Virus record (IMG/VR): IMGVR_UViG_3300035498_000319
Coordinates: 1-64,000 of that record
Length of the DNA stretch: 64,000 nucleotides
Direction: 5' to 3' (one strand)
DNA from: a virus
Taxonomy: Duplodnaviria > Caudoviricetes
A program made the position numbers and the translations under genes. Below the pieces are notes generated by a model that saw nothing but the letters and a program-made list of their open reading frames with translations, searched no databases and had not been told where the DNA came from. This document shows, piece after piece, positions 1-64,000 of the stretch; the stretch's first letter is position 1; each line of letters starts with the position of its first letter.

Positions 1-24
1 GATTCTCTATCTCAAGACATTATT

Positions 25-609
25 ATGGAGAGATATAAGATTCTTAATTCTCTTCAATACATAGATACCAATATCATTCTATTTGAAGTTCCAGAAGGAT
101 CTCCTAGACCTAGATTTAGATTAGTCAATAGAAAGAATCTATCTAATATGGCTTTATCTAATCCTAACTTTGTTCATGTATATTCTCTTACAGGTAAAGA
201 GGATAATGTGTTTATGAAGAGACTTATGAGTCAAGAAGATTTTAATGCATTAGATTCTATGATATGCACTCCATGCAATATAGATATCTGTGCTTACTTT
301 AAAACTCCTTCTTACTTTAATAAAACAGAAACAATGTTGGCTGAAATAGGATTGGAGAGACCTATAACAAAACCAGACTGGGATAATATAGAGAAGAAAT
401 ATAGCGATATGTTTAATGCAAATGTTTGGCTAGATGATACTCTTGTTATAGATGGATCTATCCATAGATACTATTCTATATTGCCTAGGGTAGAGATACA
501 TATAAGATATCTAAATATGCTATACAACAGCCATCAATATAAATCTATTATAAATAGATCGGACTATAACGAAGACTATAATGTGCAATATTATAAGAGG
601 GAGACATAA
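25..609 (+). CDS. rusA: RusA-like Holliday junction resolvase (may begin upstream of the window)
   Basis: PRPRF N-terminal motif; KPDWDNIEKKYSD and WLDD match the RusA KPDxDNxxK...D...DD catalytic signature. Confidence 0.8.
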   Translation: MERYKILNSLQYIDTNIILFEVPEGSPRPRFRLVNRKNLSNMALSNPNFVHVYSLTGKEDNVFMKRLMSQEDFNALDSMICTPCNIDICAYFKTPSYFNKTETMLAEIGLERPITKPDWDNIEKKYSDMFNANVWLDDTLVIDGSIHRYYSILPRVEIHIRYLNMLYNSHQYKSIINRSDYNEDYNVQYYKRET

Positions 610-624
610 ATCTCCCTCTTTATT

Positions 625-1563
625 TTACTTTCTCAGATTATCAATCAGATCCTGCATATATGCTTCATCAATCTTATATAACTGCATTGTATTTACAGTC
701 TCAATGAAAGTATACATAACCTGCATACGATCTACAATCTTAGGAATGTTGAGATTTGCTCCTTCGCAGAACTCTTCTTTCAGATTATCATGCTTCAGAA
801 CACTCTCACACATTGCGGTTACCATGGATTCAAATACACCCTTACGACGATCACGAATCTTAGCAATCGCTCTACGAGACATTTGCTGGAAGGATTCCTT
901 TACCTCTTCAGGCTCCTTCTCGTGTTCATCTACCTTAGCCTTAGTAAGAGCCAGGACTTCCATGATTTTATCATGGTCTTCTCTATTGTCATCCAAGAAT
1001 GTATTTACAGCATCAGATACTCTTTCTCTAATAGAATCCTCAATCTCTGAGGTATCCATAGAATCAAGTTGAGAATAGAAGTCATCCTGAAGATCTTGCT
1101 TAATATAGAAGGTATGCTCTTCTCCAGCAGCAGATTCAAGAATCTTCTTTCTAGTATCTGTAATGAGATTATACATCTCACAAAGAACAGGAGTCTTTCT
1201 TCTCATCTTAGCAAGAATCTCATTAGCATCTTCTGTAATAAGATCAGATACCATTGCTCTCATCATGCCGGTAACATTCGGCTGTTGAAGAAGAGATTCA
1301 TTCATAGCATTCTTGAATACATGATAAATTGTATCTCCAAGAAGAGCAGTAGTAACAGATTCTGACCAGCTAGTAATTCTAGCCTTCTTCTCAAGAGCAG
1401 CAGCCTTCATAGAATAAAGATTTTCAGCTTCTTTAAAAGCCTTCTTCTCTGCAAGCTTCTGCTGTCTCTTCTCCCGTTCAGCGATTTCAAACTGTTCGTT
1501 ATATGAGTTAATAGCTGCTTCAACTATTGCCTTAGTTGATACAGGCTTAGTCATCATAGACAT
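625..1563 (-). CDS. Late hypothetical protein, probably virion/head protein
   Basis: 312 aa, AAGGAGG RBS, late promoter at 1590-1601, many xxE-(S/A/G) putative maturation sites. Confidence 0.5.
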   Translation of the reverse strand: MSMMTKPVSTKAIVEAAINSYNEQFEIAEREKRQQKLAEKKAFKEAENLYSMKAAALEKKARITSWSESVTTALLGDTIYHVFKNAMNESLLQQPNVTGMMRAMVSDLITEDANEILAKMRRKTPVLCEMYNLITDTRKKILESAAGEEHTFYIKQDLQDDFYSQLDSMDTSEIEDSIRERVSDAVNTFLDDNREDHDKIMEVLALTKAKVDEHEKEPEEVKESFQQMSRRAIAKIRDRRKGVFESMVTAMCESVLKHDNLKEEFCEGANLNIPKIVDRMQVMYTFIETVNTMQLYKIDEAYMQDLIDNLRK

Positions 1564-1601
1564 TTAAATTGCCTCCTTTATAGCCTATTTATTGATATGT
1601 T

Positions 1602-4583
1602 TTAAACCAGCTCTATAGTGATATCTGGCAGTCCATTTATAGTATCTATATTGATAAACTCAGGAACCATAATATCATCAGGCATATCCATTGCATAGAT
1701 GTGCTGATAACTAGCTTCCTTGCCATTAATAGATACAAACTCGAAGTATACAATAGAGTCTTTATAAGTATTCGTAATCTCTGTAATGAGATTCGGAATA
1801 TGGAGAGACTCTATGCTATTGATATCTTCAACGTAATCCTTAATATCCTGCCTAATATCTTCCACAATATTAGACTCATAATTAGTTCTAAGCTTAAGCT
1901 TAAAGAAGAGAGAGATATTGACTCTATCAATAACTTCAAGCTCATTATCCCAAGTGAAGAACTTAGAAGGCCCATAAGTATTAAAGAACTTAAAGTCCAT
2001 TTCAAAAGCATCTTCAAGATAATCTATTGCTTTATCTATATAAGTCTTTCTAGTAACTAATTCATCAAAGAATGCTTTAGCAATATCTTCTGTCTCAAAG
2101 TATCCATACTTTACTACAGGTACTCCCTTAACATGATATCTCACCTTAGGAGTAAGTGCAGCAAATTCTTCAGGACTCATATTAGCAAGCTCTTCATCAG
2201 TATAGAACTTTCCTTCTGAATCCATCATATCATTTGTAGCTGTTACAACAGAGGATACTATTCCACTATAGTCATAGAAGAAGTCAAGTCCTCCAGAGAT
2301 CTCGTAAGTATTCGATAAGCTTAGTCCTTCCAGTCCAGGAATATAATCACTAAGAACAGGAGTTCCTAAGCCATATTCTAATTCTTGCTTAGATACTACA
2401 AAGAGCTTTGTCTTCATATTGGCATGCATATAAGCATAGCTCTCATAAGTAGAATTTATATCATATAATCCTGTATCTATTCTTAATCTAGTGCTGCTAT
2501 CGAAATAATCTTCAGTAGTGAACTTAAACTCAAAAGTGATATTGCCAAGACTTGCATCGCAATCTGTAAGTTCTCCCTTAGCCCATCTAAGAGGCTTATC
2601 TTCTTCATTGTATACGATCATAAGAACTGCAATATTACATATTACATTTCCTTCTGAGTCGTAATAAATAGGCTTATCCGATGTAGTTTCATCAGCAGCC
2701 GCTGTAGATGATAAAATGCTGAAAGTAGAAATGCCTTCAGAGGTTTCACTATCTTCTGAATCAGTTTCATCTTCAGTTTCATCAACAGACTTCTGCCATG
2801 TAAGAGCTTTTACTAAAGCAGCCTCAGATACAATCTTATCCTCACTCGGATTATCCATATCTATCTCTGTAGTTACATCAGAAGCTCTTACTGCTCCAGA
2901 GTCATAAACGTCATATGTCTCGTCTTCAGAAGATTCTGGTGCTACATATGCTTCAGGAGTAATATTCTGCTGTAGAGATATAGTCATGACGAACTCATTA
3001 TGATTCTCTAAGCAATTTCTATTCCAATCTATAGAAGTTGCTACATATTGATACATACAATTCTCATTGATGTAATCAAAGTCGAGCAACTTAGATGTAT
3101 GGATAGTAGACATAAAATAGATTCCATATAGAGGAGACTTATTAATGATAAAATCATATGGCAAATAATAAGTGAATCTACCATCATAATTCGTATCATC
3201 ATAATCAGGTAATGTCTCTCCATCTTTAAGGAGTCTAGCTTCATTAGAATTGGTCTCTAATACAATAGGAGTATTCTGTCTTAAGAAGTATTTATCCGAT
3301 CCTTCTTCTGTATCCAATTCTTCTGGTTCTATAACCATATCCACTGTATTAGTAGGAATAATGGTTGTATCATTCTTAAGTATAATGAATGAGTAATACA
3401 ATCTCTCTAAGCAATTATCCCTCTTCTTATAGAAGTACACTTTACTATAATCTGTATCAAGCATATTGAAATAATTATTCAAATCTGCTGTACTAGTAAT
3501 AGAACCTCTAGAGAGAGCTTCCTTAGGAATAATCTGTTTCAATTCTGCAATAGTCTTCTTATCATGTCCATAAGCAGATTCTCCAGTAAGAGGTTGGACT
3601 TCACAAGTGATATTGGAATATCCGAGTCTTTCTGAATTGAAGAAGCTTATCGGGTTATCATCTACCCAAGTAAAGTTTCCATCTGATCCTTGAGTAGTCT
3701 GGATATTTATAGCGATACTTGCATTAATTGCAGGTATCTTTGAATTTCTATCAAATTTGATTCTTATAGTATTAGCAGCCAGATAGGTATACCAGAAGTA
3801 TAGATCTCCTCCGGTGTCTACATTAAGCCCTTCATATACAGGAACCATGTGATATGTAGTAGATCCTTCTGTTACATCCAGACTGAATGCTGCTAGTTGT
3901 CCGGTAAATGTAAATGTAATAGTCTTAGAAGATACATCATTATTGGATAGAACTTTTGTATTCTGAGTATTCTTCTCTACTTGTCTAATCGTACACTTTA
4001 CCAATAGAGTATCAATACCATTCATACTAATCTTTACTGGTGAAGTAAGATAAGGGTTCGTAGTAGTACTCACTGGATTAGTGATATTGAAATCACTAGA
4101 CTCATATTGAGCTGTATAAGTAAACTTCTTATCTACTCCTTGGGTAGTGACTTCTACCTTCTTAATAAGAATATCGTAGTCTACATGGAATTCAAAGTTT
4201 CCGAAATAGATAGGATTATCCTTATCGAAAGTAAAACTCCAAGGTTGATCTGTCTTTACATTTCCTACAGAATTGATGATATCAGACTCTACGAATGTAA
4301 GAATTACATCCATCTGTGCAGGAACTGCATTGATATCTGTAAGACCTAATCCTAGAGCATGAGCTATAATATTCTTTTCAAATTTGGCTTTAGTAGGAAT
4401 ACTCTCATTAGAGAATTCTGAAGCCATAACTATACCATTCTGAATTAGGTCAGAAAACATCTGGCCGAAATATCCGAAGATACCAAGCATAAGAGTATCT
4501 TCATTCTCACTTACATACTGCTTCTTAACTTCATTTACAAAGTCATTTATACTATAGATATCTGAAGTAAGATTGTCTGCCAT
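1602..4583 (-). CDS. Baseplate wedge protein (T4 gp6/BW2-like), with acidic low-complexity insert
   Basis: 993 aa; TTQGSDGNF followed by ...ELKQ...ALSRGSITSTADL resembles the baseplate J/gp6 pattern; late operon. Confidence 0.6.
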   Translation of the reverse strand: MADNLTSDIYSINDFVNEVKKQYVSENEDTLMLGIFGYFGQMFSDLIQNGIVMASEFSNESIPTKAKFEKNIIAHALGLGLTDINAVPAQMDVILTFVESDIINSVGNVKTDQPWSFTFDKDNPIYFGNFEFHVDYDILIKKVEVTTQGVDKKFTYTAQYESSDFNITNPVSTTTNPYLTSPVKISMNGIDTLLVKCTIRQVEKNTQNTKVLSNNDVSSKTITFTFTGQLAAFSLDVTEGSTTYHMVPVYEGLNVDTGGDLYFWYTYLAANTIRIKFDRNSKIPAINASIAINIQTTQGSDGNFTWVDDNPISFFNSERLGYSNITCEVQPLTGESAYGHDKKTIAELKQIIPKEALSRGSITSTADLNNYFNMLDTDYSKVYFYKKRDNCLERLYYSFIILKNDTTIIPTNTVDMVIEPEELDTEEGSDKYFLRQNTPIVLETNSNEARLLKDGETLPDYDDTNYDGRFTYYLPYDFIINKSPLYGIYFMSTIHTSKLLDFDYINENCMYQYVATSIDWNRNCLENHNEFVMTISLQQNITPEAYVAPESSEDETYDVYDSGAVRASDVTTEIDMDNPSEDKIVSEAALVKALTWQKSVDETEDETDSEDSETSEGISTFSILSSTAAADETTSDKPIYYDSEGNVICNIAVLMIVYNEEDKPLRWAKGELTDCDASLGNITFEFKFTTEDYFDSSTRLRIDTGLYDINSTYESYAYMHANMKTKLFVVSKQELEYGLGTPVLSDYIPGLEGLSLSNTYEISGGLDFFYDYSGIVSSVVTATNDMMDSEGKFYTDEELANMSPEEFAALTPKVRYHVKGVPVVKYGYFETEDIAKAFFDELVTRKTYIDKAIDYLEDAFEMDFKFFNTYGPSKFFTWDNELEVIDRVNISLFFKLKLRTNYESNIVEDIRQDIKDYVEDINSIESLHIPNLITEITNTYKDSIVYFEFVSINGKEASYQHIYAMDMPDDIMVPEFINIDTINGLPDITIELV

Positions 4584-4598
4584 TTATTATTCCCTCCT

Positions 4599-5798
4599 TT
4601 ACCATCCACTAGACTTTGGTTTTTTCCATCTTAACCGATATACCATTCTCTTACCTGCTTGAGTTGCTTGAGCGTCTGGATTTGCCATCTCTATATACGG
4701 CATAGCAGAGAATGTACCATCGAAATGTCCTGTATCTGAATTCATTAGTGGAAGGTCTTCATAACTAGAATAGCCGAAGTTGCTTGCCACTTTATTAAAT
4801 TCTCTTAATATAACTGGGTCCATATCCTTTACAAATTGTCCTTTAAAGTCTACAGCAATTCTTTGTCCATCTTGAGATTGACCCATTTCACTGAAAGAAC
4901 TTCTAGGAGCTCCTGTAGGATAAACCCCTGTTACTTTAGCATAATAGATAATCGTCATACCATCTTCTCCTACTACAATCTTATAGATAGAGAATTGGTC
5001 ATGAAGTACTTTATGGATTGTATAATTAATCCATCTATCATCATCTGAATCACTTTGATCTAATTCTATTAATCCATTATTCTTTACTCTTTCATACTCA
5101 TCGTATATCTTAAATAGCATATATACTTCCAGATACTTATTATCTATAAACTCTAGAGAGAAAGATAGATCTTGATCTGATCCATAAGAAGTTCCTCTAT
5201 AAGATATCTTAGTTCCATGGATATTAGATGCAGACTCTTGATCTCCATCTGATTCCAAATCTGGTAAAGATAGTCCAGAGTTTACTGTATTGCTAAGAAG
5301 GCACATAAAGGGGTTCTTAACATTTGTTATTGAATTAGAAGTATTCAATAATGAATACTCTAATTGCTCACATACTGGCTTATATCTTCTAGCTACATCA
5401 TTAAAGAATGAGAAGTTCTGTAAAGATCTAGCTACTGTACCATTAGAGGTTTTCAATAGATGTAAATCTGGCTTAGTAAAAAATAGATACTCTCTCGCAT
5501 TCGTGAGAGCATTATAGGGGTCCATAACTGGAATACGAGAGAATCTAGAATATCTGTTTGCATTTGCATCATCGGTGTTATAAACACCGTGAGATTGCAA
5601 TTCGTTTCTTAAATCTTCATTTGTTGGCAATAACTCCGAAGCATTAGAATAATTATCTATTGCTCCAGGAAGTTTAGTACTTGTACCATAAGACTTGGTG
5701 GTAGTAGTAACCTTAGTAGTCTTATTGGTATTCTTACTACTAACAAGAGTTTTAGCATAGCCATTAACATAAATTCCGTATTCATATCCACTGGCCAT
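4599..5798 (-). CDS. Tail tube-fold/baseplate protein
   Basis: 399 aa; YLFFTKPDL, SFSLEFID and GVYPTGAP are typical of tube-fold proteins; late promoter 5832-5843; directly upstream of the wedge gene. Confidence 0.45.
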   Translation of the reverse strand: MASGYEYGIYVNGYAKTLVSSKNTNKTTKVTTTTKSYGTSTKLPGAIDNYSNASELLPTNEDLRNELQSHGVYNTDDANANRYSRFSRIPVMDPYNALTNAREYLFFTKPDLHLLKTSNGTVARSLQNFSFFNDVARRYKPVCEQLEYSLLNTSNSITNVKNPFMCLLSNTVNSGLSLPDLESDGDQESASNIHGTKISYRGTSYGSDQDLSFSLEFIDNKYLEVYMLFKIYDEYERVKNNGLIELDQSDSDDDRWINYTIHKVLHDQFSIYKIVVGEDGMTIIYYAKVTGVYPTGAPRSSFSEMGQSQDGQRIAVDFKGQFVKDMDPVILREFNKVASNFGYSSYEDLPLMNSDTGHFDGTFSAMPYIEMANPDAQATQAGKRMVYRLRWKKPKSSGW

Positions 5799-5852
5799 AT
5801 TTAATTCACCTCATTTCAAGGCTTAGTGACTTACTCTAATGTTGAGCTAGAC

Positions 5853-6089
5853 AAAAATATCGTGGGCCTCGATTGAAGCCCACGTATAGTGAAAAATATT
5901 CTCTAAGATAGGTGAGGTAATATGGTATGGAAAAGTATGATCAAACCCGCAAATGACAGTCACAAATACATGATTTTTGGAGAAAGTATTTATATATTTA
6001 CAAGGAGGCGAATCCATGAAACACTCACTTAGATCAGTGAAGTATTACCTATCTATAGAGAATAGATGAAAGTAAGGAAAAATATCCTT
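5853..6089 (-). ncRNA. Putative late small RNA (~235 nt) with anti-SD/anti-AUG tracts
   Basis: Late promoter 6089-6100 (-), terminator hairpin 5861-5884 plus U-tract, long closing stem (~5897-5922 with ~6043-6064), no ORF on this strand. Confidence 0.55.
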
Positions 6090-6216
6090 ATTAAACTGTT
6101 CTATAATTATATATTATAGAAGTGAATAAAGGCAATAATGTAAAAAGACTTTAAGGATGTATTCTTTTCTAATATTAAAGGATAGAAATCTCATAATACT
6201 CTGAAGGAGGATTGGT

Positions 6217-6273
6217 ATGACAAAATATCTCTTAGCCCACATTGAAGGAGTTAAAAAATCTTTAGATAGTTAA
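6217..6273 (+). CDS. 18-aa micropeptide MTKYLLAHIEGVKKSLDS
   Basis: Strong AAGGAGG RBS 6 nt upstream of ATG; first ORF after early promoter 6108-6117. Confidence 0.45.
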   Translation: MTKYLLAHIEGVKKSLDS

Positions 6274-6288
6274 GGAGATATTTGAGTT

Positions 6289-6597
6289 ATGCGTTTTGAA
6301 TATTATGATGATCACGAGACAGTTGAGGATATTAGAGAAGAATATAGAAGAGATCACAGACGAGGGAAAACATTGCCAGGAACTTTGAATAAAGTTCGGT
6401 TCATGAGAGAATCTATGGCAAGAGAAAGAGAGAAACATCTTCAGCAATTAGAATTTGAAGACCAGATGGAATCTCAACCATTTGCTCTCAATATTAATCT
6501 GAGAAATAAATATCAGATTGAGAGAGCAATAAAATTCTTACAGACGGCATACGATGCTACTGGTGATGAAGTTGTCAGAGTACCTGACATCTTTTAA
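6289..6597 (+). CDS. Early hypothetical protein
   Basis: 102 aa, AAGGAG RBS, inside the early unit. Confidence 0.6.
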   Translation: MRFEYYDDHETVEDIREEYRRDHRRGKTLPGTLNKVRFMRESMAREREKHLQQLEFEDQMESQPFALNINLRNKYQIERAIKFLQTAYDATGDEVVRVPDIF

Positions 6598-6659
6598 ACA
6601 TAGATTCTAAACTCATTATTGCCTTTATTTTTTATCAGATGTGCCCTTTTTAGAGGCTC

Positions 6660-6671
6660 AACATAAAAATA
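6660..6671 (+). promoter_or_regulatory. Late promoter AACA-N6-TA (representative)
   Basis: Exact copies also at 1590(-), 5832(-), 6089(-), 10191, 16634(-), 24700(-), 28061, 30704, 37273(-), 38587, 47357(-), 47802, 49406, 50990, 56477. Confidence 0.8.
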
Positions 6672-6699
6672 AATTTATGATTCAAGGAGGTATAAATCC

Positions 6700-8409
6700 G
6701 TGAAGAAATATGACCAGATTCATGAAACGGTTCTTAAAACCGTCTTCGATCTATACGATGAAATTAACGATATTGCTGATAGGGGCGATTTGGACTTCTT
6801 AAATCGCCATAGAAACACAGCAAATTTGAGATCTATTGCTAGAGCTTCTAATGATCTCATCTGTGTGTTTCCAGTATTGTCTAGTAGAAATATCTCGATT
6901 GATGCGCAATCAATGATTAGTAAAGCCATTGAAAAGAATTGTGTGAGTATGTTGCAGATTCTTTTTTCTGCATACCAGCTAACCGATTCAAAAGATGCTA
7001 TAGACTATATCTCAACTTTCCATACAAATATCAATAAATCTGCTAAACTCTTCGATGTCGATGATCTTATTGATATCGCAGATGCTATTGAAGAGGGAGC
7101 TATTAGGGCAGGTATGCCCATTGATGGCGGAACTCTTCATGCTATTAAAGAAGATATGAGGAGATTGGATTATTATCTTCCTGATAATGTAAGTCCTAAA
7201 TCTCTTGAAGAGAGCTTTTCTTACAAGCTTGATCCTAAGGGAAACTTTAAAGTGGATATCGCTATCAAGAGACCTAAGAGAATGGTTACTGAGGAAGGCT
7301 ACGACGATTTTGATGACACGTCCGCCTGGTTCAAGAATCATCAAAGTGGAGAAGCATCTCCCGATAATTCTACTGATATGAAACTTACTTTAGCTTTGCT
7401 TGCAAATAGAGACCTCTATAATAATGTAGATAGTCTTAGAAAAGGCAATGCAGCCAAAGATAAAACTATTAAAAATCAGAGAAAGACTATTGAAAATCAA
7501 GGAAAAACTATTGCAGATCAAAATAAGGAAATTAGTCGATACAAAAGTCAAGCAGCATCCACTGGGAAGATTGCTCACTCTGAAATAGAAAAGAATAAGA
7601 AATTGCAAGATCAATTAAATAAGCAGCAAGCTCAAATTGATAGAATTACTGGTGATGATGCTAGACTAGAAAGAAATTCTAAGATGGCTAGAATGGCTAA
7701 GGATAGAGCAGATGCATCAAAGGCTGCTGTAGAGATTTATAATAAGCAGGTTCTTAATACCGAATATAAGAAAGCCAATGAACTTCAACCGACTCTTATG
7801 GTTGTAAACTTCCAGTCTAAGGTAGACGATGGATATGTATGTGTAGATAGTGTAGTCATTGGAGTTAAGGCTAAGCTGTATCCTGTTAATTCTGAAGATA
7901 TGATTACCCATATTGTATCTAAAGCTAAGGATCTTAACTGGGTACAGAAATTGATTAAGGCTAGTACTAGAGAAATCTCTTTCTTTAGAGATTTTCTTTT
8001 TGCTATAGATAAAGCTAAGATTGATGCTTTGTCTCTCTCTAGAAAGGGTTCTTCAAATAAGATGTGGAAGGTTCTGGAGAGAAGAGCAAATAAGAGCAGA
8101 TTTAATAGGCTGCTTGCTAGAAAGAATGATTCTACTGCTATTACTACTGTCATGGTATCTCAGAATGAAGTAGATTTCATGAATAAGCAGTATGGAGTAG
8201 ACATTGCAGATATTTCTATTGCAAGAGGATTACTGGATAAATATAACCTCTTAGGGATTTGTATTGTAGATGAATCCCTTGAGATTGCTAAATTCATGTG
8301 GGATACTGGAGAAGATATGTGGGAAACTATATCTTTCACTAATCTTGAACGTGAATCGAATGATAATACCTATAAGAAAGTCGTTAATCTTATGACGAAA
8401 GTTATGTAA
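6700..8409 (+). CDS. Virion structural protein with central coiled coil
   Basis: 569 aa, GTG start with AAGGAGG, late promoter 6660-6671, heptad repeats KTIxNQ. Confidence 0.55.
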   Translation: MKKYDQIHETVLKTVFDLYDEINDIADRGDLDFLNRHRNTANLRSIARASNDLICVFPVLSSRNISIDAQSMISKAIEKNCVSMLQILFSAYQLTDSKDAIDYISTFHTNINKSAKLFDVDDLIDIADAIEEGAIRAGMPIDGGTLHAIKEDMRRLDYYLPDNVSPKSLEESFSYKLDPKGNFKVDIAIKRPKRMVTEEGYDDFDDTSAWFKNHQSGEASPDNSTDMKLTLALLANRDLYNNVDSLRKGNAAKDKTIKNQRKTIENQGKTIADQNKEISRYKSQAASTGKIAHSEIEKNKKLQDQLNKQQAQIDRITGDDARLERNSKMARMAKDRADASKAAVEIYNKQVLNTEYKKANELQPTLMVVNFQSKVDDGYVCVDSVVIGVKAKLYPVNSEDMITHIVSKAKDLNWVQKLIKASTREISFFRDFLFAIDKAKIDALSLSRKGSSNKMWKVLERRANKSRFNRLLARKNDSTAITTVMVSQNEVDFMNKQYGVDIADISIARGLLDKYNLLGICIVDESLEIAKFMWDTGEDMWETISFTNLERESNDNTYKKVVNLMTKVM

Positions 8410-8437
8410 AAATCTTAATGAAGGGAGCGATAAAAAT

Positions 8438-10129
8438 ATGATTATTGGTCAAGAAGACTTCTTCGATGAAGAGTTTGAAGATGACTCTACTGAAGAAGTA
8501 ATGACTGAAGGAATTCTTGACGGTGAGAAACCTCCAAAAGACTTTATAAATTTTGCAGTAAATTTCTTTAAGAAGGTTGATAAGAAAAAACCTTTAACAA
8601 AAAGAGACTTTGAAGAAAAAATAAAAAAGAATGAAAGATTTTCTTATAATTTTGAATTGCAGAATCCTAAGAAAAATGCTGCTATTGGATATGCCAAAGC
8701 TTTTGGAAAAGGGCTTTTGCTTGGAGGTGTAGCTGGACTTACAGGGCCTGCCGCTCCAGGTGTAGCTGGCGCAGGATTGGTCTTAGACTATGATAGAGAA
8801 GAAAAGATTGCGAGAAAAGATCGTATAGAACTTGCAAAAGTTATAGAAAGTTGTGGAATTACAAAGAAGAATGAGCAAAAAGGAGAATTTGATAGATATA
8901 TAGTAAAAGGAGATTATGTCTATCACGCGTGGCCCGCTGTAGCAACATCTGCTGGAACTTACACCACTTACAGCATCAGCCTCAAATGCGAAAAGAAGGA
9001 TACTACCCTAGAAGCATTCTCAATGACTATTGATGAATATTTTGCCTGTAAGCCAGAGCATCAATATAAGAATGCTCAAGAGCTTTCTGAGACTTATAAT
9101 AGAAATGCTTTCTATAGAGATCCGATTTTTAATAGAGTCATTGCAGAGCATTTTGATCTCTCGGATGCTAAGACTCGTAAAGCACTTTTGAACTTAGATG
9201 AAGCTGGACAGAATAATGTAGTGTCTTCTCTTACTTCTAAGCTCTATGATAAGATTGTAGATAGATGCGATGATATAGATTATGGAGAGATTCCTGCTAC
9301 TAAAGGAGATATTACGAAGCTTTCTAGATATTCTGATATGAAAGAGACTATCTCTATCATTCATGATCTATTGAAAGAGTATAAGCAAGATAGTTCTCCT
9401 GTAGATGAACTCTCGGTTGCTATGTCTAATATAGAGACTCGTAGAGAAATGTTTGAGAGAGCATATCGGTATAACTCGGAATTACCTATGGCTATGTATT
9501 GCAATGTAGTACTGGGCATTATTACTGGTATCTCTTATATGATTGCCACTTGTATCGAGTTTGTTAAAGATCCGAATACACAGAACTTTAGAATTTCTCT
9601 TGATAAAGTAGCATATAATAAGTCTAAAGAGCATCTAATTTATAATTCTCTTAAGTCCTTTAATAGAACTTGTAAGAATAATGAATTTGATAAAGCTATG
9701 GAAGCTGTACTGAAGGGATCTACTAAGAATTTTGCTGGTGCTGCTATTGCTGGCGGTATTGCTATTGGAGTTCTTGGTACGATTGTAGTATTGATTCCTG
9801 TATTGAGAGAATTGATCTTCTTATTCTATTATATGAGAATGAGAATATCAGACTTCTTTGATATCCAAGCGGATCTGCTTCAGATGAATGCTTATGCATT
9901 AGAAGCTAATAATACTATGGATGAAAAGAAACGTAAAGAAGTTATGAAGAAACAGCTTAAGATTGCTGAGAACTTTAGAAAGGTCTCTAATACTTTTGCT
10001 TTTGATATTAAGAAAGCAGAAGCAGAGTCTGCTAAAGAGAAGAAAGAAGAAGATGATAATAAACTTCTGATCGATGATGTCGATACTGGAAGTGGAGATG
10101 ATACTTCTTCTACTTCTGCTTTATTCTAA
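8438..10129 (+). CDS. Virion (internal head) protein with acidic propeptide and glycine-rich hydrophobic segments
   Basis: 563 aa; acidic N-terminus ending VMTE-G; two Gly-zipper/TM-like stretches. Confidence 0.55.
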   Translation: MIIGQEDFFDEEFEDDSTEEVMTEGILDGEKPPKDFINFAVNFFKKVDKKKPLTKRDFEEKIKKNERFSYNFELQNPKKNAAIGYAKAFGKGLLLGGVAGLTGPAAPGVAGAGLVLDYDREEKIARKDRIELAKVIESCGITKKNEQKGEFDRYIVKGDYVYHAWPAVATSAGTYTTYSISLKCEKKDTTLEAFSMTIDEYFACKPEHQYKNAQELSETYNRNAFYRDPIFNRVIAEHFDLSDAKTRKALLNLDEAGQNNVVSSLTSKLYDKIVDRCDDIDYGEIPATKGDITKLSRYSDMKETISIIHDLLKEYKQDSSPVDELSVAMSNIETRREMFERAYRYNSELPMAMYCNVVLGIITGISYMIATCIEFVKDPNTQNFRISLDKVAYNKSKEHLIYNSLKSFNRTCKNNEFDKAMEAVLKGSTKNFAGAAIAGGIAIGVLGTIVVLIPVLRELIFLFYYMRMRISDFFDIQADLLQMNAYALEANNTMDEKKRKEVMKKQLKIAENFRKVSNTFAFDIKKAEAESAKEKKEEDDNKLLIDDVDTGSGDDTSSTSALF

Positions 10130-10263
10130 AATCTATTGCAAAAGCCCTAGAGTGATTGGTAATATTGCTCTAGGGCAAATTAGATTTATAAACATCTTAG
10201 TAAAATCTATATTTTGATTATATTATAGATGATATACCTAATATATAAGGAGGAAAAATAACT

Positions 10264-11451
10264 ATGCCTATTCTTTCTAACAATCGTTATGGCATGATGG
10301 GAACTCGTGTCATTGAAGCGAATGAAAGTTATAAGATTGGCGATATGGGTCGTATTCTTTACGAAGATGCTCGTAATGATATGGCTCTGTTTAACGCCGT
10401 TGTAAGATCTGATATGAGAGAAATCGCTGCCCGCAATGAGGGCAGTTTGCTTGAATCTGAACTGACTGCTCTGACTGAAGGCTCCGTGCGCGACTTCTTC
10501 TCCAGCCTGAAGGAAAAGGTTAAGAAGATTTGGGCTAAGATCAAGGGCTATATTAAGAGTGCCATTGCTAAGCTTGGCGCTTATTTCGTACGTGACGGCA
10601 AGAAGTTTGCTAAGATCTATCGTACTCGCCTTGGCAAGGTTAAGAACGATACTGATCTTGGCCATGTATGGATTCCTAAGAGCGAAAAAATTATTAGCCT
10701 TGAACTGAAGTATGATGATATTTCCATGAACCGCAATGGTATTGGTGGTAGAGGTGCATCTACTACTCGAATTACCGAAGACAGTGCAGAAGATGAAGTT
10801 AGGAATAGCATATTCAAAGGCTTTTGCAGCTCTTATGATGATGATGATGATTTTTACACTTGCATCAAAGAAGCAAATTTCAACGAAGTAACTAAGGCTG
10901 ACGTAAGTGATGTCGGTGGAGTAGGTAAAATAAAATCTTACCTTTCAACCATTGAAAATGGGAAATCTGCGCTCAAATCTTTGAAGAATACGGAAAATAA
11001 GATCGATAAACATTTTAGAAGTCTTGTTAAGGAACTCGACAAGGAAGAGAGAGCGATCGAGAGAAGAGATTATGATAACGGTGGCAATACCAACACTGAA
11101 AGAGATGGCTACACAGCAGGAACCAAAGCCTTAGATCAAAGTAATCTTGAGGCTAACAGAATCTGGGTAAATGCCAATTCTTATTGCTATAGCACTGCTA
11201 TCAAGGCAGAAATCCGTTTGTACAAGTTCGGACTCGGCGAAATGAAGAAGATCGTTGCCCGTGCTTGCGGCAATGCCTATAAGGTTGAATCTACTCTGCT
11301 TGAGGCCATGGTTCTTGAAGCAGAAGAGGTGGATCTCGAAGATGCAGATAAGGGCCTTACTGCACAGCAGGAAGAAGAAGTGCAAGAGCTGGTCAAAGAT
11401 ACCATCGAAGAACTGGCCAATGACAGCGATGATTCCGATGATGAGGATTAA
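10264..11451 (+). CDS. Internal head protein, jumbo-phage paralogue family
   Basis: LTE-G followed by amphipathic FFSSLKEKVKKIWAKIK; late promoter 10191-10202. Confidence 0.65.
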   Translation: MPILSNNRYGMMGTRVIEANESYKIGDMGRILYEDARNDMALFNAVVRSDMREIAARNEGSLLESELTALTEGSVRDFFSSLKEKVKKIWAKIKGYIKSAIAKLGAYFVRDGKKFAKIYRTRLGKVKNDTDLGHVWIPKSEKIISLELKYDDISMNRNGIGGRGASTTRITEDSAEDEVRNSIFKGFCSSYDDDDDFYTCIKEANFNEVTKADVSDVGGVGKIKSYLSTIENGKSALKSLKNTENKIDKHFRSLVKELDKEERAIERRDYDNGGNTNTERDGYTAGTKALDQSNLEANRIWVNANSYCYSTAIKAEIRLYKFGLGEMKKIVARACGNAYKVESTLLEAMVLEAEEVDLEDADKGLTAQQEEEVQELVKDTIEELANDSDDSDDED

Positions 11452-11477
11452 TTAAATTATAAAAGGAGGAATTAAAT

Positions 11478-12722
11478 ATGGGTTTCTATATTAACATGCT
11501 CCGTGAAAGCGGAGAAAGTAATGATGAATTCATGGGAAATCCTGGATTCGACGATACTCTGATCGGCGATGAAAAATCTACAGCCGATCTCAATAAGGTC
11601 GCACTTACTGTTATGAACAATAATGCTGAGAGGGCTGATGAAGCTTCTCAGGAAGAACTTGATGGGCAGGATTTCTCTGGAGATCCTGTAGAAGAGATGG
11701 CAATGGCCATTGCCGAATCTGAGCACAACTGGAATCTGATTTTCCAGGGAGTTGCTCGTAGAGAGATCTCCGAAGCTGCACGCGGCCGCGTAGTTGTGAC
11801 GGAAGGTCTTGATAGCATCAAGAGCTTCTTTGGTAAGATTAAGCTTTTCTTTGTCAAGCTGTTTAAGAAGATCACTGCTGTTGTAAAGCAGGTTCTTGGT
11901 AATCTTGGATCTATCTTCCATACCAATAAGGGCTTTGCTAAGAAGTATGGCTCTAAGCTTTCTAAAGGAAAGAAGGCTTATGAGGATAATTCTAAGAAAG
12001 ATCTTGAAGGATATCCTTTCTGGAATGCAGCTAAATCTACCGATGTTGATAGTATTATTACAACCACCGATAATGATGTAAAATCCTATACCACTAAACT
12101 TAAAACCATCATTTCATCTGGAGATGTAACTACGTACTCAAATGCGCTTGATGAAGATGAAGAAAAAAATGCCGATGAAATAAGAGGAAAGCTTCTTAAA
12201 AAAGGAAAAGCAATTAGCAGCGAAGACTGGAATGATGAATTGAAGAGGACTTTCTTTGGTTCGGAAGATCCGGAAATCATCCAACCTACTGCCGATTATA
12301 TCAAGCGGGCATTGGAATCGACAGGAAAGGATATCGACAAGATTAAGAAGAACTATGCAAAGCTTAAGACCACTTTTACAAAGATTATTAGTACCTTTGA
12401 TAAGCTTGAAAACAGCGCTAATAAGTGGTACGACAACGATGAACGAAAGAATGATGCGCAAAATGAAGAAAACAGATCAAGTAAGATTACGCAAATTACC
12501 AGAGAATCCACATACTATAAGAACTATATGAACATTTGCAATCAGGCATTTTCTATGTTCATGAAGTCTGTTCGCGCTCAGGGCATGCAGGCTCGTCGCG
12601 TTGCGCAGGCATGGATCTTTGCTCTGAATAAGAGCGACCGCGGCAAGGAGTGGGATAAGGCAGATAATATGCATGAGTCCTATACCGCTGGTGGTTATCT
12701 CGGAAATGTTCAGATGATCTAA
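11478..12722 (+). CDS. Internal head protein, paralogue of 10264..11451
   Basis: Acidic propeptide, VTE-G, then FFGKIKLFFVKLFKKI helix and GFAKKY (cf. KFAKIY). Confidence 0.65.
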   Translation: MGFYINMLRESGESNDEFMGNPGFDDTLIGDEKSTADLNKVALTVMNNNAERADEASQEELDGQDFSGDPVEEMAMAIAESEHNWNLIFQGVARREISEAARGRVVVTEGLDSIKSFFGKIKLFFVKLFKKITAVVKQVLGNLGSIFHTNKGFAKKYGSKLSKGKKAYEDNSKKDLEGYPFWNAAKSTDVDSIITTTDNDVKSYTTKLKTIISSGDVTTYSNALDEDEEKNADEIRGKLLKKGKAISSEDWNDELKRTFFGSEDPEIIQPTADYIKRALESTGKDIDKIKKNYAKLKTTFTKIISTFDKLENSANKWYDNDERKNDAQNEENRSSKITQITRESTYYKNYMNICNQAFSMFMKSVRAQGMQARRVAQAWIFALNKSDRGKEWDKADNMHESYTAGGYLGNVQMI

Positions 12723-12774
12723 TTCTCACATTTAGTCAACATAATTTCCATCTAAAGTGTTCTCCTAAATATAT

Positions 12775-12803
12775 TCCCCGAAGCTCCGGCTTCGGGGATT
12801 TTT
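12775..12803 (+). terminator. Intrinsic terminator
   Basis: TCCCCGAAGC/GCTTCGGGGA stem plus T-tract. Confidence 0.85.
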
Positions 12804-12868
12804 ATTACTTTTAACTTATAAGTAATTTACTATATTTTTAATTATACACATTTAGGAGGTTAAGATAT

Positions 12869-15307
12869 ATGAAACCTTTTTCTTCCTCTATTTTAAGTGT
12901 AAATGAATCGGCTGTTCAACAGCACTCTAATTCTTCTAATACACTTAAATCAATTAGAGAAAATACTATATATACTCTTCTAGAATTTAATGAAGACGTT
13001 GCTAAAGCAGATTTAGAATGTACAAAAGATTACTATATTAATCTGATTAAGCTCGCTAATAACCCGAATACATCGGATGATATTCATAGACCCATTTTCC
13101 ATCAATATGAAGCAGTAAGGACGGCTGCTGTTTCTCTTTTGCATTATGTAGATGGATGTGAAAATCCTGATAACGGCGCCAATACCAAATTGACAAAATT
13201 ATATCGCATTAGCAGTAAATTAAAAGATGTTTGTAAAAATGCAGGAGTTTCAGTAGATCTGTATACTCAAGATTCATGCGTTCTGCCAAATGCTATTCTC
13301 TCTGAAAGCTTATCTGCTATTTTGAATAATCAATGTAATAGAATCATTCAGGCTATTGCTTCTGGAGAAGACCTTGAAGATGTAGAATATACTGACTCAG
13401 AAGAAGTTCTTAATAGCATTGCCAAGCTCACTGGAATCAGTGATGAAGTATACGATATAGAAGACTTTGAAGAAGCATATGAAGATTTATTTGAGTTTAA
13501 TACTCGTACTATAAACTTCGCTTTAATTCCTGATAGCGCTGATGACAGCGATATTGGTTTGTGTATGCATAGACTGAATAGACCTATTGGGACTTATGGT
13601 ATCATTATAGATAATCATATTCTTGATACAGCTATTGCAAATTTGAAGGCAAATGCAGATAGATATAATCCGAATACTGTACGCGGACTTGTACAGAATA
13701 TCTGCAATATTATCTGTACAATTATATCTCTCACTGTCACTATTAAAGATATATGCAATCAGAAGCAAGTAGAGTTTATTGCTCATAATCTGAATGCTAT
13801 GAAAACTGCTCTTGGAGAAGAAATTGGTAATGATGAATGTACCGATCTTCTTATGACTGAAGCAGTTAGTATGTTTAATAATGAGCTTGATGCAAAGAGC
13901 TTATTTGATTCTATCAATGATGATCAATTTGCTCCCGATGACTTCACAGAGCTCTATAATAATGCTATTCAAGAATATGAGACGAATAAGATTAAAGCCT
14001 ATAAAGAAGGTCTTGTATTAGAAGCTAAGCTAATTGCTTCTAAGAATTATGCTGGACTTGTATCTGTTCAAGAAGGAGTCTGGTATAAGATTAAGGAAGC
14101 AGTTAGAAAGTTTGTAGATTGGATTAAGAAGACTTTCTCTAAGTTTAGCGAAGCTTTCTTATTCCATTTGGGAACAGAGAAGGCTTGGCTGGAGAAGTAT
14201 AGAAATACTATTCTGGCTGGAGGATTGTCTGATAAGGATGAAATCACTTTCGCAATCGACTATAAGAATGCTTTTGCTAATCTGATTACGAATGAACAGA
14301 AGTTGCAAGTTCCTCCTATCAGTTATCAAGACTTGATGAGTGGAGAAAAGTTCAATTTGAAGTCTGAGAATGAATCCGAGTTCTTTAAGGGAGCATTTCC
14401 TGCTATTGCTGCATTTGCAGATAAAACTGATGGAGAAACTGTAGCAGAGATTACTAAGACTTATTATGGCGCTCAGTATGAGAAAGGTAAATCTGCTGAC
14501 GATAATAAGATGCTTTGGTCTGCTATTAAACCTAATTTGGGTACATTGTATAAATGGATGCTTGATACTCAGAAGTCTTCCGATAATATCCATAAACAAA
14601 TTCAAGATATCGAAAGAACTGTAAATAATTATAATAATAGCGTGGAGGCTGCACAGAAGAAGATAGATAAAGAAAAGGCTGATGCTGCTGCTAATAATGC
14701 AGGAACTGGAGGAACACCTACGGGGCAGCCAGCAGAAGGGGAGAAACCAGCAAAAGAGCAGAGTGAAAAGGCAGAATCATTCTTGTCTCAATTTACTGGT
14801 TATACTAGTATGCTTGAGATGGAGGTTAATAAAGCTGAAGATACTAATTCTCAGTCTGGTAATAGTGGCGGCACTACAACCAATAACGATAACAGCAATA
14901 ATAATCTTAGAATGAATAAGAGCGATACAGATGCTTCTGTAAACGCTGCTAAGGAAGGTGGAGATCTTCCTGAAGTAGTGTCTAAGAGAATGGAAATCTA
15001 TATGCGTGTTACAACAGGCGTACTGAGTGCCAAGATGACAGCTTTGAATTCTGTTCATAAAGAAATTATGGGTTTATTTAGAGCTATCGTTAAAGCCAAG
15101 TTTGGCGAATCCGCCGACATCGTATATAAGAAACAAGAAGGAGAAACTACCACTTCCACTTCTACTGCCCCTGATAATAAATCTACTGAAACAAGCGAAG
15201 AAAGGAAAGACGGTACGCAAGTAGAACATCCAGGCGATACACTAATGGCTAAAAGTAGAGGTAGTCGTCCCGATCCTACTGCTGGAAGCACAACAGGTAA
15301 AAAATAA
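12869..15307 (+). CDS. Large internal head protein, same family in its C-terminal half
   Basis: VQE-G followed by WYKIKEAVRKFVDWIKK and WLEKY; several xxE-S/A sites. Confidence 0.6.
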   Translation: MKPFSSSILSVNESAVQQHSNSSNTLKSIRENTIYTLLEFNEDVAKADLECTKDYYINLIKLANNPNTSDDIHRPIFHQYEAVRTAAVSLLHYVDGCENPDNGANTKLTKLYRISSKLKDVCKNAGVSVDLYTQDSCVLPNAILSESLSAILNNQCNRIIQAIASGEDLEDVEYTDSEEVLNSIAKLTGISDEVYDIEDFEEAYEDLFEFNTRTINFALIPDSADDSDIGLCMHRLNRPIGTYGIIIDNHILDTAIANLKANADRYNPNTVRGLVQNICNIICTIISLTVTIKDICNQKQVEFIAHNLNAMKTALGEEIGNDECTDLLMTEAVSMFNNELDAKSLFDSINDDQFAPDDFTELYNNAIQEYETNKIKAYKEGLVLEAKLIASKNYAGLVSVQEGVWYKIKEAVRKFVDWIKKTFSKFSEAFLFHLGTEKAWLEKYRNTILAGGLSDKDEITFAIDYKNAFANLITNEQKLQVPPISYQDLMSGEKFNLKSENESEFFKGAFPAIAAFADKTDGETVAEITKTYYGAQYEKGKSADDNKMLWSAIKPNLGTLYKWMLDTQKSSDNIHKQIQDIERTVNNYNNSVEAAQKKIDKEKADAAANNAGTGGTPTGQPAEGEKPAKEQSEKAESFLSQFTGYTSMLEMEVNKAEDTNSQSGNSGGTTTNNDNSNNNLRMNKSDTDASVNAAKEGGDLPEVVSKRMEIYMRVTTGVLSAKMTALNSVHKEIMGLFRAIVKAKFGESADIVYKKQEGETTTSTSTAPDNKSTETSEERKDGTQVEHPGDTLMAKSRGSRPDPTAGSTTGKK

Positions 15308-15312
15308 TTTAT

Positions 15313-15340
15313 ATAGAGGTAGGCAAATGCCTACCTCTAT
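15313..15340. terminator. Bidirectional terminator between convergent genes
   Basis: ATAGAGGTAGGC/GCCTACCTCTAT. Confidence 0.8.
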
Positions 15341-16587
15341 TTTACTATCTTGCTAAAGAATAGCAATGTGCTCATTGTAAATTGCTCATCAGCGCCACTA
15401 CCTGTAGATTTGAAGTACAGCTCGCGTTTTCTTATCAATAAGTATTTCCCACTATATCCTCCATCTGTATATACAGCATCAGCAGATATATTGTATTCTT
15501 TATTAGGAGTAAATACAGATGCATCTAAATCATTCTTATTTATACTTAAGAATATAGAGTTATTCACAATACTCTTAGATATATTGCTAATCAATCCGGT
15601 ATTATTATTCGGCACTCTTACATTCTTTACTTTAGCAACTACGTTGCTATCAGATGCTAAGCTCTCTACTTCACTCTTATTATTAGTGCCATCTGTAGAA
15701 GTATAAGAGATAGAAGTAAAAGATTTCGTATTTACTTCGTTATCAGATATTTGAGCACTAGATGCAGATATATCTATCTTATAGCATTTAGCATTCTCAT
15801 CTTCAACCATTCCTTGACCTCTAGATGTCATATCAGAATCATTCTTCAAAGTAATGATTACAGAGTTAATTGTATCTCCCTTTTTAGGAATAGCTTTTCC
15901 ATTAGAAGATAATAAGTATGAAGTATCAAAATCCATATAGTAGATATAGTCTGAATTATAAAATACTTTATAATTGTTTAGATACTCTATGCATTTAGCA
16001 ACAGAGTTCAAAGGAGGTAAGAATACATTCTTAAGAGTAGGATTGTTCGTAAAAGGTTCTATAATAACAGGACGAGAGCTAAGAATATAATAAGCAGCAC
16101 TCATCATATCTGTATTAATAATCCCATTTACAACCTTCTTATTTGTATTTACCAAAGACTGACTCAATAGTCCTACAGTAATCTCTTTATAGATATCTGC
16201 TCTTTCTTCATTGCTCTCTGCATAGTCTCTTGTATCAGTCTTATTGATATCATCTGGAGTATAATAAATGAAAGTATCTTTAATATAGTCTTTCCATAAT
16301 TCACTCTCATCACTAGCAACACACTTCTGTATATTAAGAATGAATACTCCGGTATCTTTATTGCTTACAATGATATCTACTATCTTAGAGCTTATTCTTA
16401 ATACAGCATATATAAGAGGCATATTATTATTTCTATAATCATGGTCTATTACAATAGATTTAAAATTTATATAATTGATATCATATTGATCTTGCCCAAC
16501 AACATATACAGCACTAGCTCTATATTTATATACAACTGCTTCTGTATCTGTATTATCATAAGCAGCAGAAGTTGTAGTAGTAGACAT
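15337..16587 (-). CDS. Late structural protein, possibly baseplate hub
   Basis: 416 aa, beta-rich, C-terminal YSGKYLLIRK as in hub proteins; late promoter 16634-16645. Confidence 0.4.
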   Translation of the reverse strand: MSTTTTSAAYDNTDTEAVVYKYRASAVYVVGQDQYDINYINFKSIVIDHDYRNNNMPLIYAVLRISSKIVDIIVSNKDTGVFILNIQKCVASDESELWKDYIKDTFIYYTPDDINKTDTRDYAESNEERADIYKEITVGLLSQSLVNTNKKVVNGIINTDMMSAAYYILSSRPVIIEPFTNNPTLKNVFLPPLNSVAKCIEYLNNYKVFYNSDYIYYMDFDTSYLLSSNGKAIPKKGDTINSVIITLKNDSDMTSRGQGMVEDENAKCYKIDISASSAQISDNEVNTKSFTSISYTSTDGTNNKSEVESLASDSNVVAKVKNVRVPNNNTGLISNISKSIVNNSIFLSINKNDLDASVFTPNKEYNISADAVYTDGGYSGKYLLIRKRELYFKSTGSGADEQFTMSTLLFFSKIVK

Positions 16588-16655
16588 TATGATTCACCTC
16601 TTTATAAAAAATAAAGGTAGTGAGTAATCTCACTACCTTTATGTTGACCCTTGTA

Positions 16656-17765
16656 TTATAGCACATCTAAATCAAGCGGATAATGCCTGAAGTATTTGTT
16701 ATTGATATCCTTTACGGCATCAGGATCATAGAGATTTACAAGATTTGAAGTCAATGCGTGGTATGCTGGCATATTCTCATATACATTGCATTGATGAATC
16801 AAATCTAGAGCTTGAAATCTAGGTGTAATATCCACATCTTTTACATTCATGAACTCAAATCTATTCAGGGCAAATGAAGCATTATACCCATTAAGAATTT
16901 GGCCAGATATGATCAGATTATGAATATATCTATCCGTCAGTGGATAGTTCATAATAGATTTTATCTCTCTATCTCTACATCCTGCTATAGCCATATAGAA
17001 GCTATATAACTCAGGGCTTACTCCTTCTCCAATAAGATTCTTCAGTCTAAGTTCTGTAGTCATCTTCTTGAAGAAATCATAGTAAGAGATTGTATATGTC
17101 ATGTCACTCCATCTCTCCTTCTTTACTCTTATAATATGAGTATTCGGAGTGACGGCTGCTAATTGCATGGCATATAAATCTCTTGTGAATACATACCGAG
17201 CTGCTTTTCTTTTCTTAGAGTTATACTTGATAAGAGTTCTTATAAGAACAGCAGGCTCAGTAGATGAATCGTGTACGAAGTATACATTAGGAAGATACTT
17301 GCACAAAGACTCTAATAGGTCTAATCCTTGCGATATACATTCGCATATAGCAGGTTTTACATTCCTATCTGTTGCACTATGAGCATCATACTCTACACAC
17401 AGATTACTTGGGTATACTGGTCTAGTATTTCCATATGCCATATAAATATGAGCATATATTCCATATCTAGTATAGAAGAATTGTCTAATATGAGCAGCAA
17501 AGTTTACAATAGATGCTGTAATACATAATCCATCTGGAACGTCGCATTGCTCACTGAATAGGTGCTTAGTATAGTTATTGAGATCGATATAGCACTCAAT
17601 CTCGCTTCCTTGCACTAAGCAGTTTCTATACATTAGAGGATATAATGCCTCTTGCAATCTATCATATTTGAAGTAGTTAATGAATAGAAAATCATATGCA
17701 GATTTTCTATTAGGAATACTATTATTCACCAAACCACTCCTTAGGATCATAGAAAGATTCCTCAT
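16656..17765 (-). CDS. Possible 5'-3' exonuclease/T4 RNase H-like (FEN/PIN fold), acidic residues partly degenerate
   Basis: YIDLNN, EPAVLI, FTRDLYAMQL and IAGCRD spaced like FEN-family motifs. Confidence 0.35.
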   Translation of the reverse strand: MRNLSMILRSGLVNNSIPNRKSAYDFLFINYFKYDRLQEALYPLMYRNCLVQGSEIECYIDLNNYTKHLFSEQCDVPDGLCITASIVNFAAHIRQFFYTRYGIYAHIYMAYGNTRPVYPSNLCVEYDAHSATDRNVKPAICECISQGLDLLESLCKYLPNVYFVHDSSTEPAVLIRTLIKYNSKKRKAARYVFTRDLYAMQLAAVTPNTHIIRVKKERWSDMTYTISYYDFFKKMTTELRLKNLIGEGVSPELYSFYMAIAGCRDREIKSIMNYPLTDRYIHNLIISGQILNGYNASFALNRFEFMNVKDVDITPRFQALDLIHQCNVYENMPAYHALTSNLVNLYDPDAVKDINNKYFRHYPLDLDVL

Positions 17766-18126
17766 CTACAGCATCTTCAGGAACTTCTATCTTCAATACG
17801 CCTCCTGCTTTCTCTCTCATCTTATCAATAGTCTTCTTAGCATTATAGAGAAAATCATCTCTAGTAGAGATAGATTGAATGATATCATCCGTCTTGCCAT
17901 ATCCTCTTTTGACTAATACATTAGCCAGAGTATCGGCTCCTTCTTCAGAGATAGAAGTTCCTTTACCAGCTACTTCTTTCTCTTCTCCTGCATACCACTT
18001 TCTGATATCCAGTTTGAACTTAGAGTTTTCATTCCATCTAAGTCTTCTTAAGGCAACGAAACTATTGCCAGTTGATTCATCAATGATCTCATCGAAATTA
18101 GGATCAATCTCTACATTAAATTCCAT
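17722..18126 (-). CDS. PC4/YdbC-family ssDNA-binding protein
   Basis: LRRLRWN...KLDIRKW...GKGTSIS signature. Confidence 0.8.
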   Translation of the reverse strand: MEFNVEIDPNFDEIIDESTGNSFVALRRLRWNENSKFKLDIRKWYAGEEKEVAGKGTSISEEGADTLANVLVKRGYGKTDDIIQSISTRDDFLYNAKKTIDKMREKAGGVLKIEVPEDAVDEESFYDPKEWFGE

Positions 18127-18189
18127 ATCATATGCTTCCTTTCTTAAAAAAGAAAGGTACGAAATAATCGCACCTTTCTTTTATTTTAC

Positions 18190-18930
18190 TTACCGCATAA
18201 TCTGAACATAGCCTGTATGCTGTACAGGACCGCCAAGCTGCTTGCGGAGGTCATCAAGCTTCTTCATATCAAGCTTGGTGATCTGGATGACATATTCGCC
18301 GCCTACATTGGCGACGCACTGCACGGGTGATGCTTGATACTGGAACCACCCTTCGTCGGTCCGCTCGCCATACACTTTATTCAGTACAGCTTCCAAAGAG
18401 ATGCCAGTAATCTCAACCAGAATCTCCTCGTTATAGCTTACGCTATAGCCATACTGGGATACAACCTCAGAAGTGAGATTGTTCCAGTTCGCCTTACGAC
18501 GATTGAAGAAGCGGAAGTCATCCAACGCTTCATAGGTTTCCGTCGTTACGTCATACGTACGACCAGAGTTTGCTCCAGACATACGGCAGAGACTATCGAA
18601 TCTCGATCTTCCTTCAGAACGATTGCGGCCAACAATGTTCGCAATCGCCTTTTCGCTCCGACTCTCATTAGGCCGGAAATACAATTTGACATACAGACTT
18701 CCAATCGGAATGTCCGCTGCTACTGCCTGCGGCACATCGCCTGTATTTAAGCATACTTTACAGTCTGCGTAGTCACGGAACGCAGGCTTGAAAAGACAAG
18801 CTACAGTTTCCCGCAACTCGATCGTGTTGACATAAGCCGACTCAATATTTGGGTCGAACTTGATGAAGTCCTCGACCTCAAGTTTAGTACGGCCTTTTTC
18901 CTTTTTCACGGTTGCATTCGTTGTTTCCAT
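18190..18930 (-). CDS. Early hypothetical protein, higher GC than neighbours
   Basis: 246 aa, AAGGAG RBS, early promoter 19017-19026 (-). Confidence 0.65.
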   Translation of the reverse strand: METTNATVKKEKGRTKLEVEDFIKFDPNIESAYVNTIELRETVACLFKPAFRDYADCKVCLNTGDVPQAVAADIPIGSLYVKLYFRPNESRSEKAIANIVGRNRSEGRSRFDSLCRMSGANSGRTYDVTTETYEALDDFRFFNRRKANWNNLTSEVVSQYGYSVSYNEEILVEITGISLEAVLNKVYGERTDEGWFQYQASPVQCVANVGGEYVIQITKLDMKKLDDLRKQLGGPVQHTGYVQIMR

Positions 18931-19053
18931 TTTATACTGTCTCCTTTACAGATATAATTTATTTGAGTGTTTTCATAAAGGTTAAATATAACCTATTATG
19001 TCTCACGCTCATTACTATAATATATAGTCATAATTATTTTTACTTATCATCTT

Positions 19054-20088
19054 TTAGCCATAGACATCTCTAGCATCATAATACAGAATTAGGAATATAG
19101 AACCATCTATAGCCTTTACAAAGAAATACTTCTCATCTCTCTCTAGGATATCTTTTAAATCCATAGTCCTATCATAAGGGAAGTATCTCAGGTCTACGAT
19201 CTTTCTATCATGGAATATCTCTTGAAACCAATCATATTCATGACCAATAGCATTTACTCTACTAAGGTCGAATAGATAAGGATACTCTAAGATATCAAAT
19301 AGCCCATTGAACTCTAGCATAAATTCATTATTATCTAAGAGCTCTTTTACTGTACGGCACAACCCAATATACATATCTCTATATATCTTGGCTGTATTGA
19401 TAGCAGCTATTCTCTTAAGAGTATTATTATATTTTCGAGTAGACCCAATATATCTAAGAATCGTATCTAAGTCATCCTCTTTATACGCTGCAATACTCTT
19501 AAAGTCTATAGCTTCTTCTGCATCATATAGAGTATCAAATGCATTACCGTAGGTCTCTCTACTTACAGCCATGCCTACCTTTCTATGATAGTCTCTAGGC
19601 TGGTAGAATATATCCAATACATTCTGTCTAGCAACTATAGATGGAGCAAGTTCATTGCCCTTATGAACAGTAACAGCTACATCTTTAGACTTTCCTTTAT
19701 CATAGATGATATTGGAAATCGTTATAAATCCATCTGGATTCAATAAGACGAATCTGTTATCTAAATCATCTATAGAGATAACAGCAGTAGAATCGCATAC
19801 TTTAAACTTTATAAAGAGATCTTCTTTCTCTCCCATAAGTCTAAACCATTTTTGATCCTTTACACATCCCTCTATAGTTCTTCTATAGATATCTTCATCT
19901 ACTTTAGTAATGAATCCTTTCTCTAACTCACTATCTAACTCACATCTGTATACGATGGTTGTATAACCACCATAATTTACTTTTACTTTGTCTCCTTCTT
20001 CGTAAGAGACTAATCTTGCTATTGTTGGAATTTCACTATCGGTAGTATATAGATAGAATTTGCTTCCTATCATATATTTACGTTTCAT
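19054..20088 (-). CDS. Hypothetical protein (likely start MKRKY at 20088)
   Basis: Long ORF overlapping the end of dcd. Confidence 0.55.
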   Translation of the reverse strand: MKRKYMIGSKFYLYTTDSEIPTIARLVSYEEGDKVKVNYGGYTTIVYRCELDSELEKGFITKVDEDIYRRTIEGCVKDQKWFRLMGEKEDLFIKFKVCDSTAVISIDDLDNRFVLLNPDGFITISNIIYDKGKSKDVAVTVHKGNELAPSIVARQNVLDIFYQPRDYHRKVGMAVSRETYGNAFDTLYDAEEAIDFKSIAAYKEDDLDTILRYIGSTRKYNNTLKRIAAINTAKIYRDMYIGLCRTVKELLDNNEFMLEFNGLFDILEYPYLFDLSRVNAIGHEYDWFQEIFHDRKIVDLRYFPYDRTMDLKDILERDEKYFFVKAIDGSIFLILYYDARDVYG

Positions 20089-20716
20089 TAATATATACCT
20101 TCTTCTCCATAAAACTTCTGCTTGATACAGGCTCAGACTGTCCCTGATATCTACCATCATACTGAATATCAGTATCTCCATAAGGTGTGGTAAACGATAC
20201 TTGAGCGATCTCAATATCAGGGTAGATTCTAATAGGAGCAGCCGCTACAATCTCTAAAGTCCATGTACCGCCAAACCCGATATCTCCGAATCCAGCAGTA
20301 AGATGAACACTAAGACCCAATCTTCCTACAGAGGATCTTCCTTCAATACTCTGAATGTATCTATCCGTCCAGACAGATTCATTGGTCGATCCAATGTAAA
20401 GCATATTGGGCTTAAGTACCAATCCGGTATTAGGAATGATAATTCTTCTGGTCTTATTCTCTTTCTTAAAATCAAGAACCTCTTCATCATATACAAGAAG
20501 ATTCTTATTAAGAGTAAGATTAACACTATTCGGATTAATCATAGACTTATCGAAGGGACTAATCTTGATATGCTCAGCTTCAATCTCCTTAAGGATCATA
20601 CTGCCTGTAAGCTGTCCTCCAGTATGGCCAACAAGAAACGGCGTTGCACTAACTTCAGCAGGCATAGCCTCAGTTTTTTCTTCTGCGATGTTTTCATCAT
20701 TATTTCTTCTAATCAT
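20078..20716 (-). CDS. dcd: dCTP deaminase
   Basis: INPNSVNL, EGRSSVGRLG, AGFGDIGFGG-TLEI, YDGRYQGQ motifs; early promoter 20783-20792. Confidence 0.9.
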   Translation of the reverse strand: MIRRNNDENIAEEKTEAMPAEVSATPFLVGHTGGQLTGSMILKEIEAEHIKISPFDKSMINPNSVNLTLNKNLLVYDEEVLDFKKENKTRRIIIPNTGLVLKPNMLYIGSTNESVWTDRYIQSIEGRSSVGRLGLSVHLTAGFGDIGFGGTWTLEIVAAAPIRIYPDIEIAQVSFTTPYGDTDIQYDGRYQGQSEPVSSRSFMEKKVYINET

Positions 20717-20832
20717 AGGTATTTACCTCCTTTGTAGTTATTTATGTGTTTCTATAATGATAATTTATAGATTTACATTAGTATAATATATAACTGAAAT
20801 AGAGAAACCCAGATAAGGGTTTCTCTATAGGT

Positions 20833-23259
20833 TTAGATCGTCGGCATTAATGATTTTAGCAATTTCGCAGACCAAATGACAGTATCCTTATTAATCTTAA
20901 TCATCGCGTCACTGAAGGGGCTTTGATTATAATACTCCTCGAAATTAAAGTCCGGCTCCTCATTCAGTACGACTTTAAGATAATGATTGAAGTCATTAAG
21001 AATCTTAGACCTAGCTTTATGCTCTTTTACTTTATCCTTCTTATCAGAGTTATAAAGAGTCTCCTCTATAGCAGTATTCATAGCCCAAAGCTTACATAGC
21101 TCGTACTTGATTCCTTCTATATTACCAGACTCTTCGTACTTCTTAAGAAGCTTATGACATTTAGCATATTCAGATTCATAATCTCTTCTCTTTATATTCT
21201 TTATAAAGAGATTTCCCTCTTTATCGAATGATACAGGAAGATCTTTTGCTTCTAAATACGGTTTAGCATATAGGCAGGGCTCTATCATTTCTGCATATAC
21301 TCTAGCGGTTCTCTTATCCAAATCTTTATAAGGATCACTGATATAAGAAGCTATCTCTTGAAGCTTATTAAGATTATGGATATTATTCATAAGAGCAAAT
21401 GCTAAGTGGATAGAATCCATAGAGGATTCTTTAATAGGCTCTGCCTTTCTAGCTAATCTAGCTGCTAAAGCTTTCATTCTTTTAGGATTAAATTTATCTA
21501 TAGCACCTTTATACATTACATAGATCTTCTTGTTTACTTGTGCCATCTTATCAAAATCTCCAGGTGCTACTAGAGATGATTGCATATGAGTCAGATCGAT
21601 ATCGACTAGCTTAAGCATCTTATCTACAAACTCAGAACAAATCATTCTAGAATCGCTTTGCATAGGAATTCTAAATAGAGATGAGATAAATAGATTCAAA
21701 TAGGCATAGTTAGTCTTCATCATATTCTTCATATAGAAGTCTATATTTTTCTTTAGTTTCTCCATATCTTTATTCTTAAGAAAAATAGCGAATACCCCTA
21801 TTTCTTTAGACTTCTTATTTCTAATATCCTCTTCAATGAATCCTCCAACAACTCCTCGCTTAGATCCATCTATACCAAAAGAAAACATATGATGCAATGT
21901 AGGATCAAATGAAATCATAGCATGGGTATATTTAGATTGAGTCTTTAATTGAATTACTTTAGAGAACCAAGCTGTTCCTACATCAAGAACAATAAATACA
22001 GGCTTTAATGGTTCTGTATTAGATTCATTGATATCCTCATCTGTAGCATCCATTCCAGTGAGGTCAATAAACTCTGTAGTACCATTCATATCAGCCAGCT
22101 TACTCTTTACTCTATTAGTAGCCTTCACTCTATTCTCTGGAGAGAATTCATATTCAGGAGGCCATCCGAGACTAAGAATAGCTTGATTATATTTATCCTG
22201 ATCTTCCTCTGGAGCATACTTCTTTTTTAACATAAGATTCTCTACAGCATTTTTCCAATCAACCGGTTTATACTCCATATCTAATCCGATACAATATCTT
22301 CTATAAGAGTCTAACCAATCCTTAAGATTCTCTGTAAAGACATTCTTAATCTCTTCGGTCCCATAGAAGTTATCTGTAGGATCTGGTTGATTTACTCCAA
22401 AGTCTATAATCTCTTCTGGAGTATAGAAAGGAAGATCTTCTCCAGGTACTGGATTATAACTAAGATTCTGATTAGATGCTTTATATTCTGTGGTAGACTT
22501 ATCTACTATATCAGATATGATAGCATCTTCATAAGCCTCATTATTTCTAGATATTAAAGAGATTAAATCTCTTGCTCTGTCTAATCCAGAGATCTCTCTA
22601 TTAGTAGCAAATCTATAATGAGAATTAATAGGGTCTTCAGAGAAAGACTCTGTTATTACTTCTCCTTTGGAAAGCTTCTCTTTAAGATATCTATAATTAG
22701 ATTCGTTTGAAATTCCTAGAATTTCTTTAGACGTCTTATCGGATTCCTCTCTAATAGAAGAGCTATATGACATCCAATTTTCATAAGCTTCATTTAAATC
22801 GTCTATAGTCCTAGTCGGTACTATAACGGGTATTCCTGTTTTTTTTGACCATTCCGTGACTTCTCTTATATCATGCTGATTATAAGTAATTTCGCTATTA
22901 GCAGACTCTGTTGCTATAATTCTATTATCAGATCTCTCTTCAAGAAATCCATTCCTAAGATATTCGTAATAAAATTGATTCATTACTCCTACAGTGTTTA
23001 ATAATTCCCAGTCAGCTTCTCTTCTAAGCTTTCTTGGTTGCATATTAAACTTAATCCATAACTCCTCTAATTCTTCCAATGTAGGTTGAGGAGTAATAAT
23101 GGTTATATTAGATCTTCGGCTCCAATCCTCTAATTCTTCTACATTATCAAAACTAGAGATAGCATTAAAGTTATAAGCCTTACGATCATCCTCTGCTTCA
23201 TTTATAGGAGATTTTATATAACGCTTTACACTAAATTCATTACTAAGTAAATTACTCAT
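20833..23259 (-). CDS. Virion protein with permuted papain-like (YiiX/NlpC-P60) amidase domain
   Basis: SKYTHAMISF (His), NYAY, MICSEFV (Cys) in permuted order; INEA/ATES/ITES/INES processing-like sites. Confidence 0.7.
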   Translation of the reverse strand: MSNLLSNEFSVKRYIKSPINEAEDDRKAYNFNAISSFDNVEELEDWSRRSNITIITPQPTLEELEELWIKFNMQPRKLRREADWELLNTVGVMNQFYYEYLRNGFLEERSDNRIIATESANSEITYNQHDIREVTEWSKKTGIPVIVPTRTIDDLNEAYENWMSYSSSIREESDKTSKEILGISNESNYRYLKEKLSKGEVITESFSEDPINSHYRFATNREISGLDRARDLISLISRNNEAYEDAIISDIVDKSTTEYKASNQNLSYNPVPGEDLPFYTPEEIIDFGVNQPDPTDNFYGTEEIKNVFTENLKDWLDSYRRYCIGLDMEYKPVDWKNAVENLMLKKKYAPEEDQDKYNQAILSLGWPPEYEFSPENRVKATNRVKSKLADMNGTTEFIDLTGMDATDEDINESNTEPLKPVFIVLDVGTAWFSKVIQLKTQSKYTHAMISFDPTLHHMFSFGIDGSKRGVVGGFIEEDIRNKKSKEIGVFAIFLKNKDMEKLKKNIDFYMKNMMKTNYAYLNLFISSLFRIPMQSDSRMICSEFVDKMLKLVDIDLTHMQSSLVAPGDFDKMAQVNKKIYVMYKGAIDKFNPKRMKALAARLARKAEPIKESSMDSIHLAFALMNNIHNLNKLQEIASYISDPYKDLDKRTARVYAEMIEPCLYAKPYLEAKDLPVSFDKEGNLFIKNIKRRDYESEYAKCHKLLKKYEESGNIEGIKYELCKLWAMNTAIEETLYNSDKKDKVKEHKARSKILNDFNHYLKVVLNEEPDFNFEEYYNQSPFSDAMIKINKDTVIWSAKLLKSLMPTI

Positions 23260-24668
23260 ACTCTTTGTCTCTCCTTAAATTGTTTATATAGATCATCCAT
23301 TGTATCTATGATATTCTGAGGAATCTCTTCTACAGAATTATATACAACGGATGATAGGTAATAATCATTAGGGGTATGAATAAATACTCCATCAGGAGTT
23401 TTAGATAAGATTACAGCTCCTTTAATAGGAGTAGAGTTATCAAATGCTCTGATCTCTCCAGAGAGGATTTGATTCTCTCTATAGATACCAGTCTTGATAA
23501 ACTCGCTCTCTAAATTAAGAGACTTAAAGCTTACATATTTGCAATCTGGGTCAAGCATAGCTTCATCAATAGATCTAAACTTATGGCCAAAGATTGCATT
23601 TAAAGCTTCAGAGAAAGTCATATTTCGAGTAATATGGATAGGTCTATTTATTACAATAGCTTCATCTATTGTATCAGCATCCATATAATTTGGTAGATCT
23701 TCCTTAGGGATCTCTACTATACTATCATTAGCTCCTCGAATAAGCACTTTATTATATGCCGTATTACCGATTGCTATATCAAAAGAATTACTCATCAATC
23801 TAGGGGTAATCCAAGTATTAGCAGCACTCTGAGGGGGAATACCTCCTACCTCTTCTTTAAAGAATATTTTAGCTGAATCATTGATAAAATATTTCATCTC
23901 TGGATCTTCAGGATGAACCATATTCTCATACTTAATTTCTGCTAGAGCCTGCAATAATTGCTCGAAGTTATTATTAGTCAATCTTAGATAATTAAACTTA
24001 CCTAAACTGGTAATCATATCTTCTTTAGCATATTGTTTTCCTCTATAGATAGGCATTTCTCTCTTATTCGGATTATCTCCTCCATCTTTAATCTCTATCA
24101 CTAGATTAGCCGGAATATAGTAGATATCCGTAATCCATGAATGAGTTTCTCCGTTAAACTCATAGTCCAATACAGGACCTGGCATTTGAATATCCTTAGA
24201 AGGGATATTCAATACTTTATCCATAAACTCCAAAGTCTCTTTCTCATACTTTCCAGTGTAAGTCATCATAGTGCCATCGCTATATCTATACTTACCGGAT
24301 ATTCTTCTATTAGCAAGCATCTTCTCTTGATGCTCAGCATCATTCAATAATGTAGGCTTATTATATACTCTGATATGTCTCTCTAAAGCGATTCTTCTTA
24401 CTTCTTCTCTACAAGCTTTAGAGCCGCATAAATTATTATATCGAGCTGTCTTTTCATTCCATTCATATACAGGCTTCTTACATACCATACAAGTTCCATG
24501 ATCGGTATGATTAATAGAATCGTATACTACTCTTGTAGCAGTATACTCTTCTGGAATAAGATCTTCATGCTGATTCTGTACATGCTGTATAAGATTCATT
24601 CTCGGAAAGGTCTTTTCACAATATGGACATCTATACTTTCTAGATGTCTTATAAACCTTTTTAGCCAA
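23256..24668 (-). CDS. C2H2 zinc-finger plus PD-(D/E)XK (TnsA/T4 gp4-like) nuclease
   Basis: CPYC..HxxxxH, CMVC..C..C, TDIY...VIEIKD; TTG start with AGGAGG; late promoter 24700-24711. Confidence 0.65.
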   Translation of the reverse strand: MAKKVYKTSRKYRCPYCEKTFPRMNLIQHVQNQHEDLIPEEYTATRVVYDSINHTDHGTCMVCKKPVYEWNEKTARYNNLCGSKACREEVRRIALERHIRVYNKPTLLNDAEHQEKMLANRRISGKYRYSDGTMMTYTGKYEKETLEFMDKVLNIPSKDIQMPGPVLDYEFNGETHSWITDIYYIPANLVIEIKDGGDNPNKREMPIYRGKQYAKEDMITSLGKFNYLRLTNNNFEQLLQALAEIKYENMVHPEDPEMKYFINDSAKIFFKEEVGGIPPQSAANTWITPRLMSNSFDIAIGNTAYNKVLIRGANDSIVEIPKEDLPNYMDADTIDEAIVINRPIHITRNMTFSEALNAIFGHKFRSIDEAMLDPDCKYVSFKSLNLESEFIKTGIYRENQILSGEIRAFDNSTPIKGAVILSKTPDGVFIHTPNDYYLSSVVYNSVEEIPQNIIDTMDDLYKQFKERQRV

Positions 24669-24807
24669 AAGTATCTCCTCCTTTGGTTTTAAATAAGATT
24701 ATAATTATGTTGAGCTTGCTATAATTAGGTCATTGGAGAGGCTATTATATTTTAATACCGGAACTAAATATTAAAATTTTAATATAAAGAAAGGGTGGTG
24801 AATCACT

Positions 24808-25188
24808 ATAAACACTCATGAATATACATTCTCCATAAACGAATTTGGAGAGCCAAAAGTATTAGAGAACGGAGAGGCTATAGCCACCTATCTTACTCAT
24901 TTATTACTATTAGACCCAGGTACCTTCCAATCCCATCCTGATATGGGAGTTGGCTTAGTATCTAAATATAGATATACTCTCGAAGATAAGTTATATACTC
25001 TTCGAGATGATTTTAAAACTCAGATAGAGAAATATCTACCGCAATATCAAGCGGTAGAAGTATCAGTAAAGCTAGAGGATCATGTTTGTTATATAACTGC
25101 TAAGCTAGATAATACTATCTATGCATTCTTCTATAACGAAAATGATAATACAGTATCGTCGAAGTATAAGAGCCTAAATGATCTATAA
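24808..25188 (+). CDS. gp25-like baseplate wedge/sheath initiator, probable ATA start
   Basis: LLLDPGTFQSHPDMGVGL motif lies mostly upstream of the annotated ATG 24943; frame open from ATA 24808 behind GGTGGTGA. Confidence 0.65.
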   Translation: MNTHEYTFSINEFGEPKVLENGEAIATYLTHLLLLDPGTFQSHPDMGVGLVSKYRYTLEDKLYTLRDDFKTQIEKYLPQYQAVEVSVKLEDHVCYITAKLDNTIYAFFYNENDNTVSSKYKSLNDL

Positions 25189-25209
25189 TTGCAAGGAGGA
25201 CTAAAACTA

Positions 25210-26925
25210 ATGGCAAACCATTTCAGAATTAATGAAGACAGCGAACCGATGATTACCGGTTCATATAAGTTAGATTTGACAAGACATAAGGAAGATAAAG
25301 TTACTGTTGCGACTCTGGAATCTCTTGGTGCAGATAAGGAAGCACAGAATGTTGCTAAGAGATCTGTCAATGTAGTTTCTGGAGGCAATATTCCTGAGAA
25401 TGCAGAAGTATTTGATCCTACTACTATTATTCCTAAGAAGGAAGTTAGAGATACTGGAGTAGATGAAATCTTTGGAGCACTTGATGCTGCTGTAGAACGA
25501 GAGAAGCAGAATATCACTAAGTTTCATGAAGATCTGGAAGCTCAGATGTACGAGGATTATATCAATAAAAAGGAATCTGAAGACGAGGAAGATGAAACTC
25601 CTGCACATCCCGATGAAGATGAAAATACTAAGGGAGAAAAAGAAGATCTTGACGAAGATGATGATTTCTTCGATTATAGTGATGATGAAGAGGAAGAAGA
25701 AGAGCCTGAGATTAATACAAAGCTTAATATTGTTAAGGATGAAGAGGAAGAACCTAAGGAAGAAGAGCCTGTTAAGAAGACTCTTTCTATTAGTCGTAAT
25801 GTAGAAGTTACTGAGGAAACTGATAACTTCGATTACGATGATGATGAGCTCGACGATGATCTTGATGATGCAGAGAATGCTAAGAAAGAATCTGATGCTG
25901 AGCAAGAAGCAGAGATGGAACATATCGCTGAAGCTCTTAAGGAGGAGACTAAGAAGGTTATTAAGCCTAAGTTCTCTCTTGACCTTTCTAAGTTTAAGAT
26001 CGGTACTAAGTCTATTAGAGCTAGTAAGCTAATTATTGCTGATAAGTCTGAAGCTCCTGTTGCAGACTGGTGCCTTTATAATTCCGGCAGGGCTATTGCA
26101 ATGTCTGGACTGACTGGTCCGGAATTGATTAAGCTCGATCCTCAGAATTATAATAGAAATAGAGCAAATACTCTTAGAGAGATTTATCATATCATCTACG
26201 ATCATGTTGTAGATGCTAAGAAGCCTGACTTCATTACTTGGATGAAGCAGACTAAGTATTCTGATCTGGACCATATCTACTTTGCTATGTATATGGCAAC
26301 CTTCAATTCCTCAAACTTTGTATCGTATCAGTGCCCTGACTGCAAGAAGGTATTCCTGAAGGAAGTCAAGTTCTCTGATATGGTAAAGTATAAGGATGAT
26401 TCCATCAAGCAAAAGGTTATGAAGATGGTAGATCAGTCTACCGATAATGGTCTAATTGATTATAATGTAGATCTGATTCAGGTATCCGACCAGTATGTAT
26501 TCGGTATTAGAACTCCTTCTCTGTATAATATCATTATGGAGAATGCTTCTCTGCCGGATAATATTCTGGAGAAGTATGCAGATCTGATCAATACGATCAA
26601 TTATATTGATGGAGTTTATGTAATTGATTATGTAAACCAAGAGCTCCAGCCTGTTAAGATTCCTTCTGTACCTGGAGATGCTGTAAAGAGCAGCGTTAAG
26701 AAGATCAAGATTCTTTATAGTATTCTTAAGAAGCTGACTTCGGATGAGTTCTATACTCTTCGCGGCCATATCAATAAGATCGAAGAAGTAACGGAAGATA
26801 TCTCTTACTTCATTCCGGCAGCAGTTTGCCCCCATTGTGAAACCAAGATTGCAGAGAATACTGATACTACAGCGGCTGCTATCCTTTTTACACGGCATCA
26901 CTTGGGAGCCTTCGCCAATATGTAA
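25210..26925 (+). CDS. Baseplate hub assembly/tail assembly chaperone (T4 gp26/gp51-like) with long acidic N-terminus
   Basis: CPDC and CPHC zinc knuckles, RTPSL motif, follows the gp25-like gene. Confidence 0.55.
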   Translation: MANHFRINEDSEPMITGSYKLDLTRHKEDKVTVATLESLGADKEAQNVAKRSVNVVSGGNIPENAEVFDPTTIIPKKEVRDTGVDEIFGALDAAVEREKQNITKFHEDLEAQMYEDYINKKESEDEEDETPAHPDEDENTKGEKEDLDEDDDFFDYSDDEEEEEEPEINTKLNIVKDEEEEPKEEEPVKKTLSISRNVEVTEETDNFDYDDDELDDDLDDAENAKKESDAEQEAEMEHIAEALKEETKKVIKPKFSLDLSKFKIGTKSIRASKLIIADKSEAPVADWCLYNSGRAIAMSGLTGPELIKLDPQNYNRNRANTLREIYHIIYDHVVDAKKPDFITWMKQTKYSDLDHIYFAMYMATFNSSNFVSYQCPDCKKVFLKEVKFSDMVKYKDDSIKQKVMKMVDQSTDNGLIDYNVDLIQVSDQYVFGIRTPSLYNIIMENASLPDNILEKYADLINTINYIDGVYVIDYVNQELQPVKIPSVPGDAVKSSVKKIKILYSILKKLTSDEFYTLRGHINKIEEVTEDISYFIPAAVCPHCETKIAENTDTTAAAILFTRHHLGAFANM

Positions 26926-27302
26926 ACTTTCTTAGTGTAATAGTATCAGAGCTCAGAGGAAGAATTACTATAATGGACTTATATGATAAGCCATTTAATA
27001 TTCTTCATGAGCTCTACTATTACACATTCACTGTAGCTGAAGAGCGAGAGAAAGCTAGAAAAGAAGAACAGAAGAAGCGAGAAGAGGAACAAAAGAAAAA
27101 AGAACCTAAGAAGCTTACTCCTAAACAGTTCGATCGTAGGCTTTCTCCCGCTGCTCAAGCTAAAGCTAATAAAGAGATGAAAGAATCCCAAGATGATGTA
27201 AATAAAGGAAGCGAAGACAAATCAAAGTCACAACCTGAACTGGCATCTCCTCCCAATGTAGATATTGAAGATATAGTAGATATAATGGAGGAGGGTGTTT
27301 AA
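26883..27302 (+). CDS. -1 frame extension of the upstream chaperone gene (ORF track start 26973)
   Basis: -1 frame open 26865-27302 across CCTTTTTAC. Confidence 0.55.
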   Translation, partial: PFYTASLGSLRQYVNFLSVIVSELRGRITIMDLYDKPFNILHELYYYTFTVAEEREKARKEEQKKREEEQKKKEPKKLTPKQFDRRLSPAAQAKANKEMKESQDDVNKGSEDKSKSQPELASPPNVDIEDIVDIMEEGV

Positions 27303-27305
27303 TCA

Positions 27306-27611
27306 TTGAACACTACAGAAGAATTTCTTAAATCTATTTCCTATGAGGATAATATAAAGGCTATTACCCAAAATTTCGACGAATTAATGACCTTATATCA
27401 CATTATAGGGAATAGAGGGGATATACAAATTAGCGCTAGTAGTACTCAGCCCATATCTTTTGAACTTACCATGAAATCAAAGGTAGATGCTGCTAGATTA
27501 TCGGAATATATGAATGGTTTAACCTTTACTGTTTACGGAGAGCCATACAATATAACCATGGCAGTAAACGGGAAAATCATATATACAATCATTACGAAGG
27601 CTTCAAAATGA
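27306..27611 (+). CDS. Hypothetical protein
   Basis: 101 aa, TTG start after GGAGG. Confidence 0.55.
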   Translation: MNTTEEFLKSISYEDNIKAITQNFDELMTLYHIIGNRGDIQISASSTQPISFELTMKSKVDAARLSEYMNGLTFTVYGEPYNITMAVNGKIIYTIITKASK

Positions 27612-27639
27612 GGCCTTCGTAAAACTCACTTTTTTCAGT

Positions 27640-27649
27640 TATATATTAT
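27640..27649 (+). promoter_or_regulatory. Early promoter TATATATTAT (representative)
   Basis: Copies at 6108, 19017(-), 20783(-), 29787, 31532, 34361, 47825, 55982, 62237, 63251, all intergenic and upstream of genes. Confidence 0.8.
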
Positions 27650-27708
27650 ATATATAGAGAAAGGAATTTATAATAAATAAAATTCCTAGAAAAGAGAGGT
27701 ACAAGAAT

Positions 27709-28023
27709 ATGAAAAACGTTGCAGGAATAATAAAGCGCCCCGGATTCATAGGGTCATTTGACCTCGTGAAAGAAAGGAGCACAAGTGAGACCCTTGTGTT
27801 CGGGACGCTAAACCGCGAAACGATTCTGGTACATATGGATACCGGGATCGTAAGTATAAACCAGCCTGAATGTGGCCAACATTATGCTGGCCGCATTCAG
27901 AATACAAAAAGTACGAAAGCCGTCATCGATTCTGTCTGTAGACTAGTGCACTCAATTTATAGCACCTATGACTGTAATATTGAAGAACTATTCTTCAAAA
28001 TCGATGACGTGCTTTTATCATAA
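27709..28023 (+). CDS. Early hypothetical protein
   Basis: Early promoter 27640-27649, GAGG RBS, own terminator 28025-28052. Confidence 0.6.
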   Translation: MKNVAGIIKRPGFIGSFDLVKERSTSETLVFGTLNRETILVHMDTGIVSINQPECGQHYAGRIQNTKSTKAVIDSVCRLVHSIYSTYDCNIEELFFKIDDVLLS

Positions 28024-28087
28024 ATAAGGGGGGTAAAACCCCCTTGTTTTTTGTCATCAAAACATGAAAATAAGAGGTGAATCGTTT

Positions 28088-29743
28088 ATGGATAATACAA
28101 GACATCTTAGAATAGATCTTATTGACCCAGATAAGTTGGTCAAAGTTAATGAATTAAAAGAAATTGTAAATCCTGTTGCATTTGCTAGAAAAGGAGTTCC
28201 TACATCAGATGGTCTCTGGTCTAATGAAATCTTTGGTATTACTCAGTATCAGAGAGCTAATACTTTCGCGTATATAGATCTAGTAGAAACTTTCATAAAT
28301 CCGCTGATATATAAGCTGTGGTGTAAGGTAGATAAATCTGTTAAAGACTGTGTTCATGGTATAAAGAATTTTATTATAGATGAGCACGGGCGTCTACAAG
28401 AAGATGAAAATGGCGGCACTGGTATAGAGTTTCTTAAAAAGAATATCACTAAATATAAATTCATACGTACTGACTCTAATAAGAGAGATATGAATATCGA
28501 TTTTATAATGCGCTATATAGGCAAGCCTGAATTTTTTATCACGAAATACATAGTTATCCCTCCATATTATAGAGATATCAATACAGATCAAGGTAAAGTA
28601 ACAATCGATCAAATCAATGCCCTATATAGATCACTTATTATATCTACTAAAGCTCTTAGAGAATCGGCTGATTATGGATTGAGTCTATCATCTGCTACTA
28701 GAGGAAGAATCCAAGAGCTATTGGTATCTATCTATGATTGGTTTGGTTCTGGCACTACAGTTGGAACTGATGTAGTATCTGGACAGATTCCTGGAAAATT
28801 TGGTGTATATAGAAGATCAGTCTTGTCTAAGACAACAGACTATGCATCAAGACTGGTAATGTCTGCTCCTCCTCTTAGAGTAGAATCTGTAGATGATATC
28901 GAAGTTGATCTGGATTACTGTGTAATCCCTTTGTCGTCTGCTTTAGCAAACTTCTATCCATTTGTAGTTTTTCATGCTAGGAGATTCTTTGAAAATGAAT
29001 TCTCTAGTGATTCTACATTGGCTATATTGAATTCCAAAAATGAAGTCGAATACTTTCATCCGAAGGATTATCAGATCGAATTCTCTGAAGAAAGAATTAG
29101 AAAAGAGATAGATAGATATCTTACTGGATTCTCTAATAGATTGATTCCTATAGATATACATACTGTAGAAGGACCTACAATAAGAATGCATTTCTACGGG
29201 CATGTAGGAACCCTTGAAGAAGTTCAAAAAAATCCTAAACAGCATATTGTAGAGAGAGATATTACATGGTGTGACGTTCTCTATAGGGCTGCTACAGAAG
29301 CTGTAAAAGATAAGTGCGTTCTTATTACAAGATATCCGATTGATAGTTACTTCAATCAATTTCCTTCTAGAGTAAAGATATCTTCTATGGTAGAAACAGA
29401 ACCTGTAGTTATAGGAGAAACCTTTTATCCGAAATATCCTAAGATACGGCAAAGGGATATCGGTAAAGATACCTCGAATATGTTTATAGATACTCTTCGT
29501 ATTAGTAATCTGATGCTGGAAGGTATCGGAGGAGATTATGATGGAGACCAATGCACAGTTAAGGGAGTATATAGCGAAGAAGCTAATAAAGAACTTATGG
29601 GAGTGATTAACTCCAGAAAGAATCTATTAGGATTGGATGCTAAAGGAGTTCGTGTTTCTGATAAGGAAGCTATCCAATCTATGTATAGCTTGACTAAGAT
29701 ATTAGACGAAGACAAGAAGAAGATTACTAATCCTGTATTCTAA
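28088..29743 (+). CDS. Phage multisubunit RNA polymerase beta' N-terminal half with catalytic motif, likely virion RNAP (phiKZ gp180-like)
   Basis: DGLWSNEIFG, VIPPYYRD, GKFGVYRRSVLSK, TRYP, GGDYDGD; late promoter 28061-28072. Confidence 0.9.
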   Translation: MDNTRHLRIDLIDPDKLVKVNELKEIVNPVAFARKGVPTSDGLWSNEIFGITQYQRANTFAYIDLVETFINPLIYKLWCKVDKSVKDCVHGIKNFIIDEHGRLQEDENGGTGIEFLKKNITKYKFIRTDSNKRDMNIDFIMRYIGKPEFFITKYIVIPPYYRDINTDQGKVTIDQINALYRSLIISTKALRESADYGLSLSSATRGRIQELLVSIYDWFGSGTTVGTDVVSGQIPGKFGVYRRSVLSKTTDYASRLVMSAPPLRVESVDDIEVDLDYCVIPLSSALANFYPFVVFHARRFFENEFSSDSTLAILNSKNEVEYFHPKDYQIEFSEERIRKEIDRYLTGFSNRLIPIDIHTVEGPTIRMHFYGHVGTLEEVQKNPKQHIVERDITWCDVLYRAATEAVKDKCVLITRYPIDSYFNQFPSRVKISSMVETEPVVIGETFYPKYPKIRQRDIGKDTSNMFIDTLRISNLMLEGIGGDYDGDQCTVKGVYSEEANKELMGVINSRKNLLGLDAKGVRVSDKEAIQSMYSLTKILDEDKKKITNPVF

Positions 29744-29836
29744 GAAAATAATAGAGAGAATAGCTTTAGCTATTCTCTCTTTGAGTTATATATTATAATG
29801 ATGAAGACAATAGAATAATTTAAGGAGGATATTAAA

Positions 29837-30124
29837 ATGAACGAGATTATATCTAATATGTTTAAACTAAGCTGCATACTATACGCAATTGTAATGGGGA
29901 TTCCTACATGTATATTTATAGGACTCTTAATAGCAAATATAATACATGGATTTGAAACAGACTTCGGAATCTTATGGATGATAAAGACATTCTTAATAAA
30001 AGAAAAGAATCTTCAATTCCTATTATTCATATATTGTATTGGAGCTGTGGTAACTGCATTTTTGTTTTTCGCGGTTACCGGAGTATTAATACTATACGCG
30101 GAGGTGACTTCTTGTGCTATATAA
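29837..30124 (+). CDS. Small early membrane protein (2 TM)
   Basis: Hydrophobic helices; early promoter 29787-29796. Confidence 0.6.
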   Translation: MNEIISNMFKLSCILYAIVMGIPTCIFIGLLIANIIHGFETDFGILWMIKTFLIKEKNLQFLLFIYCIGAVVTAFLFFAVTGVLILYAEVTSCAI

Positions 30125-30335
30125 TATATGGTGTTTCGTAGAGTTGTTGCTGTATATATTGCTAATGTATTTCTCTGCAACTCAAATATCATCAGTTACA
30201 ATTCTAGTCTGTGGTGATTTTGAAAATGTAGATGCTAAAGTAGCTTGCTTCGTAATCGTAATAAAATTCGTAGTATTAATAATTGCCGCAATAGGAGTTG
30301 TAGTATCTATCCATAGAATAAGTTTATTATGGTAA
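30114..30335 (+). CDS. Small membrane protein (2 TM)
   Basis: GGAGG RBS, GTG start, ends HRISLLW. Confidence 0.55.
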   Translation: MLYNIWCFVELLLYILLMYFSATQISSVTILVCGDFENVDAKVACFVIVIKFVVLIIAAIGVVVSIHRISLLW

Positions 30336-30349
30336 GGAGGTAATTCTAT

Positions 30350-30526
30350 ATGCTAAGCACAATAGCTACTATACTAGCAACTATGGTAAGTAATAATGAA
30401 AACTCCGATGAAATAGATACAAACGATATTGAAGATGATATAGAATTCTTTTCAGAATCTATATCACTCGTAGTCGTTGTTACGGGAATCATTGCATTAG
30501 GCTGTAGATTGACTCTAATATGGTAA
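30350..30526 (+). CDS. 58-aa membrane protein not in the ORF track
   Basis: AAGGAGG RBS; C-terminal TM ending CRLTLIW. Confidence 0.55.
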   Translation: MLSTIATILATMVSNNENSDEIDTNDIEDDIEFFSESISLVVVVTGIIALGCRLTLIW

Positions 30527-30566
30527 ATTAAGAAAGATAGCTAAACAGCTATCTTTCTTTTTTAAT

Positions 30567-30640
30567 TGGAGCAGGTAATCAGGATCGAACTGACAACCTC
30601 ACCTTGGAAGGGTGATGTGTTACCATTACACTATACCTGC
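30567..30640 (-). tRNA. tRNA-Gly(UCC) with encoded CCA
   Basis: GCAGGTA/TACCTGC acceptor, anticodon loop CTTCCAA, GTTCGATCC T-loop; AACT-N6-TA promoter 30647-30658. Confidence 0.95.
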
Positions 30641-30750
30641 ACATCTAATATTTAGTTACTAAGTTAATTTTTTACTCTCGAAATGCAAATTTAATGAGAA
30701 AGTAACAAACGATTAATCTATGTACATTGATTAAGTAAGGTGATGACATT

Positions 30751-31530
30751 ATGAAGATGACGTTCAGACAGTATATCGAAAATCCTTTAGGAAAGAAAAA
30801 CGCGGTTTTCTCTCAACGGGATATGTACAAAGATTTGTATACTAAGAAATATGGGGCTGTTCTTCTTAGGGAGAATGGTACCTTTGTCACCGAATTGTAC
30901 TATGATAAAAAGACAGATTGTTACTATTGCTATATGAAAATCCCTTCAGAAGTAGTAGAGAAATTCTACTATGATGTAGTGATAGAGTTCTACCCAATAG
31001 ATGCTACCAATGCAACAGCAAACGATCTGACGAATTATGGTGCTAGGTTCTGGTCTAATGATCCGGCCTTTGTATTTACTTATCAATACGTATTTTCCAA
31101 GAACGAACTATTCATCGACCAATTTAAAGCTAAGTCTTCTAAGATTGCTTTAAAGCAAAAACCTGATGAAAGAAATCCTTATGGGATTCCTGGATATGTG
31201 AAATCTCTTTATTTCTGTTATCTTCATATGAAGTCTAGAAGTTTGTTTAATAAGGTTTATTGGAGGCAGAACGCAAGGCCTTATAATCAATTATTGCTTC
31301 TAAACAAATTGGAGAAAGCAGATAAGAAGATTGCAGATAGACAGCGGTTAGGAGCGGAGGTGGCTAAAAAGAAGAGGAAAGAGCAATCTAAATCCTCGAC
31401 TAAACCTGCTGTCCAAAAGCCTATTCCGAAGGCTGGTAGTATAGTCAACGTAGTTAAGCCTAAGTCTCCTATCAAGGGAAAGACTAGTACAAATAAGAAT
31501 ACAAATGTGAGGGTGATAAATAAAAAATAA
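30751..31530 (+). CDS. Late hypothetical protein with basic C-terminal tail
   Basis: 259 aa, late promoter 30704-30715. Confidence 0.6.
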   Translation: MKMTFRQYIENPLGKKNAVFSQRDMYKDLYTKKYGAVLLRENGTFVTELYYDKKTDCYYCYMKIPSEVVEKFYYDVVIEFYPIDATNATANDLTNYGARFWSNDPAFVFTYQYVFSKNELFIDQFKAKSSKIALKQKPDERNPYGIPGYVKSLYFCYLHMKSRSLFNKVYWRQNARPYNQLLLLNKLEKADKKIADRQRLGAEVAKKKRKEQSKSSTKPAVQKPIPKAGSIVNVVKPKSPIKGKTSTNKNTNVRVINKK

Positions 31531-31572
31531 TTATATATTATCTTAGTGAATACCGACAAGGAGGAATTCGTA

Positions 31573-33964
31573 ATGAAAGAAGAAAAACGAGAACTGATAG
31601 ACCCTTTAGAGTTTTACGAACATGAAGAGTTTATACCAGTGGACGAGTGGACTCCTACCAAGGAGGAAATGATATTCACAACTACGAAAGGTGCTATTAT
31701 AGCTGATGTCTCTGGCTACTTTGGAGACAGTCATCAAAGCGCTAGTAATACCTTTGTAATGAGTCCAAAGCGGTCTTATAATTCCGTAGCTATGCGAGAG
31801 CATATCACTTTATATCTGAATTACTTTGAGAGATTCTATGATAGAGATCATCAGCTTTTCTCAACCTATTGCAGAATAAAGTATATGATCGATCATGAGG
31901 AAGGATATACGAAGAGTATGTTCTTCTTTGATCTAATGAAGTATATCATACGTGGTCCGATAGAGATGAAGACCATGAATATGAATGCTGCTAATTATTG
32001 CCTTAGCTTGAATTATAAGTCCCGTACTAGTTCTTCTCTTCAGTATAATGATGAACATGCTATGCTGATGATGAAGATCTCGGTACAAATAAATCAAATC
32101 ATTCCTCTTCTATGTCATTTCATGTATTCCAGAAAAATACAGAATACGTCTGACTTTTTGTTTGAAATATATGATAAGGTCATAGATGGGTATGATATAG
32201 ATATCTATTCTAAATTGTATGAGACAGCGTATTCCAATGTAATAAGATCCGTCAAGCAGAATCCTATTATATGGGGTAAGCAATCTATTAGAGGTAATGA
32301 CCCTATAACTCATGCAATGCAGTCAGTTCAGAATATCCTGATAAATATTATATGCAAATATGTGTATAATGGGAATTTAATACACCTTGAATTCAGGGCA
32401 GCATAATAGCAATATTATGACTGAATTCTCCTTAATTGCTGGGAACTCTCTGAGGAGACAATCAGCAGCTAAGCAATATTATATAAAGAAAGGAAGTGAT
32501 ATTGAAAGTTCAACGACTATCGAAAGGATATCTTAGAAGAAATATCTAAGAGAATAACCGAGTAGAGTAGGATAATAAATCCGAAATGGGAGACATCCCT
32601 AGTATGGTAAAAGTATTAGGGATGAAGATATAGTCTAGTCTCCATAGCGATATGGGGTAGTTACGAAATTATAATTCCGTTATCAGGAACACCGGATATC
32701 AAATCACCAATATCGAATACGAATATGCTTTTGTTGCTCTTAGTAGTAGCAAGAGAGACGAGGATTAAGTTACTACGAATATAACACTAATTTATTCGAG
32801 TAGATTCAGTCCCCTTGATATGGAAACATAACAAGGAAAAACCATTTGAATTGCTGGGAAGCCGTAAAGCCTTTATGCCACAACGGAGCGATTTTTATGC
32901 ATACGTGAAGGAGATGAAAATCTGAAAGAAGTTAAAGGATGCTATATGGGGAAACTCTAAGTAGTAATCAGTAATCGGTAATCAGCAGCTAAGCACAGTG
33001 CTGTGCGAATCGGAAGTTGAATATATTGGATATCTTTAGGACCAGATAGGTGCAAGACCTATATCCAATACCATAATGATTTTAAAATGTAAGCAAAAGA
33101 TCCTTATGTAAGTTATAAACCTAATAGACCGGTATAATTACCGGAGGAAGGAGCAAGCGCGCACAAGCACAGACGAAAGTTCAACGACTATCGAAATCTT
33201 ATTGTATCGCTCACTGAGTTAAAGATATAGTAAAGAGAGTAGAGTAGGGTAGTTCAATACTGTAGAGCTATCCGAAGTGGATGGGGCCCTAACGGAGAAT
33301 GCCGAGGGTTATGATATAGTCTATTGTCTGTAGAAATACAGAATGTAAAAAGATGAATTCTGAATTCGATAAATTTGAGTCTTATATTACTAAAGCAGAT
33401 GCTGCTCTAGCAATGCAGAATCAAATAGGTGCTGATGAAGCAATGAAACTAATCAGACAAAGATTTGGACCCTTCGATCCAGAAGAGATAAGATTCTTTA
33501 AGAGAAGACTCTCTGATGAGACTGGAAGGGTTAAGATTAATAGTCTACAGAAGATGCTTGTATTCAATCTATTCTATAAGTATTTTCTGGATACGCAGGC
33601 TGTTAATTGTATCAATCTGGATGATTATATCACTCTTATACTTGCGGCTAGAAAGATTCTAGAAGAGAATGGCATGTATCTACTTGCTGCTATAACCTCT
33701 TCTAAAGTTGTAAGAATGGCTACAAGAAAGAATGTGAATAAGAAAGAACTAACTAAACTAGAAGGCAGTGAAGTCTATACTTCTATTAGAGAGAAGTATA
33801 GAAATGATAAAATAGAAAAACAAATTCTAGGAATCATTGCGGCTGTCTTAAGTTCCGACTTCGAGTATATCAATTTCCATGATAAAGAAATCGATGGAAG
33901 AAGTATAAATGTCACGGCTGAAATTGCTTCAGAGGAAATTCTTATGTATGTGAATATGATATGA
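31573..33964 (+). CDS. Sigma-like promoter-specificity subunit of non-virion RNAP (AR9 gp226/phiKZ gp68-like); exons 31573-32387, 32666-32765, 33353-33964; 508 aa
   Basis: Spliced frame continuous (LIHL/NYNSV...KRDED/MNSEFDKFE); KRSY, IIPLLCHF, SKLY, IIW, INSLQ, SEEIL match my recollection of gp226; early promoter 31532-31541. Confidence 0.75.
32388..32665 (+). ncRNA. Group I intron 1 (ORF-less, 278 nt)
   Basis: AATTGCTGGGAA (P), AATCAGCAG (Q), GTTCAACGACTA (R), GATATAGTCT (S); P1 U32387-G32396; terminal G. Confidence 0.9.
32766..33352 (+). ncRNA. Group I intron 2 (ORF-less, 587 nt, large P5 and P6 extensions)
   Basis: Same P/Q/R/S elements; P1 GGAT|T with AGTCC; P10 GATTCA with exon TGAATT; terminal G33352. 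Confidence 0.9.
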
Positions 33965-34049
33965 TTAGACACGTACATAAGAATTATATAGATAAAAATG
34001 GACAGTTTACAATCTGTCCATTTTTATTTTTTTAACTATAATATTAAAG

Positions 34050-34333
34050 ATATGCGGATATATAGTAAGACTCCTATAAAGTTATTTATCGGTGGGAGCA
34101 TTGAATTCTGCGAATATATCTTTACCACCCGACTCCCGTAGTCAAACTACATTCAAACAAGTCACTCTCAAGTCACATTTTTAAATGGTGGAAAGATTAA
34201 CGCACTTTCCATCCATGCACCGAAAAACAGGGTATCATATTTAACCAGAAAAACTCCAAAATTCTTGAATCAATTTTCTCTCTGTCTACTGCGTATTTAT
34301 CGGCCCATGCATTTGGGCCGATAAATTCTTTTT
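34050..34333 (+). ncRNA. Putative structured ncRNA (~280 nt)
   Basis: No ORF; ends pair (ATATGCGG/CTGCGTAT), internal hairpins, strong terminator ~34288-34333. Confidence 0.5.
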
Positions 34334-34405
34334 AATCATATATTATAGTAATGCCTTAGATATATATTATAACCAAAACAGACAAATAAACGGAGGCGAT
34401 TAATT

Positions 34406-34834
34406 ATGATTAATATATTTAAGAATAGAATTAAAATTGGAGCAAGTTATATACTAGATAAGAATAATTCTCTTAAGCTGTATGAATATGATCCCGTAGT
34501 GGTAAGAGTAGTAAAACGAACCGGCTTTAATAAATATAGAGTTATTCCTGTAGCTCCTGTATTATTACCGGCAGAAAGTGAAGACTCTTATTCCTTAAGG
34601 CATTTGGATGTGAAAAGAGAATTACTAACTAGAATAGATGATTCTAATAAGACTATAGTAGTTAGATTTCCGTCTAATATGCCTGTATTTAGCGATGTAG
34701 ATATAATAAAGCTAGATGGCATCGTCAAGTCTACTGAAATGGGATTTGCATTAAATAAATCTCAGATAACCGATTTATCTAAGATTGCTTGTAAGATCGC
34801 TTTAGCCCATAGAATTGCTAATATAGAGGTGTAA
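34406..34834 (+). CDS. Early hypothetical protein
   Basis: 142 aa, GGAGG RBS, tandem early promoter motifs 34338-34370. Confidence 0.6.
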   Translation: MINIFKNRIKIGASYILDKNNSLKLYEYDPVVVRVVKRTGFNKYRVIPVAPVLLPAESEDSYSLRHLDVKRELLTRIDDSNKTIVVRFPSNMPVFSDVDIIKLDGIVKSTEMGFALNKSQITDLSKIACKIALAHRIANIEV

Positions 34835-34839
34835 GTAGT

Positions 34840-35109
34840 ATGGAAGAGTTAAGAGATCCTATAGTATTTAAAGATCCGGAATCTAAGTTGGAGAATTATA
34901 TCTCTATGAGATTATTGCGTATGGATTTATTAAATCTAAGAAAGTCAGAGAAATTAAGTCAGAAAGATGTATCTTATAAATCCGGTTTATCTATGTCTTG
35001 TATATCTGGTATTGAAAATGATGGATCTGTAAGTCCTTATTTGAAATCCGTTATTAAGTATATAGACGCTTTAGGATATGAGATATGTCTCAGAAAGAAA
35101 GAAGTATAG
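34840..35109 (+). CDS. XRE-family helix-turn-helix protein
   Basis: LRK...LSQKDVS..SGLS..CISGIEN...P.LKSV. Confidence 0.85.
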   Translation: MEELRDPIVFKDPESKLENYISMRLLRMDLLNLRKSEKLSQKDVSYKSGLSMSCISGIENDGSVSPYLKSVIKYIDALGYEICLRKKEV

Positions 35110-36166
35110 AAGAATGAATAATAGGAATGAAAGTACTGAAGCATTTGAAGCTTTAAAAGCATACTTGATTAAGAATGAAAATGCTATTATAGCTTCAGGA
35201 GGAAGAGAAGTAGTTAAGAGATGCCACTTCTGTGGTGACTCTAGAGATCTATCATCTCGCCATTTATATATTGGCTTAAAAGATGATGGAAGTATAAAGT
35301 ATAATTGTTTTAAGTGCCAATCGCATGGAACTGTCGATGGAGAATTTCTAAGAAATATTGGATGCTATGATGGAGATTTAATCAGAAAGATCATAGAATC
35401 ATCCTCTAAATGTACTTCTAGACAATATATCGATAAAACGCGAATTCATAAAATAGCCAATCCTATACTAACGTATAGAGATGCTCCTGAGACGTATAAA
35501 AAACTTGAAAGTATCAATAAGCGTTTAGGAGTATCTCTATCTTTAAATGATATTACTAATCTGAGAATAGTATTAAATCTATATGATTATCTAAATGCAA
35601 ATCATATAGGGATTACTAGAGCAAAAGATGTAGCAGATCAATTAGATATGTTCTTCTTAGGATTCTTATCCGTTGGCTTCGATATGATTATTATGAGACG
35701 CTTAGTACCAGAAGGAAAGTTATATTCTGGCATAGATACTCGATATGTCAACTATAATATTTATAATAGTAGATCGGTGAATAAGTTCTATTTTATCCCT
35801 ACTAAAGTAGATACTTTATATCCTATAGAAGTTCATATAGCGGAAGGCCCATTCGATATTCTAGGAGTATATCTAAATACGAATGCTAATAAAGTCAATT
35901 CTATATTTGCATCTGCTGGAGGAAAAGATTATGCAAGTTTGATTAATTTCATTATCATGAGTTCTCAGATTATGAATTTCGATCTCCATATTTATGCAGA
36001 TAATGACAACTCTGACAATATATTAATAAAGAATATACAGAGAGTTAGACCATTCTGTAGAAGCGTGATCATACACAGAAATGTGTATGAAGGACAAAAG
36101 GATTATGGAGTCTCAAGAGATCTAATTATAGATCGGGCCTATAATCCAAACAGTATTAATTATTAG
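35078..36166 (+). CDS. DNA primase (T4 gp61-like; likely start 35114)
   Basis: CHFCGD...NCFKC zinc-binding domain, EGPFD and ADND TOPRIM motifs, KD motif. Confidence 0.85.
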   Translation: MRYVSERKKYRRMNNRNESTEAFEALKAYLIKNENAIIASGGREVVKRCHFCGDSRDLSSRHLYIGLKDDGSIKYNCFKCQSHGTVDGEFLRNIGCYDGDLIRKIIESSSKCTSRQYIDKTRIHKIANPILTYRDAPETYKKLESINKRLGVSLSLNDITNLRIVLNLYDYLNANHIGITRAKDVADQLDMFFLGFLSVGFDMIIMRRLVPEGKLYSGIDTRYVNYNIYNSRSVNKFYFIPTKVDTLYPIEVHIAEGPFDILGVYLNTNANKVNSIFASAGGKDYASLINFIIMSSQIMNFDLHIYADNDNSDNILIKNIQRVRPFCRSVIIHRNVYEGQKDYGVSRDLIIDRAYNPNSINY

Positions 36167-36180
36167 AGGAGGAAATCATA

Positions 36181-36609
36181 ATGAGAACCACAGACGAGCA
36201 ATGCACCTTCACTATGAGAAAAACTAGACCAGCAAATAGAGTTAGATCGTTTCCTTTTCTTAACGATATTAACTATAGGTCCATGTATGTAAGCGAAGCT
36301 TTAAAGTATTCAGGAATGGATACTTTACATATAATCAAAACTCTATATTACACCTCTAAGATTTATCTAATTCCTTTACTGATTAAATGCTCAGTAAATG
36401 GGACTATCAATAGTGATAAACTACGTAAGTATAAGAGTGGTAAATATAGGATGCCTACAGAGCTTACATACTATGACTATGAACTAAATGGAAAAGGATA
36501 TAGATTAGATTTTAGATATGACTGGCTATATAAAGATAATAAAGAAGAGGTCAGATACGACTATAAGAAGGATAATATCCGATCCTTCTTGCAAAAAAGA
36601 GAGAGCTAA
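36181..36609 (+). CDS. Hypothetical protein
   Basis: 142 aa, GGAGG RBS. Confidence 0.55.
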   Translation: MRTTDEQCTFTMRKTRPANRVRSFPFLNDINYRSMYVSEALKYSGMDTLHIIKTLYYTSKIYLIPLLIKCSVNGTINSDKLRKYKSGKYRMPTELTYYDYELNGKGYRLDFRYDWLYKDNKEEVRYDYKKDNIRSFLQKRES

Positions 36610-36632
36610 CTAAAGCTCTCTCTTTTTTATAT

Positions 36633-37106
36633 TTATCTTCTTCTCTTCTTTTTTCTGCGTATTACATTGTTAGCAGTTTGATTTGTAGCATTGGTAGTTT
36701 CTTCCACAGTCTCCTCTTCTTCATCCTCAGTCTCTTCCTCTTCTTCTTCGGAAGATTCCTCTTCGGTGACTTCAGGCTCAGTGGAAATTTCCTCTTCTAC
36801 TGTCTCTTCTTGAATTGCCTGGGTTTCTACGACAGTAGAAGTGGACTCTTGAACTACAGGATTCTTTGCAGCTTCTCTAGCAAGTCTGGTCTGAAGATCA
36901 GCTTCAAAATCATATCTGAAGTTATTAGTGTTCAGACGTACAGTGGAACCATCAGAGAGCACTTCGTCTACAATAGCTCCTCTACAGAGACACTTAAGAA
37001 TATTTCCGAGATTCATCTTAATCTTAGTATGTACCCCATAGATAGGAGGCTGAACATTCTTTACAGGAATATTAGCCTTAATATTTACAGTCTTAATTAC
37101 AGCCAT
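36633..37106 (-). CDS. Late protein with Glu-rich tail and basic C-terminus
   Basis: 157 aa, GAGGAG RBS. Confidence 0.6.
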   Translation of the reverse strand: MAVIKTVNIKANIPVKNVQPPIYGVHTKIKMNLGNILKCLCRGAIVDEVLSDGSTVRLNTNNFRYDFEADLQTRLAREAAKNPVVQESTSTVVETQAIQEETVEEEISTEPEVTEEESSEEEEEETEDEEEETVEETTNATNQTANNVIRRKKKRRR

Positions 37107-37108
37107 AT

Positions 37109-37249
37109 TTAAATCTCCTCCATAGTAGAGCTATAGTCATCGTCTTCTCTATCGAGAACATCTACAAATTCATAGTCTTCATCGCCAACTACTTCTTGAA
37201 ACATATTTAGCTTCAGGTCTTCATGAAACAGTCTTTCAACGTCATTCAT
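37109..37249 (-). CDS. 46-aa acidic peptide not in the ORF track
   Basis: AAGGAGG RBS, late promoter 37273-37284; MNDVERLFHEDLK... Confidence 0.55.
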   Translation of the reverse strand: MNDVERLFHEDLKLNMFQEVVGDEDYEFVDVLDREDDDYSSTMEEI

Positions 37250-37275
37250 AATAGATTCCTCCTTAATAAAGTTAT

Positions 37276-38505
37276 TTAGTTGTTTTCGGATGTCGTGCTT
37301 AACACATTATTTTTTAGATAGGAACTCAGAATAAAGATATATATAGGAATCAGATAGAAAGCTGATTGCTCATCTGCTATATCTAAATCATGAACGCAAT
37401 CTGCAACAAACTGAGTCATATAATCTTCATCATCATTCATATAAGAAATCAGCACATTATATATCTTTTTAGAACTATTATCATCAAATAGCTCATTATC
37501 TAGAATGTGTTGAATAACTTCTTCATCTAGTACAGTGAATCTAGTCTTAAGAGTATCTTTATCATTATACTTAATCTGGTAATAGTCTTGCAGTCTATTT
37601 ACGAATAGAGAGTTAGCATCAGTAATCAAATCTGCTGTGGCAAATACAAGATTACCAAAGCATTTCAAGTCATGACTTTCTATAGCATATAAGAAAGACT
37701 TAGAGTACTCATAACCGAAGAAAGGACTTACATATGTCTGATGTCCTACATACATATATTTATCTCCATATGACATAAGACTATTTCTTCTAATGAACTC
37801 TATTAGATATGGATCATAGAAGTTCCATGTATCTCTAAACTTAAATACAAAAGTTTGTACTCTTGAATCATAGAATAGAGAATTATAATAGTTTACAAGA
37901 GATTCTTGTAGTTCTTCTATAGAAGTAGCTAAATTATATTCTTCATCTGAAATGAGACAGTTAAATTCTGTCCCTACATATTCTACAATGAATTTATATG
38001 TAGCTACTACTTGGTCTTTAATCTTCTCACTATTATCCACCAATTCAAGATGGAATTCTATCTTATAGATATTGGCTCCAGTATCCAATGTATCTGGAGA
38101 TACAGAGTCTACTTTGAATAATAGATCTTCTTTAATATAATTTATAGAAAAGAAGTCTCCTGGCAATGGCTCTATTGTATTAGGAAGAATAGTGCAATCT
38201 CCAGAAATAGCATTAGCCTCTACTCCATTATCTCCAACATCATATTCTACTGTAATATCAGGAAGTCCATAGAGAAGGAACTCGTTGATTTGATTAAATT
38301 TAATAGCAGACTGATCTGATACATGAGCATACTGCATATGAGACGCCCTATCAAGAGTAGTCTTCTTTATATTTTGCTTATAATAGGTTACAGGTGTAGG
38401 TTTCTTATCCGAGAATAAATAATACGGGTTATTCAATTTACTCTTACTACTCTCTACGAGACTATTAAGAGTATTGAGGTATGATGTATTTGTAAAACTA
38501 CCCAT
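37276..38505 (-). CDS. Virion structural protein, possibly neck/head-tail
   Basis: 409 aa; ILPNTIEPLPGDFF...FKV motif typical of jumbo neck-like proteins. Confidence 0.45.
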   Translation of the reverse strand: MGSFTNTSYLNTLNSLVESSKSKLNNPYYLFSDKKPTPVTYYKQNIKKTTLDRASHMQYAHVSDQSAIKFNQINEFLLYGLPDITVEYDVGDNGVEANAISGDCTILPNTIEPLPGDFFSINYIKEDLLFKVDSVSPDTLDTGANIYKIEFHLELVDNSEKIKDQVVATYKFIVEYVGTEFNCLISDEEYNLATSIEELQESLVNYYNSLFYDSRVQTFVFKFRDTWNFYDPYLIEFIRRNSLMSYGDKYMYVGHQTYVSPFFGYEYSKSFLYAIESHDLKCFGNLVFATADLITDANSLFVNRLQDYYQIKYNDKDTLKTRFTVLDEEVIQHILDNELFDDNSSKKIYNVLISYMNDDEDYMTQFVADCVHDLDIADEQSAFYLIPIYIFILSSYLKNNVLSTTSENN

Positions 38506-38597
38506 AGTTCTATAACCTCCTTTACACTTAATTATAAGTTGTCTATGCCAAAATGAGTGGTTTTGTATTAATCTAAGAAGTATATAAACATATATTT

Positions 38598-38688
38598 AAT
38601 CCATACCTCCTATGGATGACGGTTTTCTTTCTTGTGTTTCCTAAGATATAATTACAGAGTGGTTTTATACCACTCTGTAATCTCTTTT
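38598..38688 (+). ncRNA. Putative ~90-nt late sRNA with CCUCC hairpin loop
   Basis: AACA-TATATT-TA at 38587-38598, 7-bp stem with loop CCTCC, terminator 38651-38688. Confidence 0.55.
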
Positions 38689-40046
38689 TAATATGCATAT
38701 CTCTTATAATTCTCTTTTGCTCTCTCAACATTCTTATCATATTCATCTTCCATACCATGAGAAAAGATATCTCGAATATCGCCATTAAATACTTTAAGAA
38801 AAGCTCTGTCCAATCCATTGGAGAAGAAGAATCCGTCATCTTCAAGTTTTACATAGGCATCAAGCAATTCTCCGATTGCTTTAAGTTCTTTATTAAGTTC
38901 TTTTTTCATCTCTGGATTCAAATTTCCCTTTTGTAATTCTCTTTGGATATAATCGTACTGTTTCTTAATTCTAGTACAAGCATTCGGATGAGGTTCAAAT
39001 ATATTTATAATAATCTTAGAAGGAATCATCAAAAGATCAAAATAATTTCCGACAAAAGACCCTCCGTCTCGGTAGAGCTGTACTCCTATGTGTCCTCCTG
39101 AGTTGTGCTTCAACTTATATAGAATAGATGCTAATTCAATCCCATAGCCGAAAGAAGTTACAAACATATCGGAACTTGCTTCTTCTCTATATCCGATAGG
39201 CATAAAAACAACATTTATCAGATTATTAAGGTTAAGCTTACTTGCAACTTGAGAAGGAATGGAAGCGATTACAGAAGTTGGATTAATTAATGCTAAAAAA
39301 TTAGTTATAATAATCTGACCCTGTAAAAATGCTCCGATTACTACCTTGACAAAATTCGATATACAAGAGAATGCATCTACAAAGAAAGATAAATTCTTTT
39401 CAATCGAATTCTTAATATCAATATAGAAATTTCTATAAAAACCGGTCTGAGGCAAAAGGAGTGCAGGGGTTAAACAAAGCATAAGTATCTGTCTAATTCT
39501 GGCTAGTACCATACCGGATTGAGTTGTTGCACTAAAGAAATTACGGCCAACTTCATGCAGCAATAGAGCTGTTACTTCAGCATCTGTATAATCTGGATAG
39601 AAGAATAACCCCTTAGTCACATAGACATACAGCATTACGTTTGCGTCTCTAGTATATCGGATTCCTTTACCGTTTTTAGAAATCATATACTTTTGCATAT
39701 CTTTAAAATTTGTAACATGATTTGAAATAGGATATGAGAAAATGTTATGATCTCCGCGCATATCCATATCAAAGCTACAAGATGTAAAACCGAAGGCATC
39801 ACAAAGCGCTTGTTCTATATCTCTTGCTTCCTGCGAAGCAACGAATCTATGAGGCTTAGTCATATACGCTTTTCTGGCAGCCCCGATACATCTTTCGATG
39901 TTCTTCACTTCAGGAGTCTTACCATAATAAGCCTCGTTAATCATGGTAAGAATCTTTTGTTCCATAATAGCAGCTTCATTAATTTCCATAAAAGGATCTG
40001 GGCCAGAAGTTTTACTTTCAGCCAGACCCATCATTTCTAAATACAT
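38688..40046 (-). CDS. M48-like zinc metallopeptidase homologue with degenerate HEVGR motif
   Basis: ALLLHEVGRNF, TM-like segments, EASSDMF..FGYG, EPHPN..RI. Confidence 0.65.
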   Translation of the reverse strand: MYLEMMGLAESKTSGPDPFMEINEAAIMEQKILTMINEAYYGKTPEVKNIERCIGAARKAYMTKPHRFVASQEARDIEQALCDAFGFTSCSFDMDMRGDHNIFSYPISNHVTNFKDMQKYMISKNGKGIRYTRDANVMLYVYVTKGLFFYPDYTDAEVTALLLHEVGRNFFSATTQSGMVLARIRQILMLCLTPALLLPQTGFYRNFYIDIKNSIEKNLSFFVDAFSCISNFVKVVIGAFLQGQIIITNFLALINPTSVIASIPSQVASKLNLNNLINVVFMPIGYREEASSDMFVTSFGYGIELASILYKLKHNSGGHIGVQLYRDGGSFVGNYFDLLMIPSKIIINIFEPHPNACTRIKKQYDYIQRELQKGNLNPEMKKELNKELKAIGELLDAYVKLEDDGFFFSNGLDRAFLKVFNGDIRDIFSHGMEDEYDKNVERAKENYKRYAY

Positions 40047-40150
40047 TATAATGCCTCCTTATAAGTAAAGTCATTATTAATATGTGAAATATCGTTAAGT
40101 TACTAAAGCCTTAACCAGATAATAATTTACTTTAAAAGGAGGAAACTACA

Positions 40151-40474
40151 ATGGAATGCGCTTATTGCCGGAAGCCCGAAACAGTTCAAGCATGGAGACT
40201 CAAATTTACTAAGTATTCTGAAATTCCTAATTTCATACGAGAAGCTATGAAAGATAAGACAATTCATATTACTTATTATAATGAAGATGAGTCTTCTAAT
40301 AAGATCACACTGTCTGAAGGCAATAATATCATAGCATACGTCCATACACCAGATGGTGCTGTTCTTAGAGCTACTAATAAAGATTACATTATTAGATATA
40401 AGAATGGCAGTTTTACGGTAGAGAACTGGGAGTTATTTGAGAGATCGTATATGAAGACGGAGGAGGGTAATTAA
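40151..40474 (+). CDS. Hypothetical protein (phage PGDYII-like family)
   Basis: VQAW, HTPDG..RA...DYII, F.RSY pattern. Confidence 0.6.
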   Translation: MECAYCRKPETVQAWRLKFTKYSEIPNFIREAMKDKTIHITYYNEDESSNKITLSEGNNIIAYVHTPDGAVLRATNKDYIIRYKNGSFTVENWELFERSYMKTEEGN

Positions 40475-40478
40475 ATTT

Positions 40479-42287
40479 ATGCGACATATTGAAATCAACC
40501 AAAAGGATCTTAAGAATTATAAGTTGGGAAATCTCCCCCCTTATCAATATATGCCTAATCCTGTAGCAAATCATACTCAGGATTGGACTATTACAAGAGT
40601 GAGTATTATCATTCCCGCATTTAATGCATTTGATACTATTTCTCAGACTCTTATGAGTATTGCTATGCAAGAGAATATTCATGAGATTGAAACAATTATT
40701 GTAGACGATTGTTCTACAGAAGGAACTTATGATGAGATTGCTGAGATCTTCTCTAAGTTTATGAAGATTAAAGTAATTCGTCTTGAAAAGGGTCTTGGGC
40801 CTGGCGGCGCTCGTCAGGTTGGATTCGATCATGCAGTTGGATTATGTCTTACTGCTATTGATGCGGATGACTGTTTCTGTCGTCCTGATGCAATCTCTAT
40901 GCTTGAGAGATGCATGTTTGAAAAGGATCAAGACTGTGTTATTGGCCAATTCTTAGAGCAGAATGAAGATGGTATGCTACATCCTCATAATGCCGAGATG
41001 GTTTGGGTATTTTGTCACGCTTATTCTAAGGCATTTCTAGATAAATATGGCATTAGAATGAATGTTTCTCATTCTAATGAAGATACTGGATTTAATAGAT
41101 TAATCGCAGGACTCACTAACCGTATTTGGTTTTTAGGAGATTATTCTGGTCTTTATATGTGGAGACATAAGAATACTTCTATCACTCGTTTCAATAACGG
41201 TATGTATGGAGGTGGCAGCGGCGAAACAGGATACTTGGGCAATATGATGTGGCAAATTGATCATCTTAAACGCCGCTATGTAAACTCCAATTATATTCTT
41301 AGAGAAATTCTGATGGTAATGTTTAATTGCTATTGGTTCTTCTCTCAAAATCAGTATCAATGGCCTCTTCAGAGTGATAAAGAATTGAATCGAATGAGAT
41401 TCTATTACTGGAATTACTATGAGCCCATTAAAGATAAAATTGAACCAGAAGTATTCAAGCAGCTTTATATTGAATCTGCTAATGGAAGAAATATTGAGCA
41501 GCAGGGTTGTATTCCTAAGATGACTATTTATCAATTCTTGGATAAACTTGCTGAGAAGCAATATGAAATCAATGCAGATGATGATGTAGATGGATCTGAG
41601 CCAATTCATCTGATGTATGAAGATACACCAGATGATGTACCGGTAACGGTTTCCGATTATACAAATAATATCTGTGAATTCTTTAGCAATAGAAATAATA
41701 ACACTAATCTTGCTCGTATGGATACGATGGATAGACTTATTGCTGAAGAGCAGTCTCATAAGTTTAAAGATCTTCGTACTGTAAAGAATGATCCTACTTA
41801 TGATAAAGATGGTAAGAAGATCAATAATAAAGAAAAAATAGAGGATAAAGATATAAAAAATATTAAGGAAGAGAATTTTGGAGGCTATACTGTATGGATG
41901 GAAAACTATGATTGGAGCGTAAAAGCGACAGTCTATGAAAGAAAACCTAAATTCCATCCTGACATGAAGGTATATAATGAAACTCGGTATGGATGTACTA
42001 TCGAGCCTATTAATTCTACAACCACACTCACAGAGATTAAGAATGATCCGGACATTGTTAGCTTTACAGATTTACCTGAGCCTAGTTATAGGCATTTAGT
42101 ATATGAGAATACGAATGAAGGTCTGAAGATTACAGTATATAATGGCGTGAAGCCTCACTTCAATGATAATGTAGATATCGTAAACGAGAGTGACTACGTC
42201 ACCACAATTTCTCGAAAGGCATCAAAGAAAGTACTGAAAGATTATGATGCTAAGTATAATCTTAAGGATGATACTAAGACTGAATAA
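40479..42287 (+). CDS. Family 2 glycosyltransferase with C-terminal duplicated module
   Basis: SIIIPAFN, IIVDDCSTE, GPGGARQ.G, IDADD, NED. Confidence 0.85.
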   Translation: MRHIEINQKDLKNYKLGNLPPYQYMPNPVANHTQDWTITRVSIIIPAFNAFDTISQTLMSIAMQENIHEIETIIVDDCSTEGTYDEIAEIFSKFMKIKVIRLEKGLGPGGARQVGFDHAVGLCLTAIDADDCFCRPDAISMLERCMFEKDQDCVIGQFLEQNEDGMLHPHNAEMVWVFCHAYSKAFLDKYGIRMNVSHSNEDTGFNRLIAGLTNRIWFLGDYSGLYMWRHKNTSITRFNNGMYGGGSGETGYLGNMMWQIDHLKRRYVNSNYILREILMVMFNCYWFFSQNQYQWPLQSDKELNRMRFYYWNYYEPIKDKIEPEVFKQLYIESANGRNIEQQGCIPKMTIYQFLDKLAEKQYEINADDDVDGSEPIHLMYEDTPDDVPVTVSDYTNNICEFFSNRNNNTNLARMDTMDRLIAEEQSHKFKDLRTVKNDPTYDKDGKKINNKEKIEDKDIKNIKEENFGGYTVWMENYDWSVKATVYERKPKFHPDMKVYNETRYGCTIEPINSTTTLTEIKNDPDIVSFTDLPEPSYRHLVYENTNEGLKITVYNGVKPHFNDNVDIVNESDYVTTISRKASKKVLKDYDAKYNLKDDTKTE

Positions 42288-42348
42288 GGCTTTTGGTAAT
42301 TTATTAAATCTGCAACCATTAGTTAATTGAGAAAGGTGGCGAAACTTA

Positions 42349-43245
42349 TTGAGTAGTAATAAAATTCTATTTTCGATTCCTGATTTCTATTCTTATTATA
42401 ATCTCAATATGTCCCTCCTCAAGTTGATGAGCGAAGAACCAGAGAAATTTTATGAAGATGTAGTCATTGATTCAGTATATGGCTCCTTCCCTGGATGTAT
42501 CTGGAATTCGGGCAGAGCTGCTTGTGGATGGGCCAATATTGAGAATATCATCGGCACTGTTGCTGCTTTTAATAAATTGGGAATCTCTGTTCGTTATACA
42601 TTCACCAATTCACAAATTACTGGCAGACATCTGTATGATTATTATTGCAATACCATTTGTCAGGCTACCGGGCATATTCTCGATAACGTACAGAATGGTA
42701 TCAATGTAAATCAACCTGTCTTGGCCAAGTACTTAGAAGAAAACTATCCTGGTTTCTATCTGCTGTGGTCTACTACTAAGGGAGTAGACTCTGTGGAAGA
42801 AACAAATGAATTATCTAAGGATCGTATTACCGTACTCTATTATGGTATGAATAATACTACCGCCTTAGATAAACTGGAACATCCTGAGAATATTGAAATT
42901 CTCGTAAGTGAAGCCTGTATCGAAAGATGTCCTAAGAGAGCAGAGCATTATAAAAGTATTGAAAAACTCCAACTGCTTGAGCCCTCTGAGGAATTTAGGT
43001 GTCCTTATGGATGTGAGCAATACTACTATTACGATACTCCGGTTAAAAGAGATCATTATGTCTCTATAGATGATATCAGAGATCTCTATCTTCCTAGAGG
43101 AATTAATAAATTCAAGATCAGTGGAAGACAAGATAATGCTGTAAATCTTATAGAGAACTATGTGAATTACTTTGTCAAACCTGAGTATAGAGATAGTGTA
43201 AGAAACAAGTTACTCATAAACAATCTGATAAGAAATAACATGTAA
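42349..43245 (+). CDS. U32-like Fe-S/TIM-barrel protein
   Basis: IWNSGR, STTK, EILVSEAC...CPKR..HY, FKISGR. Confidence 0.55.
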   Translation: MSSNKILFSIPDFYSYYNLNMSLLKLMSEEPEKFYEDVVIDSVYGSFPGCIWNSGRAACGWANIENIIGTVAAFNKLGISVRYTFTNSQITGRHLYDYYCNTICQATGHILDNVQNGINVNQPVLAKYLEENYPGFYLLWSTTKGVDSVEETNELSKDRITVLYYGMNNTTALDKLEHPENIEILVSEACIERCPKRAEHYKSIEKLQLLEPSEEFRCPYGCEQYYYYDTPVKRDHYVSIDDIRDLYLPRGINKFKISGRQDNAVNLIENYVNYFVKPEYRDSVRNKLLINNLIRNNM

Positions 43246-43294
43246 AAGGTATACCTTTTACCAAACAATATTTATATTTAAAGGAGCGTTATTT

Positions 43295-43603
43295 ATGGGC
43301 TGGAACAATTATAACGACCGAGGATATAATAATCGTGGTTACAACAACAATCGCGGATATAATGACCGAGGTTACAATGATCGTGGATACGACCGTGGAT
43401 ATAATGATCGAGGCGGTCGTAATTATAACAACGCCGATAACTTCAATTTCTCTATCGGCGAAATTGTTCGTCTGAAGCAGGACCCCAATGTGACTGTAAC
43501 AGTAATTCGTTATGGCCATGAGCAGTTGGAGTGCCGTCTTCCTAACTTTAATACCGCCTGGTTCTATGAGTACGAACTTGAAGCCATTCCGGACAATGGC
43601 TAA
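43295..43603 (+). CDS. Protein with (G)YN(D/N)R repeats and C-terminal SH3/DUF2158-like domain
   Basis: About 7 pentapeptide repeats, then FSIGEIVRLK...WFYEYEL. Confidence 0.7.
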   Translation: MGWNNYNDRGYNNRGYNNNRGYNDRGYNDRGYDRGYNDRGGRNYNNADNFNFSIGEIVRLKQDPNVTVTVIRYGHEQLECRLPNFNTAWFYEYELEAIPDNG

Positions 43604-43643
43604 TACTTAAAAGAAGAGAGGAGAAATCTCCTCTCTTCTATTT

Positions 43644-44030
43644 TTATACCGGATTCCATCCTCCAGGATTACATCCACAGCCGCAGTTAGTTCCACTATT
43701 CGTAGCATTACTTCCAGCTTGGTCAATATCCCATTGTGTAAACGTATCTTCATACACTTCTTGAATAAGATTTACCAAGTATGTATAAGACAATTCCTTA
43801 GGGACTTCCAACCAATATGCAGGAAGATGAATTACTACTCCAGTGTATTGTACAGGAGTAATAGTCGGATCTTCATTTGTATGGCTATTACAGTTAAAGA
43901 TAAAACAAATCGTATACTTCTTTACATTATCTTTCAAAGAAAAAGGAATATACTTTGTACGATCGATATCTGTACAAGTCTTCTCTGCTAAGAATGAATC
44001 CAACTTCTTTAATTCATTATTACTAAGCAT
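43644..44030 (-). CDS. Late hypothetical protein
   Basis: 128 aa, last gene of the late operon. Confidence 0.5.
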   Translation of the reverse strand: MLSNNELKKLDSFLAEKTCTDIDRTKYIPFSLKDNVKKYTICFIFNCNSHTNEDPTITPVQYTGVVIHLPAYWLEVPKELSYTYLVNLIQEVYEDTFTQWDIDQAGSNATNSGTNCGCGCNPGGWNPV

Positions 44031-44036
44031 TTCTCA

Positions 44037-46382
44037 TCACTTCCAATCTCTCTCAATATCATTGATATTATCAGTTTCATTTGCATCATTAACAGCAAGC
44101 AGAGCATTTCCATCTGCATCATAGCCGTCAATAAGAGAATCATCGACATCTTGATAATCATATACAAATGCCTTAGTAGTATCTACTCCAGCATTCATAA
44201 CATACTTCTGTCTAATGAGCTCAAGCATAAGAGATCTGATAGAAATATTTCCTTCACTATAATCTGTCTCGGTATTCGTAATAGTAGTATTATCAATACC
44301 AAGCAGGCCACAAAGTTCTTCAGTACTATAGTTAGACATAACTTGATCCCATTCAGAAGTAGTATTACCGAAGGGAACAGCCAGTTCTTCTATGTCATCA
44401 ATAAACTTCGTGATACATATAGTCTTAGTAGTTTCTATATCAGTATTAAACTTGATATGAGTGGAATCTATATTAGAAATCCATGACATCGGAATCTTTT
44501 TACCATTAGCCCATACCAAATAAAGAGACTTATCCAATGAATAAGAGATATCGGACTTATCCACTGTTACAGTTCCATCTTCATTCAGTTCAGGATCGAG
44601 TATAACATCTTTAAGCAAAGAAGGTGTATAGATTACATCTACTCTATCTCCTTCGCTTACAATATTAGTCAGAAATAACTCAAATCTATAGAAAGGCGTA
44701 GTAGATCTTACAGGTAAGCAAAGTCTGTATTGATCTGTACCTAAGCGTCTACCATTATAGAATACCATATAGCGTGAGTAATCATTGCAATACATAAACT
44801 TAGTACCAAGATCTACGCTATAGGAATCTGTTCCATCTTCATTTTGAGTAACATCGAACCAATAATGATGATATTGATTCTTATATGTCATCTTTAATGT
44901 CTTTCCATAATATCTCTCATCAGAGAGAATGATCTTAACCTCTCCATCTTCATTATAGTCCAGAGTATATTCCACAGGGAAATGTTGTAGACCATCTTCA
45001 GGGAAAGTAAAGTCATTCGTAGGAGGAATAGTAGAGAACAGCACCATACTATCATTGATATAGTCTGTATCATACTTTCCATATGGATCATTCTTATTGA
45101 TTACAGTATCAAAAGTATTATTATTGATATCTGTAAATCTCAAGAACTCTATTCTATCTTCAGCATTAATATTCTGAATAGGAATAATACAATAGTCTGC
45201 AAAATACTTAATCATGTAATAGAATTCATACAGAACTCCATTTACAAGCATGATAATATATTCTACAGAAAATCTACCATGTCTACGGCCAATTTTTAGA
45301 GTACCATCTTCCATAACGGCATCTAGTACTTCTTGACCAGACATCTCTTCTACGGTAAGAGTCTTATCTGTTTCTGAATAGGTTTGACTAAATAAGAAAG
45401 GATTATACTTGGTAATGTAGTCGATTGTCTCATCTACATTCTCTTGATATAATTTCTTTCTACTCATATTGAAATCAAACTCATTTAAGAGCTTTTCAAT
45501 GTTATCGTCTTTCGGAAATCCATTATACTTATACGAAAGATAGTCTGAGAAATAACCGACATTGGTTCTAGATACATTGTCTTTCGTACCATTAGAACGG
45601 ATATTTCTGTATACATTGAATCTAATAGTATCTCTACTGTAGTTTGTTCCATCTCCAATAGTGATATATGTAGAATCAAAATGAATCTCAGTATCCGTAT
45701 CTAATTCCGAATTTCTAAATAAGAGTACATTTTCTGGATAGTATTTAACGGTCGGATCATCATTGATTTTAAATCCTGCTACTTCTCTAGTAGTAGAATA
45801 GTTTACGAACTCAAGAGCAGCAGATTCATCAAGAATAGAGTATTGGCAATTCTCTACATTGGTGAGTAATCCATACTCATCAAACCCCAACATCTTATTC
45901 TCTTTAGCCCCAATAGGCTGTCCATAATATCTACATCCATCTGGAAGCCTTACTGTATTAATTCTATCTACATTCTGAATCTGATAAATCCAGAAATCAT
46001 TATTAGCTTCTATTACAAGAAAATAATTCTCATTGCTTAAGATTACTCTAATCATAGACCAAGGAACAAATCTACCATTGATAAATAATAAGAATGGATA
46101 GATAACTCCTTCATTGACTAGAACTTCTAATCTATCATCTACTACATTATATTCGATATACTTTCTAACATCCATAGGTCTAAGATACATATATCGGCAT
46201 CTATATCCAACTTCAATATTCGGATTAAGAATAGTTCTATTTCCATTATAGATATATTCCATAGTCCGACATTCAATGAAGTTATCATCTCTTATGGGAG
46301 TAAGAGCAGTCTGTTGGTATTTCAGACTGGTTCTTGTATTACTCTTAAGAGCAGTAATAGTATCAAGTACAACTTGGTTCAT
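44037..46382 (-). CDS. Virion structural protein with repeated xxNG(R/K) beta modules
   Basis: FINGRF, LVNGVL, FYNGRR, WANGKK repeats. Confidence 0.5.
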   Translation of the reverse strand: MNQVVLDTITALKSNTRTSLKYQQTALTPIRDDNFIECRTMEYIYNGNRTILNPNIEVGYRCRYMYLRPMDVRKYIEYNVVDDRLEVLVNEGVIYPFLLFINGRFVPWSMIRVILSNENYFLVIEANNDFWIYQIQNVDRINTVRLPDGCRYYGQPIGAKENKMLGFDEYGLLTNVENCQYSILDESAALEFVNYSTTREVAGFKINDDPTVKYYPENVLLFRNSELDTDTEIHFDSTYITIGDGTNYSRDTIRFNVYRNIRSNGTKDNVSRTNVGYFSDYLSYKYNGFPKDDNIEKLLNEFDFNMSRKKLYQENVDETIDYITKYNPFLFSQTYSETDKTLTVEEMSGQEVLDAVMEDGTLKIGRRHGRFSVEYIIMLVNGVLYEFYYMIKYFADYCIIPIQNINAEDRIEFLRFTDINNNTFDTVINKNDPYGKYDTDYINDSMVLFSTIPPTNDFTFPEDGLQHFPVEYTLDYNEDGEVKIILSDERYYGKTLKMTYKNQYHHYWFDVTQNEDGTDSYSVDLGTKFMYCNDYSRYMVFYNGRRLGTDQYRLCLPVRSTTPFYRFELFLTNIVSEGDRVDVIYTPSLLKDVILDPELNEDGTVTVDKSDISYSLDKSLYLVWANGKKIPMSWISNIDSTHIKFNTDIETTKTICITKFIDDIEELAVPFGNTTSEWDQVMSNYSTEELCGLLGIDNTTITNTETDYSEGNISIRSLMLELIRQKYVMNAGVDTTKAFVYDYQDVDDSLIDGYDADGNALLAVNDANETDNINDIERDWK

Positions 46383-47329
46383 ACAGACTCAGCTCCAATC
46401 GCAAGAATCTGTTTTGTAAATTCAACCATGGATTGCCCTGCAATCTTCTCAATAGTCTTCTGATTGTTAATGTAAGCTCCTACATAAGCATCAGTTAGCA
46501 TACTAGAGAAAGAGGGGAACAGTTCCAAGGAGAATATAGTACCAGTTCCATAGATATACATCCATCTCTCGATTACATTATCGAGGGACATTTTATTCAG
46601 ATGAAGAATATCAGATACATTATCTACAAAGAACTTGATATTCAGATAAGCATCTCTCTTAGTCTGGAGATCAATAATCTCTGCTTCTCTCTCAGAGATA
46701 TCAGCAGTCTTTCTTGCAATACTCTTAGTAGCCTCAGAGTTCTGATCCATACCAATGATATTTACAAGATAATAGGTTGCAGCCATATAGTTAGACTTGT
46801 TTTTAGAACCAGAGATAGTAGATATCTTGCAGAGATAATCTACAATATGACTAAACAGCTCAGCAAATGCTTTAGCTCCAATACTTCTAATCTTTGCATT
46901 GTTTACCAATCTATCAGTTCCCTTAGGAGCATAATAGATATAGGTAGTCATGGCACTTACCAGATAAGAGATAAAGATGTCGATATTATTTCTATTGCAG
47001 ATATATTTACCCGCATTTTCATCCATAGTAATGATACCGGATACATCTATGAATACTCTAAGGTCTTTATTATACTTAATATCCTTGGCACAAAAAACTT
47101 TGAAAGCCTTGCTCAAAGGCTTTGGATTAGTCATAAGAACTACATTGGGAGATTTAAGGACCTTAATAATAGCCGGACTAATTTGTCTCTTCTTTACTTC
47201 GTACACAATATCTTCAAACTCAGGAAGGTTCTGATCAATTCTCTCGGCCTTCATGATAAAATTAATTGTTTCTTTCTCGTATTGATCGTACTTGCTATAG
47301 AGATAAGTACTAGCAAAAGTCTTAGCCAT
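46379..47329 (-). CDS. Late hypothetical protein
   Basis: 316 aa, AGGAGG RBS, late promoter 47357-47368. Confidence 0.6.
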   Translation of the reverse strand: MAKTFASTYLYSKYDQYEKETINFIMKAERIDQNLPEFEDIVYEVKKRQISPAIIKVLKSPNVVLMTNPKPLSKAFKVFCAKDIKYNKDLRVFIDVSGIITMDENAGKYICNRNNIDIFISYLVSAMTTYIYYAPKGTDRLVNNAKIRSIGAKAFAELFSHIVDYLCKISTISGSKNKSNYMAATYYLVNIIGMDQNSEATKSIARKTADISEREAEIIDLQTKRDAYLNIKFFVDNVSDILHLNKMSLDNVIERWMYIYGTGTIFSLELFPSFSSMLTDAYVGAYINNQKTIEKIAGQSMVEFTKQILAIGAESV

Positions 47330-47432
47330 CGTTTAACGACCTCCTCTATAAAATTTTACTGTAATGTTCCGCCTGGTTAATTCAATAGACTGGATCACAC
47401 ATAATATTAATACTTAAGAAGAAGGTGCGTAT

Positions 47433-47771
47433 ATGGAAGAAATGATAAGGAAAGGCCAAACATTATTCATCGTAATAGCAGCAATGCTTTTATTTGCGGG
47501 GGTTATTCATACTAAATCAGAAACGCCAAATAAACTTGCGAATATTATTAAGGGTAAGAAGAAAGAGCGTATTCCTATAATCAGTAAAACAGTAGTTCTA
47601 ACAGATGACTTAAATGCTGTTGACCACAATGATGGAGACATCATAATTGTAACTGGCGGAAAAAAGCCATTATATTACTTAAGCTATCATCATGAGTTTC
47701 ATGAATTAAGTGAAGAAATCATTACTGAAACTGAAAAGTTTTATAATGTCAAAATTAAGGACTGGGCTTAA
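47433..47771 (+). CDS. N-terminally membrane-anchored protein
   Basis: LFIVIAAMLLFAGVI TM segment. Confidence 0.55.
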   Translation: MEEMIRKGQTLFIVIAAMLLFAGVIHTKSETPNKLANIIKGKKKERIPIISKTVVLTDDLNAVDHNDGDIIIVTGGKKPLYYLSYHHEFHELSEEIITETEKFYNVKIKDWA

Positions 47772-47865
47772 GCCCAGTCTTTTGTTTTTTATCATTACCG
47801 GAACAGCCCAATAATTTATTTGGCTATATATTATAAAGATATAAACACACAAGGAGGAGAATTAT

Positions 47866-48372
47866 ATGTATTACGGAGACCCTTCTAAGAAATCATTGTT
47901 AGAAGGAATGATGATGAGAAAAGGATTAACCAGAAACGACTTTGTTGCTCTATTTGGTTTTCCTGGAGATGTGATTGGTTGGGATTTACTCCAACCCATT
48001 ACAAGCATATACTTGGACGGTGTAGCAGAAGAGCTTCATCATAATAGTCAATGGAGAGTTGGAGAAGTATATGAATGTGAGCATGAGATAGATAATGATA
48101 CTACAGTTATACTAAAAAGAAATGATGGCAATAATGCAGATCTTATGGTATCTTATGGAAAGAAGATATGCGTAAAGTTAATATATATTTATAACACAGA
48201 AAGCTTTACAAGTATCGGAATTATTTATGACCCAGATGGAATTAAACCTGGTAAAGTAGTTATAGGCAATAGCTTTAGTGCCATGGATATGGATGTAAAA
48301 TCATTTGAAGCTATAAAGAAATTCCTGATAGATATTATCTGGAATGAATATACAAGAAGGCAAAAAGGATGA
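47866..48372 (+). CDS. Hypothetical protein
   Basis: AAGGAGG RBS; early (47825-47834) and late (47802-47813) promoter motifs. Confidence 0.6.
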   Translation: MYYGDPSKKSLLEGMMMRKGLTRNDFVALFGFPGDVIGWDLLQPITSIYLDGVAEELHHNSQWRVGEVYECEHEIDNDTTVILKRNDGNNADLMVSYGKKICVKLIYIYNTESFTSIGIIYDPDGIKPGKVVIGNSFSAMDMDVKSFEAIKKFLIDIIWNEYTRRQKG

Positions 48373-48815
48373 TAGAAATGGTATTTGATATTATAGAGGC
48401 TTATAAGAAATATCATAAGTATCCGAGATTTATAAGATGGCTACTTATGAGAAAATATAAGAAGAAAGCTTTGCAAATCATCGAAAGCCCTATATATAGT
48501 AGGGATGATTTGCATGACATTATATGGACAATGGTTACTGTGAAAGAAACCATTGGAGATACATTCCTTACTCCAGAATTGGATGTATCCTATAAGAATG
48601 GAATTGCAAGATTCAATTATAGGATGAGTCCTATATGGTTTGGTAGATTTGAAATAAATGTAAGAGTGCTAGATAGAATCCATGTAGAGATAAACTCTGG
48701 AACGATTGGTCGGGGACTTGAAATGGATTCTATAGGCGATGGATCGGCAACTATAGCTAAACGAGCAAAAGAAATGATTGAGCTGGTTGCTAAAGAATGC
48801 ATCAGATCTATTTAA
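48369..48815 (+). CDS. Hypothetical protein
   Basis: ATGA overlap with the previous gene. Confidence 0.55.
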   Translation: MIEMVFDIIEAYKKYHKYPRFIRWLLMRKYKKKALQIIESPIYSRDDLHDIIWTMVTVKETIGDTFLTPELDVSYKNGIARFNYRMSPIWFGRFEINVRVLDRIHVEINSGTIGRGLEMDSIGDGSATIAKRAKEMIELVAKECIRSI

Positions 48816-48833
48816 GAAAAGAGGTAAGAGAGT

Positions 48834-49385
48834 ATGCCCGATAAAACTATGTCTAATCTGTTTATAGATAGACTTAATGATATCTATATCCCGGAGAAAC
48901 ATACTATACGCAATCATATTAAGGCTTATAAGTCTAGAGAAAGATATGATGCGTTTATAGACACGATCATGCATGGATCGCCAGATTTAAATCTTCTATG
49001 GCAATTTGCAGATTTTATTAAATTGAGTGAGCGTATCTATGGATATGATAACTCCAGTAAGAATAAAGTCTTCTCTTCTTATAAGTATTCGGAAGGAGAG
49101 AATGGTTTTAAACTTACTACAGAGACCTGCACTATTGTCATAAAACTTTTTGAGAAAGACAATGCTGTTGGTATTGACATAGAGAATACCCATGGCAGTA
49201 AATTAAAGTCTAACTTCTATTTTGAGGATATGAGCTGGACTACCAATCCAACAGTATATGACGAACTTCAATTAGACCATATCATAGATATTGTCAATCA
49301 AAGTATGGTATCTATGTTTAATGAGGTTATCAAATTAAGGTTTGGCTTCAGATACGAAGAAATTGAGCATGTTACATACCTTTAG
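48834..49385 (+). CDS. Hypothetical protein
   Basis: 183 aa, GAGG RBS. Confidence 0.55.
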   Translation: MPDKTMSNLFIDRLNDIYIPEKHTIRNHIKAYKSRERYDAFIDTIMHGSPDLNLLWQFADFIKLSERIYGYDNSSKNKVFSSYKYSEGENGFKLTTETCTIVIKLFEKDNAVGIDIENTHGSKLKSNFYFEDMSWTTNPTVYDELQLDHIIDIVNQSMVSMFNEVIKLRFGFRYEEIEHVTYL

Positions 49386-49492
49386 TTGGTTGGTAAAATA
49401 GCTGTAACAAAACTATAAATCAAAACGTGCTATTTTTAGGACTTAGGATAAATGTCCTAAGTCCTAAATCTATTTGGAGAGGTGAAATTAAA

Positions 49493-50641
49493 TTGAGGTA
49501 TTATGAAAACACAAATCCGAATAATGAAGTTGTAGCAATTCATATTGCGGATATTCACTTTGGAAGTATAGATCCTATACAGACCTATACTATTTTGGAA
49601 GAGCAATTCCTACAGCCCATCAGTAGAATTAAGTTTGATATACTTTCTATCGATGGGGATTTATTTGACAAGAAGTTCTTAGCCAATAATATGGCTATTA
49701 CTTTAGGAGTCGAGTTTATTAATCGCTGTGCTAGATTATGTAAAGAACGTCAAGCTACTCTTGTATTATTATCCGGTACAGCTTCTCATGATGCAAACCA
49801 ACTATCTCTTTTCTATGGGTTAAGGCAAGATATGGAATTGGATGTCCGTATTATAGAATCGATTAGATTCGAGATTATAAAAGGACTAAAAATTCTATGT
49901 ATTCCAGAAGAGTATGGAAAGCCTATAGAGTATTATACGACTTTTCTAAGTGAGAGATACGACCAAGTGTTCTTACATGGTACCATAGTCAATTCCGTAT
50001 ATGGGGCTAATAAAAGAATGCTTGGTAGTAAGAGAGCCCCTGTATTTGACTTAGAATGTTTTAATGGGTGTAGAGGTCCCATTATAGCAGGTCATGTGCA
50101 TAAAGCTATGTGCTTAGATGGATATATGTATTATGTCTCCAATCCAATCCGATATAGATTCGGAGAAGAAGAAGAAAAAGGATATGCTATAGTATTATCT
50201 AGCAATCAAGGGCATTATTATAAATTCATGCCCATCGAGTCATTTCGCTATGATACTGTGAATATAAATGATATAGTCTATAATGACCCGAATGTTGTAA
50301 CCGCTTATCTGGATAATCTATTAGCTTGTGGTATAGATCATGTCCGAATAGATTTCTCTAAGAGAAATGATCCTAACACGCAGGCTATAGTCGAGAAGTA
50401 TTACGCTACAAATCCCAATGTAGTCGTAAAAAGATATAAAGCTGATACAGAGCAATCTATGTATCAGCAAGATGAATCCACTATAGATAAATATAGAGAG
50501 ATGGACTTTCTCTTAGATAGCTCTATGGATGGATATACCAAATTCGTAAACTTTGTTAATCATTGTGAAGGCAAGACCATTTTGACAGTTCAACAGTTAA
50601 AAGACATCATTTCTGGAAAGGATTTCTCCGGAATATTTTGA
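49493..50641 (+). CDS. sbcD: SbcD/Mre11-like metallophosphoesterase nuclease
   Basis: ADIHFG, GDLFD, GTASHD, LHG, GHVH; TTG start after GGAGAGGTGA. Confidence 0.85.
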   Translation: MRYYENTNPNNEVVAIHIADIHFGSIDPIQTYTILEEQFLQPISRIKFDILSIDGDLFDKKFLANNMAITLGVEFINRCARLCKERQATLVLLSGTASHDANQLSLFYGLRQDMELDVRIIESIRFEIIKGLKILCIPEEYGKPIEYYTTFLSERYDQVFLHGTIVNSVYGANKRMLGSKRAPVFDLECFNGCRGPIIAGHVHKAMCLDGYMYYVSNPIRYRFGEEEEKGYAIVLSSNQGHYYKFMPIESFRYDTVNINDIVYNDPNVVTAYLDNLLACGIDHVRIDFSKRNDPNTQAIVEKYYATNPNVVVKRYKADTEQSMYQQDESTIDKYREMDFLLDSSMDGYTKFVNFVNHCEGKTILTVQQLKDIISGKDFSGIF

Positions 50642-50973
50642 GAAAGGTCGTAAAGGCAATGAAATATATCGTATACGTTCTTACAAGCAAAGTAAACAAA
50701 AATGAAAATATATATTATATATTTGAAGATGCGTATGAACGCATTGTAGATATTAGACCTGTTTTCCATCATTGCATAGAAATGATGGAAAAGTCAATGC
50801 CTGCCATATATAGAAACATAAATGATTATGAAATAAAGAGGAAAATTATGACTGATAAAGAAGTCTCAAGACTAGAAAGGTATTATTCCATCTCTAGTAA
50901 GAGAGATGGGCATAGAGGTTTCGATACGACCGTAATGCCTAAGTTAAAGATAAATCGAAATATAGAATATTGA
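50638..50973 (+). CDS. Hypothetical protein
   Basis: 111-aa ORF in the operon. Confidence 0.45.
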   Translation: MRKVVKAMKYIVYVLTSKVNKNENIYYIFEDAYERIVDIRPVFHHCIEMMEKSMPAIYRNINDYEIKRKIMTDKEVSRLERYYSISSKRDGHRGFDTTVMPKLKINRNIEY

Positions 50974-51038
50974 CAAAAAATATACCTGAAACATATTAAT
51001 ACCAGAAGAAAATTCTGACTGAAGAGGAGGACAGAATT

Positions 51039-52850
51039 ATGGATTACGATAGAAAGAGTCGTTATGACTCTCAGCTACAAAAGAAAGAGAAAACTGATAT
51101 CATTGATATAGCAGTAGATCTACATACGTTAGATCTCTTTTGTAAGATGGTTGTGTCTACTAGTAAATATATTAGACATGCTAACTTAGTAAATATTTCA
51201 AAATTCATTTCTATAGTAAACCCTGAAAGATATAGAAATGATCCAGAGAAAGCAAAGCGGATAAATTTTATTAAGAAAGGTTTAGAAGCAAGAATAGGGT
51301 TAAACATCATCGATCCATATCTTATCGTACAGCATATCAATGGTGGAGTTATTGTAGACGATGGAATCGTCGATTTAGATAACTTCGAGGATATTCCTGC
51401 GGCAGAACTCGAATTCATCAATATGATGGTTTCGCAGACTTTGAATTATGCCTCGATCTATACGAGCGTAGACAAGATTATGGATGTATGCACAAGATTT
51501 AAATCGGGAGAATATAGCAATAGAGGTGAAATTGTAGAAGATATTAAGAATACTCTAAATGGAGTACAGAATGAATTTCGAAGAAATAGAAATAAAGATC
51601 GCATGGATATGATATTTAGTCTAAGAGACGAAATCTTTGACGAATCAATTAGAGAGACCTATAATAGAGCGGCAAGCCCTAAGAGAAAACTCTGCACTGG
51701 AATGCAGGGTATGAATGAACTTCTTGGCGGTGGATTTGAGCCAGGAAGAGTATATGTCTATTTTGGACTTCCAGGTGAAGGTAAGAGCGCAACAATCCTA
51801 AATCTAATGTATCAAATTAAGAAGTATAATTGCAGTTATCAATGCAAAGATCCAACTAAACGTCCATGTATTGTAATGCTTACAATGGAAAACTCAGTAG
51901 AAGAAACCATTGAAAGATTGTTTGGCATTGCAACTGGTAGACCGAAAATGACAGATTTTGATGCTGATACTGCTATCAATATTCTTAAAACGGAGGGAAG
52001 ATTAAATTTAACTCCTGAAGACCCGATAGATATTATCATTCAGTATAAGCCAACCAATTCTGTAGATACAAGTTATCTTTATACTCTTTCAGATGATCTT
52101 GAAGATCAAGGTTATGAGGTAATTGCATTCTTTCAGGATTATATTGGACGTATTAGATCTACACAGCATTACACCGATATTCGCCTAGAATACGGTATGG
52201 TTGTAGACGACTTTAAAGTATTCTCCCAATTTAAAGATATTCCCGTCATTACTGTGTCTCAGTTAAATAGAGATGCAAGCCAAAAGATTGATGATGGGAA
52301 ACGCGCTAGTAGGACAGACTTAGTGCGTATTCTAGGAAGAAGCAATATCAGTGAATCAATGATGCTACTTAATAATTCAGATGGTTGTTTTACTATTACT
52401 CCTGAGTATACAGCAGAAGGCAAGAAATATCTTGGAGTACAGAGAATTAAGAAGAGATATGAAGCTAGTTCGCTCGACTGTATCTTCTTGCCGTTCTCTA
52501 ATCCTAATAGTATTAAACTTCTCGAAGATTTTGGCTCTGAGCCTGTATTTAAGAAGACTTTGAGAACTCAGATGAATACTCAGTCTAATCCTTCTACTGG
52601 TACTGGATTTAAGATGAATGAAGTGAAAGACTTTGAAAAGTCTAAATCCCTTAATCATACACCCGTATTTAATACATCTATCTATAGTGCTAATACTATA
52701 GATTCTATTCAAGATTTCGTACCTTTGATCGATCCTATGGTGTTTTATGAGAAACCAAAGATGGTAATTCCGTTATCATCTGCAATGATCGATCCTATTG
52801 CATTTAAACCGAGAAATCAACAACTCATCGATCCGATGGTTTTTTATTAA
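51039..52850 (+). CDS. dnaB: DnaB-like replicative helicase
   Basis: Walker A GLPGEGKS, LTMEN, QDYIG, VSQLNR, SES. Confidence 0.9.
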   Translation: MDYDRKSRYDSQLQKKEKTDIIDIAVDLHTLDLFCKMVVSTSKYIRHANLVNISKFISIVNPERYRNDPEKAKRINFIKKGLEARIGLNIIDPYLIVQHINGGVIVDDGIVDLDNFEDIPAAELEFINMMVSQTLNYASIYTSVDKIMDVCTRFKSGEYSNRGEIVEDIKNTLNGVQNEFRRNRNKDRMDMIFSLRDEIFDESIRETYNRAASPKRKLCTGMQGMNELLGGGFEPGRVYVYFGLPGEGKSATILNLMYQIKKYNCSYQCKDPTKRPCIVMLTMENSVEETIERLFGIATGRPKMTDFDADTAINILKTEGRLNLTPEDPIDIIIQYKPTNSVDTSYLYTLSDDLEDQGYEVIAFFQDYIGRIRSTQHYTDIRLEYGMVVDDFKVFSQFKDIPVITVSQLNRDASQKIDDGKRASRTDLVRILGRSNISESMMLLNNSDGCFTITPEYTAEGKKYLGVQRIKKRYEASSLDCIFLPFSNPNSIKLLEDFGSEPVFKKTLRTQMNTQSNPSTGTGFKMNEVKDFEKSKSLNHTPVFNTSIYSANTIDSIQDFVPLIDPMVFYEKPKMVIPLSSAMIDPIAFKPRNQQLIDPMVFY

Positions 52851-52884
52851 TAGATTATCTAGGAGGATTATATCCTCCTAGATT

Positions 52885-53304
52885 TTAGCTTCCGCCATAT
52901 GTAGTATTATACACTTTAATACTATCTATTTCGGAATTATAAATATAGCTCATAAGCTGAGACATATAATCTCTACTAAGCATAAGGAAAGTCCTCTTAT
53001 TAAATTCTTTTACATCAGCCATATCGTTGATTAGAAGAATTACAAAATATAATTCAGGATTTCCATATATATTATAGCAGAGAAGTTTCGGCTTATACAT
53101 ATACTTTCTATATTCATCATCACTGAGTTTAACGGTTACACATAAAGATCTAATCTCATCCATGTAGTCATTGATTACATCGAGAATAGATACTTGCGTA
53201 CCATTGGACATAGTTTCAAGAAAGGAGAATGACTTGTATGATAGAGAAGTATTAGAAGCAGAAGAGACGAACTCCTCGATAGTAGTTGTATTCTTAGGTA
53301 GCAA
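52885..53304 (-). CDS. Baseplate wedge protein, T4 gp53-like
   Basis: YKPKLLCYNIYGNPELYFVILLIN motif. Confidence 0.75.
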   Translation of the reverse strand: MLPKNTTTIEEFVSSASNTSLSYKSFSFLETMSNGTQVSILDVINDYMDEIRSLCVTVKLSDDEYRKYMYKPKLLCYNIYGNPELYFVILLINDMADVKEFNKRTFLMLSRDYMSQLMSYIYNSEIDSIKVYNTTYGGS

Positions 53305-53422
53305 TTCTATATGCCTCCTTTAGATAATTATCAGGGGTTTAACTCTAAATTAATTTATAGTTTTATCTTGCACTTTCCAAGGAGGTGCAGGGGATAATTT
53401 TATTTAGAAGGAGATATTTCAC

Positions 53423-53944
53423 ATGGATGAATTATCAAGAAAGTTTAATAATATGCTTATGTCTGAGGTCGGTTTTGATATCGACAAGACTGGTCATATT
53501 GTAGATCAAGATACTGGAGAGAAAGTACAGTTTAGCGAAAGGGATCTGGTTGCTTATGGAACTGGGATGCATTATCCTAAAGGGTCTGTAGAAGAGTTTG
53601 ATCCCTATAATAGTAGCAAAATGATGTCTCAAACTTTCTCCTACTATATGGAGAAACTCCAAGAAAGTGGAGAAGTTCCGCACTATAACATCATGTACAA
53701 TGTAGATGATGACGATAATAAAGCAAGATTCGAGATTAAGAATGAAGACAGTAAGCTGGTATCTAAGGGATATCTGAGAGATCAATGCAGATATGCCGAT
53801 ATTATTCTTCAGCTTAATGGAGAACCTGAGCCTGATCTTAGCGAATTTGATATTCCTAAAGCGGTTCAAATCGCTAATCAGAAAAAAGAAGTTAAGAAGA
53901 AATATGATAAGAAGAAGAAAGAGATTAAGAAGAAGACTAAGTAA
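53423..53944 (+). CDS. Hypothetical protein with Lys-rich tail
   Basis: 173 aa, AAGGAG RBS. Confidence 0.6.
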   Translation: MDELSRKFNNMLMSEVGFDIDKTGHIVDQDTGEKVQFSERDLVAYGTGMHYPKGSVEEFDPYNSSKMMSQTFSYYMEKLQESGEVPHYNIMYNVDDDDNKARFEIKNEDSKLVSKGYLRDQCRYADIILQLNGEPEPDLSEFDIPKAVQIANQKKEVKKKYDKKKKEIKKKTK

Positions 53945-53958
53945 AGAGAGGAAAAGCT

Positions 53959-54207
53959 ATGTATAGTACGAAAACTGTAATAAAGCAAATTGATGAATTC
54001 ATTGAGGCCAACTTCGATAAGGAGAATTACAAAGTCGAAGTTAATGAATATATAAGACATGTCTTAGCGAATATCGATCGTCCCGACATTGATATCTATA
54101 GAAAGATGATATGGGACTATGTAAACTTTAAGGAGCACATGAAAGAAGAGGAGGCTAGGAAGTATGAATATAGAGCTGAATCAGAAACAGTTGGAGATTG
54201 TAACTAA
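53959..54207 (+). CDS. Hypothetical protein
   Basis: 82 aa, GAGG RBS. Confidence 0.5.
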   Translation: MYSTKTVIKQIDEFIEANFDKENYKVEVNEYIRHVLANIDRPDIDIYRKMIWDYVNFKEHMKEEEARKYEYRAESETVGDCN

Positions 54208-55384
54208 AGCAGTTACTTGGTTCTTCTCTGGTTCAGAACAGGTCTTCCAGTTTTCTGGAGGACCTGGTACTGGAAAGTCTGTTGTGCTGAATGCTATAGT
54301 AGATGCTATAGCAGCTAAGAGAAAAATCAATGTTGCTCCTATGGCTTATACGGGAGCGGCGGCAATCGTAATGAGAATGAAGGGCATGCCTAATGCTCGT
54401 ACTATTCATTCTTGGTTATACGTCTGTGTAGAAGACGTTATGCTCGATGATATGGGACAACCTATCATGGACAAATACTTCAATGTACCTGTTACTAGAA
54501 CGAGATTTGTTAGAAACGATGAAGAGTTGGCTAATATAGATCTCATAGTGATAGATGAAGGAGGAATGGTTCCATTAGAGATGAAGGATGATCTCCTAGC
54601 AATAGGAAAGAAAATCCTAGTGGCTGGAGACATTAATCAGATTCCTCCTATAACGGGATCATCTGCTTTCCTTACTACAGGAAGAGTAGAGATTCTTACA
54701 GAGATAATGAGACAAGCAGAGAACTCTGCTATTGTATATTTATCTCAAAGAGCACTTCATGGATTACCTATTCATTTAGGTAACTATGGAGATTGCTTAG
54801 TCATTCAAGAGCATGAGCTTACAATGGAGATGCTCGCTTATGCTAATATCATTCTCTGTGGAACCAATAATACAAGAGAAAAATATAATCGGTTCTATAG
54901 ACGAGAAATTATGCATTGCGAAGGTCCATTACCTCATATGGGAGAGAAGTTAATCTGTAGAAAGAATAACTGGACTCTTCAAGCTGGAGGAATTAATCTA
55001 ACCAATGGAATGTCTGGTATAGTGATTAATGAACCCGATGTAAGAAGCTTTAAGGATAAGCTATTTACAATAGACTTTAATCCTGTATTGACTAACTGCC
55101 CTTTCTATGATATAGAGGTAGACTATGAATATTTCATAGCTCCTTTTAATAGAAAGCAGGAGTTAAAGATGTTAAGAAGACCAAAGCAAGCTAATCAGTT
55201 TGATTTTGGTTATGCTCAAACGGTTCACACTTCTCAGGGTTCTCAATGGAATACTGGTATTTATATTGAAGAACCTATGAGAGATATGAATAAATTAAAC
55301 TATACGGCTATATCAAGATTCTCTAAAGCTTGTATAATCGTAAAAAACAATGCTAAATATTATACTGGAGGTAATTTATTATGA
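54164..55384 (+). CDS. RecD/Dda-like SF1B helicase
   Basis: GGPGTGKS, TIHS, IDEGGM, GDINQIPP, EIMRQ, YAQTVHTSQGSQW, YTAISR. Confidence 0.9.
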   Translation: MNIELNQKQLEIVTKAVTWFFSGSEQVFQFSGGPGTGKSVVLNAIVDAIAAKRKINVAPMAYTGAAAIVMRMKGMPNARTIHSWLYVCVEDVMLDDMGQPIMDKYFNVPVTRTRFVRNDEELANIDLIVIDEGGMVPLEMKDDLLAIGKKILVAGDINQIPPITGSSAFLTTGRVEILTEIMRQAENSAIVYLSQRALHGLPIHLGNYGDCLVIQEHELTMEMLAYANIILCGTNNTREKYNRFYRREIMHCEGPLPHMGEKLICRKNNWTLQAGGINLTNGMSGIVINEPDVRSFKDKLFTIDFNPVLTNCPFYDIEVDYEYFIAPFNRKQELKMLRRPKQANQFDFGYAQTVHTSQGSQWNTGIYIEEPMRDMNKLNYTAISRFSKACIIVKNNAKYYTGGNLL

Positions 55385-55977
55385 GTAACGAGAATGAGAA
55401 GGTATTGGTTGACCCTATGTCTTTTAAGCCTGGTTCTGAATTTTCAGACCAGAAACCTGAGAAGACATTCGGAGTGGACATGATTCCGGATAAGGACGTA
55501 GAGAAGAAGACTTATATTCTTCTTCTGAAGCTTGAGGATTATATCACTGATCTGGAGACAGATGAGTGTGGTATCTTCGTAGTATGTGAAGGAAGAACTG
55601 CCGCGTATCGGATGATTGAAAACTATCTCCAGAGATATGGAGCTTCTGTTTTCAATGTATATGATTCTCGGATTCTTACCGAGACAAAGCAGACCAACTC
55701 TAAGACCAATAAGAGAGAGTACTTTATGATTAACTACGATAAAGCTATCTCTGTCTATGGGTTCTGCAAGACGGTAGAAGGATTCTATGGAAAGATGGGA
55801 TTCTCTATTGATGAATATGTAGATGACTCTGAAGCTTATGAAGGCTCTGAGTTAGAAGCTGAGGATAATGAAGTAGCTTCTGAAGATGATGAAGCTATGA
55901 ATTACTTCAAGGCTCATGCTACAGATGAAGTAGGTCAAGTGCCTCTCGACTATGATGGTGAAGGCCAAAATGTATGA
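55381..55977 (+). CDS. Hypothetical protein with acidic tail
   Basis: 198 aa; N-terminal LVDPMSF motif. Confidence 0.6.
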   Translation: MSNENEKVLVDPMSFKPGSEFSDQKPEKTFGVDMIPDKDVEKKTYILLLKLEDYITDLETDECGIFVVCEGRTAAYRMIENYLQRYGASVFNVYDSRILTETKQTNSKTNKREYFMINYDKAISVYGFCKTVEGFYGKMGFSIDEYVDDSEAYEGSELEAEDNEVASEDDEAMNYFKAHATDEVGQVPLDYDGEGQNV

Positions 55978-56017
55978 CAATTATATATTATAGTAATGAT
56001 CCACATGGATATAATAT

Positions 56018-56473
56018 ATGAAAGGAGAATACAAAATGGATCAACGACAAAAACCACAAAGAAGACCTACTAGAGGTCCTCATTATTCTAATCCTGATCC
56101 CATGTCTAATGTAAGAGACATGGGACGGTATGGCATACGGGTGATGCGGGATATAGCCAAGGGGAAGTTCAACTTCTTCAATGATGGGCATATATTCCGC
56201 AATCTCGACTTTGTCAAAGCTACTATGAAGGAGGTCGAGAAAGAGCTTCTTAGAGCGAATATTCATGTTACCGCTATGCAGTATACTTACGGCAATAGCG
56301 ATAACCCTGATGTTCAAGGAGTGCTCATGGCTGATATGAGAAGAGTAGAAGGATGGACTCTTGTTTACAATCAGCTCATGAGTGTTCTCAATAATGCTGT
56401 AGATGGGAATGGAGATTCTCGATTTATAGCTCCTTTGTTAAAGGAATTACAGAGATATAAGAATTCTCTGTAA
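56018..56473 (+). CDS. Early hypothetical protein (likely start 56036)
   Basis: Early promoter 55982-55991; AAGGAG before MDQRQ. Confidence 0.6.
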   Translation: MKGEYKMDQRQKPQRRPTRGPHYSNPDPMSNVRDMGRYGIRVMRDIAKGKFNFFNDGHIFRNLDFVKATMKEVEKELLRANIHVTAMQYTYGNSDNPDVQGVLMADMRRVEGWTLVYNQLMSVLNNAVDGNGDSRFIAPLLKELQRYKNSL

Positions 56474-56566
56474 GAGAACATATCAGTAGAGCATCAGCTT
56501 ATGGGTCTATAGAGATTAAATGCTCTATAGACCCAATTTTATTTTTTATAAAGGAGGAATTTTTTT

Positions 56567-57892
56567 ATGACTGTCGATCAGGTAAACTATCTGAAGGAAC
56601 AGTTGAATGCGGAAAAGAGCGACGGTAAGATGGTCGCTAATTCTACATACTATGTCGGTAATGATGGTGTAACCATCAGAAACAATAACGACTTTGTTAT
56701 CTTCGATAATGACCATGAAATGCTTCATTGCATCGCAGCAAATCCGAATAGCTATGTTAAGGATGAGACTCCTTATACAATGTATAGCATGGGCTATGAT
56801 AACATCAATCTCACAGAAGCTAATCTGAACTTTGAAGGTCTGACTATTCTACTTGATGGAATGCTCAAGGATCTTGTAAGTGAGGATCAGAAGAATCTGA
56901 TTGTTAAGTGGGCTCAGCATCTGCCTAGTCTGCCTCTATCTCCTGCTGTCAGCACAGGCTACTATAATAATGTACCTGAGGTTAGACGCAAGGCTCTAGT
57001 TGCAGATAAGGTAGTAGATGTAACTAAGATTGGTGCAGGAGCTACTTCGACTTCTATTAAGTCTATTAGTGTCGCTGAACTGACTGAGTTCCTGTCTACT
57101 ATGTCTGAAGGCTCTTCTATTATCCTTCAGAAGACCAATAGTGGAGTAACTGATACTCTTGCCATTGGTACTGATAATGTAACTATCAATGGTGGTAAGA
57201 ATACTCTGTCTAATGCTATTACTATTACTGGTAATGGTGTAACTCTGACAGATGCTACTATCACCAATGGATCTATTACCGATACGAGCAATTCTGCTCA
57301 TATGCTGGTTATTAGCGGTGATGATACAGTTGTTAAGAACTGCACTATTACAGATGCAAATACTAAGATGAGAACCGCTATTATTATGAATTCTCATACT
57401 GCTACGTTTGAGAATTGCACATTTAGCGGTAATGCTCAAATCTATAATAGCTTTGAGGCTTCTCAGTCTGTAGATGGTAAGATCAAGTCTATTGCTTTTA
57501 AGAACTGCTCGTTCTCCTCGGATGCTTGCACAAACAACAATGTCTCCATGTACCAGTTTGAAGATGGGGCTACAGTGCTGTTTGAGAACTGCAAGTTTGT
57601 CTGTGCTAAGAACAATAATGCAGTACGTCTGTCTAACTATAGCAATGCTAAGGTCAATATCATCTTTAACAACTGCGAATACTCTACGGTTGAAGCTGGA
57701 GAGTGGTCTGGACTGCTTCTGCTCCAGAATATCCATTCTGGAGAAGATACAGAGGACTTTGGCCTGTTCACTATCAACTTCAAGAATCTCCATAAGCCGA
57801 ATGGTAATAAGTATACCTCTAATGGTACTGGCATTAACCGTATCTGGTATACCTATAACTCTGAGACTGTCCCGAATGTAAACTTCTCTTAA
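56567..57892 (+). CDS. Late protein with right-handed beta-helix (pectin-lyase-like) domain
   Basis: Repeated (F/V)xNCxF/NCTI stacks; late promoter 56477-56488. Confidence 0.65.
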   Translation: MTVDQVNYLKEQLNAEKSDGKMVANSTYYVGNDGVTIRNNNDFVIFDNDHEMLHCIAANPNSYVKDETPYTMYSMGYDNINLTEANLNFEGLTILLDGMLKDLVSEDQKNLIVKWAQHLPSLPLSPAVSTGYYNNVPEVRRKALVADKVVDVTKIGAGATSTSIKSISVAELTEFLSTMSEGSSIILQKTNSGVTDTLAIGTDNVTINGGKNTLSNAITITGNGVTLTDATITNGSITDTSNSAHMLVISGDDTVVKNCTITDANTKMRTAIIMNSHTATFENCTFSGNAQIYNSFEASQSVDGKIKSIAFKNCSFSSDACTNNNVSMYQFEDGATVLFENCKFVCAKNNNAVRLSNYSNAKVNIIFNNCEYSTVEAGEWSGLLLLQNIHSGEDTEDFGLFTINFKNLHKPNGNKYTSNGTGINRIWYTYNSETVPNVNFS

Positions 57893-58118
57893 GCATATAA
57901 CTAAAAGGTACATGAAATTCATCATGTACCTTTATCTTTATTTTGGCCAAAGTTATAAAATATACCAGACTAAACTTAAAGATAATTGTATATTATAATA
58001 GCGAACAAGGAATAGAATGCATGCCAAAAGCATGTAGTTAGCAATACCCTATTATACTGGATGTATTAGGCAAGCATTTAAAATTCTGAGTATCAAAATA
58101 AATCAGGAGGAGTAAAGT

Positions 58119-58988
58119 ATGTATTACCAGAATCCGTATCAAAATCCTTATAACCCCTACGGGGCCATGTATGGCCAGGGCGTCCAACAGATGCCAAAGG
58201 CAAAAAATACGCAGCCCCTTACGCCGGAAATGATTAGTCAGTTGAGAACTAATAATTCGACACTGACGATTGAGGTTCCGAAAGAGGACCTTTGGCGTGC
58301 CGCATGCACGCATAAGGAGACTGATGGACGCTCTGCCTTGTCCGAGGTCGAGGTCCTCAGCAACGGAGAACGTAAAGTTCGCTGCTCTATTTGCGGTGAA
58401 GAATTTATTCTCACCAATGTAACAGAAAAGGACGTCGAGGATGCAGTTAATACAATTATTAACTATTTGCAAACTTCAAAAACTCTTTATCTGGATGCAC
58501 CGGAGAAGCTGATCACACAATATTACCAGATGATCCCGCTTCTCAAGAAATTGCCCCAGCTTTATACACGGGCAGTGCAAAATTTCGACATGTACGATAA
58601 TGCACTGAACCAGCCAAACTATTATGGTGGGGCTGCAACTAATGGCTTCCAGATGATGGGGGCTATGCTGAACAATCCCTATGCTGGCTATGCTGGTTAT
58701 TATCAGCCTCAGCCTGTTGGTAATCCGCAAGGTTACTATCAGCCCGGCTATATGCCTCAGCAGCCGCAACAGCAATATCCGCAAGGCTATTACCAGCCTG
58801 GATACATGCCTCAGCAGCCGCAACAGCAGGGTTATGTGCCGAATCCCGTAGGTGGTACTAACCCGTTTGCTTATGGACAGGTTCCTGCAAATACAGCAGC
58901 ACCTGCTCCGGCTCCCGCAGTACCGACCCCTCCGCCTGCGGAAAATAAAAATGGGGAAATTGTACAGACCAAGAGCTATCAGGTGTAA
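58119..58988 (+). CDS. Early zinc-ribbon protein with Y/Q/P/G-rich low-complexity termini
   Basis: CTH...CSIC; repeated QGYYQPGYMPQQPQQQ. Confidence 0.7.
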   Translation: MYYQNPYQNPYNPYGAMYGQGVQQMPKAKNTQPLTPEMISQLRTNNSTLTIEVPKEDLWRAACTHKETDGRSALSEVEVLSNGERKVRCSICGEEFILTNVTEKDVEDAVNTIINYLQTSKTLYLDAPEKLITQYYQMIPLLKKLPQLYTRAVQNFDMYDNALNQPNYYGGAATNGFQMMGAMLNNPYAGYAGYYQPQPVGNPQGYYQPGYMPQQPQQQYPQGYYQPGYMPQQPQQQGYVPNPVGGTNPFAYGQVPANTAAPAPAPAVPTPPPAENKNGEIVQTKSYQV

Positions 58989-59037
58989 TTTCATCGGATA
59001 GATCAATAAAACATTTAAAAAATACGGATGATTGCAT

Positions 59038-59078
59038 TATCCCTGTCAGTCTATAATGGCTGACAGGGATACATTCTT
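59038..59078 (+). terminator. Intrinsic terminator
   Basis: TATCCCTGTCAG/CTGACAGGGATA. Confidence 0.75.
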
Positions 59079-59287
59079 TAGCATAGTTATTTGCTTTTTG
59101 TAATATTACAATCGATTGTATATTATAGTAGTGAGAAAATGAATAAGTCTAAGAATTTAACTTTTAGACCTATCCTAAACTAACCAAATTACGTTTATGT
59201 GGGAACACTAAAATTATGAAATCGTTCTAAAAACAAATTAAAGTGAAAAGCTACATGAACTAAAAATTAAAGCGAGGTGTACTCTTT

Positions 59288-62167
59288 ATGAAGAAAAATA
59301 ACGCTAGTACAAATGGTAGCAATGACCTCTCTAAATACGAAGAAAGTATTAAGAGCTATGGAAGCAAGATTAAGAAGCTTGAATTCGTAGAAGCAGTTAG
59401 AAGTCTACCAGGAATGTATATAGGCGAGATTGGTAATAATGGATGGAAGTCATGTATTAGAGAGATCGCTCAGAATGCTTTTGATGAAGCTGTAAGAGAA
59501 GATTCTCCATGTAATTATGTCGCTATCCATTTTAGTGAACAAGATCAATCTGCTATAGTATTTGATACTGGTAGAGGAGTTCCGCATGGAAAGATGAAAG
59601 AGATATACTCGGAAGCTCACTCTAGTTCTCATTATGAGAATACAGAGGGGAGTGATTATTCATCCGGCGTCCATGGAGTAGGCGCTGGTGTTGCTATGAG
59701 TCTATCTCAAGATTTTATAGCTACTTCTTATGTACTCGGAGAAGCTCATGAGATAGTATTCCATGAAGGAAAACTTATTAAAGATGAACATAAGATTCCT
59801 TACTCGTCTATTACTCCAAAAGATAGACAAGGAACCACTGTTCAAATGAAACCGGATTTAAGTATCATGGGTCCGGTTAATCTCACTTGTAATGAGATCT
59901 ATTCCATGATAGCAAATATAGTTCCACTCTTACCGATAGGTACTACAGTGGACTTTAAAGGAGAAGATGCCTCTGGCAGATTAGCAATAGATGAAAGAAT
60001 TGTTAATACAGATGGCATCATGTCCTTCTTACAAAGAAGAGTTCGGACTCCATTGATACTTCCTGTCACATTTTCTTGTGATACGAAGATCATGAAAGCC
60101 GAAGCCGCTTTCACTTATGACTCTACCGACTTAACGTCTGCGGAAGATATTATATCTTTCGCTAATTTCACACAGACAACCGGTGGTGGTACTCATGTGT
60201 CTGGTTTCTTAGATGGTCTTTGCACCTATCTGAGAAATTACATGAATAAGATATATCTTAGTGAGAAATCTAAGTTATCTATCACCAGCAATGATATTAA
60301 GACTGGTCTTAAATGTGTGATTAATGTAGACCATATCAACCCGATATTCATGGGTCAGTTCAAAGGAATCTTATCCAATAAAGATATGGAATCCTTTGTA
60401 AAGAAACTGACTATGGATTCATTAGATCAATGGTCTAAGACGAGTCCTGGGGAATTACAGAAGTTATGTAAATTCCTCAAGGAGGTCGGAGAGATCCGAA
60501 TGAAAAGCGAGGGAGAGAAGATAAAGCTCTCCGATAAATATACTTCTAGTAAGATTACTGGAAAACCTAAAGACTATGTACAGCCTTCTGGAAATAAAGG
60601 TCTAGAGTTATTCATAGTCGAAGGTAAATCAGCTAAGGGACCAGCGACATCTGGACGAGATGTTGAACGGCAAGGTGTATTTCCCATTAGAGGAAAATTA
60701 CCGAATGCTTTTAAAGAAAGCAGAGCTAAGTTCTTATCCAATCCTGAAGTTGCTGCAATCATTAGCTTAATCGGCGGAGGATACGGAAGAGATTTTGATA
60801 TCTCTAAAGTGAAATGGGATAAAGTAATATCCTTTGCTGATGCCGATGCGGATAAACCATGGGAGCTGTCCGCCTTATCAGAAATGGTAAGATAATAAAC
60901 TTCTCTAATTGCTGGGAACTCTCTGAGGAGACAATCAGCAGCTAAGCAATATTATATAAAGAAAGGAAGTGATATTGAAAGTTCAACGACTATCGAAAGG
61001 GTAATCAGATGAAAAACTCTGATGAGTAACTAAGTAGAGTAGGATAATAAATCCGAAACGGGAAGCGTCTTACAGGTTAAGCTGAAGATGATGATATAGT
61101 CTATTCCTTATAGCGATATAAGGTATGTAAAAGAATCGAGTAAAGGTTCCCATATTGATTCTTTATTGCTTAGATTCATTCTGATGTATATGCCAGGATT
61201 GATCGAAGCAGGGAAATTCTATAGAGCTGTTCCACCTCTCTATGGAATTAAAGTAGGAAAAACGCAGAAGTATTTCACTTCTACGATTGATTTCACTAAG
61301 TATATTCAGGGTATATTTATGAATAGATTTACTCTGACTGATATTAAGGATAAGAATATTACTAGAGCGCAAGCTACAGGAATCTTCTATAGAAATAGAA
61401 ATTATGTAAGAGATATAGAAATTATCTCTAGTACCTATGCTATAGATCCAGACTTGTTAGAAAGTGTGCTTTATGAGTTAGCTCCATATATAGTTTTAGG
61501 CTCTCGTGAGCTTATCTGTAATATGGCAGCTAGGGCTAAAGCTATGCCCAAAAAGAAGGCTTCTTCTAAGAAGGATAAAGAGACTATTAAGAAAGCTAAG
61601 GGGAATAAGAATATAGCTGTAAATGAAGATGAATTAGATGAGGAAGAAACCTTACTTCCGATTACAGATAATTCAGTACTTCAGCAAGCCGAGTTCTATA
61701 TTAGTCCTGAATTTAGCTTTAGAAAGATGTCTAAGAATCTTAAGAAGAAGTATAGATTCCTTGAGCTAGAAAAGGTAAATGATACTATCTTGCTTAAGGG
61801 TCTAGTAAACTCTAGATATCAATATGTCTTCTTAAATGATAAATTCATTAATAGCTGTGTCGAGCTCTTAAATATTATTAAGAGTAATGACGAGTATTAT
61901 AAGATTGATGGAAATGCAGTGACTATATATGGTCTTATGAAGGCATTTGAAGCCATGCAACCGAGCGGTATTACAAGATATAAAGGTCTAGGTGAACAGA
62001 ATCCGGACCAGCTTGGAGAATCTGCTATGAGGCCAGATGGCTATAGAACTCTTATCCGGTATACAATCGAATCTGCTAAAGAAGAGATTGAGAGTATTAG
62101 AGAAGTAGAGTCTAATATGTATTCTCTACTGAGGGAGCTCAAGGTGGACCGGAGCGAAGTAGAGTAA
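59288..62167 (+). CDS. gyrB: Type IIA topoisomerase B subunit (GyrB-like); exons 59288-60853 and 61145-62167; 862 aa
   Basis: EAVR..PGMYIG, QNAFDE, DTGRGVP, GVHGVG, GGTH, VEGKSA, PIRGK, DADAD/GSHI, PPLY, RYKGLGEQN. Confidence 0.9.
60854..61144 (+). ncRNA. Group I intron 3 in gyrB (ORF-less, 291 nt)
   Basis: P1 GCGGAT with GTCCGC; P10 ATGGGAGCT with exon GGTTCCCAT; P/Q/R/S motifs present. Confidence 0.9.
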
Positions 62168-62337
62168 GAGAAAAGAGGGGTTATCTGCCCCTCTTTTTAT
62201 TTTTCCTATGAAATTGTAAAAGTCAATATTTTCAATTATATATTATATATATAGAAGAAGGAAATAATAATACATAATTCCTTACTTCGACCGTTCAAAT
62301 ATCCACCCATAACCGTAATACACAGGAGGTACTTACA

Positions 62338-62838
62338 ATGTTGAACACTAATACGAGATTCCATGATTTTCAAGGCATGGATATGAGCGGAAAGACTCTG
62401 CACGGCGACTATACAGGAGCGAATCTTAGAGGCGCAAACCTCGCATGTTCCCATCTGGAATGCATGATCTTAAAACTTGCAGTTTTGGAGAATGCGAATC
62501 TTAGAGGAGCTAATCTCGAAGGCGCAGATCTTTCTAGCGCAAGAATGGGAAAGGCGGATCTGCTTAAAGCAAAACTAACAAGCGCTAATTTATTTAGCGC
62601 GGACTTAGCTGATGCGAACCTTTCCTTAGTCGATTTGTCGGCTGCCAATTTAAAATGCGCAAATCTAAAAGGCGCTAATTTGAGAGGTGCAAACCTGAGA
62701 GGCGCAGATCTTTCTAGCGCCGATTTAACAGGTGCTAATTTAACAGGAGCCGATCTGACCGGCGCAAATCTAAAAGGCGCTAAAATCACGAATGCTAAAG
62801 GATTACCTTATCAGAAACCTGTCAAGCACATCTTCTAA
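62338..62838 (+). CDS. Pentapeptide repeat protein
   Basis: More than 20 A(N/D)LxX repeats; early promoter 62237-62246. Confidence 0.9.
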   Translation: MLNTNTRFHDFQGMDMSGKTLHGDYTGANLRGANLACSHLECMILKLAVLENANLRGANLEGADLSSARMGKADLLKAKLTSANLFSADLADANLSLVDLSAANLKCANLKGANLRGANLRGADLSSADLTGANLTGADLTGANLKGAKITNAKGLPYQKPVKHIF

Positions 62839-62853
62839 AAACCATCAAAATAT

Positions 62854-63144
62854 ATGGAGGTACTTGCAATGCTGTTAAATTTCGACAAAACGAAATACGA
62901 CCAGGTTATAAATAATCACTATAATGGCGATCACTTGAGCTTTGCTCAAGATGATCGCAATATCGATAGCTTCGCATTCATTCGTGAGTATGCAAATGCT
63001 CATCCAGGAAGTCTGGAAACGAGCAGTCTGCTCATGATAGGCTATGTAAAAAGTCCGTTATCTGCCCCAGCATGGTGGAGCGATTTTATAGCACAGCTCA
63101 AGAAGAGCTGTGCATCGCAAACACAGATGAAAAACTATTTCTGA
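62854..63144 (+). CDS. Hypothetical protein (likely start 62869)
   Basis: GGAGG before MLLNF. Confidence 0.55.
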   Translation: MEVLAMLLNFDKTKYDQVINNHYNGDHLSFAQDDRNIDSFAFIREYANAHPGSLETSSLLMIGYVKSPLSAPAWWSDFIAQLKKSCASQTQMKNYF

Positions 63145-63148
63145 GGCA

Positions 63149-63186
63149 AATAAAGGGCGGTAATATGCCGCCCTTTATTTTTTTTG
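63149..63186 (+). terminator. Intrinsic terminator
   Basis: AATAAAGGGCGG/CCGCCCTTTATT plus T-tract. Confidence 0.85.
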
Positions 63187-63359
63187 TAATTATTCTAAGA
63201 TACTGATTATTGTCTATTATATATAAATTGTAAAAGTCGAAAATTTCAATTATATATTATATATGTAGAATAGGATATTGATATATCTATTCTCGCCTAG
63301 CAATGGTTAGGTGAAATATTCGACAGGCTCTAGTAAAGGGCCGGAAAGGACATAGTAGT

Positions 63360-63890
63360 ATGAAGGCAACATTTGTATTTTCGAAAAGCGAATTCGAAGG
63401 GATTAAAAAGTCCCTGGATAGTGTGATGAAGGAACCCATCACACTGGGTGGAATCGGGAAACGGAAACTCGAAAACGGCGACATAGCCTTTGATGGCGAC
63501 AATATTACAGTCGCTATCGAAGAACCGGAAGAGGGAATCGTTTCCCTCTCCAAAAAAGCGGCCTGGATTATTGGGACGGTGATCCCGACCGTAAAAGCTG
63601 CAACTGAGACAGTAGTCTCAGCAATCTTTGGCCCCAAGGCCAAAGAGCTGATCGATCGGCTCAAAGAAATCGGGGTCAAGGATGACTTGATCCCCGATCT
63701 TCGGCAGCCGATCGAACAGGCAGTCGACTCAGCTCGTGCAAGCCGAGAGTATACCCGCCGCATATTGGTGGGAGAAAAAATTGGGCAACCTGAAGATATC
63801 GAGATTATTATCTCGACCAACTCTTCCTCGCCCGAATTGGGCAAAATAAAGTTGGACGGGATCGAGAGATCGATCCGCCGTCTGTATTAA
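63360..63890 (+). CDS. Early hypothetical protein, higher GC
   Basis: Early promoter 63251-63260, AAGGA RBS, own terminator. Confidence 0.65.
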   Translation: MKATFVFSKSEFEGIKKSLDSVMKEPITLGGIGKRKLENGDIAFDGDNITVAIEEPEEGIVSLSKKAAWIIGTVIPTVKAATETVVSAIFGPKAKELIDRLKEIGVKDDLIPDLRQPIEQAVDSARASREYTRRILVGEKIGQPEDIEIIISTNSSSPELGKIKLDGIERSIRRLY

Positions 63891-64000
63891 AAGATAAAGG
63901 CGGGCCAATTACCCGCCTTTTCTTTTTTATTATGAATTTATTTTTTCAAACGTAATACAAATAATTAATTGCATATAACGTCTACTCTATATGCTTTTAA

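What the first reader, a model, noticed from the sequence alone, without database searches (positions are those of the whole stretch)
5853..38688. Candidate system: a family of late phage small RNAs displaying anti-Shine-Dalgarno sequences
Seen: three ORF-less intergenic units (5853-6089 minus, 34050-34333 plus, 38598-38688 plus). Each ends in an intrinsic terminator, two start at an exact late promoter, and all are enriched in C/U tracts (CCUCC, CUCC, UUUCC), sometimes preceded by CAU (anti-AUG). Inference: phage-encoded translational repressors or decoys that pair with ribosome-binding sites of host or early phage mRNAs, like C-rich-loop sRNAs of Firmicutes (RNAIII, RsaE). I know of no description of such a set in AR9-like phages.
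Basis: inference. Interest (0 to 1): 0.8.

Follow-up and report, generated by a model that had tools for sequence, protein, structure and literature searches.

The report
Jumbo-phage late anti-ribosome-site small RNAs
An uncultured giant phage related to AR9 very probably makes two protein-less RNAs late in infection that display the mirror image of ribosome-binding sites and may turn translation down; the third RNA proposed does not fit, and no transcript or target has been shown.

Summary
Partly confirmed. In this AR9-like jumbo phage contig, units 1 (minus strand, 6089-5853) and 3 (plus, 38598-38688) look like real stand-alone late RNA genes: a matrix trained on AR9's mapped late promoters ranks their promoters 1st and about 6th among 186,000 positions, and each ends in an oriented terminator. 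Unit 3 shows CCUCC in a fully unpaired 5' loop; a distant phage has the same layout, and AR9 has a very strong mapped start giving a similar ORF-less RNA. Unit 1 has a probable homologue in one distant phage that keeps two anti-start modules but not the opposite-strand micro-ORF frames. Across related loci, strong-promoter ORF-less units are about threefold enriched in anti-Shine-Dalgarno words. Unit 2 has no good promoter, no enrichment and no homologue. The three share no sequence, so this is a class, not a family. The best target hint is a late virion gene (6700), not early genes; it is suggestive only. Host targets and expression were not tested. The scan noted such units before in at least 45 other genomes (unchecked notes).

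The parts
6089..6100 (-). Late (non-virion RNAP) promoter of unit 1, start at 6089; back to back with an early promoter on the plus strand
   Evidence: exact consensus; top matrix score in the contig
5853..6089 (-). Unit 1: ~237-nt predicted RNA, 5' hairpin, long closing helix, two anti-start modules, terminator
   Evidence: fold z -6.2 whole, -4.5 without terminator; next gene has its own late promoter at -5843
6002..6020 (-). Unit 1 module A: CAU, 7 nt, CCUCC; also resembles the 16S 3' tail in sense
   Evidence: kept in L086 unit; about half unpaired; 16S match reached by 2% of random windows
5932..5952 (-). Unit 1 module B, box 1 (21 nt, 19 identical in L086)
5914..5920 (-). Unit 1 module B, box 2 (UUACCUC, anti-SD), 11 nt after box 1 in both phages, unpaired probability 0.96
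5861..5884 (-). Intrinsic terminator of unit 1
6687..6725 (+). Candidate target: SD and first codons of late virion gene 6700-8409 (AR9 g214/gp213 homologue)
   Evidence: best non-self site for module B in the contig, 24/28 pairs; best start region for module A; not best by energy or alignment
38587..38598 (+). Late promoter of unit 3, pointing against both flanking genes
38598..38688 (+). Unit 3: 91-nt predicted RNA
   Evidence: fold z -6.25
38599..38617 (+). 5' hairpin of unit 3 with CCUCC loop (38606-38610), unpaired probability 1.0
38651..38681 (+). Terminator of unit 3 (may also end the convergent 38688-40046 mRNA)
34050..34333 (+). Unit 2: ORF-less stretch between two terminators after the sigma-like gene; doubtful member
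   Evidence: no strong promoter, body z -1.2; no anti-SD excess; no homologue
34056..34069 (+). Possible degenerate promoter of unit 2; four close relatives have an AATA-N6-TA motif at this spot
34295..34326 (+). Terminator ending unit 2, upstream of the early promoter of the primase operon
5922..6069 (+). Opposite-strand SD-led micro-ORFs (5922-6032, 5927-5956, 6016-6069); no promoter upstream on that strand; read as the mirror of the anti-start modules

Best explanation
Units 1 and 3 are genes for small RNAs made by the phage's non-virion RNA polymerase late in infection. They present unpaired anti-Shine-Dalgarno sequence (unit 1 also anti-start-codon and anti-early-codon sequence), pair in trans with ribosome-binding regions and lower initiation on a limited set of mRNAs. 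For unit 1 the likeliest phage target is the neighbouring late virion gene 6700, which suggests tuning of virion-protein amounts rather than shut-off of early genes. Shown: promoters, terminators, predicted folds, one probable homologue, class-level enrichment, a mapped analogous start in AR9. Inferred: transcription here, pairing, repression, the target. Unit 2 is probably something else.
For: Promoter ranks; oriented terminators; starts fall exactly at the first base pair of a 5' hairpin in units 1 and 3. AR9 start 75478(-), second-highest step height in Table S3 of PMC5312081, yields a ~65-nt ORF-less RNA with unpaired 5' CCUCC and a 16-bp terminator; its GGAGG mirror is not the SD of g090. 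L145 unit: late promoter, 5' hairpin with CCUCC loop of different stem sequence, terminator. Survey: 11/19 strong-promoter units carry anti-SD words vs 31/228 weak ones; 0.96 vs 0.32 per 100 nt; Poisson p 3e-4 without this genome. L086 unit keeps modules A and B in order with conserved spacing; score reached by 1 of 6000 random windows; micro-ORF frames differ. Both modules rank gene 6700 first. Units 1 and 3 pair with phage start regions better than shuffles.
Against: No expression data. Per-unit enrichment is weak; the plain-regex version of the survey gave only p 0.06 and no excess of units; pattern counts in five relatives were no higher than control. Unit 1 is absent from the same spot in ~60 relatives and its box occurs in 1 of 50 genomes; unit 3 is not syntenic. 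Target 6700: module A reaches only the top 8% of pseudo-seeds, module B duplex is only about -20 kcal/mol, co-folding and local alignment do not rank 6700 first, and box-1 positions that mismatch 6700 are nevertheless conserved. The 6700 homologue of the L086 phage is not on its contig, so co-variation is untested.
Confidence: 0.55

Rival explanations
1. The RNAs are mimics of the 16S rRNA 3' tail acting as protein or ribosome decoys (Era, RbfA, bS21/bS1) or as indiscriminate SD sponges, not target-specific repressors.
For: Module A matches the 16S tail in sense at 13 of 15 positions (135, real sequences from 131, 132); conserved box 1 contains GAUCA, the element Era reads together with CCUCC (PMC10582724); no clear target by energy.
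Against: The 16S match is reached by about 2% of random windows; GAUCA is separated from CCUC by 17-19 nt; unit 3, L145 and the AR9 RNA lack GAUCA; a general sponge would hit the phage's own strong late SDs.
Confidence: 0.15
2. Real late RNAs, but aimed at conserved host mRNAs rather than phage mRNAs.
For: Box 1 is 19/21 identical between phages whose proteins are ~45-58% identical, including positions that mismatch gene 6700.
Against: The only exact hit of the box in 185,579 genomes is a Verrucomicrobial coding-type context; host unknown; wobble-tolerant host search not possible.
Confidence: 0.12
3. Unit 1 is the antisense of decayed small genes or a decayed duplicate of gene 6700's 5' end; unit 3's loop and the promoters are incidental; the RNAs, if made, do nothing.
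For: Perfect SD-ATG spacing on the opposite strand; MEKYDQ versus VKKYDQ, 4 of 5 residues, more than any of 3655 real gene pairs; poor conservation.
Against: No promoter on the micro-ORF strand; best promoter of the contig drives the other strand; structure z -4.5; frames not kept but nucleotides kept in L086; no DNA-level duplication signal.
Confidence: 0.13
4. Cis roles only: promoter-terminator pairs that insulate or interfere with convergent and divergent transcription; sequence between them is free.
For: Short promoter-terminator pairs without anti-SD exist at 49417 and 56488; the unit-2 site holds unrelated sequences in relatives or nothing. This is the likeliest reading for unit 2.
Against: Does not explain the enrichment with promoter strength or a non-syntenic homologue of unit 1.
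Confidence: 0.05

Closest known systems
C-rich-motif sRNAs of Staphylococcus aureus and other Firmicutes (RsaE/RoxS, RNAIII; PMC2790875)
   Same: Stand-alone RNA with 5' hairpin, unpaired C-rich word complementary to SD sites, intrinsic terminator; specificity expected from flanking nucleotides.
   Different: Phage-encoded, read by a phage polymerase; word is CCUCC/ACCUC (the 16S tail) rather than UCCC; no sequence homology (Rfam negative); no probing, toeprint or target shown.
AR9 late 'antisense' transcripts, starts 75478(-) and 115851(+) (PMC5312081, Table S3)
   Same: Same promoter class; short ORF-less unit with C-rich 5' single strand and strong terminator; identical in PBS1 and kept in Internexus.
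   Different: Published only as antisense starts, never described as sRNA; no sequence homology to units 1-3; CCUCC is in a free 5' tail, not a loop.
c4 antisense RNA of phages P1/P7 (own knowledge; not tested by reading)
   Same: Phage RNA with two unpaired boxes complementary to the ribosome-binding region of a nearby gene.
   Different: c4 is processed from the operon it controls in temperate phages; here a separate late unit of a lytic jumbo phage; no Rfam C4 match.
phiR1-37 non-coding RNAs misc_1-10 (PMC4848604)
   Same: Expressed ncRNAs in a related jumbo phage, one between genes.
   Different: Mostly antisense to genes; no anti-SD display reported; no function shown.

Membership tests
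C-rich SD-binding trans-acting sRNAs (RsaE-like) | Own promoter and intrinsic terminator, no protein product | tested here: met
   Units 1 and 3; unit 2 lacks a good promoter
C-rich SD-binding trans-acting sRNAs (RsaE-like) | C-rich word unpaired | tested here: met
   Predicted only: unit 3 loop 1.0, unit 1 box 2 0.96, module A ~0.5
C-rich SD-binding trans-acting sRNAs (RsaE-like) | C-rich word conserved across homologues | tested here: inconclusive
   One probable homologue for unit 1, one layout analogue for unit 3 (102), none for unit 2 (139)
C-rich SD-binding trans-acting sRNAs (RsaE-like) | Discrete stable transcript | not testable with these tools
C-rich SD-binding trans-acting sRNAs (RsaE-like) | Pairs with target SD and blocks initiation | tested here: inconclusive
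   Computed pairing only; 6700 first by pair count, not by energy
Any Rfam family (RsaE, RNAIII, C4, others) | Score at or above the family's gathering threshold | tested here: not met
One homologous family made of units 1-3 | Shared sequence or fold among the three | tested here: not met
   No cross-hits; different folds (9-11)
Translated micro-ORF arrays (opposite strand) | Promoter on that strand and conserved reading frame | tested here: not met
16S-tail mimic (Era ligand) | Contiguous unpaired GAUCA-CCUCC after a helix | tested here: not met
   Split or imperfect in unit 1, absent in unit 3

The most novel reading that the evidence does not exclude
AR9-like jumbo phages repeatedly evolve a late layer of small RNAs that copy the 16S rRNA 3' tail and compete with ribosomes (or ribosome-assembly factors) for start sites, setting the balance of virion proteins or damping host translation, a mode of lytic-phage control with no described example.
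Probability: 0.25. Interest if true: 0.85.

Novelty: new variant of a known kind. Interest (0 to 1): 0.58.

Why it matters
Small-RNA control in strictly lytic jumbo phages is almost undescribed; my searches found no paper on anti-SD RNAs in this group. If real, these phages add a post-transcriptional layer to their two-polymerase programme. The idea is directly testable in a cultured model: AR9's start at 75478, one of its strongest late starts, predicts a ~65-nt RNA with a free CCUCC that was filed as antisense and not followed up.

Tried and rejected
Rfam at gathering and loose thresholds: nothing. BLAST of units 1 and 2 against GenBank phages: nothing. Exact unit-3 hairpin in IMG/VR: none; loosened pattern gave one true analogue and seven chance hits. 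Syntenic conservation: unit 1 absent in ~60 relatives, a different short unit in L127; unit 3 neighbourhood rearranged. Regex survey inconclusive; promoter-plus-CCUCC pattern no higher than control. Protein searches for the 56-aa and 36-aa frames: none, or repeat artefacts. Long perfect complementarity in the contig: no longer than shuffles. Unit 3 targets (47866, 56036, 62338): no better than pseudo-seeds; 47866 has no homologue in five relatives. Duplication of 6700's 5' end as origin of unit 1: rank 4-24 of 86. Unit 3 versus the L116/L117 unit: not significant, p 0.11. Unit 2 against 48 related genomes: only 17-35-nt chance-level hits. Model of module B in 48 genomes and 25 loci: only L086. 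ENA/Logan genomes of the closest relatives could not be searched whole.

Full report
Setting. The window is bases 1-64000 of a 93,313-base virus contig, 35% G+C. Flanking proteins match virion proteins, primase and a non-virion polymerase subunit, and the nearest cultured relatives are AR9/PBS1, BpSp, staphylococcal jumbo phages and LPJP1 at 25-31% identity. Closer uncultured relatives reach 55-76%. AR9 late promoters are AACA-N6-TA/G, early ones AAATATATATTAT-N6-G (PMC5312081).

Observation. An exact late consensus is cheap in this A/T-rich DNA, so I trained a matrix on 92 mapped AR9 late starts. Unit 1's promoter is the best-scoring position of the whole contig and unit 3's is within the top six; unit 2 has none. 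The gene after unit 1 has its own late promoter right behind the terminator, so unit 1 is not a leader. Unit 3 points against both neighbours. Without terminators, only unit 1 folds better than shuffles (z -4.5); unit 3 keeps a perfect 7-bp 5' hairpin with CCUCC as loop. Counted singly, the C/U words are barely or not enriched. No Rfam family matches and the three units do not resemble each other.

Class-level test. In 1.66 Mb of fetched relatives I listed ORF-less promoter-to-terminator units. With the plain consensus there was no excess of units and a weak excess of anti-SD words (8/19 against 20/93, p 0.06). With matrix scores, strong-promoter units carried anti-SD words in 11 of 19 cases against 31 of 228 weak ones, 0.96 against 0.32 per 100 nt (p 5e-5; 3e-4 without this genome). 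Caveats: two versions were tried, two rows are near-duplicates, a few units are tRNA-like, and SD words rise slightly too. AR9 supplies experimental support for the layout: the start at 75478(-) has the second-highest step height in Table S3 and begins a ~65-nt stretch with unpaired CCUCC and a 16-bp terminator; the mirrored GGAGG does not serve g090. A second start (115851+) is similar. This lead came from note e1-5496371 and I checked it.

Unit 3. A distant phage (L145/L169) has, at another place, a late promoter followed at once by a hairpin of different stem sequence with a CCUCC loop, a U-rich linker and a terminator. The opposite-strand GGAGG is one base from its ATG, so no gene start. 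No target stands out.

Unit 1. It is missing at this spot in about 60 relatives. The survey, however, found in L086 (IMG/VR 3300029305_005341, behind the prohead protease gene) a 93-nt late unit that keeps module A and module B in order: a 21-nt box with 19 identities, an 11-nt variable spacer, then UUACCUC. One of 6000 random windows scored as high; with 15 outside strong units to choose from, chance is about 0.003-0.005. The opposite-strand micro-ORFs are not kept: the ATG lies 5, 10 or 6 bases before the box and L086 reads MNKV-stop. The 36-aa and 56-aa frames have no homologues and no promoter serves the plus strand. No further homologue appeared in 50 genomes.

Targets. Units 1 and 3, not 2, pair with phage start regions better than shuffles, as any anti-SD would; early genes are not favoured. 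With boxes defined by the L086 alignment, the best non-self site in the contig is the SD and first codons of gene 6700 (24 of 28 pairs, next 22); module A also ranks 6700 first; the L086 module likewise scores the MKKYDQ-type starts highest among 58 homologues. Against this: many pairs are G-U, the duplex is about -20 kcal/mol, energy, co-folding and alignment rankings do not single out 6700, and I knew of the MEKYDQ likeness from note e1-5841624 before testing. I put 6700 as a true target at about 0.4. Gene 6700 is a late virion gene homologous to AR9 gp213.

Unit 2. It sits after the terminator of the intron-split sigma-like gene. Four close relatives have an AATA-N6-TA motif, 70-230 unrelated bases and a hairpin at this spot; L009's version has two CAU-N6/7-CUCCU modules; others have nothing. 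The window's version has a degenerate motif, no CCUCC, no significant fold and no homologue. It may be a transcript, but nothing ties it to the anti-SD idea.

Mechanism. Most likely the late polymerase makes units 1 and 3; a 5' hairpin protects them (by analogy with Rsa RNAs, PMC2790875); the unpaired CCUCC seeds on an SD and flanking bases extend the duplex, blocking 30S loading. All steps after transcription signals are inferred. A rival is mimicry of the 16S tail: module A matches it at 13 of 15 and box 1 holds GAUCA, which Era reads, but the match is not rare and the motif is split.

Verdict. Two probable late sRNAs of a recurring but sequence-diverse class, working like C-rich Firmicute sRNAs without belonging to a known family; one doubtful unit; no expression or target proof. 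Earlier unchecked notes of this scan report similar units in at least 45 other genomes; I count them as leads, not support.

Noticed in passing
L005 ~14890-15080, L008 ~12920-13110, L116 6700-6900 (early leader after the unit-2 site): Conserved SD plus minigene M-I-x-stop (third codon G, V, Y) followed by further SD-led short ORFs in an early leader; looks like a translated minigene array.
   Followed up: no
L009 14150-14340 (-), L119 and L121 ~6690-6880 (+): 187-nt C/U-rich unit with two CAU-N6/7-CUCCU modules at the unit-2 site; indels between strains break the opposite-strand micro-ORF frame.
   Followed up: partly
L145 1560-1573 (+) and L107 3202-3215 (-): Two non-syntenic late promoter-terminator units in different phages share an exact 14-mer just before the terminator.
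   Followed up: partly
L116 2524 (-), L117 2527 (-): Strong late promoter, 5' hairpin, CAU-N9-CUCCUUU, terminator: another clear candidate of the class.
   Followed up: partly
G000 92006-92340 (+), outside the window: Late promoter, 7-bp stem closing a C/U loop with CAU-N7-UUCCU, then hairpins; possible further member.
   Followed up: partly
window 49406-49470 and 56477-56535 (+): Late promoters followed within 20 nt by a strong hairpin, no anti-SD; 49417 is syntenic with the L145 unit.
   Followed up: partly
G000 73496-74258: 763-nt gap with six or seven tandem 16-nt repeats and A/T-rich palindromes; origin-like.
   Followed up: no
window 6217-6273 (+): SD-led 18-aa ORF in the early leader of the 102-aa gene; relatives keep a similar element (MTAH...) at this spot.
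   Followed up: no
window 32378-32657 and 60844-61123 (+); 30567-30640 (-): Two group I introns (sigma-like gene, gyrB-like gene) and a tRNA-Gly with its own late promoter.
   Followed up: no
L005 15374 (-), L122 7498 (+), AR9 208874 (+): Late units holding tRNA-like fragments (D-arm-like stretches), the AR9 one from a strong mapped start.
   Followed up: no
window 37109-37249 (-), 30350-30526 (+): Small SD-led ORFs (46 and 58 aa) below the usual cut-off; the 46-aa one is called in relatives too.
   Followed up: no

Follow-up and report, generated by a model that had tools for sequence, protein, structure and literature searches.

A short peptide with the consensus L-I-(D/E)-P-(M/I/L)-x-(F/Y)-(Y/F) recurs at the termini of replication and transcription proteins of an uncultured AR9-like giant phage, where, judged from sequence, it is most likely a short linear docking motif. 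We consider it somewhat probable (roughly 55%) that this peptide, hereafter the tag, is read by one co-evolving, phage-encoded and most likely clamp-like receptor. Observed here are the motif itself and its position at termini, that it is conserved and functionally biased, and that it changes in concert among relatives; from these observations we infer that there is a single receptor, that the phage encodes it and that it is clamp-like in nature. We found no published description of the tag. The window, a stretch of 64,000 nucleotides, belongs to a contig of 93,313 bp, and the motif statistics cover the whole contig (102 ORFs, 28,432 aa). The strict pattern [LMIV][IVR]DP[MLIV]xF occurs 7 times against 0.028 expected (500 shuffles, maximum 1), and the core pattern DP[MLIV]xF 8 times against 0.72 expected. 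All eight cores lie within 70 aa of a protein terminus, a zone that holds only 44% of the residues, so that the terminal enrichment over a shuffled background, proposed as a check by an earlier sequence-only reading of the window, is present. A weight matrix trained solely on tails from other genomes gives 12 matches in this contig at a score of at least 10, against 1.3 expected, all of them at termini or within the linker of a ligase. Codon usage varies among the tag copies, and the two LIDPMVFY copies on the DnaB-like helicase differ at synonymous sites alone (5 differences), which argues for selection on the peptide rather than for a DNA repeat.

The carriers inside the window are all encoded on the plus strand. 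The DnaB-like replicative helicase (51039..52850, 603 aa; Pfam divDNAB/DnaB_C), whose residues 20-497 are 30% identical to AR9 DnaB, has three tags in its C-terminal tail: LIDPMVFY at 52725..52748 (LIDPMVF 52725-52745, weight-matrix score 23.6), MIDPIAFK at 52785..52808 (MIDPIAF 52785-52805, score 11.5) and, abutting the stop codon, LIDPMVFY at 52824..52847 (LIDPMVF 52824-52844, score 23.6). In the AF2 model, tail residues 485-603 have a pLDDT of 27-35 and almost no secondary structure, which supports disorder weakly because the whole model is poor (mean pLDDT 53). [quoted passage not shown] Its blastp alignment to the AR9 nvRNAP subunit begins at residue 59, so that the ~34-50 residues at its N-terminus form an extension specific to the clade, and orthologues read LLEPMEF, LVDPMVF, KPFTI or IPLIRKI at the equivalent site. 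An XRE-type HTH protein of 89 aa (34840..35109; Pfam HTH_3), encoded immediately 5' of the primase gene, has LRDPIVF at residues 4-10 (34849..34869), a weaker match with a weight-matrix score below 9; its orthologue in relative G001 (56% identical) reads LIEPMVF at the equivalent site, and that in G002 is without a tag. The fourth carrier, p198 (55381..55977), lies 3' of the Dda-like helicase gene, has no assigned function and gives no Pfam or PHROG match. It carries LVDPMSFK at 55405..55428 (LVDPMSF 55405-55425, score 15.2), and its orthologues have one or two N-terminal tags of their own lineage's type (LIEPMIF and LINPMEF in G001, LVKPFTV in G004). The sequence-only reading had picked out these peptides on the helicase, the sigma-like (gp226-like) subunit, the XRE protein and p198, and every one lies where it had been placed.

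The phenomenon is larger than first noted. Outside the window, the same contig encodes an nvRNAP beta-C tail with 3 tags (contig coordinates 81196, 81229 and 81328), an NAD ligase with a tag in an inter-domain linker (81781), p101 with a tag at its C-end (67818) and two tagged Zn-ribbon proteins (87209 and 88609); nvRNAP beta-N is a further carrier. Alignments of beta-C to AR9 and to all cultured phages end at residue ~665, before the tags at 679-730, so these sit on clade-specific extensions. In relatives, beta'-C, the N-subunit of the split DNA polymerase (DNAP-N), an SF2 helicase and SbcD are tagged as well. Overall, the tag is on 31 of 93 nucleic-acid enzymes and on none of 117 virion proteins (Fisher tests genome by genome give p from 0.04 to 7e-5), and small DNA binders (Zn-ribbon, HTH) are also among the carriers. 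Metabolic proteins are untagged, as are UvsX, topoisomerase II, primase, Dda and the C-subunit of the polymerase. Of the five nvRNAP subunits, four each bear a tag of their own. Tags on four separate subunits exceed what recruitment of the assembled enzyme would need, and would suit a signal that targets single polypeptides just as well.

Lack of conservation in orthologues had been named as a potential refutation, and the tag is kept in 67 of 85 distinct DnaB tails and 77 of 111 beta-C tails. DnaB orthologues have 20.1 tags per 1000 aa in the last 45 residues versus 0.066 in the body, and beta-C orthologues 12.9 versus 0; in orthologues, the tag is ~260 times denser in disordered tails than in the folded body. 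The sequence around the tag in the DnaB and beta-C tails is not conserved. Among four complete relatives the tag changes in concert over 10-16 proteins, from LIEPMxF to KPFTI and then LFxKI. Terminal matches to the first form (type A) number 5 in G000, 12 in G001 and 6 in G002 and are absent from the other genomes; the 16 matches to KPFxI (0.8 expected) are confined to G004 and the 11 to LFxKI (0.07 expected) to G005. AR9 has none. Unbiased discovery of terminal 3-mers independently finds PM.F, PF.I/KPF and LF..I, and more lineages have variants of their own (LIDPL, NPFIH, LxPMVxF, E[CA]VTF and [KI]PF.F). The same orthologous termini are tagged across all lineages, and in p240 the tag is at the C-end in G004 and at the N-end in G005. 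Diverging flanks, a copy number of 1-3 and such shifts in position are typical of short linear motifs; the low pLDDT of the DnaB tail, weak evidence given the poor AF2 model, fits the disorder expected of them. Between lineages, Pro is replaced by Cys, Ala, Gly or Leu and the charge at position 3 is reversed, and this rapid divergence speaks against a receptor that is conserved in the host, for instance DnaN.

Two weaker forms that the sequence-only reading had added in beta' do not follow the lineage in this way. IVNPVAF (28163..28183, plus strand), in the N-part of the virion RNAP beta' and within the region aligned to AR9 vRNAP beta', belongs to a conserved fold and is found at the same position in every relative, including the tag-less AR9 (KEVTNPVYF). 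ITNPVF before the stop of the same N-part (29723..29740, plus strand) is a conserved C-end, reading MSNPSF-stop in G002 and LTAPIF-stop in G005, and does not switch with the lineage tag. We therefore rejected both as tags.

To explain these observations, we propose that proteins of replication, repair and late transcription display the tag on flexible extensions at their N- or C-termini, and in one case on a linker between domains, and that every copy would be read by one phage-encoded receptor. The receptor pocket would co-evolve with the tag, leaving each phage lineage with a private version. The receptor would most likely be a DNA-associated platform, similar to a sliding-clamp 'toolbelt' such as T4 gp45. 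It would gather the tagged enzymes on the phage DNA and could tie late transcription to replication; where one protein has several copies (DnaB and beta-C, with 3 each), an oligomeric receptor would be bound with avidity. To our knowledge, replicative helicases are not among the classical clients of clamps, which counts against a clamp-like hub.

The gp45 clamp of T4 and RB69 serves polymerase gp43, gp33 and gp55 through peptides at their C-termini, and also serves the ligase. The sequence-only reading had drawn this analogy, and it stands for the client list and the form of the peptide: a short hydrophobic/acidic terminal peptide is common to polymerase, ligase and late-transcription subunits (here DNAP-N in relatives, the ligase, the gp226-like subunit and RNAP beta/beta' parts), the C-end of gp43 reads SLDFLFG-stop vs LIDPMVFY-stop here, and the one-hub logic of coupling late transcription to replication is alike. 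No gp45/PCNA/beta family gene is detectable, as Pfam PCNA_N, DNA_pol3_beta and gp45-slide_C give no match above cut-off in five genomes, and the SSB family likewise has no Pfam match in them. Unlike in T4, moreover, the tags lie at both N- and C-termini and in one linker, in up to 3 copies; the clients number 10-16 and include the replicative helicase, an SF2 helicase, SbcD and four RNAP subunits; and the peptide is lineage-private, changing in concert between related phages. The earlier proposal of a docking or targeting tag for a common phage hub is thus partly supported: its core is strongly supported by comparison of the genomes (conserved tails, functional restriction and concerted change), whereas Pfam detects no canonical clamp or SSB family in the five genomes, and the beta' forms that it included are fold elements and not tags.

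The best positional candidate for the receptor is a gene of ~265 aa (p265), which is conserved directly 3' of DNAP-N in type-A genomes; in the present phage the equivalent position falls just past the contig end. Lineages that carry other tags give no detectable match to the p265 profile, as would suit a tag reader that evolves fast. The profile matched no solved structure by sequence, and against T4 gp45 hhalign gives an E of 0.39. The same slot is occupied in G004 by a membrane protein and in G005 only by an ORF of 173 aa whose link is weak (E 0.003, probability 10%).

The related jumbo phages PhiKZ and Goslar resemble the present phages in having a split family-B polymerase, a DnaB-like helicase, two multisubunit RNAPs and no recognisable canonical clamp. 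In these chimalliviruses, replication and late transcription are both supported by a hidden factor of clamp descent, Rhc, which joins RNase H to a clamp-derived part and is a subunit of their split DNA polymerase; it is monomeric, with a folded polymerase interface of ~1800 Å2, and no linear motif is described for it (PMC13648687, PMC13648698). The RNase H protein of the tag-bearing clade (~250 aa) has no clamp-sized extra domain.

It is possible, though rather unlikely, that the tag is instead an address label into a phage replication/transcription compartment or phase-separated factory, read by an import factor or a scaffold, which could be p271. The tagged set matches the expected content of a phage 'nucleus' or factory (polymerases, helicases, ligase, nvRNAP and DNA-binding regulators), the bare virion and metabolic proteins and the separately tagged nvRNAP subunits fit such a label, the extreme-terminal positions are PTS1/PTS2-like, and some relatives have tubulin genes. 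Similarly, the PicA/Imp import of Chimalliviridae brings selected replication and transcription proteins, nvRNAP subunits among them, to the phage DNA. However, the five untagged enzymes listed above work on the same DNA, Pfam recognises no chimallin-like shell protein, tubulin is absent from G001 and G002, and the sharp tag specificity of each lineage suggests a folded pocket over a fuzzy phase. Chimallivirus import reportedly relies on folded surfaces and not on a linear signal, as Kokontis is said to have found in 2025. As cited in PMC13648698, this import is likewise reported to recognise folded cargo through several interfaces and not through a linear tag.

The scaffold candidate itself, p271/p289 (58119..58988, plus strand), is speculative. 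It is a core gene of the tag-bearing clade, present in all tag-bearing genomes examined (G000, G001, G002, G004, G005, L017 and L030), and its family has 922 representatives; it is absent from all cultured phages including AR9 (no tblastn match in 50,697 cultured phage records). Its composition is scaffold-like, with a Zn-binding core and a helical hairpin between Q/P/Y/G-rich disordered arms; AF2 gives core residues 50-165 a pLDDT above 90 and disordered arms. The link between p271 and the tag is co-occurrence, and the fold search gave no informative match. The 20 core proteins of no assigned function likewise gave no informative Pfam match.

A receptor that modifies or folds its clients appears unlikely. 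MAPK and cyclin docking motifs recruit enzymes to their clients, and multi-copy terminal docking motifs are typical there, so the tag might recruit a phage modifying enzyme or chaperone. The clade core includes a kinase-like protein, p484 (G001 117861-119315), which combines a Zn ribbon with a long acidic tail, and an 877-aa protein with a GNAT domain (p877), and a GroEL homologue is present. However, all three are tied to the tag by co-occurrence alone, the kinase was assigned by eye and finds no match in Pfam, GroEL is also encoded by the tag-less AR9, and Zn-ribbon/HTH proteins of 90-120 aa are unlikely chaperonin clients.

Hijacking of the host sliding clamp, DnaN, is very unlikely. The host clamp-binding consensus is Q-L-[SD]-L-F or QLxLxL. 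The five-residue core of the tag, hydrophobic-hydrophobic-x-(P/L)-(M/F), has a QLxLF-like architecture, to which L-I-R-L-F of G005 comes close, and Pfam recognises no clamp encoded by these phages. Bacterial beta-clamp motifs and the eukaryotic/archaeal PIP box (the 'toolbelt' hubs) likewise combine one hub pocket with a degenerate short motif in the disordered termini of many DNA enzymes (polymerases, ligases, helicases and nucleases). But position counts give L-I-(E/D)-P-M-x-F without Gln; position 4 is Pro in each of the 57 + 118 instances (the search pattern itself requires Pro there) and +3 is an aromatic, so that the tag does not match the host consensus. Bacteria share a conserved DnaN pocket and a conserved motif for it, and such hub motifs are kept across whole domains of life, whereas the tag turns over inside a single phage clade (Pro to Cys, KPFTI, LFxKI, VVSF), each variant being enriched solely in its own genome. 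Cellular RNAP core subunits are also not clients of these hubs, unlike the RNAP subunits here. In the SSB C-terminal-tip interactome, the hub SSB bears the peptide and its clients bear the pocket; here 10-16 clients carry the peptide, which does not follow that scheme.

Finally, typical degrons are terminal, exposed, hydrophobic peptides and AR9 encodes an ATP-dependent protease, but it is highly improbable that the tag marks proteins for degradation at a set time by an AAA+ protease, whether of host or phage, as G001 showed no homologue of the AR9 protease, a host protease would keep constant a tag that diverges fast between lineages, and a replicative helicase and a late RNAP are unlikely to keep up to three degrons each clade-wide.

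The contig of 93,313 bp, of which the window forms the first 64 kb, is about 38% complete according to CheckV. Protein similarity makes its source an uncultured phage distantly related to AR9 and PBS1, jumbo phages with uracil-DNA; its DnaB helicase is 31% identical to that of AR9. The sequence-only reading had pointed to LIDPMxF-like peptides on DnaB, the sigma-like subunit (here the gp226-like, promoter-specificity subunit of nvRNAP, the non-virion RNA polymerase), an XRE protein and the protein at 55381, with weaker forms in beta', and each peptide was found at the position given. Using 102 crude ORFs from the whole contig (28,432 aa), we observed the strict motif 7 times against 0.028 in shuffles, and the core DP[MLIV]xF 8 times against 0.72 expected. 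All eight core matches fall no more than 70 residues from the end of a protein, a zone that holds only 44% of the residues in these ORFs. Reversed and permuted control motifs remained at background level, which together with the shuffles rules out chance or composition as the source of the tag. As the genes are crude ORF calls, some N-terminal tag positions hinge on the start codon picked. The gp226-like gene (31546-33964) appears as separate ORFs of 286 aa (31546-32406) and 203 aa (33353-33964), a layout compatible with interruption by introns; the first ORF alone aligns to the N-terminal half of the AR9 subunit.

Codon usage varies among the tag copies, and the two DnaB copies that both read LIDPMVFY show synonymous differences only. 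Selection therefore acts on the peptide, and a repeat or regulatory element at the DNA level is ruled out. A weight matrix trained exclusively on tails from other genomes returned 12 sites on the contig scoring at least 10 (1.3 expected), all at protein termini or in the ligase linker. Carriers on the contig beyond the window are the nvRNAP beta-C tail (LIDPMVFH, LIDPIILY and IIDPIEYH), the N-terminal linker of the ligase (ISSPMVF), two Zn-ribbon proteins (LIDPMII and MENPMIFY) and p101, a 101-aa protein whose C-terminus is RIDPIEFHK-stop. The p101 ORF directly follows a gyrA-like topoisomerase II subunit gene (L001:606-3479, contig 64606-67479) with an intein at residues ~90-230 (Pfam Intein_splicing/PT-HINT).

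Conservation in orthologues, whose lack the sequence-only reading would have counted against itself, was found in both the helicase and the beta-C tails. Helicase orthologues from 120 clusters (50-60% identity, on contigs of up to 275 kb) carry one to three copies of L-I-(D/E/x)-P-(M/I/L)-x-(F/Y) in a C-terminal tail that is otherwise divergent. The tag is present in 67 of 85 distinct helicase tails, its density per 1000 residues being 20 over the final 45 positions and 0.066 in the body. In beta-C orthologues, two to three copies surround a conserved helix within an extension of 80 residues and none is found in the body; this extension is missing in AR9 and all 65 cultured relatives, whose alignments stop before the tail. 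The tag was not found in AR9/PBS1 or other cultured phages, and the AR9 proteome shows no enrichment. In a 68%-identical relative, both Zn-ribbon proteins retain their N-terminal tags, and in some lineages all copies within one protein are altered together, e.g. P-M becoming P-A, or Pro giving way to Gly or Leu. The helicase tails (P0001-P0120; L014-L036) mostly contain a second small motif, (S/N)-I-F-S-(T/A)-x-V, upstream of the tag, and the helicase of many lineages terminates in -VA, -MA or -LA. AR9 DnaB (L003:3583-5268) is without this kind of tag and ends in KDSGIPF-stop. This end is similar to the C-terminal tip of bacterial SSB, DDDIPF, so AR9 may have solved docking in another way.

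We compared whole proteomes of four complete or nearly complete IMG/VR relatives (G001, of 224 kb, G002, G004 and G005; helicase identity 38-53%), all metagenomic genomes. The tagged orthologous termini coincide across all of these relatives, yet the tag sequence differs: L-I-E-P-M-x-F in G001 and G002, (L-V)-K-P-F-T-I in G004 and (L-I)-R-L-F-x-K-I in G005, with the charge at position 3 reversed between the first pair and the other two. Terminal matches to the LI(D/E)PMxF form number 5 in the phage studied here, 12 in G001 and 6 in G002, with none elsewhere. KPFxI occurs 16 times in G004 (0.8 expected) and LFxKI 11 times in G005 (0.07 expected), each being enriched in that genome only, and AR9 shows none. 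A blind search for over-represented gapped 3-mers at termini ranked PM.F, PF.I/KPF and LF..I top or near the top in the respective genomes and gave nothing comparable in AR9. Helicase loci of 20 kb from more lineages added the variants LIDPL, NPFIH, LxPMVxF, E(C/A)VTF and (K/I)PFxF, each shared by the helicase tail and the terminus of a neighbouring gene.

The carriers are functionally coherent. In essentially every lineage the tag is found on DnaB, an SF2 helicase, DNAP-N (the N-terminal subunit of the split family-B polymerase, up to 3 copies), the ligase linker, nvRNAP beta-N, beta-C, beta'-C and the gp226-like subunit, the two Zn-ribbon proteins, p198 (the protein at 55381) and p324. SbcD, the XRE regulator, p264 and p240 (C-terminal in G004, N-terminal in G005) are tagged in some lineages. 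Never tagged are UvsX, Dda, SbcC, primase, both topoisomerase II subunits, the polymerase subunit DNAP-C, nvRNAP beta'-N, all virion RNA polymerase subunits, capsid, sheath and GroEL. When five genomes are pooled, a tag is borne by 31 of the 93 nucleic-acid enzymes with AR9 homologues versus 0 of 117 virion proteins, a comparison that overstates independence because the genomes are related; inside single genomes, the same bias gives Fisher p values from 0.04 to 7e-5. A role as a subunit-assembly peptide of the split polymerases was rejected, as unsplit proteins are tagged too and AR9 has the splits without the tags.

The weaker beta' forms, IVNPVAF and ITNPVF-stop, did not hold up as tags. Both are in the virion RNA polymerase. 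IVNPVAF lies within the conserved beta' fold, where all relatives have it at the same site, as does AR9, a phage devoid of the tag system, and the C-terminal ITNPVF-stop has counterparts in relatives (MSNPSF, LTAPIF) that show no lineage-specific switch. The two peptides are features of the fold or of the family. The end of the virion beta' N-part (29723-29743) reads x-x-(N/A)-P-x-F-stop in this phage (ITNPVF), G002 (MSNPSF) and G005 (LTAPIF), and may, distinct from the lineage tag, make contact with the beta' fragment that follows.

The tags sit at termini or in a linker, within extensions specific to the clade; they are conserved while their flanks diverge, they vary in number and place, their clients form a coherent set, and they are recoded in concert. 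Such traits would be expected if a short linear docking motif were recognised by a single receptor co-evolving with it, and we infer binding to such a receptor. Of the earlier proposal of a shared docking tag for a common phage hub, the shared tag is thus borne out by the comparative pattern, whereas its beta' instances fall away and the receptor was not found. Recoding this rapid (Pro replaced by Cys, Ala, Gly or Leu; charge reversal; a shifted aromatic) speaks for a phage-encoded receptor rather than a conserved host one such as DnaN or a protease. We ranked a DNA-associated, clamp-like platform that would read the tags of all carriers first among receptor types, since the clients resemble a clamp 'toolbelt' and the tag can be likened to the clamp-binding polymerase tail of T4, SLDFLFG-stop as read from the record. 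The Pfam families of PCNA, beta-clamp, gp45 and SSB had no detectable member in the five genomes, in agreement with the report that this phage group is without a classical clamp (PMC7824862). In chimalliviruses, the monomeric, clamp-derived RNase H fusion Rhc contacts the split polymerase over a large folded surface and supports late transcription too; no linear motif is described there (preprints PMC13648687, PMC13648698).

Several receptor candidates were examined. This clade's RNase H protein, as an Rhc analogue, was rejected as a plain RNase H that is too small. Tubulin as the hub was rejected as missing from G001 and G002; tubulin/PhuZ-like genes lie at L008:5932-7119 (a close relative of this phage), G004:213643-213873 and G005:87025-87507. 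A PHROG/Pfam hunt over about 45 ORFs and PDB profile searches with p324, p291 and p265 yielded no receptor lead. The candidate p265, a conserved gene of ~265 aa directly after DNAP-N in G001 (L055:613-1443) with an orthologue in the same slot of G002 (L102), is missed by simple non-overlap ORF calling, its first possible start overlapping the polymerase by 65 nt. Its family spans 93 clusters and has no Pfam domain. The p265 profile matched nothing in G003, G004 or G005, where the slot holds a membrane protein in G004 and in G005 a weakly linked 173-aa ORF (hhalign E 0.003, probability 10%). It matched no PDB sequence, and hhalign gave no link to T4 gp45 or AR9 gp128. The contig of this phage stops at p324, some 150 kb short of the full genome, and the polymerase gene lies past its end, so the candidate falls outside the window. 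A core protein of G001 (117861-119315; L057:17861-19315), which returned nothing in Pfam, has a Cys4 ribbon, a long acidic low-complexity tail and an N-terminal domain of ~260 aa (GTNRIVYK ... DFPY) that looks kinase-like by eye.

Alternatively, the tag may be an address label for a compartment or condensate, with p271 (58119-58988) as a possible scaffold. Such an address would account for four RNA polymerase subunits being tagged separately, and matches the extreme-terminal placement. p271 is core to the tag-bearing clade and missing from all cultured phages, and its Zn-binding core is confidently folded by AF2 between disordered Q/P/Y/G-rich arms. However, p271 and the tag are linked by co-occurrence only, the fold search (atlas and AF2) gave generic, uninformative helical-bundle matches (Z <=6.6), Pfam searches of core proteins recognised no shell protein, and UvsX, topoisomerase, primase and Dda would be left without the address. 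The p271/p289 family (922 representatives at 50% identity, none matching in cultured phages) lies upstream of gyrB in several lineages and has invariant C63, H65, C89 and C92, a helical hairpin, a core pLDDT >90 and long Q/P/Y/G/N-rich low-complexity arms; it looks like a FET-/YG-type scaffold. DnaB was modelled poorly by AF2 (mean pLDDT 53), its low-confidence tail giving weak support for disorder. Three further readings are less likely: recruitment of a modifying enzyme or chaperone, a degron, and host DnaN binding, the last running against the fast recoding.

In the widest form of the docking reading, the whole DNA-transaction machinery (replisome, repair nucleases, ligase, late RNA polymerase and small regulators) would be organised by a private address code of one peptide and one fast-evolving receptor that change together. 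The receptor would be not a classical ring clamp but a new clamp-like platform or the scaffold of a selective compartment or condensate, such as p271, and recoding would keep co-infecting relatives and host mimics off the hub. We hold this proposal tentatively, at a probability of roughly 0.3. A docking peptide shared by clients of one hub is known already; new are the client breadth, with the replicative helicase and four RNA polymerase subunits, the lack of a recognisable clamp and the lineage-private concerted recoding, and we found no paper describing this tag. The tag bears on how replication and late transcription are coordinated in PhiKZ/AR9-type jumbo phages, which are without a canonical sliding clamp. 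Its occurrence on 10-16 proteins per genome and its concerted change between lineages point to a single hub, for which it offers a bait peptide, sister-lineage versions as natural 'swap' controls, and the complete list of clients. If true, this would be an unusually clear natural case of a short linear motif and its reader co-evolving across an entire interactome.

The tag also marks the small proteins p198, p101, the Zn-ribbon proteins and p324 as members of the replication/transcription machinery. The p324 gene (contig 92337-93275, minus strand; L002:13240-14175) keeps the order SbcC - p324 - DNAP-N in all genomes. Its product, with no PDB or Pfam match, has a disordered basic N-terminus that is tagged in G001, G004 and G005, followed by a middle part resembling a coiled coil and a C-domain rich in beta structure; it may act as an accessory factor in replication.

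Follow-up and report, generated by a model that had tools for sequence, protein, structure and literature searches.

An anticodon-less tRNA-like module conserved in the L6 loop of a phage group I intron, a candidate substrate of RNase P

Endonuclease genes are the standard cargo of the loops of phage group I introns (PMC11878797), and the locus analyzed here raises the question of what a non-coding, tRNA-shaped element of 49 nt could be doing in such a loop. The window, by which we mean the whole 64,000-nt stretch of DNA under analysis, covers positions 1 to 64,000 of the IMG/VR record IMGVR_UViG_3300035498_000319 (Duplodnaviria; Caudoviricetes), a viral record of 93 kb that is 38% complete. 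A profile built from the gene hosting the element and from its intronless relatives matched chain A of PDB 7S01 (E 1.1e-18), and the gene also matches phrog_25005 and g245 of phiR1-37. We take 7S01 chain A to be gp226 of AR9, the subunit that gives the non-virion RNA polymerase its promoter specificity, and judged by this profile comparison the host gene is a homologue of that subunit (AR9-gp226-like). The gene and its two introns are laid out as follows:

31573-32387, 32666-32765 and 33353-33964, plus strand: host gene in three exons, with a product of 508 aa
32388-32665, plus strand: group I intron 1 of the host gene (Rfam, 87.6 bits), with a short L6 and no cargo
32766-33352, plus strand: group I intron 2 of the host gene, 587 nt, without an ORF and with P5abc and P7 extensions

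The boundaries of intron 1 were set by the reading frame in comparison with intronless homologues. Intron 2 matches Rfam RF00028 (47.6 bits, E 5.8e-11) and contains the group I core P3-P7, its P1 carries U32765.G32809, its last base is G33352 and the flanking exons join in frame, the protein across this join reading DEDMNSEF in close intronless relatives. The P9.0 pairing is UU/AA in the window and GC/GC or CU/AG in the orthologues, both strands changing in step. One metatranscriptome contig (run X3, depth 3.6) joins 32765 to 33354 without the intervening 588 nt, one base past the in-frame site, which represents either mis-splicing or an assembly error; a 3' site after A33353 fits a 5-bp P10 pairing between 32804-32808 and 33354-33358. 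Coverage gaps and depth of the RNA contigs were not counted as evidence.

Several other observations concern the surroundings of this intron. Intron 2 has an extra L1 hairpin in the window (32777-32803) that is absent from the orthologues. A third group I intron lies at 60844-61123 of the window; its P4-P6 region is nearly identical to that of intron 1, and in both the L6 measures 34 nt and contains remnants resembling a promoter and a Shine-Dalgarno sequence. The host gene is an intron hot spot with several insertion sites (L001-L021, L206, L227-L229) and many long L6 ORFs, AT-rich L6 remnants occur in some of its introns (L010), and in L178 an IS605 OrfB (TnpB-type) ORF at 210-1181 is located just upstream, apparently inside the host gene region. 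The sole tRNA called in the 93-kb record is a tRNA-Gly(UCC) with encoded CCA (window 30567-30640, minus strand).

Between the P4/P6 and P7 signatures of intron 2 lies an insert in which the initial annotation, made from the sequence of the window, had recognized an acceptor-like stem, a linker, a T arm, a terminal ACCA and a closing helix. All of these elements were found where it had placed them, and we describe them as the following features:

33025-33073, plus strand: anticodon-less tRNA-like module, 49 nt, a tRNA top half in L6 of intron 2
33021-33024, plus strand: proximal leader of the module, A-4 U-3 A-2 U-1
33025-33031/33063-33069, plus strand: acceptor stem of the module, 7 bp
33032-33045, plus strand: linker of the module, 14 nt, with AG..GAC
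33046-33050/33058-33062, plus strand: T stem of the module, 5 bp
33051-33057, plus strand: T loop of the module, 7 nt, G55-type
33070-33073, plus strand: ACCA of the module (discriminator A and CCA)
33074-33159, plus strand: variable L6 trailer, mean identity 0.66, window versus others 0.57
32998-33007/33160-33170, plus strand: P6 extension helix closing the L6 cassette, its pairing conserved in 12 orthologues

The insert folded better than each of 200 shuffled versions (200/200, z -3.48), in line with the proposed structured insert in P6/L6 of an RF00028 intron. The geometry of the module together with CCA was matched once in the 93-kb genome and not at all in 6 Mb of random sequence with the same composition. 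For the window copy, ViennaRNA favors a longer acceptor hairpin that lacks the T arm (-13.2 versus -10.6 kcal/mol), and the T arm of the orthologues mostly belongs to the minimum-energy fold or to one close to it; since the minimum-energy fold of the window copy contains no T arm, the assignment of this arm is based on covariation and on the orthologues. The anticodon arm is absent, the linker measuring only 14-16 nt among the copies, and neither a tRNA nor a tmRNA is called at the module by ARAGORN. Rfam at E 10 returned only RF00028 and one chance match outside the insert, with no tRNA, Y RNA or raiA among its matches. All linkers contain AG, and AG and GAC are conserved in an ambiguous register; a D arm of 2-3 bp is possible in some copies only, and an A19-U56 compensation seen in L146 was not counted given this ambiguity and a G in L148. 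The GAC of the linker is similar to that in the D arm of tRNA-Leu, which was present in 9/15 Leu tRNAs and was rare in others. Among ordinary phage tRNAs (n=122), the D-loop GG was missing in 19/25 of those with G55 against 3/97 of the remainder (p 3e-14), and because tRNAs with G55 are thus mostly without this GG, the odd T loop of the module can be regarded as a natural elbow variant. The annotation had also noted that the linker TTAGG could pair with a downstream CCTAA and that a CCGGTA/TACCGG hairpin followed; both are present in the window, but the first is not conserved in the orthologues and the second is unique to the window copy. A conserved pseudoknot or switch between the linker or T stem and the trailer is not supported, as complementarity occurs in many of the copies but matched pairs were no better than swapped ones (p 0.15-0.69).

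Homologous loci gave the principal evidence that this structure has been maintained. About 40 database proteins start exactly at exon 3, and the module was present in all 11 orthologous intron lineages examined, i.e., at every exon-3-group locus retrieved, the module-bearing introns forming a clade with support of 95/99 in the tree of intron cores. Among the 13 distinct copies, the 12 acceptor/T pairs were formed in 99.4% of the cells, with two-sided changes in 6/12 pairs and with variation in pairs 2, 3 and 5 of the acceptor; slid registers paired in 24-41%, and 0/500 shuffles reached the pairing of the module, although this shuffle ignores kinship and several of the pair changes are single events. 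The ACCA is invariant in all L6 copies, including the discriminator A73. In the window it was retained despite a change of UUGG to UAGG in the T stem, and pairing with this stem therefore cannot be the only reason for its retention. The mean identity of the module was 0.83 against 0.66 for the flanking L6, and the leader, trailer, L1 and the P5 and P7 extensions were in the range of 0.65-0.68; the catalytic 3' part of the intron reached 0.81 and four-fold sites of exon 3 only 0.47. Thus, in the homologue comparison that the annotation had set in advance as its own test, both the CCA and the 12-bp acceptor/T geometry proved conserved, with compensatory changes. The structure of the module is shown by covariation, its conservation and position are likewise established, and these comparisons point to a real, selected feature. 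One lineage carries a second mini copy in P5abc (L186:1184-1233, minus strand; also L187 and L192), which ends in AUCA.

The same comparison bears on a different origin for the insert, in which it would be what remains of a group II intron inserted into the group I intron, as the annotation had alternatively proposed, or a short ORF left over from an endonuclease gene. The window copy does contain GTGCG and a purine-rich motif, and an ATG overlaps +1 in 9/12 orthologues. Neither motif is conserved, however: GTGCG forms the 5' strand of the P6 extension helix, every orthologue having GTGCA or GTGCC in its place, and GGAGGAAGG occurs in the window copy only. The insert has no domain V, and no Rfam group II model matched it even at E 10, which leaves the group II relic, and the strong group II domain match that the annotation had thought might explain the hairpin, without a counterpart in these searches. 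The ATG is missing in three lineages, the window among them, and 1-2-nt indels in the linker put the frame out of register. The alignment refutes the group II relic, we regard either form of this origin as very improbable, and peptide coding was rejected because the short frame from -2 is not kept.

The L6 loops of related introns provide a context for the module. As the annotation had supposed, the element occupies the slot where an endonuclease ORF usually sits, given that related introns have ORF-type inserts of 0.7-1.1 kb at this place; other related introns have an L6 of 18-34 nt. In introns inserted elsewhere in this polymerase-subunit gene, at two sites, the slot holds whole tRNA genes:

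L206/L207:3073-3159; L227:10716-10800; L228:10201-10288; L229:3291-3378 (minus strand): complete tRNA-Leu genes in L6 (UAG, UAG, UAA)

L227 and L228/L229 are all three matches of a wide pattern scan. The trailer behind the tRNA-Leu of L227 is homologous to the trailer of the mini-module in several lineages (z up to 13.4, L182), its homology to the diverged trailer of the window being undetectable (z 0.1), and in the intron tree the mini lineages group with those carrying tRNA-Leu, with weak support (84/89). A derivation of the module as a cut-down version of an L6 tRNA-Leu is not supported by sequence, since the top-half identity of 0.50-0.52 is near background, though slot and trailer are shared.

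Outside the intron, tRNA-shaped inserts were found in the anticodon loops of phage tRNAs, and in silico deletion of these inserts gives back normal tRNAs:

L232:1241-1290, minus strand: 50-nt tRNA-shaped insert in the anticodon loop of tRNA-Gln, ending in ACCA
L245:652-700: 49-nt tRNA-shaped insert in the anticodon loop of tRNA-Asn, ending in ACCA
L163:about 3861-3945: 85-nt tRNA-shaped insert in the anticodon loop of tRNA-Gln, ending in ACCA
L236:about 1910-1973, minus strand: 64-nt tRNA-shaped insert in the anticodon loop of tRNA-Ile, ending in ACCA

Model R1, which by construction scores the module at 85 bits, matches the L232 and L245 inserts at 37 bits. Their top halves are 0.74 (tRNA-Gln insert) and 0.79 (tRNA-Asn insert) identical to the module, compared with 0.45 +/- 0.09 for ordinary tRNAs, so that by sequence these 49-50-nt inserts, located in other phage-like contigs, are its closest look-alikes. 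The search pattern behind L232 fixed only the T loop, closing pairs and ACCA, and its remaining likeness is therefore independent; that of L245, found with a stricter pattern, is partly selected. Top halves of phage tRNA-Met(CAU) reach an identity of 0.74 as well, a likeness partly selected because the pattern that retrieved them had been derived from the module, and phage tRNA-Met(CAU) is a possible ancestor. The flanks of the module are intron L6, with no split tRNA around it. Other searches were less productive: apart from the split tRNA of L163, model R1 detected no further copy in 9 related viral records or in the own genome, comparison of the intron with cultured phages by BLAST gave short core matches only, a loose T-loop pattern gave mostly chance matches and an exact P6 pattern none, and a first tRNA scan upstream of the P7 signature yielded chance matches only. 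The L232 genome encodes a T4-type RNA ligase; none was found in three related genomes or in the own genome, which is 38% complete and whose search control gave no signal. A tRNA array of L161 (about 1290-1385, minus strand) possibly includes a permuted tRNA gene, in which the T arm, the 3' strand of the acceptor and ACCA precede a matching acceptor 5' strand and a D-arm-like stretch. Free-standing acceptor/T-arm shapes without CCA were seen at L100:5001 (plus strand), L109:2132 (plus strand) and L138 (minus strand, near the locus end); these have a G55-type loop and an AGG linker, are in unrelated viral contigs and have no Rfam match.

The likeness to the anticodon-loop inserts is what would be expected if the module were a selfish or neutral hitch-hiker, either a mobile tRNA-shaped insert or a decaying tRNA, residing in a safe loop without benefit to the phage, and the second copy in P5abc indicates movement or duplication. 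A neutral insert should decay, as clearance of L6 is not required for splicing, and the module instead equals the catalytic 3' part of the intron in conservation and lies far above synonymous sites. As an account of why the module persists, hitch-hiking is therefore unlikely in our view, and it may nonetheless be right about where the module came from.

Since L6 need not be emptied for splicing, the conservation implies selection on a cut or on its product, and RNase P was the best-fitting among the roles that the annotation had suggested for a tRNA mimic. A 12-bp stem, T loop, RCCA and U-1 are substrate determinants of this enzyme (PMC10731613), and the leader optimum of the holoenzyme includes A-2/U-3 (PMC5602109). 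The L6 copies have the 12-bp acceptor/T stack, the T loop and RCCA, the P5abc copy departing from RCCA. Upstream of the module, A-4, U-3 and A-2 occur in 13/13 copies and U-1 in 11/13, and the leader, with U-1/A-2/U-3 unpaired with the CCA, fits the published preferences of bacterial RNase P. In a set of 170 ordinary phage tRNA genes, ATAT is also the commonest leader. Charging is impossible at an internal ACCA, which would be sensible if it were paired by RNase P RNA or became a 3' end. Excision is further suggested by the whole tRNAs in L6, which must be cut out to function, and by the anticodon inserts, which must leave for their tRNAs to work. A decoy for anticodon nuclease, also suggested initially, is unlikely for a module that has no anticodon.

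The bases around +1 allow another route to the same 5' end, in which a mini-tRNA would be transcribed from its own phage late promoter with the first module base as +1, making RNase P dispensable there. Late promoters of phiKZ are TATG, with G as the start (PMC5312081), and the junction of leader and +1 reads TAT|G in 8/13 copies and TAT|A in 3. The remaining two copies read TAG|G, however, the AR9 late motif AACA-N6-TA/G and the AT-rich early motif are absent from the leaders, and a leader of this type is typical of ordinary tRNA precursors. We assign a low probability to such a promoter.

The module could also act within the ribozyme and never be cut out, as a structural or protein-binding domain whose T loop or elbow either docks within the intron or attracts a tRNA-binding protein, for example a synthetase. 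Synthetases assist the splicing of some mitochondrial group I introns. The presence of the module in every intron at this site would agree with such a role, as would the facts that the whole tRNAs in L6 are all Leu and that the linker shares its GAC with the D arm of tRNA-Leu. A ribozyme domain would leave the invariant internal ACCA and the RNase P-type leader unexplained, and it fits poorly with related introns that have very short L6 loops or long ORFs instead, with the additional copy in P5abc and with look-alikes in tRNA anticodons, which makes it rather unlikely.

We prefer processing by RNase P as the explanation. Host RNase P would read the 12-bp acceptor/T stack, T loop, internal ACCA and AU leader and would cut at 33024/33025, after which ordinary 3' tRNA trimming would halt at the CCA (33073) and leave a 49-nt mini-tRNA. 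The cut would most likely fall on the excised intron, and in a precursor it need not block splicing, because the two sides of the ribozyme would stay joined through the P6 extension helix. This sequence of events, with the cut probably in the excised intron and a cut precursor kept splicing-competent by the P6 extension, is in our judgment the probable one. One RNA contig crosses the module uncut (32983-33134), contigs being unable to show RNA ends. L6 would then be an expression slot for small RNAs, as is needed for the whole tRNA-Leu genes of the sister introns, and selection could be acting on the released RNA itself, which, with its CCA end, would be a decoy or ligand of factors recognizing the elbow or the acceptor end. 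That the product is selected, in preference to the cut serving as a mere decay signal, is favored here as speculation.

Endonuclease-bearing phage introns such as T4 td, AR9 and those of Bastillevirinae belong to the same ribozyme class and use the same cargo loop, whereas the cargo here is a non-coding 49-nt tRNA mimic, or elsewhere a whole tRNA-Leu, with no ORF. The hexacoral mitochondrial ND5-717 intron likewise has a tRNA gene in a group I loop, but its P8 holds most of the mitochondrial genome and it back-splices (PMC6545197), compared with a small L6 cassette here. 'Enigmatic' tRNA introns are described from Lak megaphages, including one that possibly encodes a tRNA of its own (Devoto et al. 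2019, PMC6784885). These are likewise tRNA-shaped, CCA-ended inserts; our module differs in sitting in a ribozyme loop rather than in a tRNA, so that religation is unnecessary. With the tRNA-like domain of tmRNA, 4.5S RNA and the phage C4 and M3 RNAs (PMC10731613) it shares the 12-bp stem, T loop, RCCA, U-1 and lack of an anticodon arm, and it differs in being intron-nested and only 49 nt long, with no mRNA-like domain and no antisense role seen. Relative to canonical tRNA (RF00005), the 7-bp acceptor, the 5-bp/7-nt T arm and NCCA are shared and the anticodon arm is missing, and phage tRNA-Met(CAU) has the same G55-type T loop but keeps its D and anticodon arms. In the literature searched, mostly open-access papers, we found no publication describing a tRNA or a tRNA mimic as the cargo of a phage group I intron.

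As a tentative proposal, possible but well short of probable, intron loops in AR9-like gut jumbo phages may serve as expression slots for tRNA-type RNAs, the 49-nt module being a mobile, selected RNA shared with the anticodon-loop inserts and released by RNase P as a CCA-ended decoy against host factors or defences by which tRNA acceptor ends are attacked or sensed. The module inverts the familiar arrangement of an intron inside a tRNA and extends the cargo of phage group I introns by a kind not encountered in the literature searched. The 49-50-nt shape common to both would link these introns with the unexplained tRNA-shaped inserts of phage tRNAs and, if the proposal is true, an intron without an ORF carries something useful to the phage, which bears on the retention of introns in essential genes.
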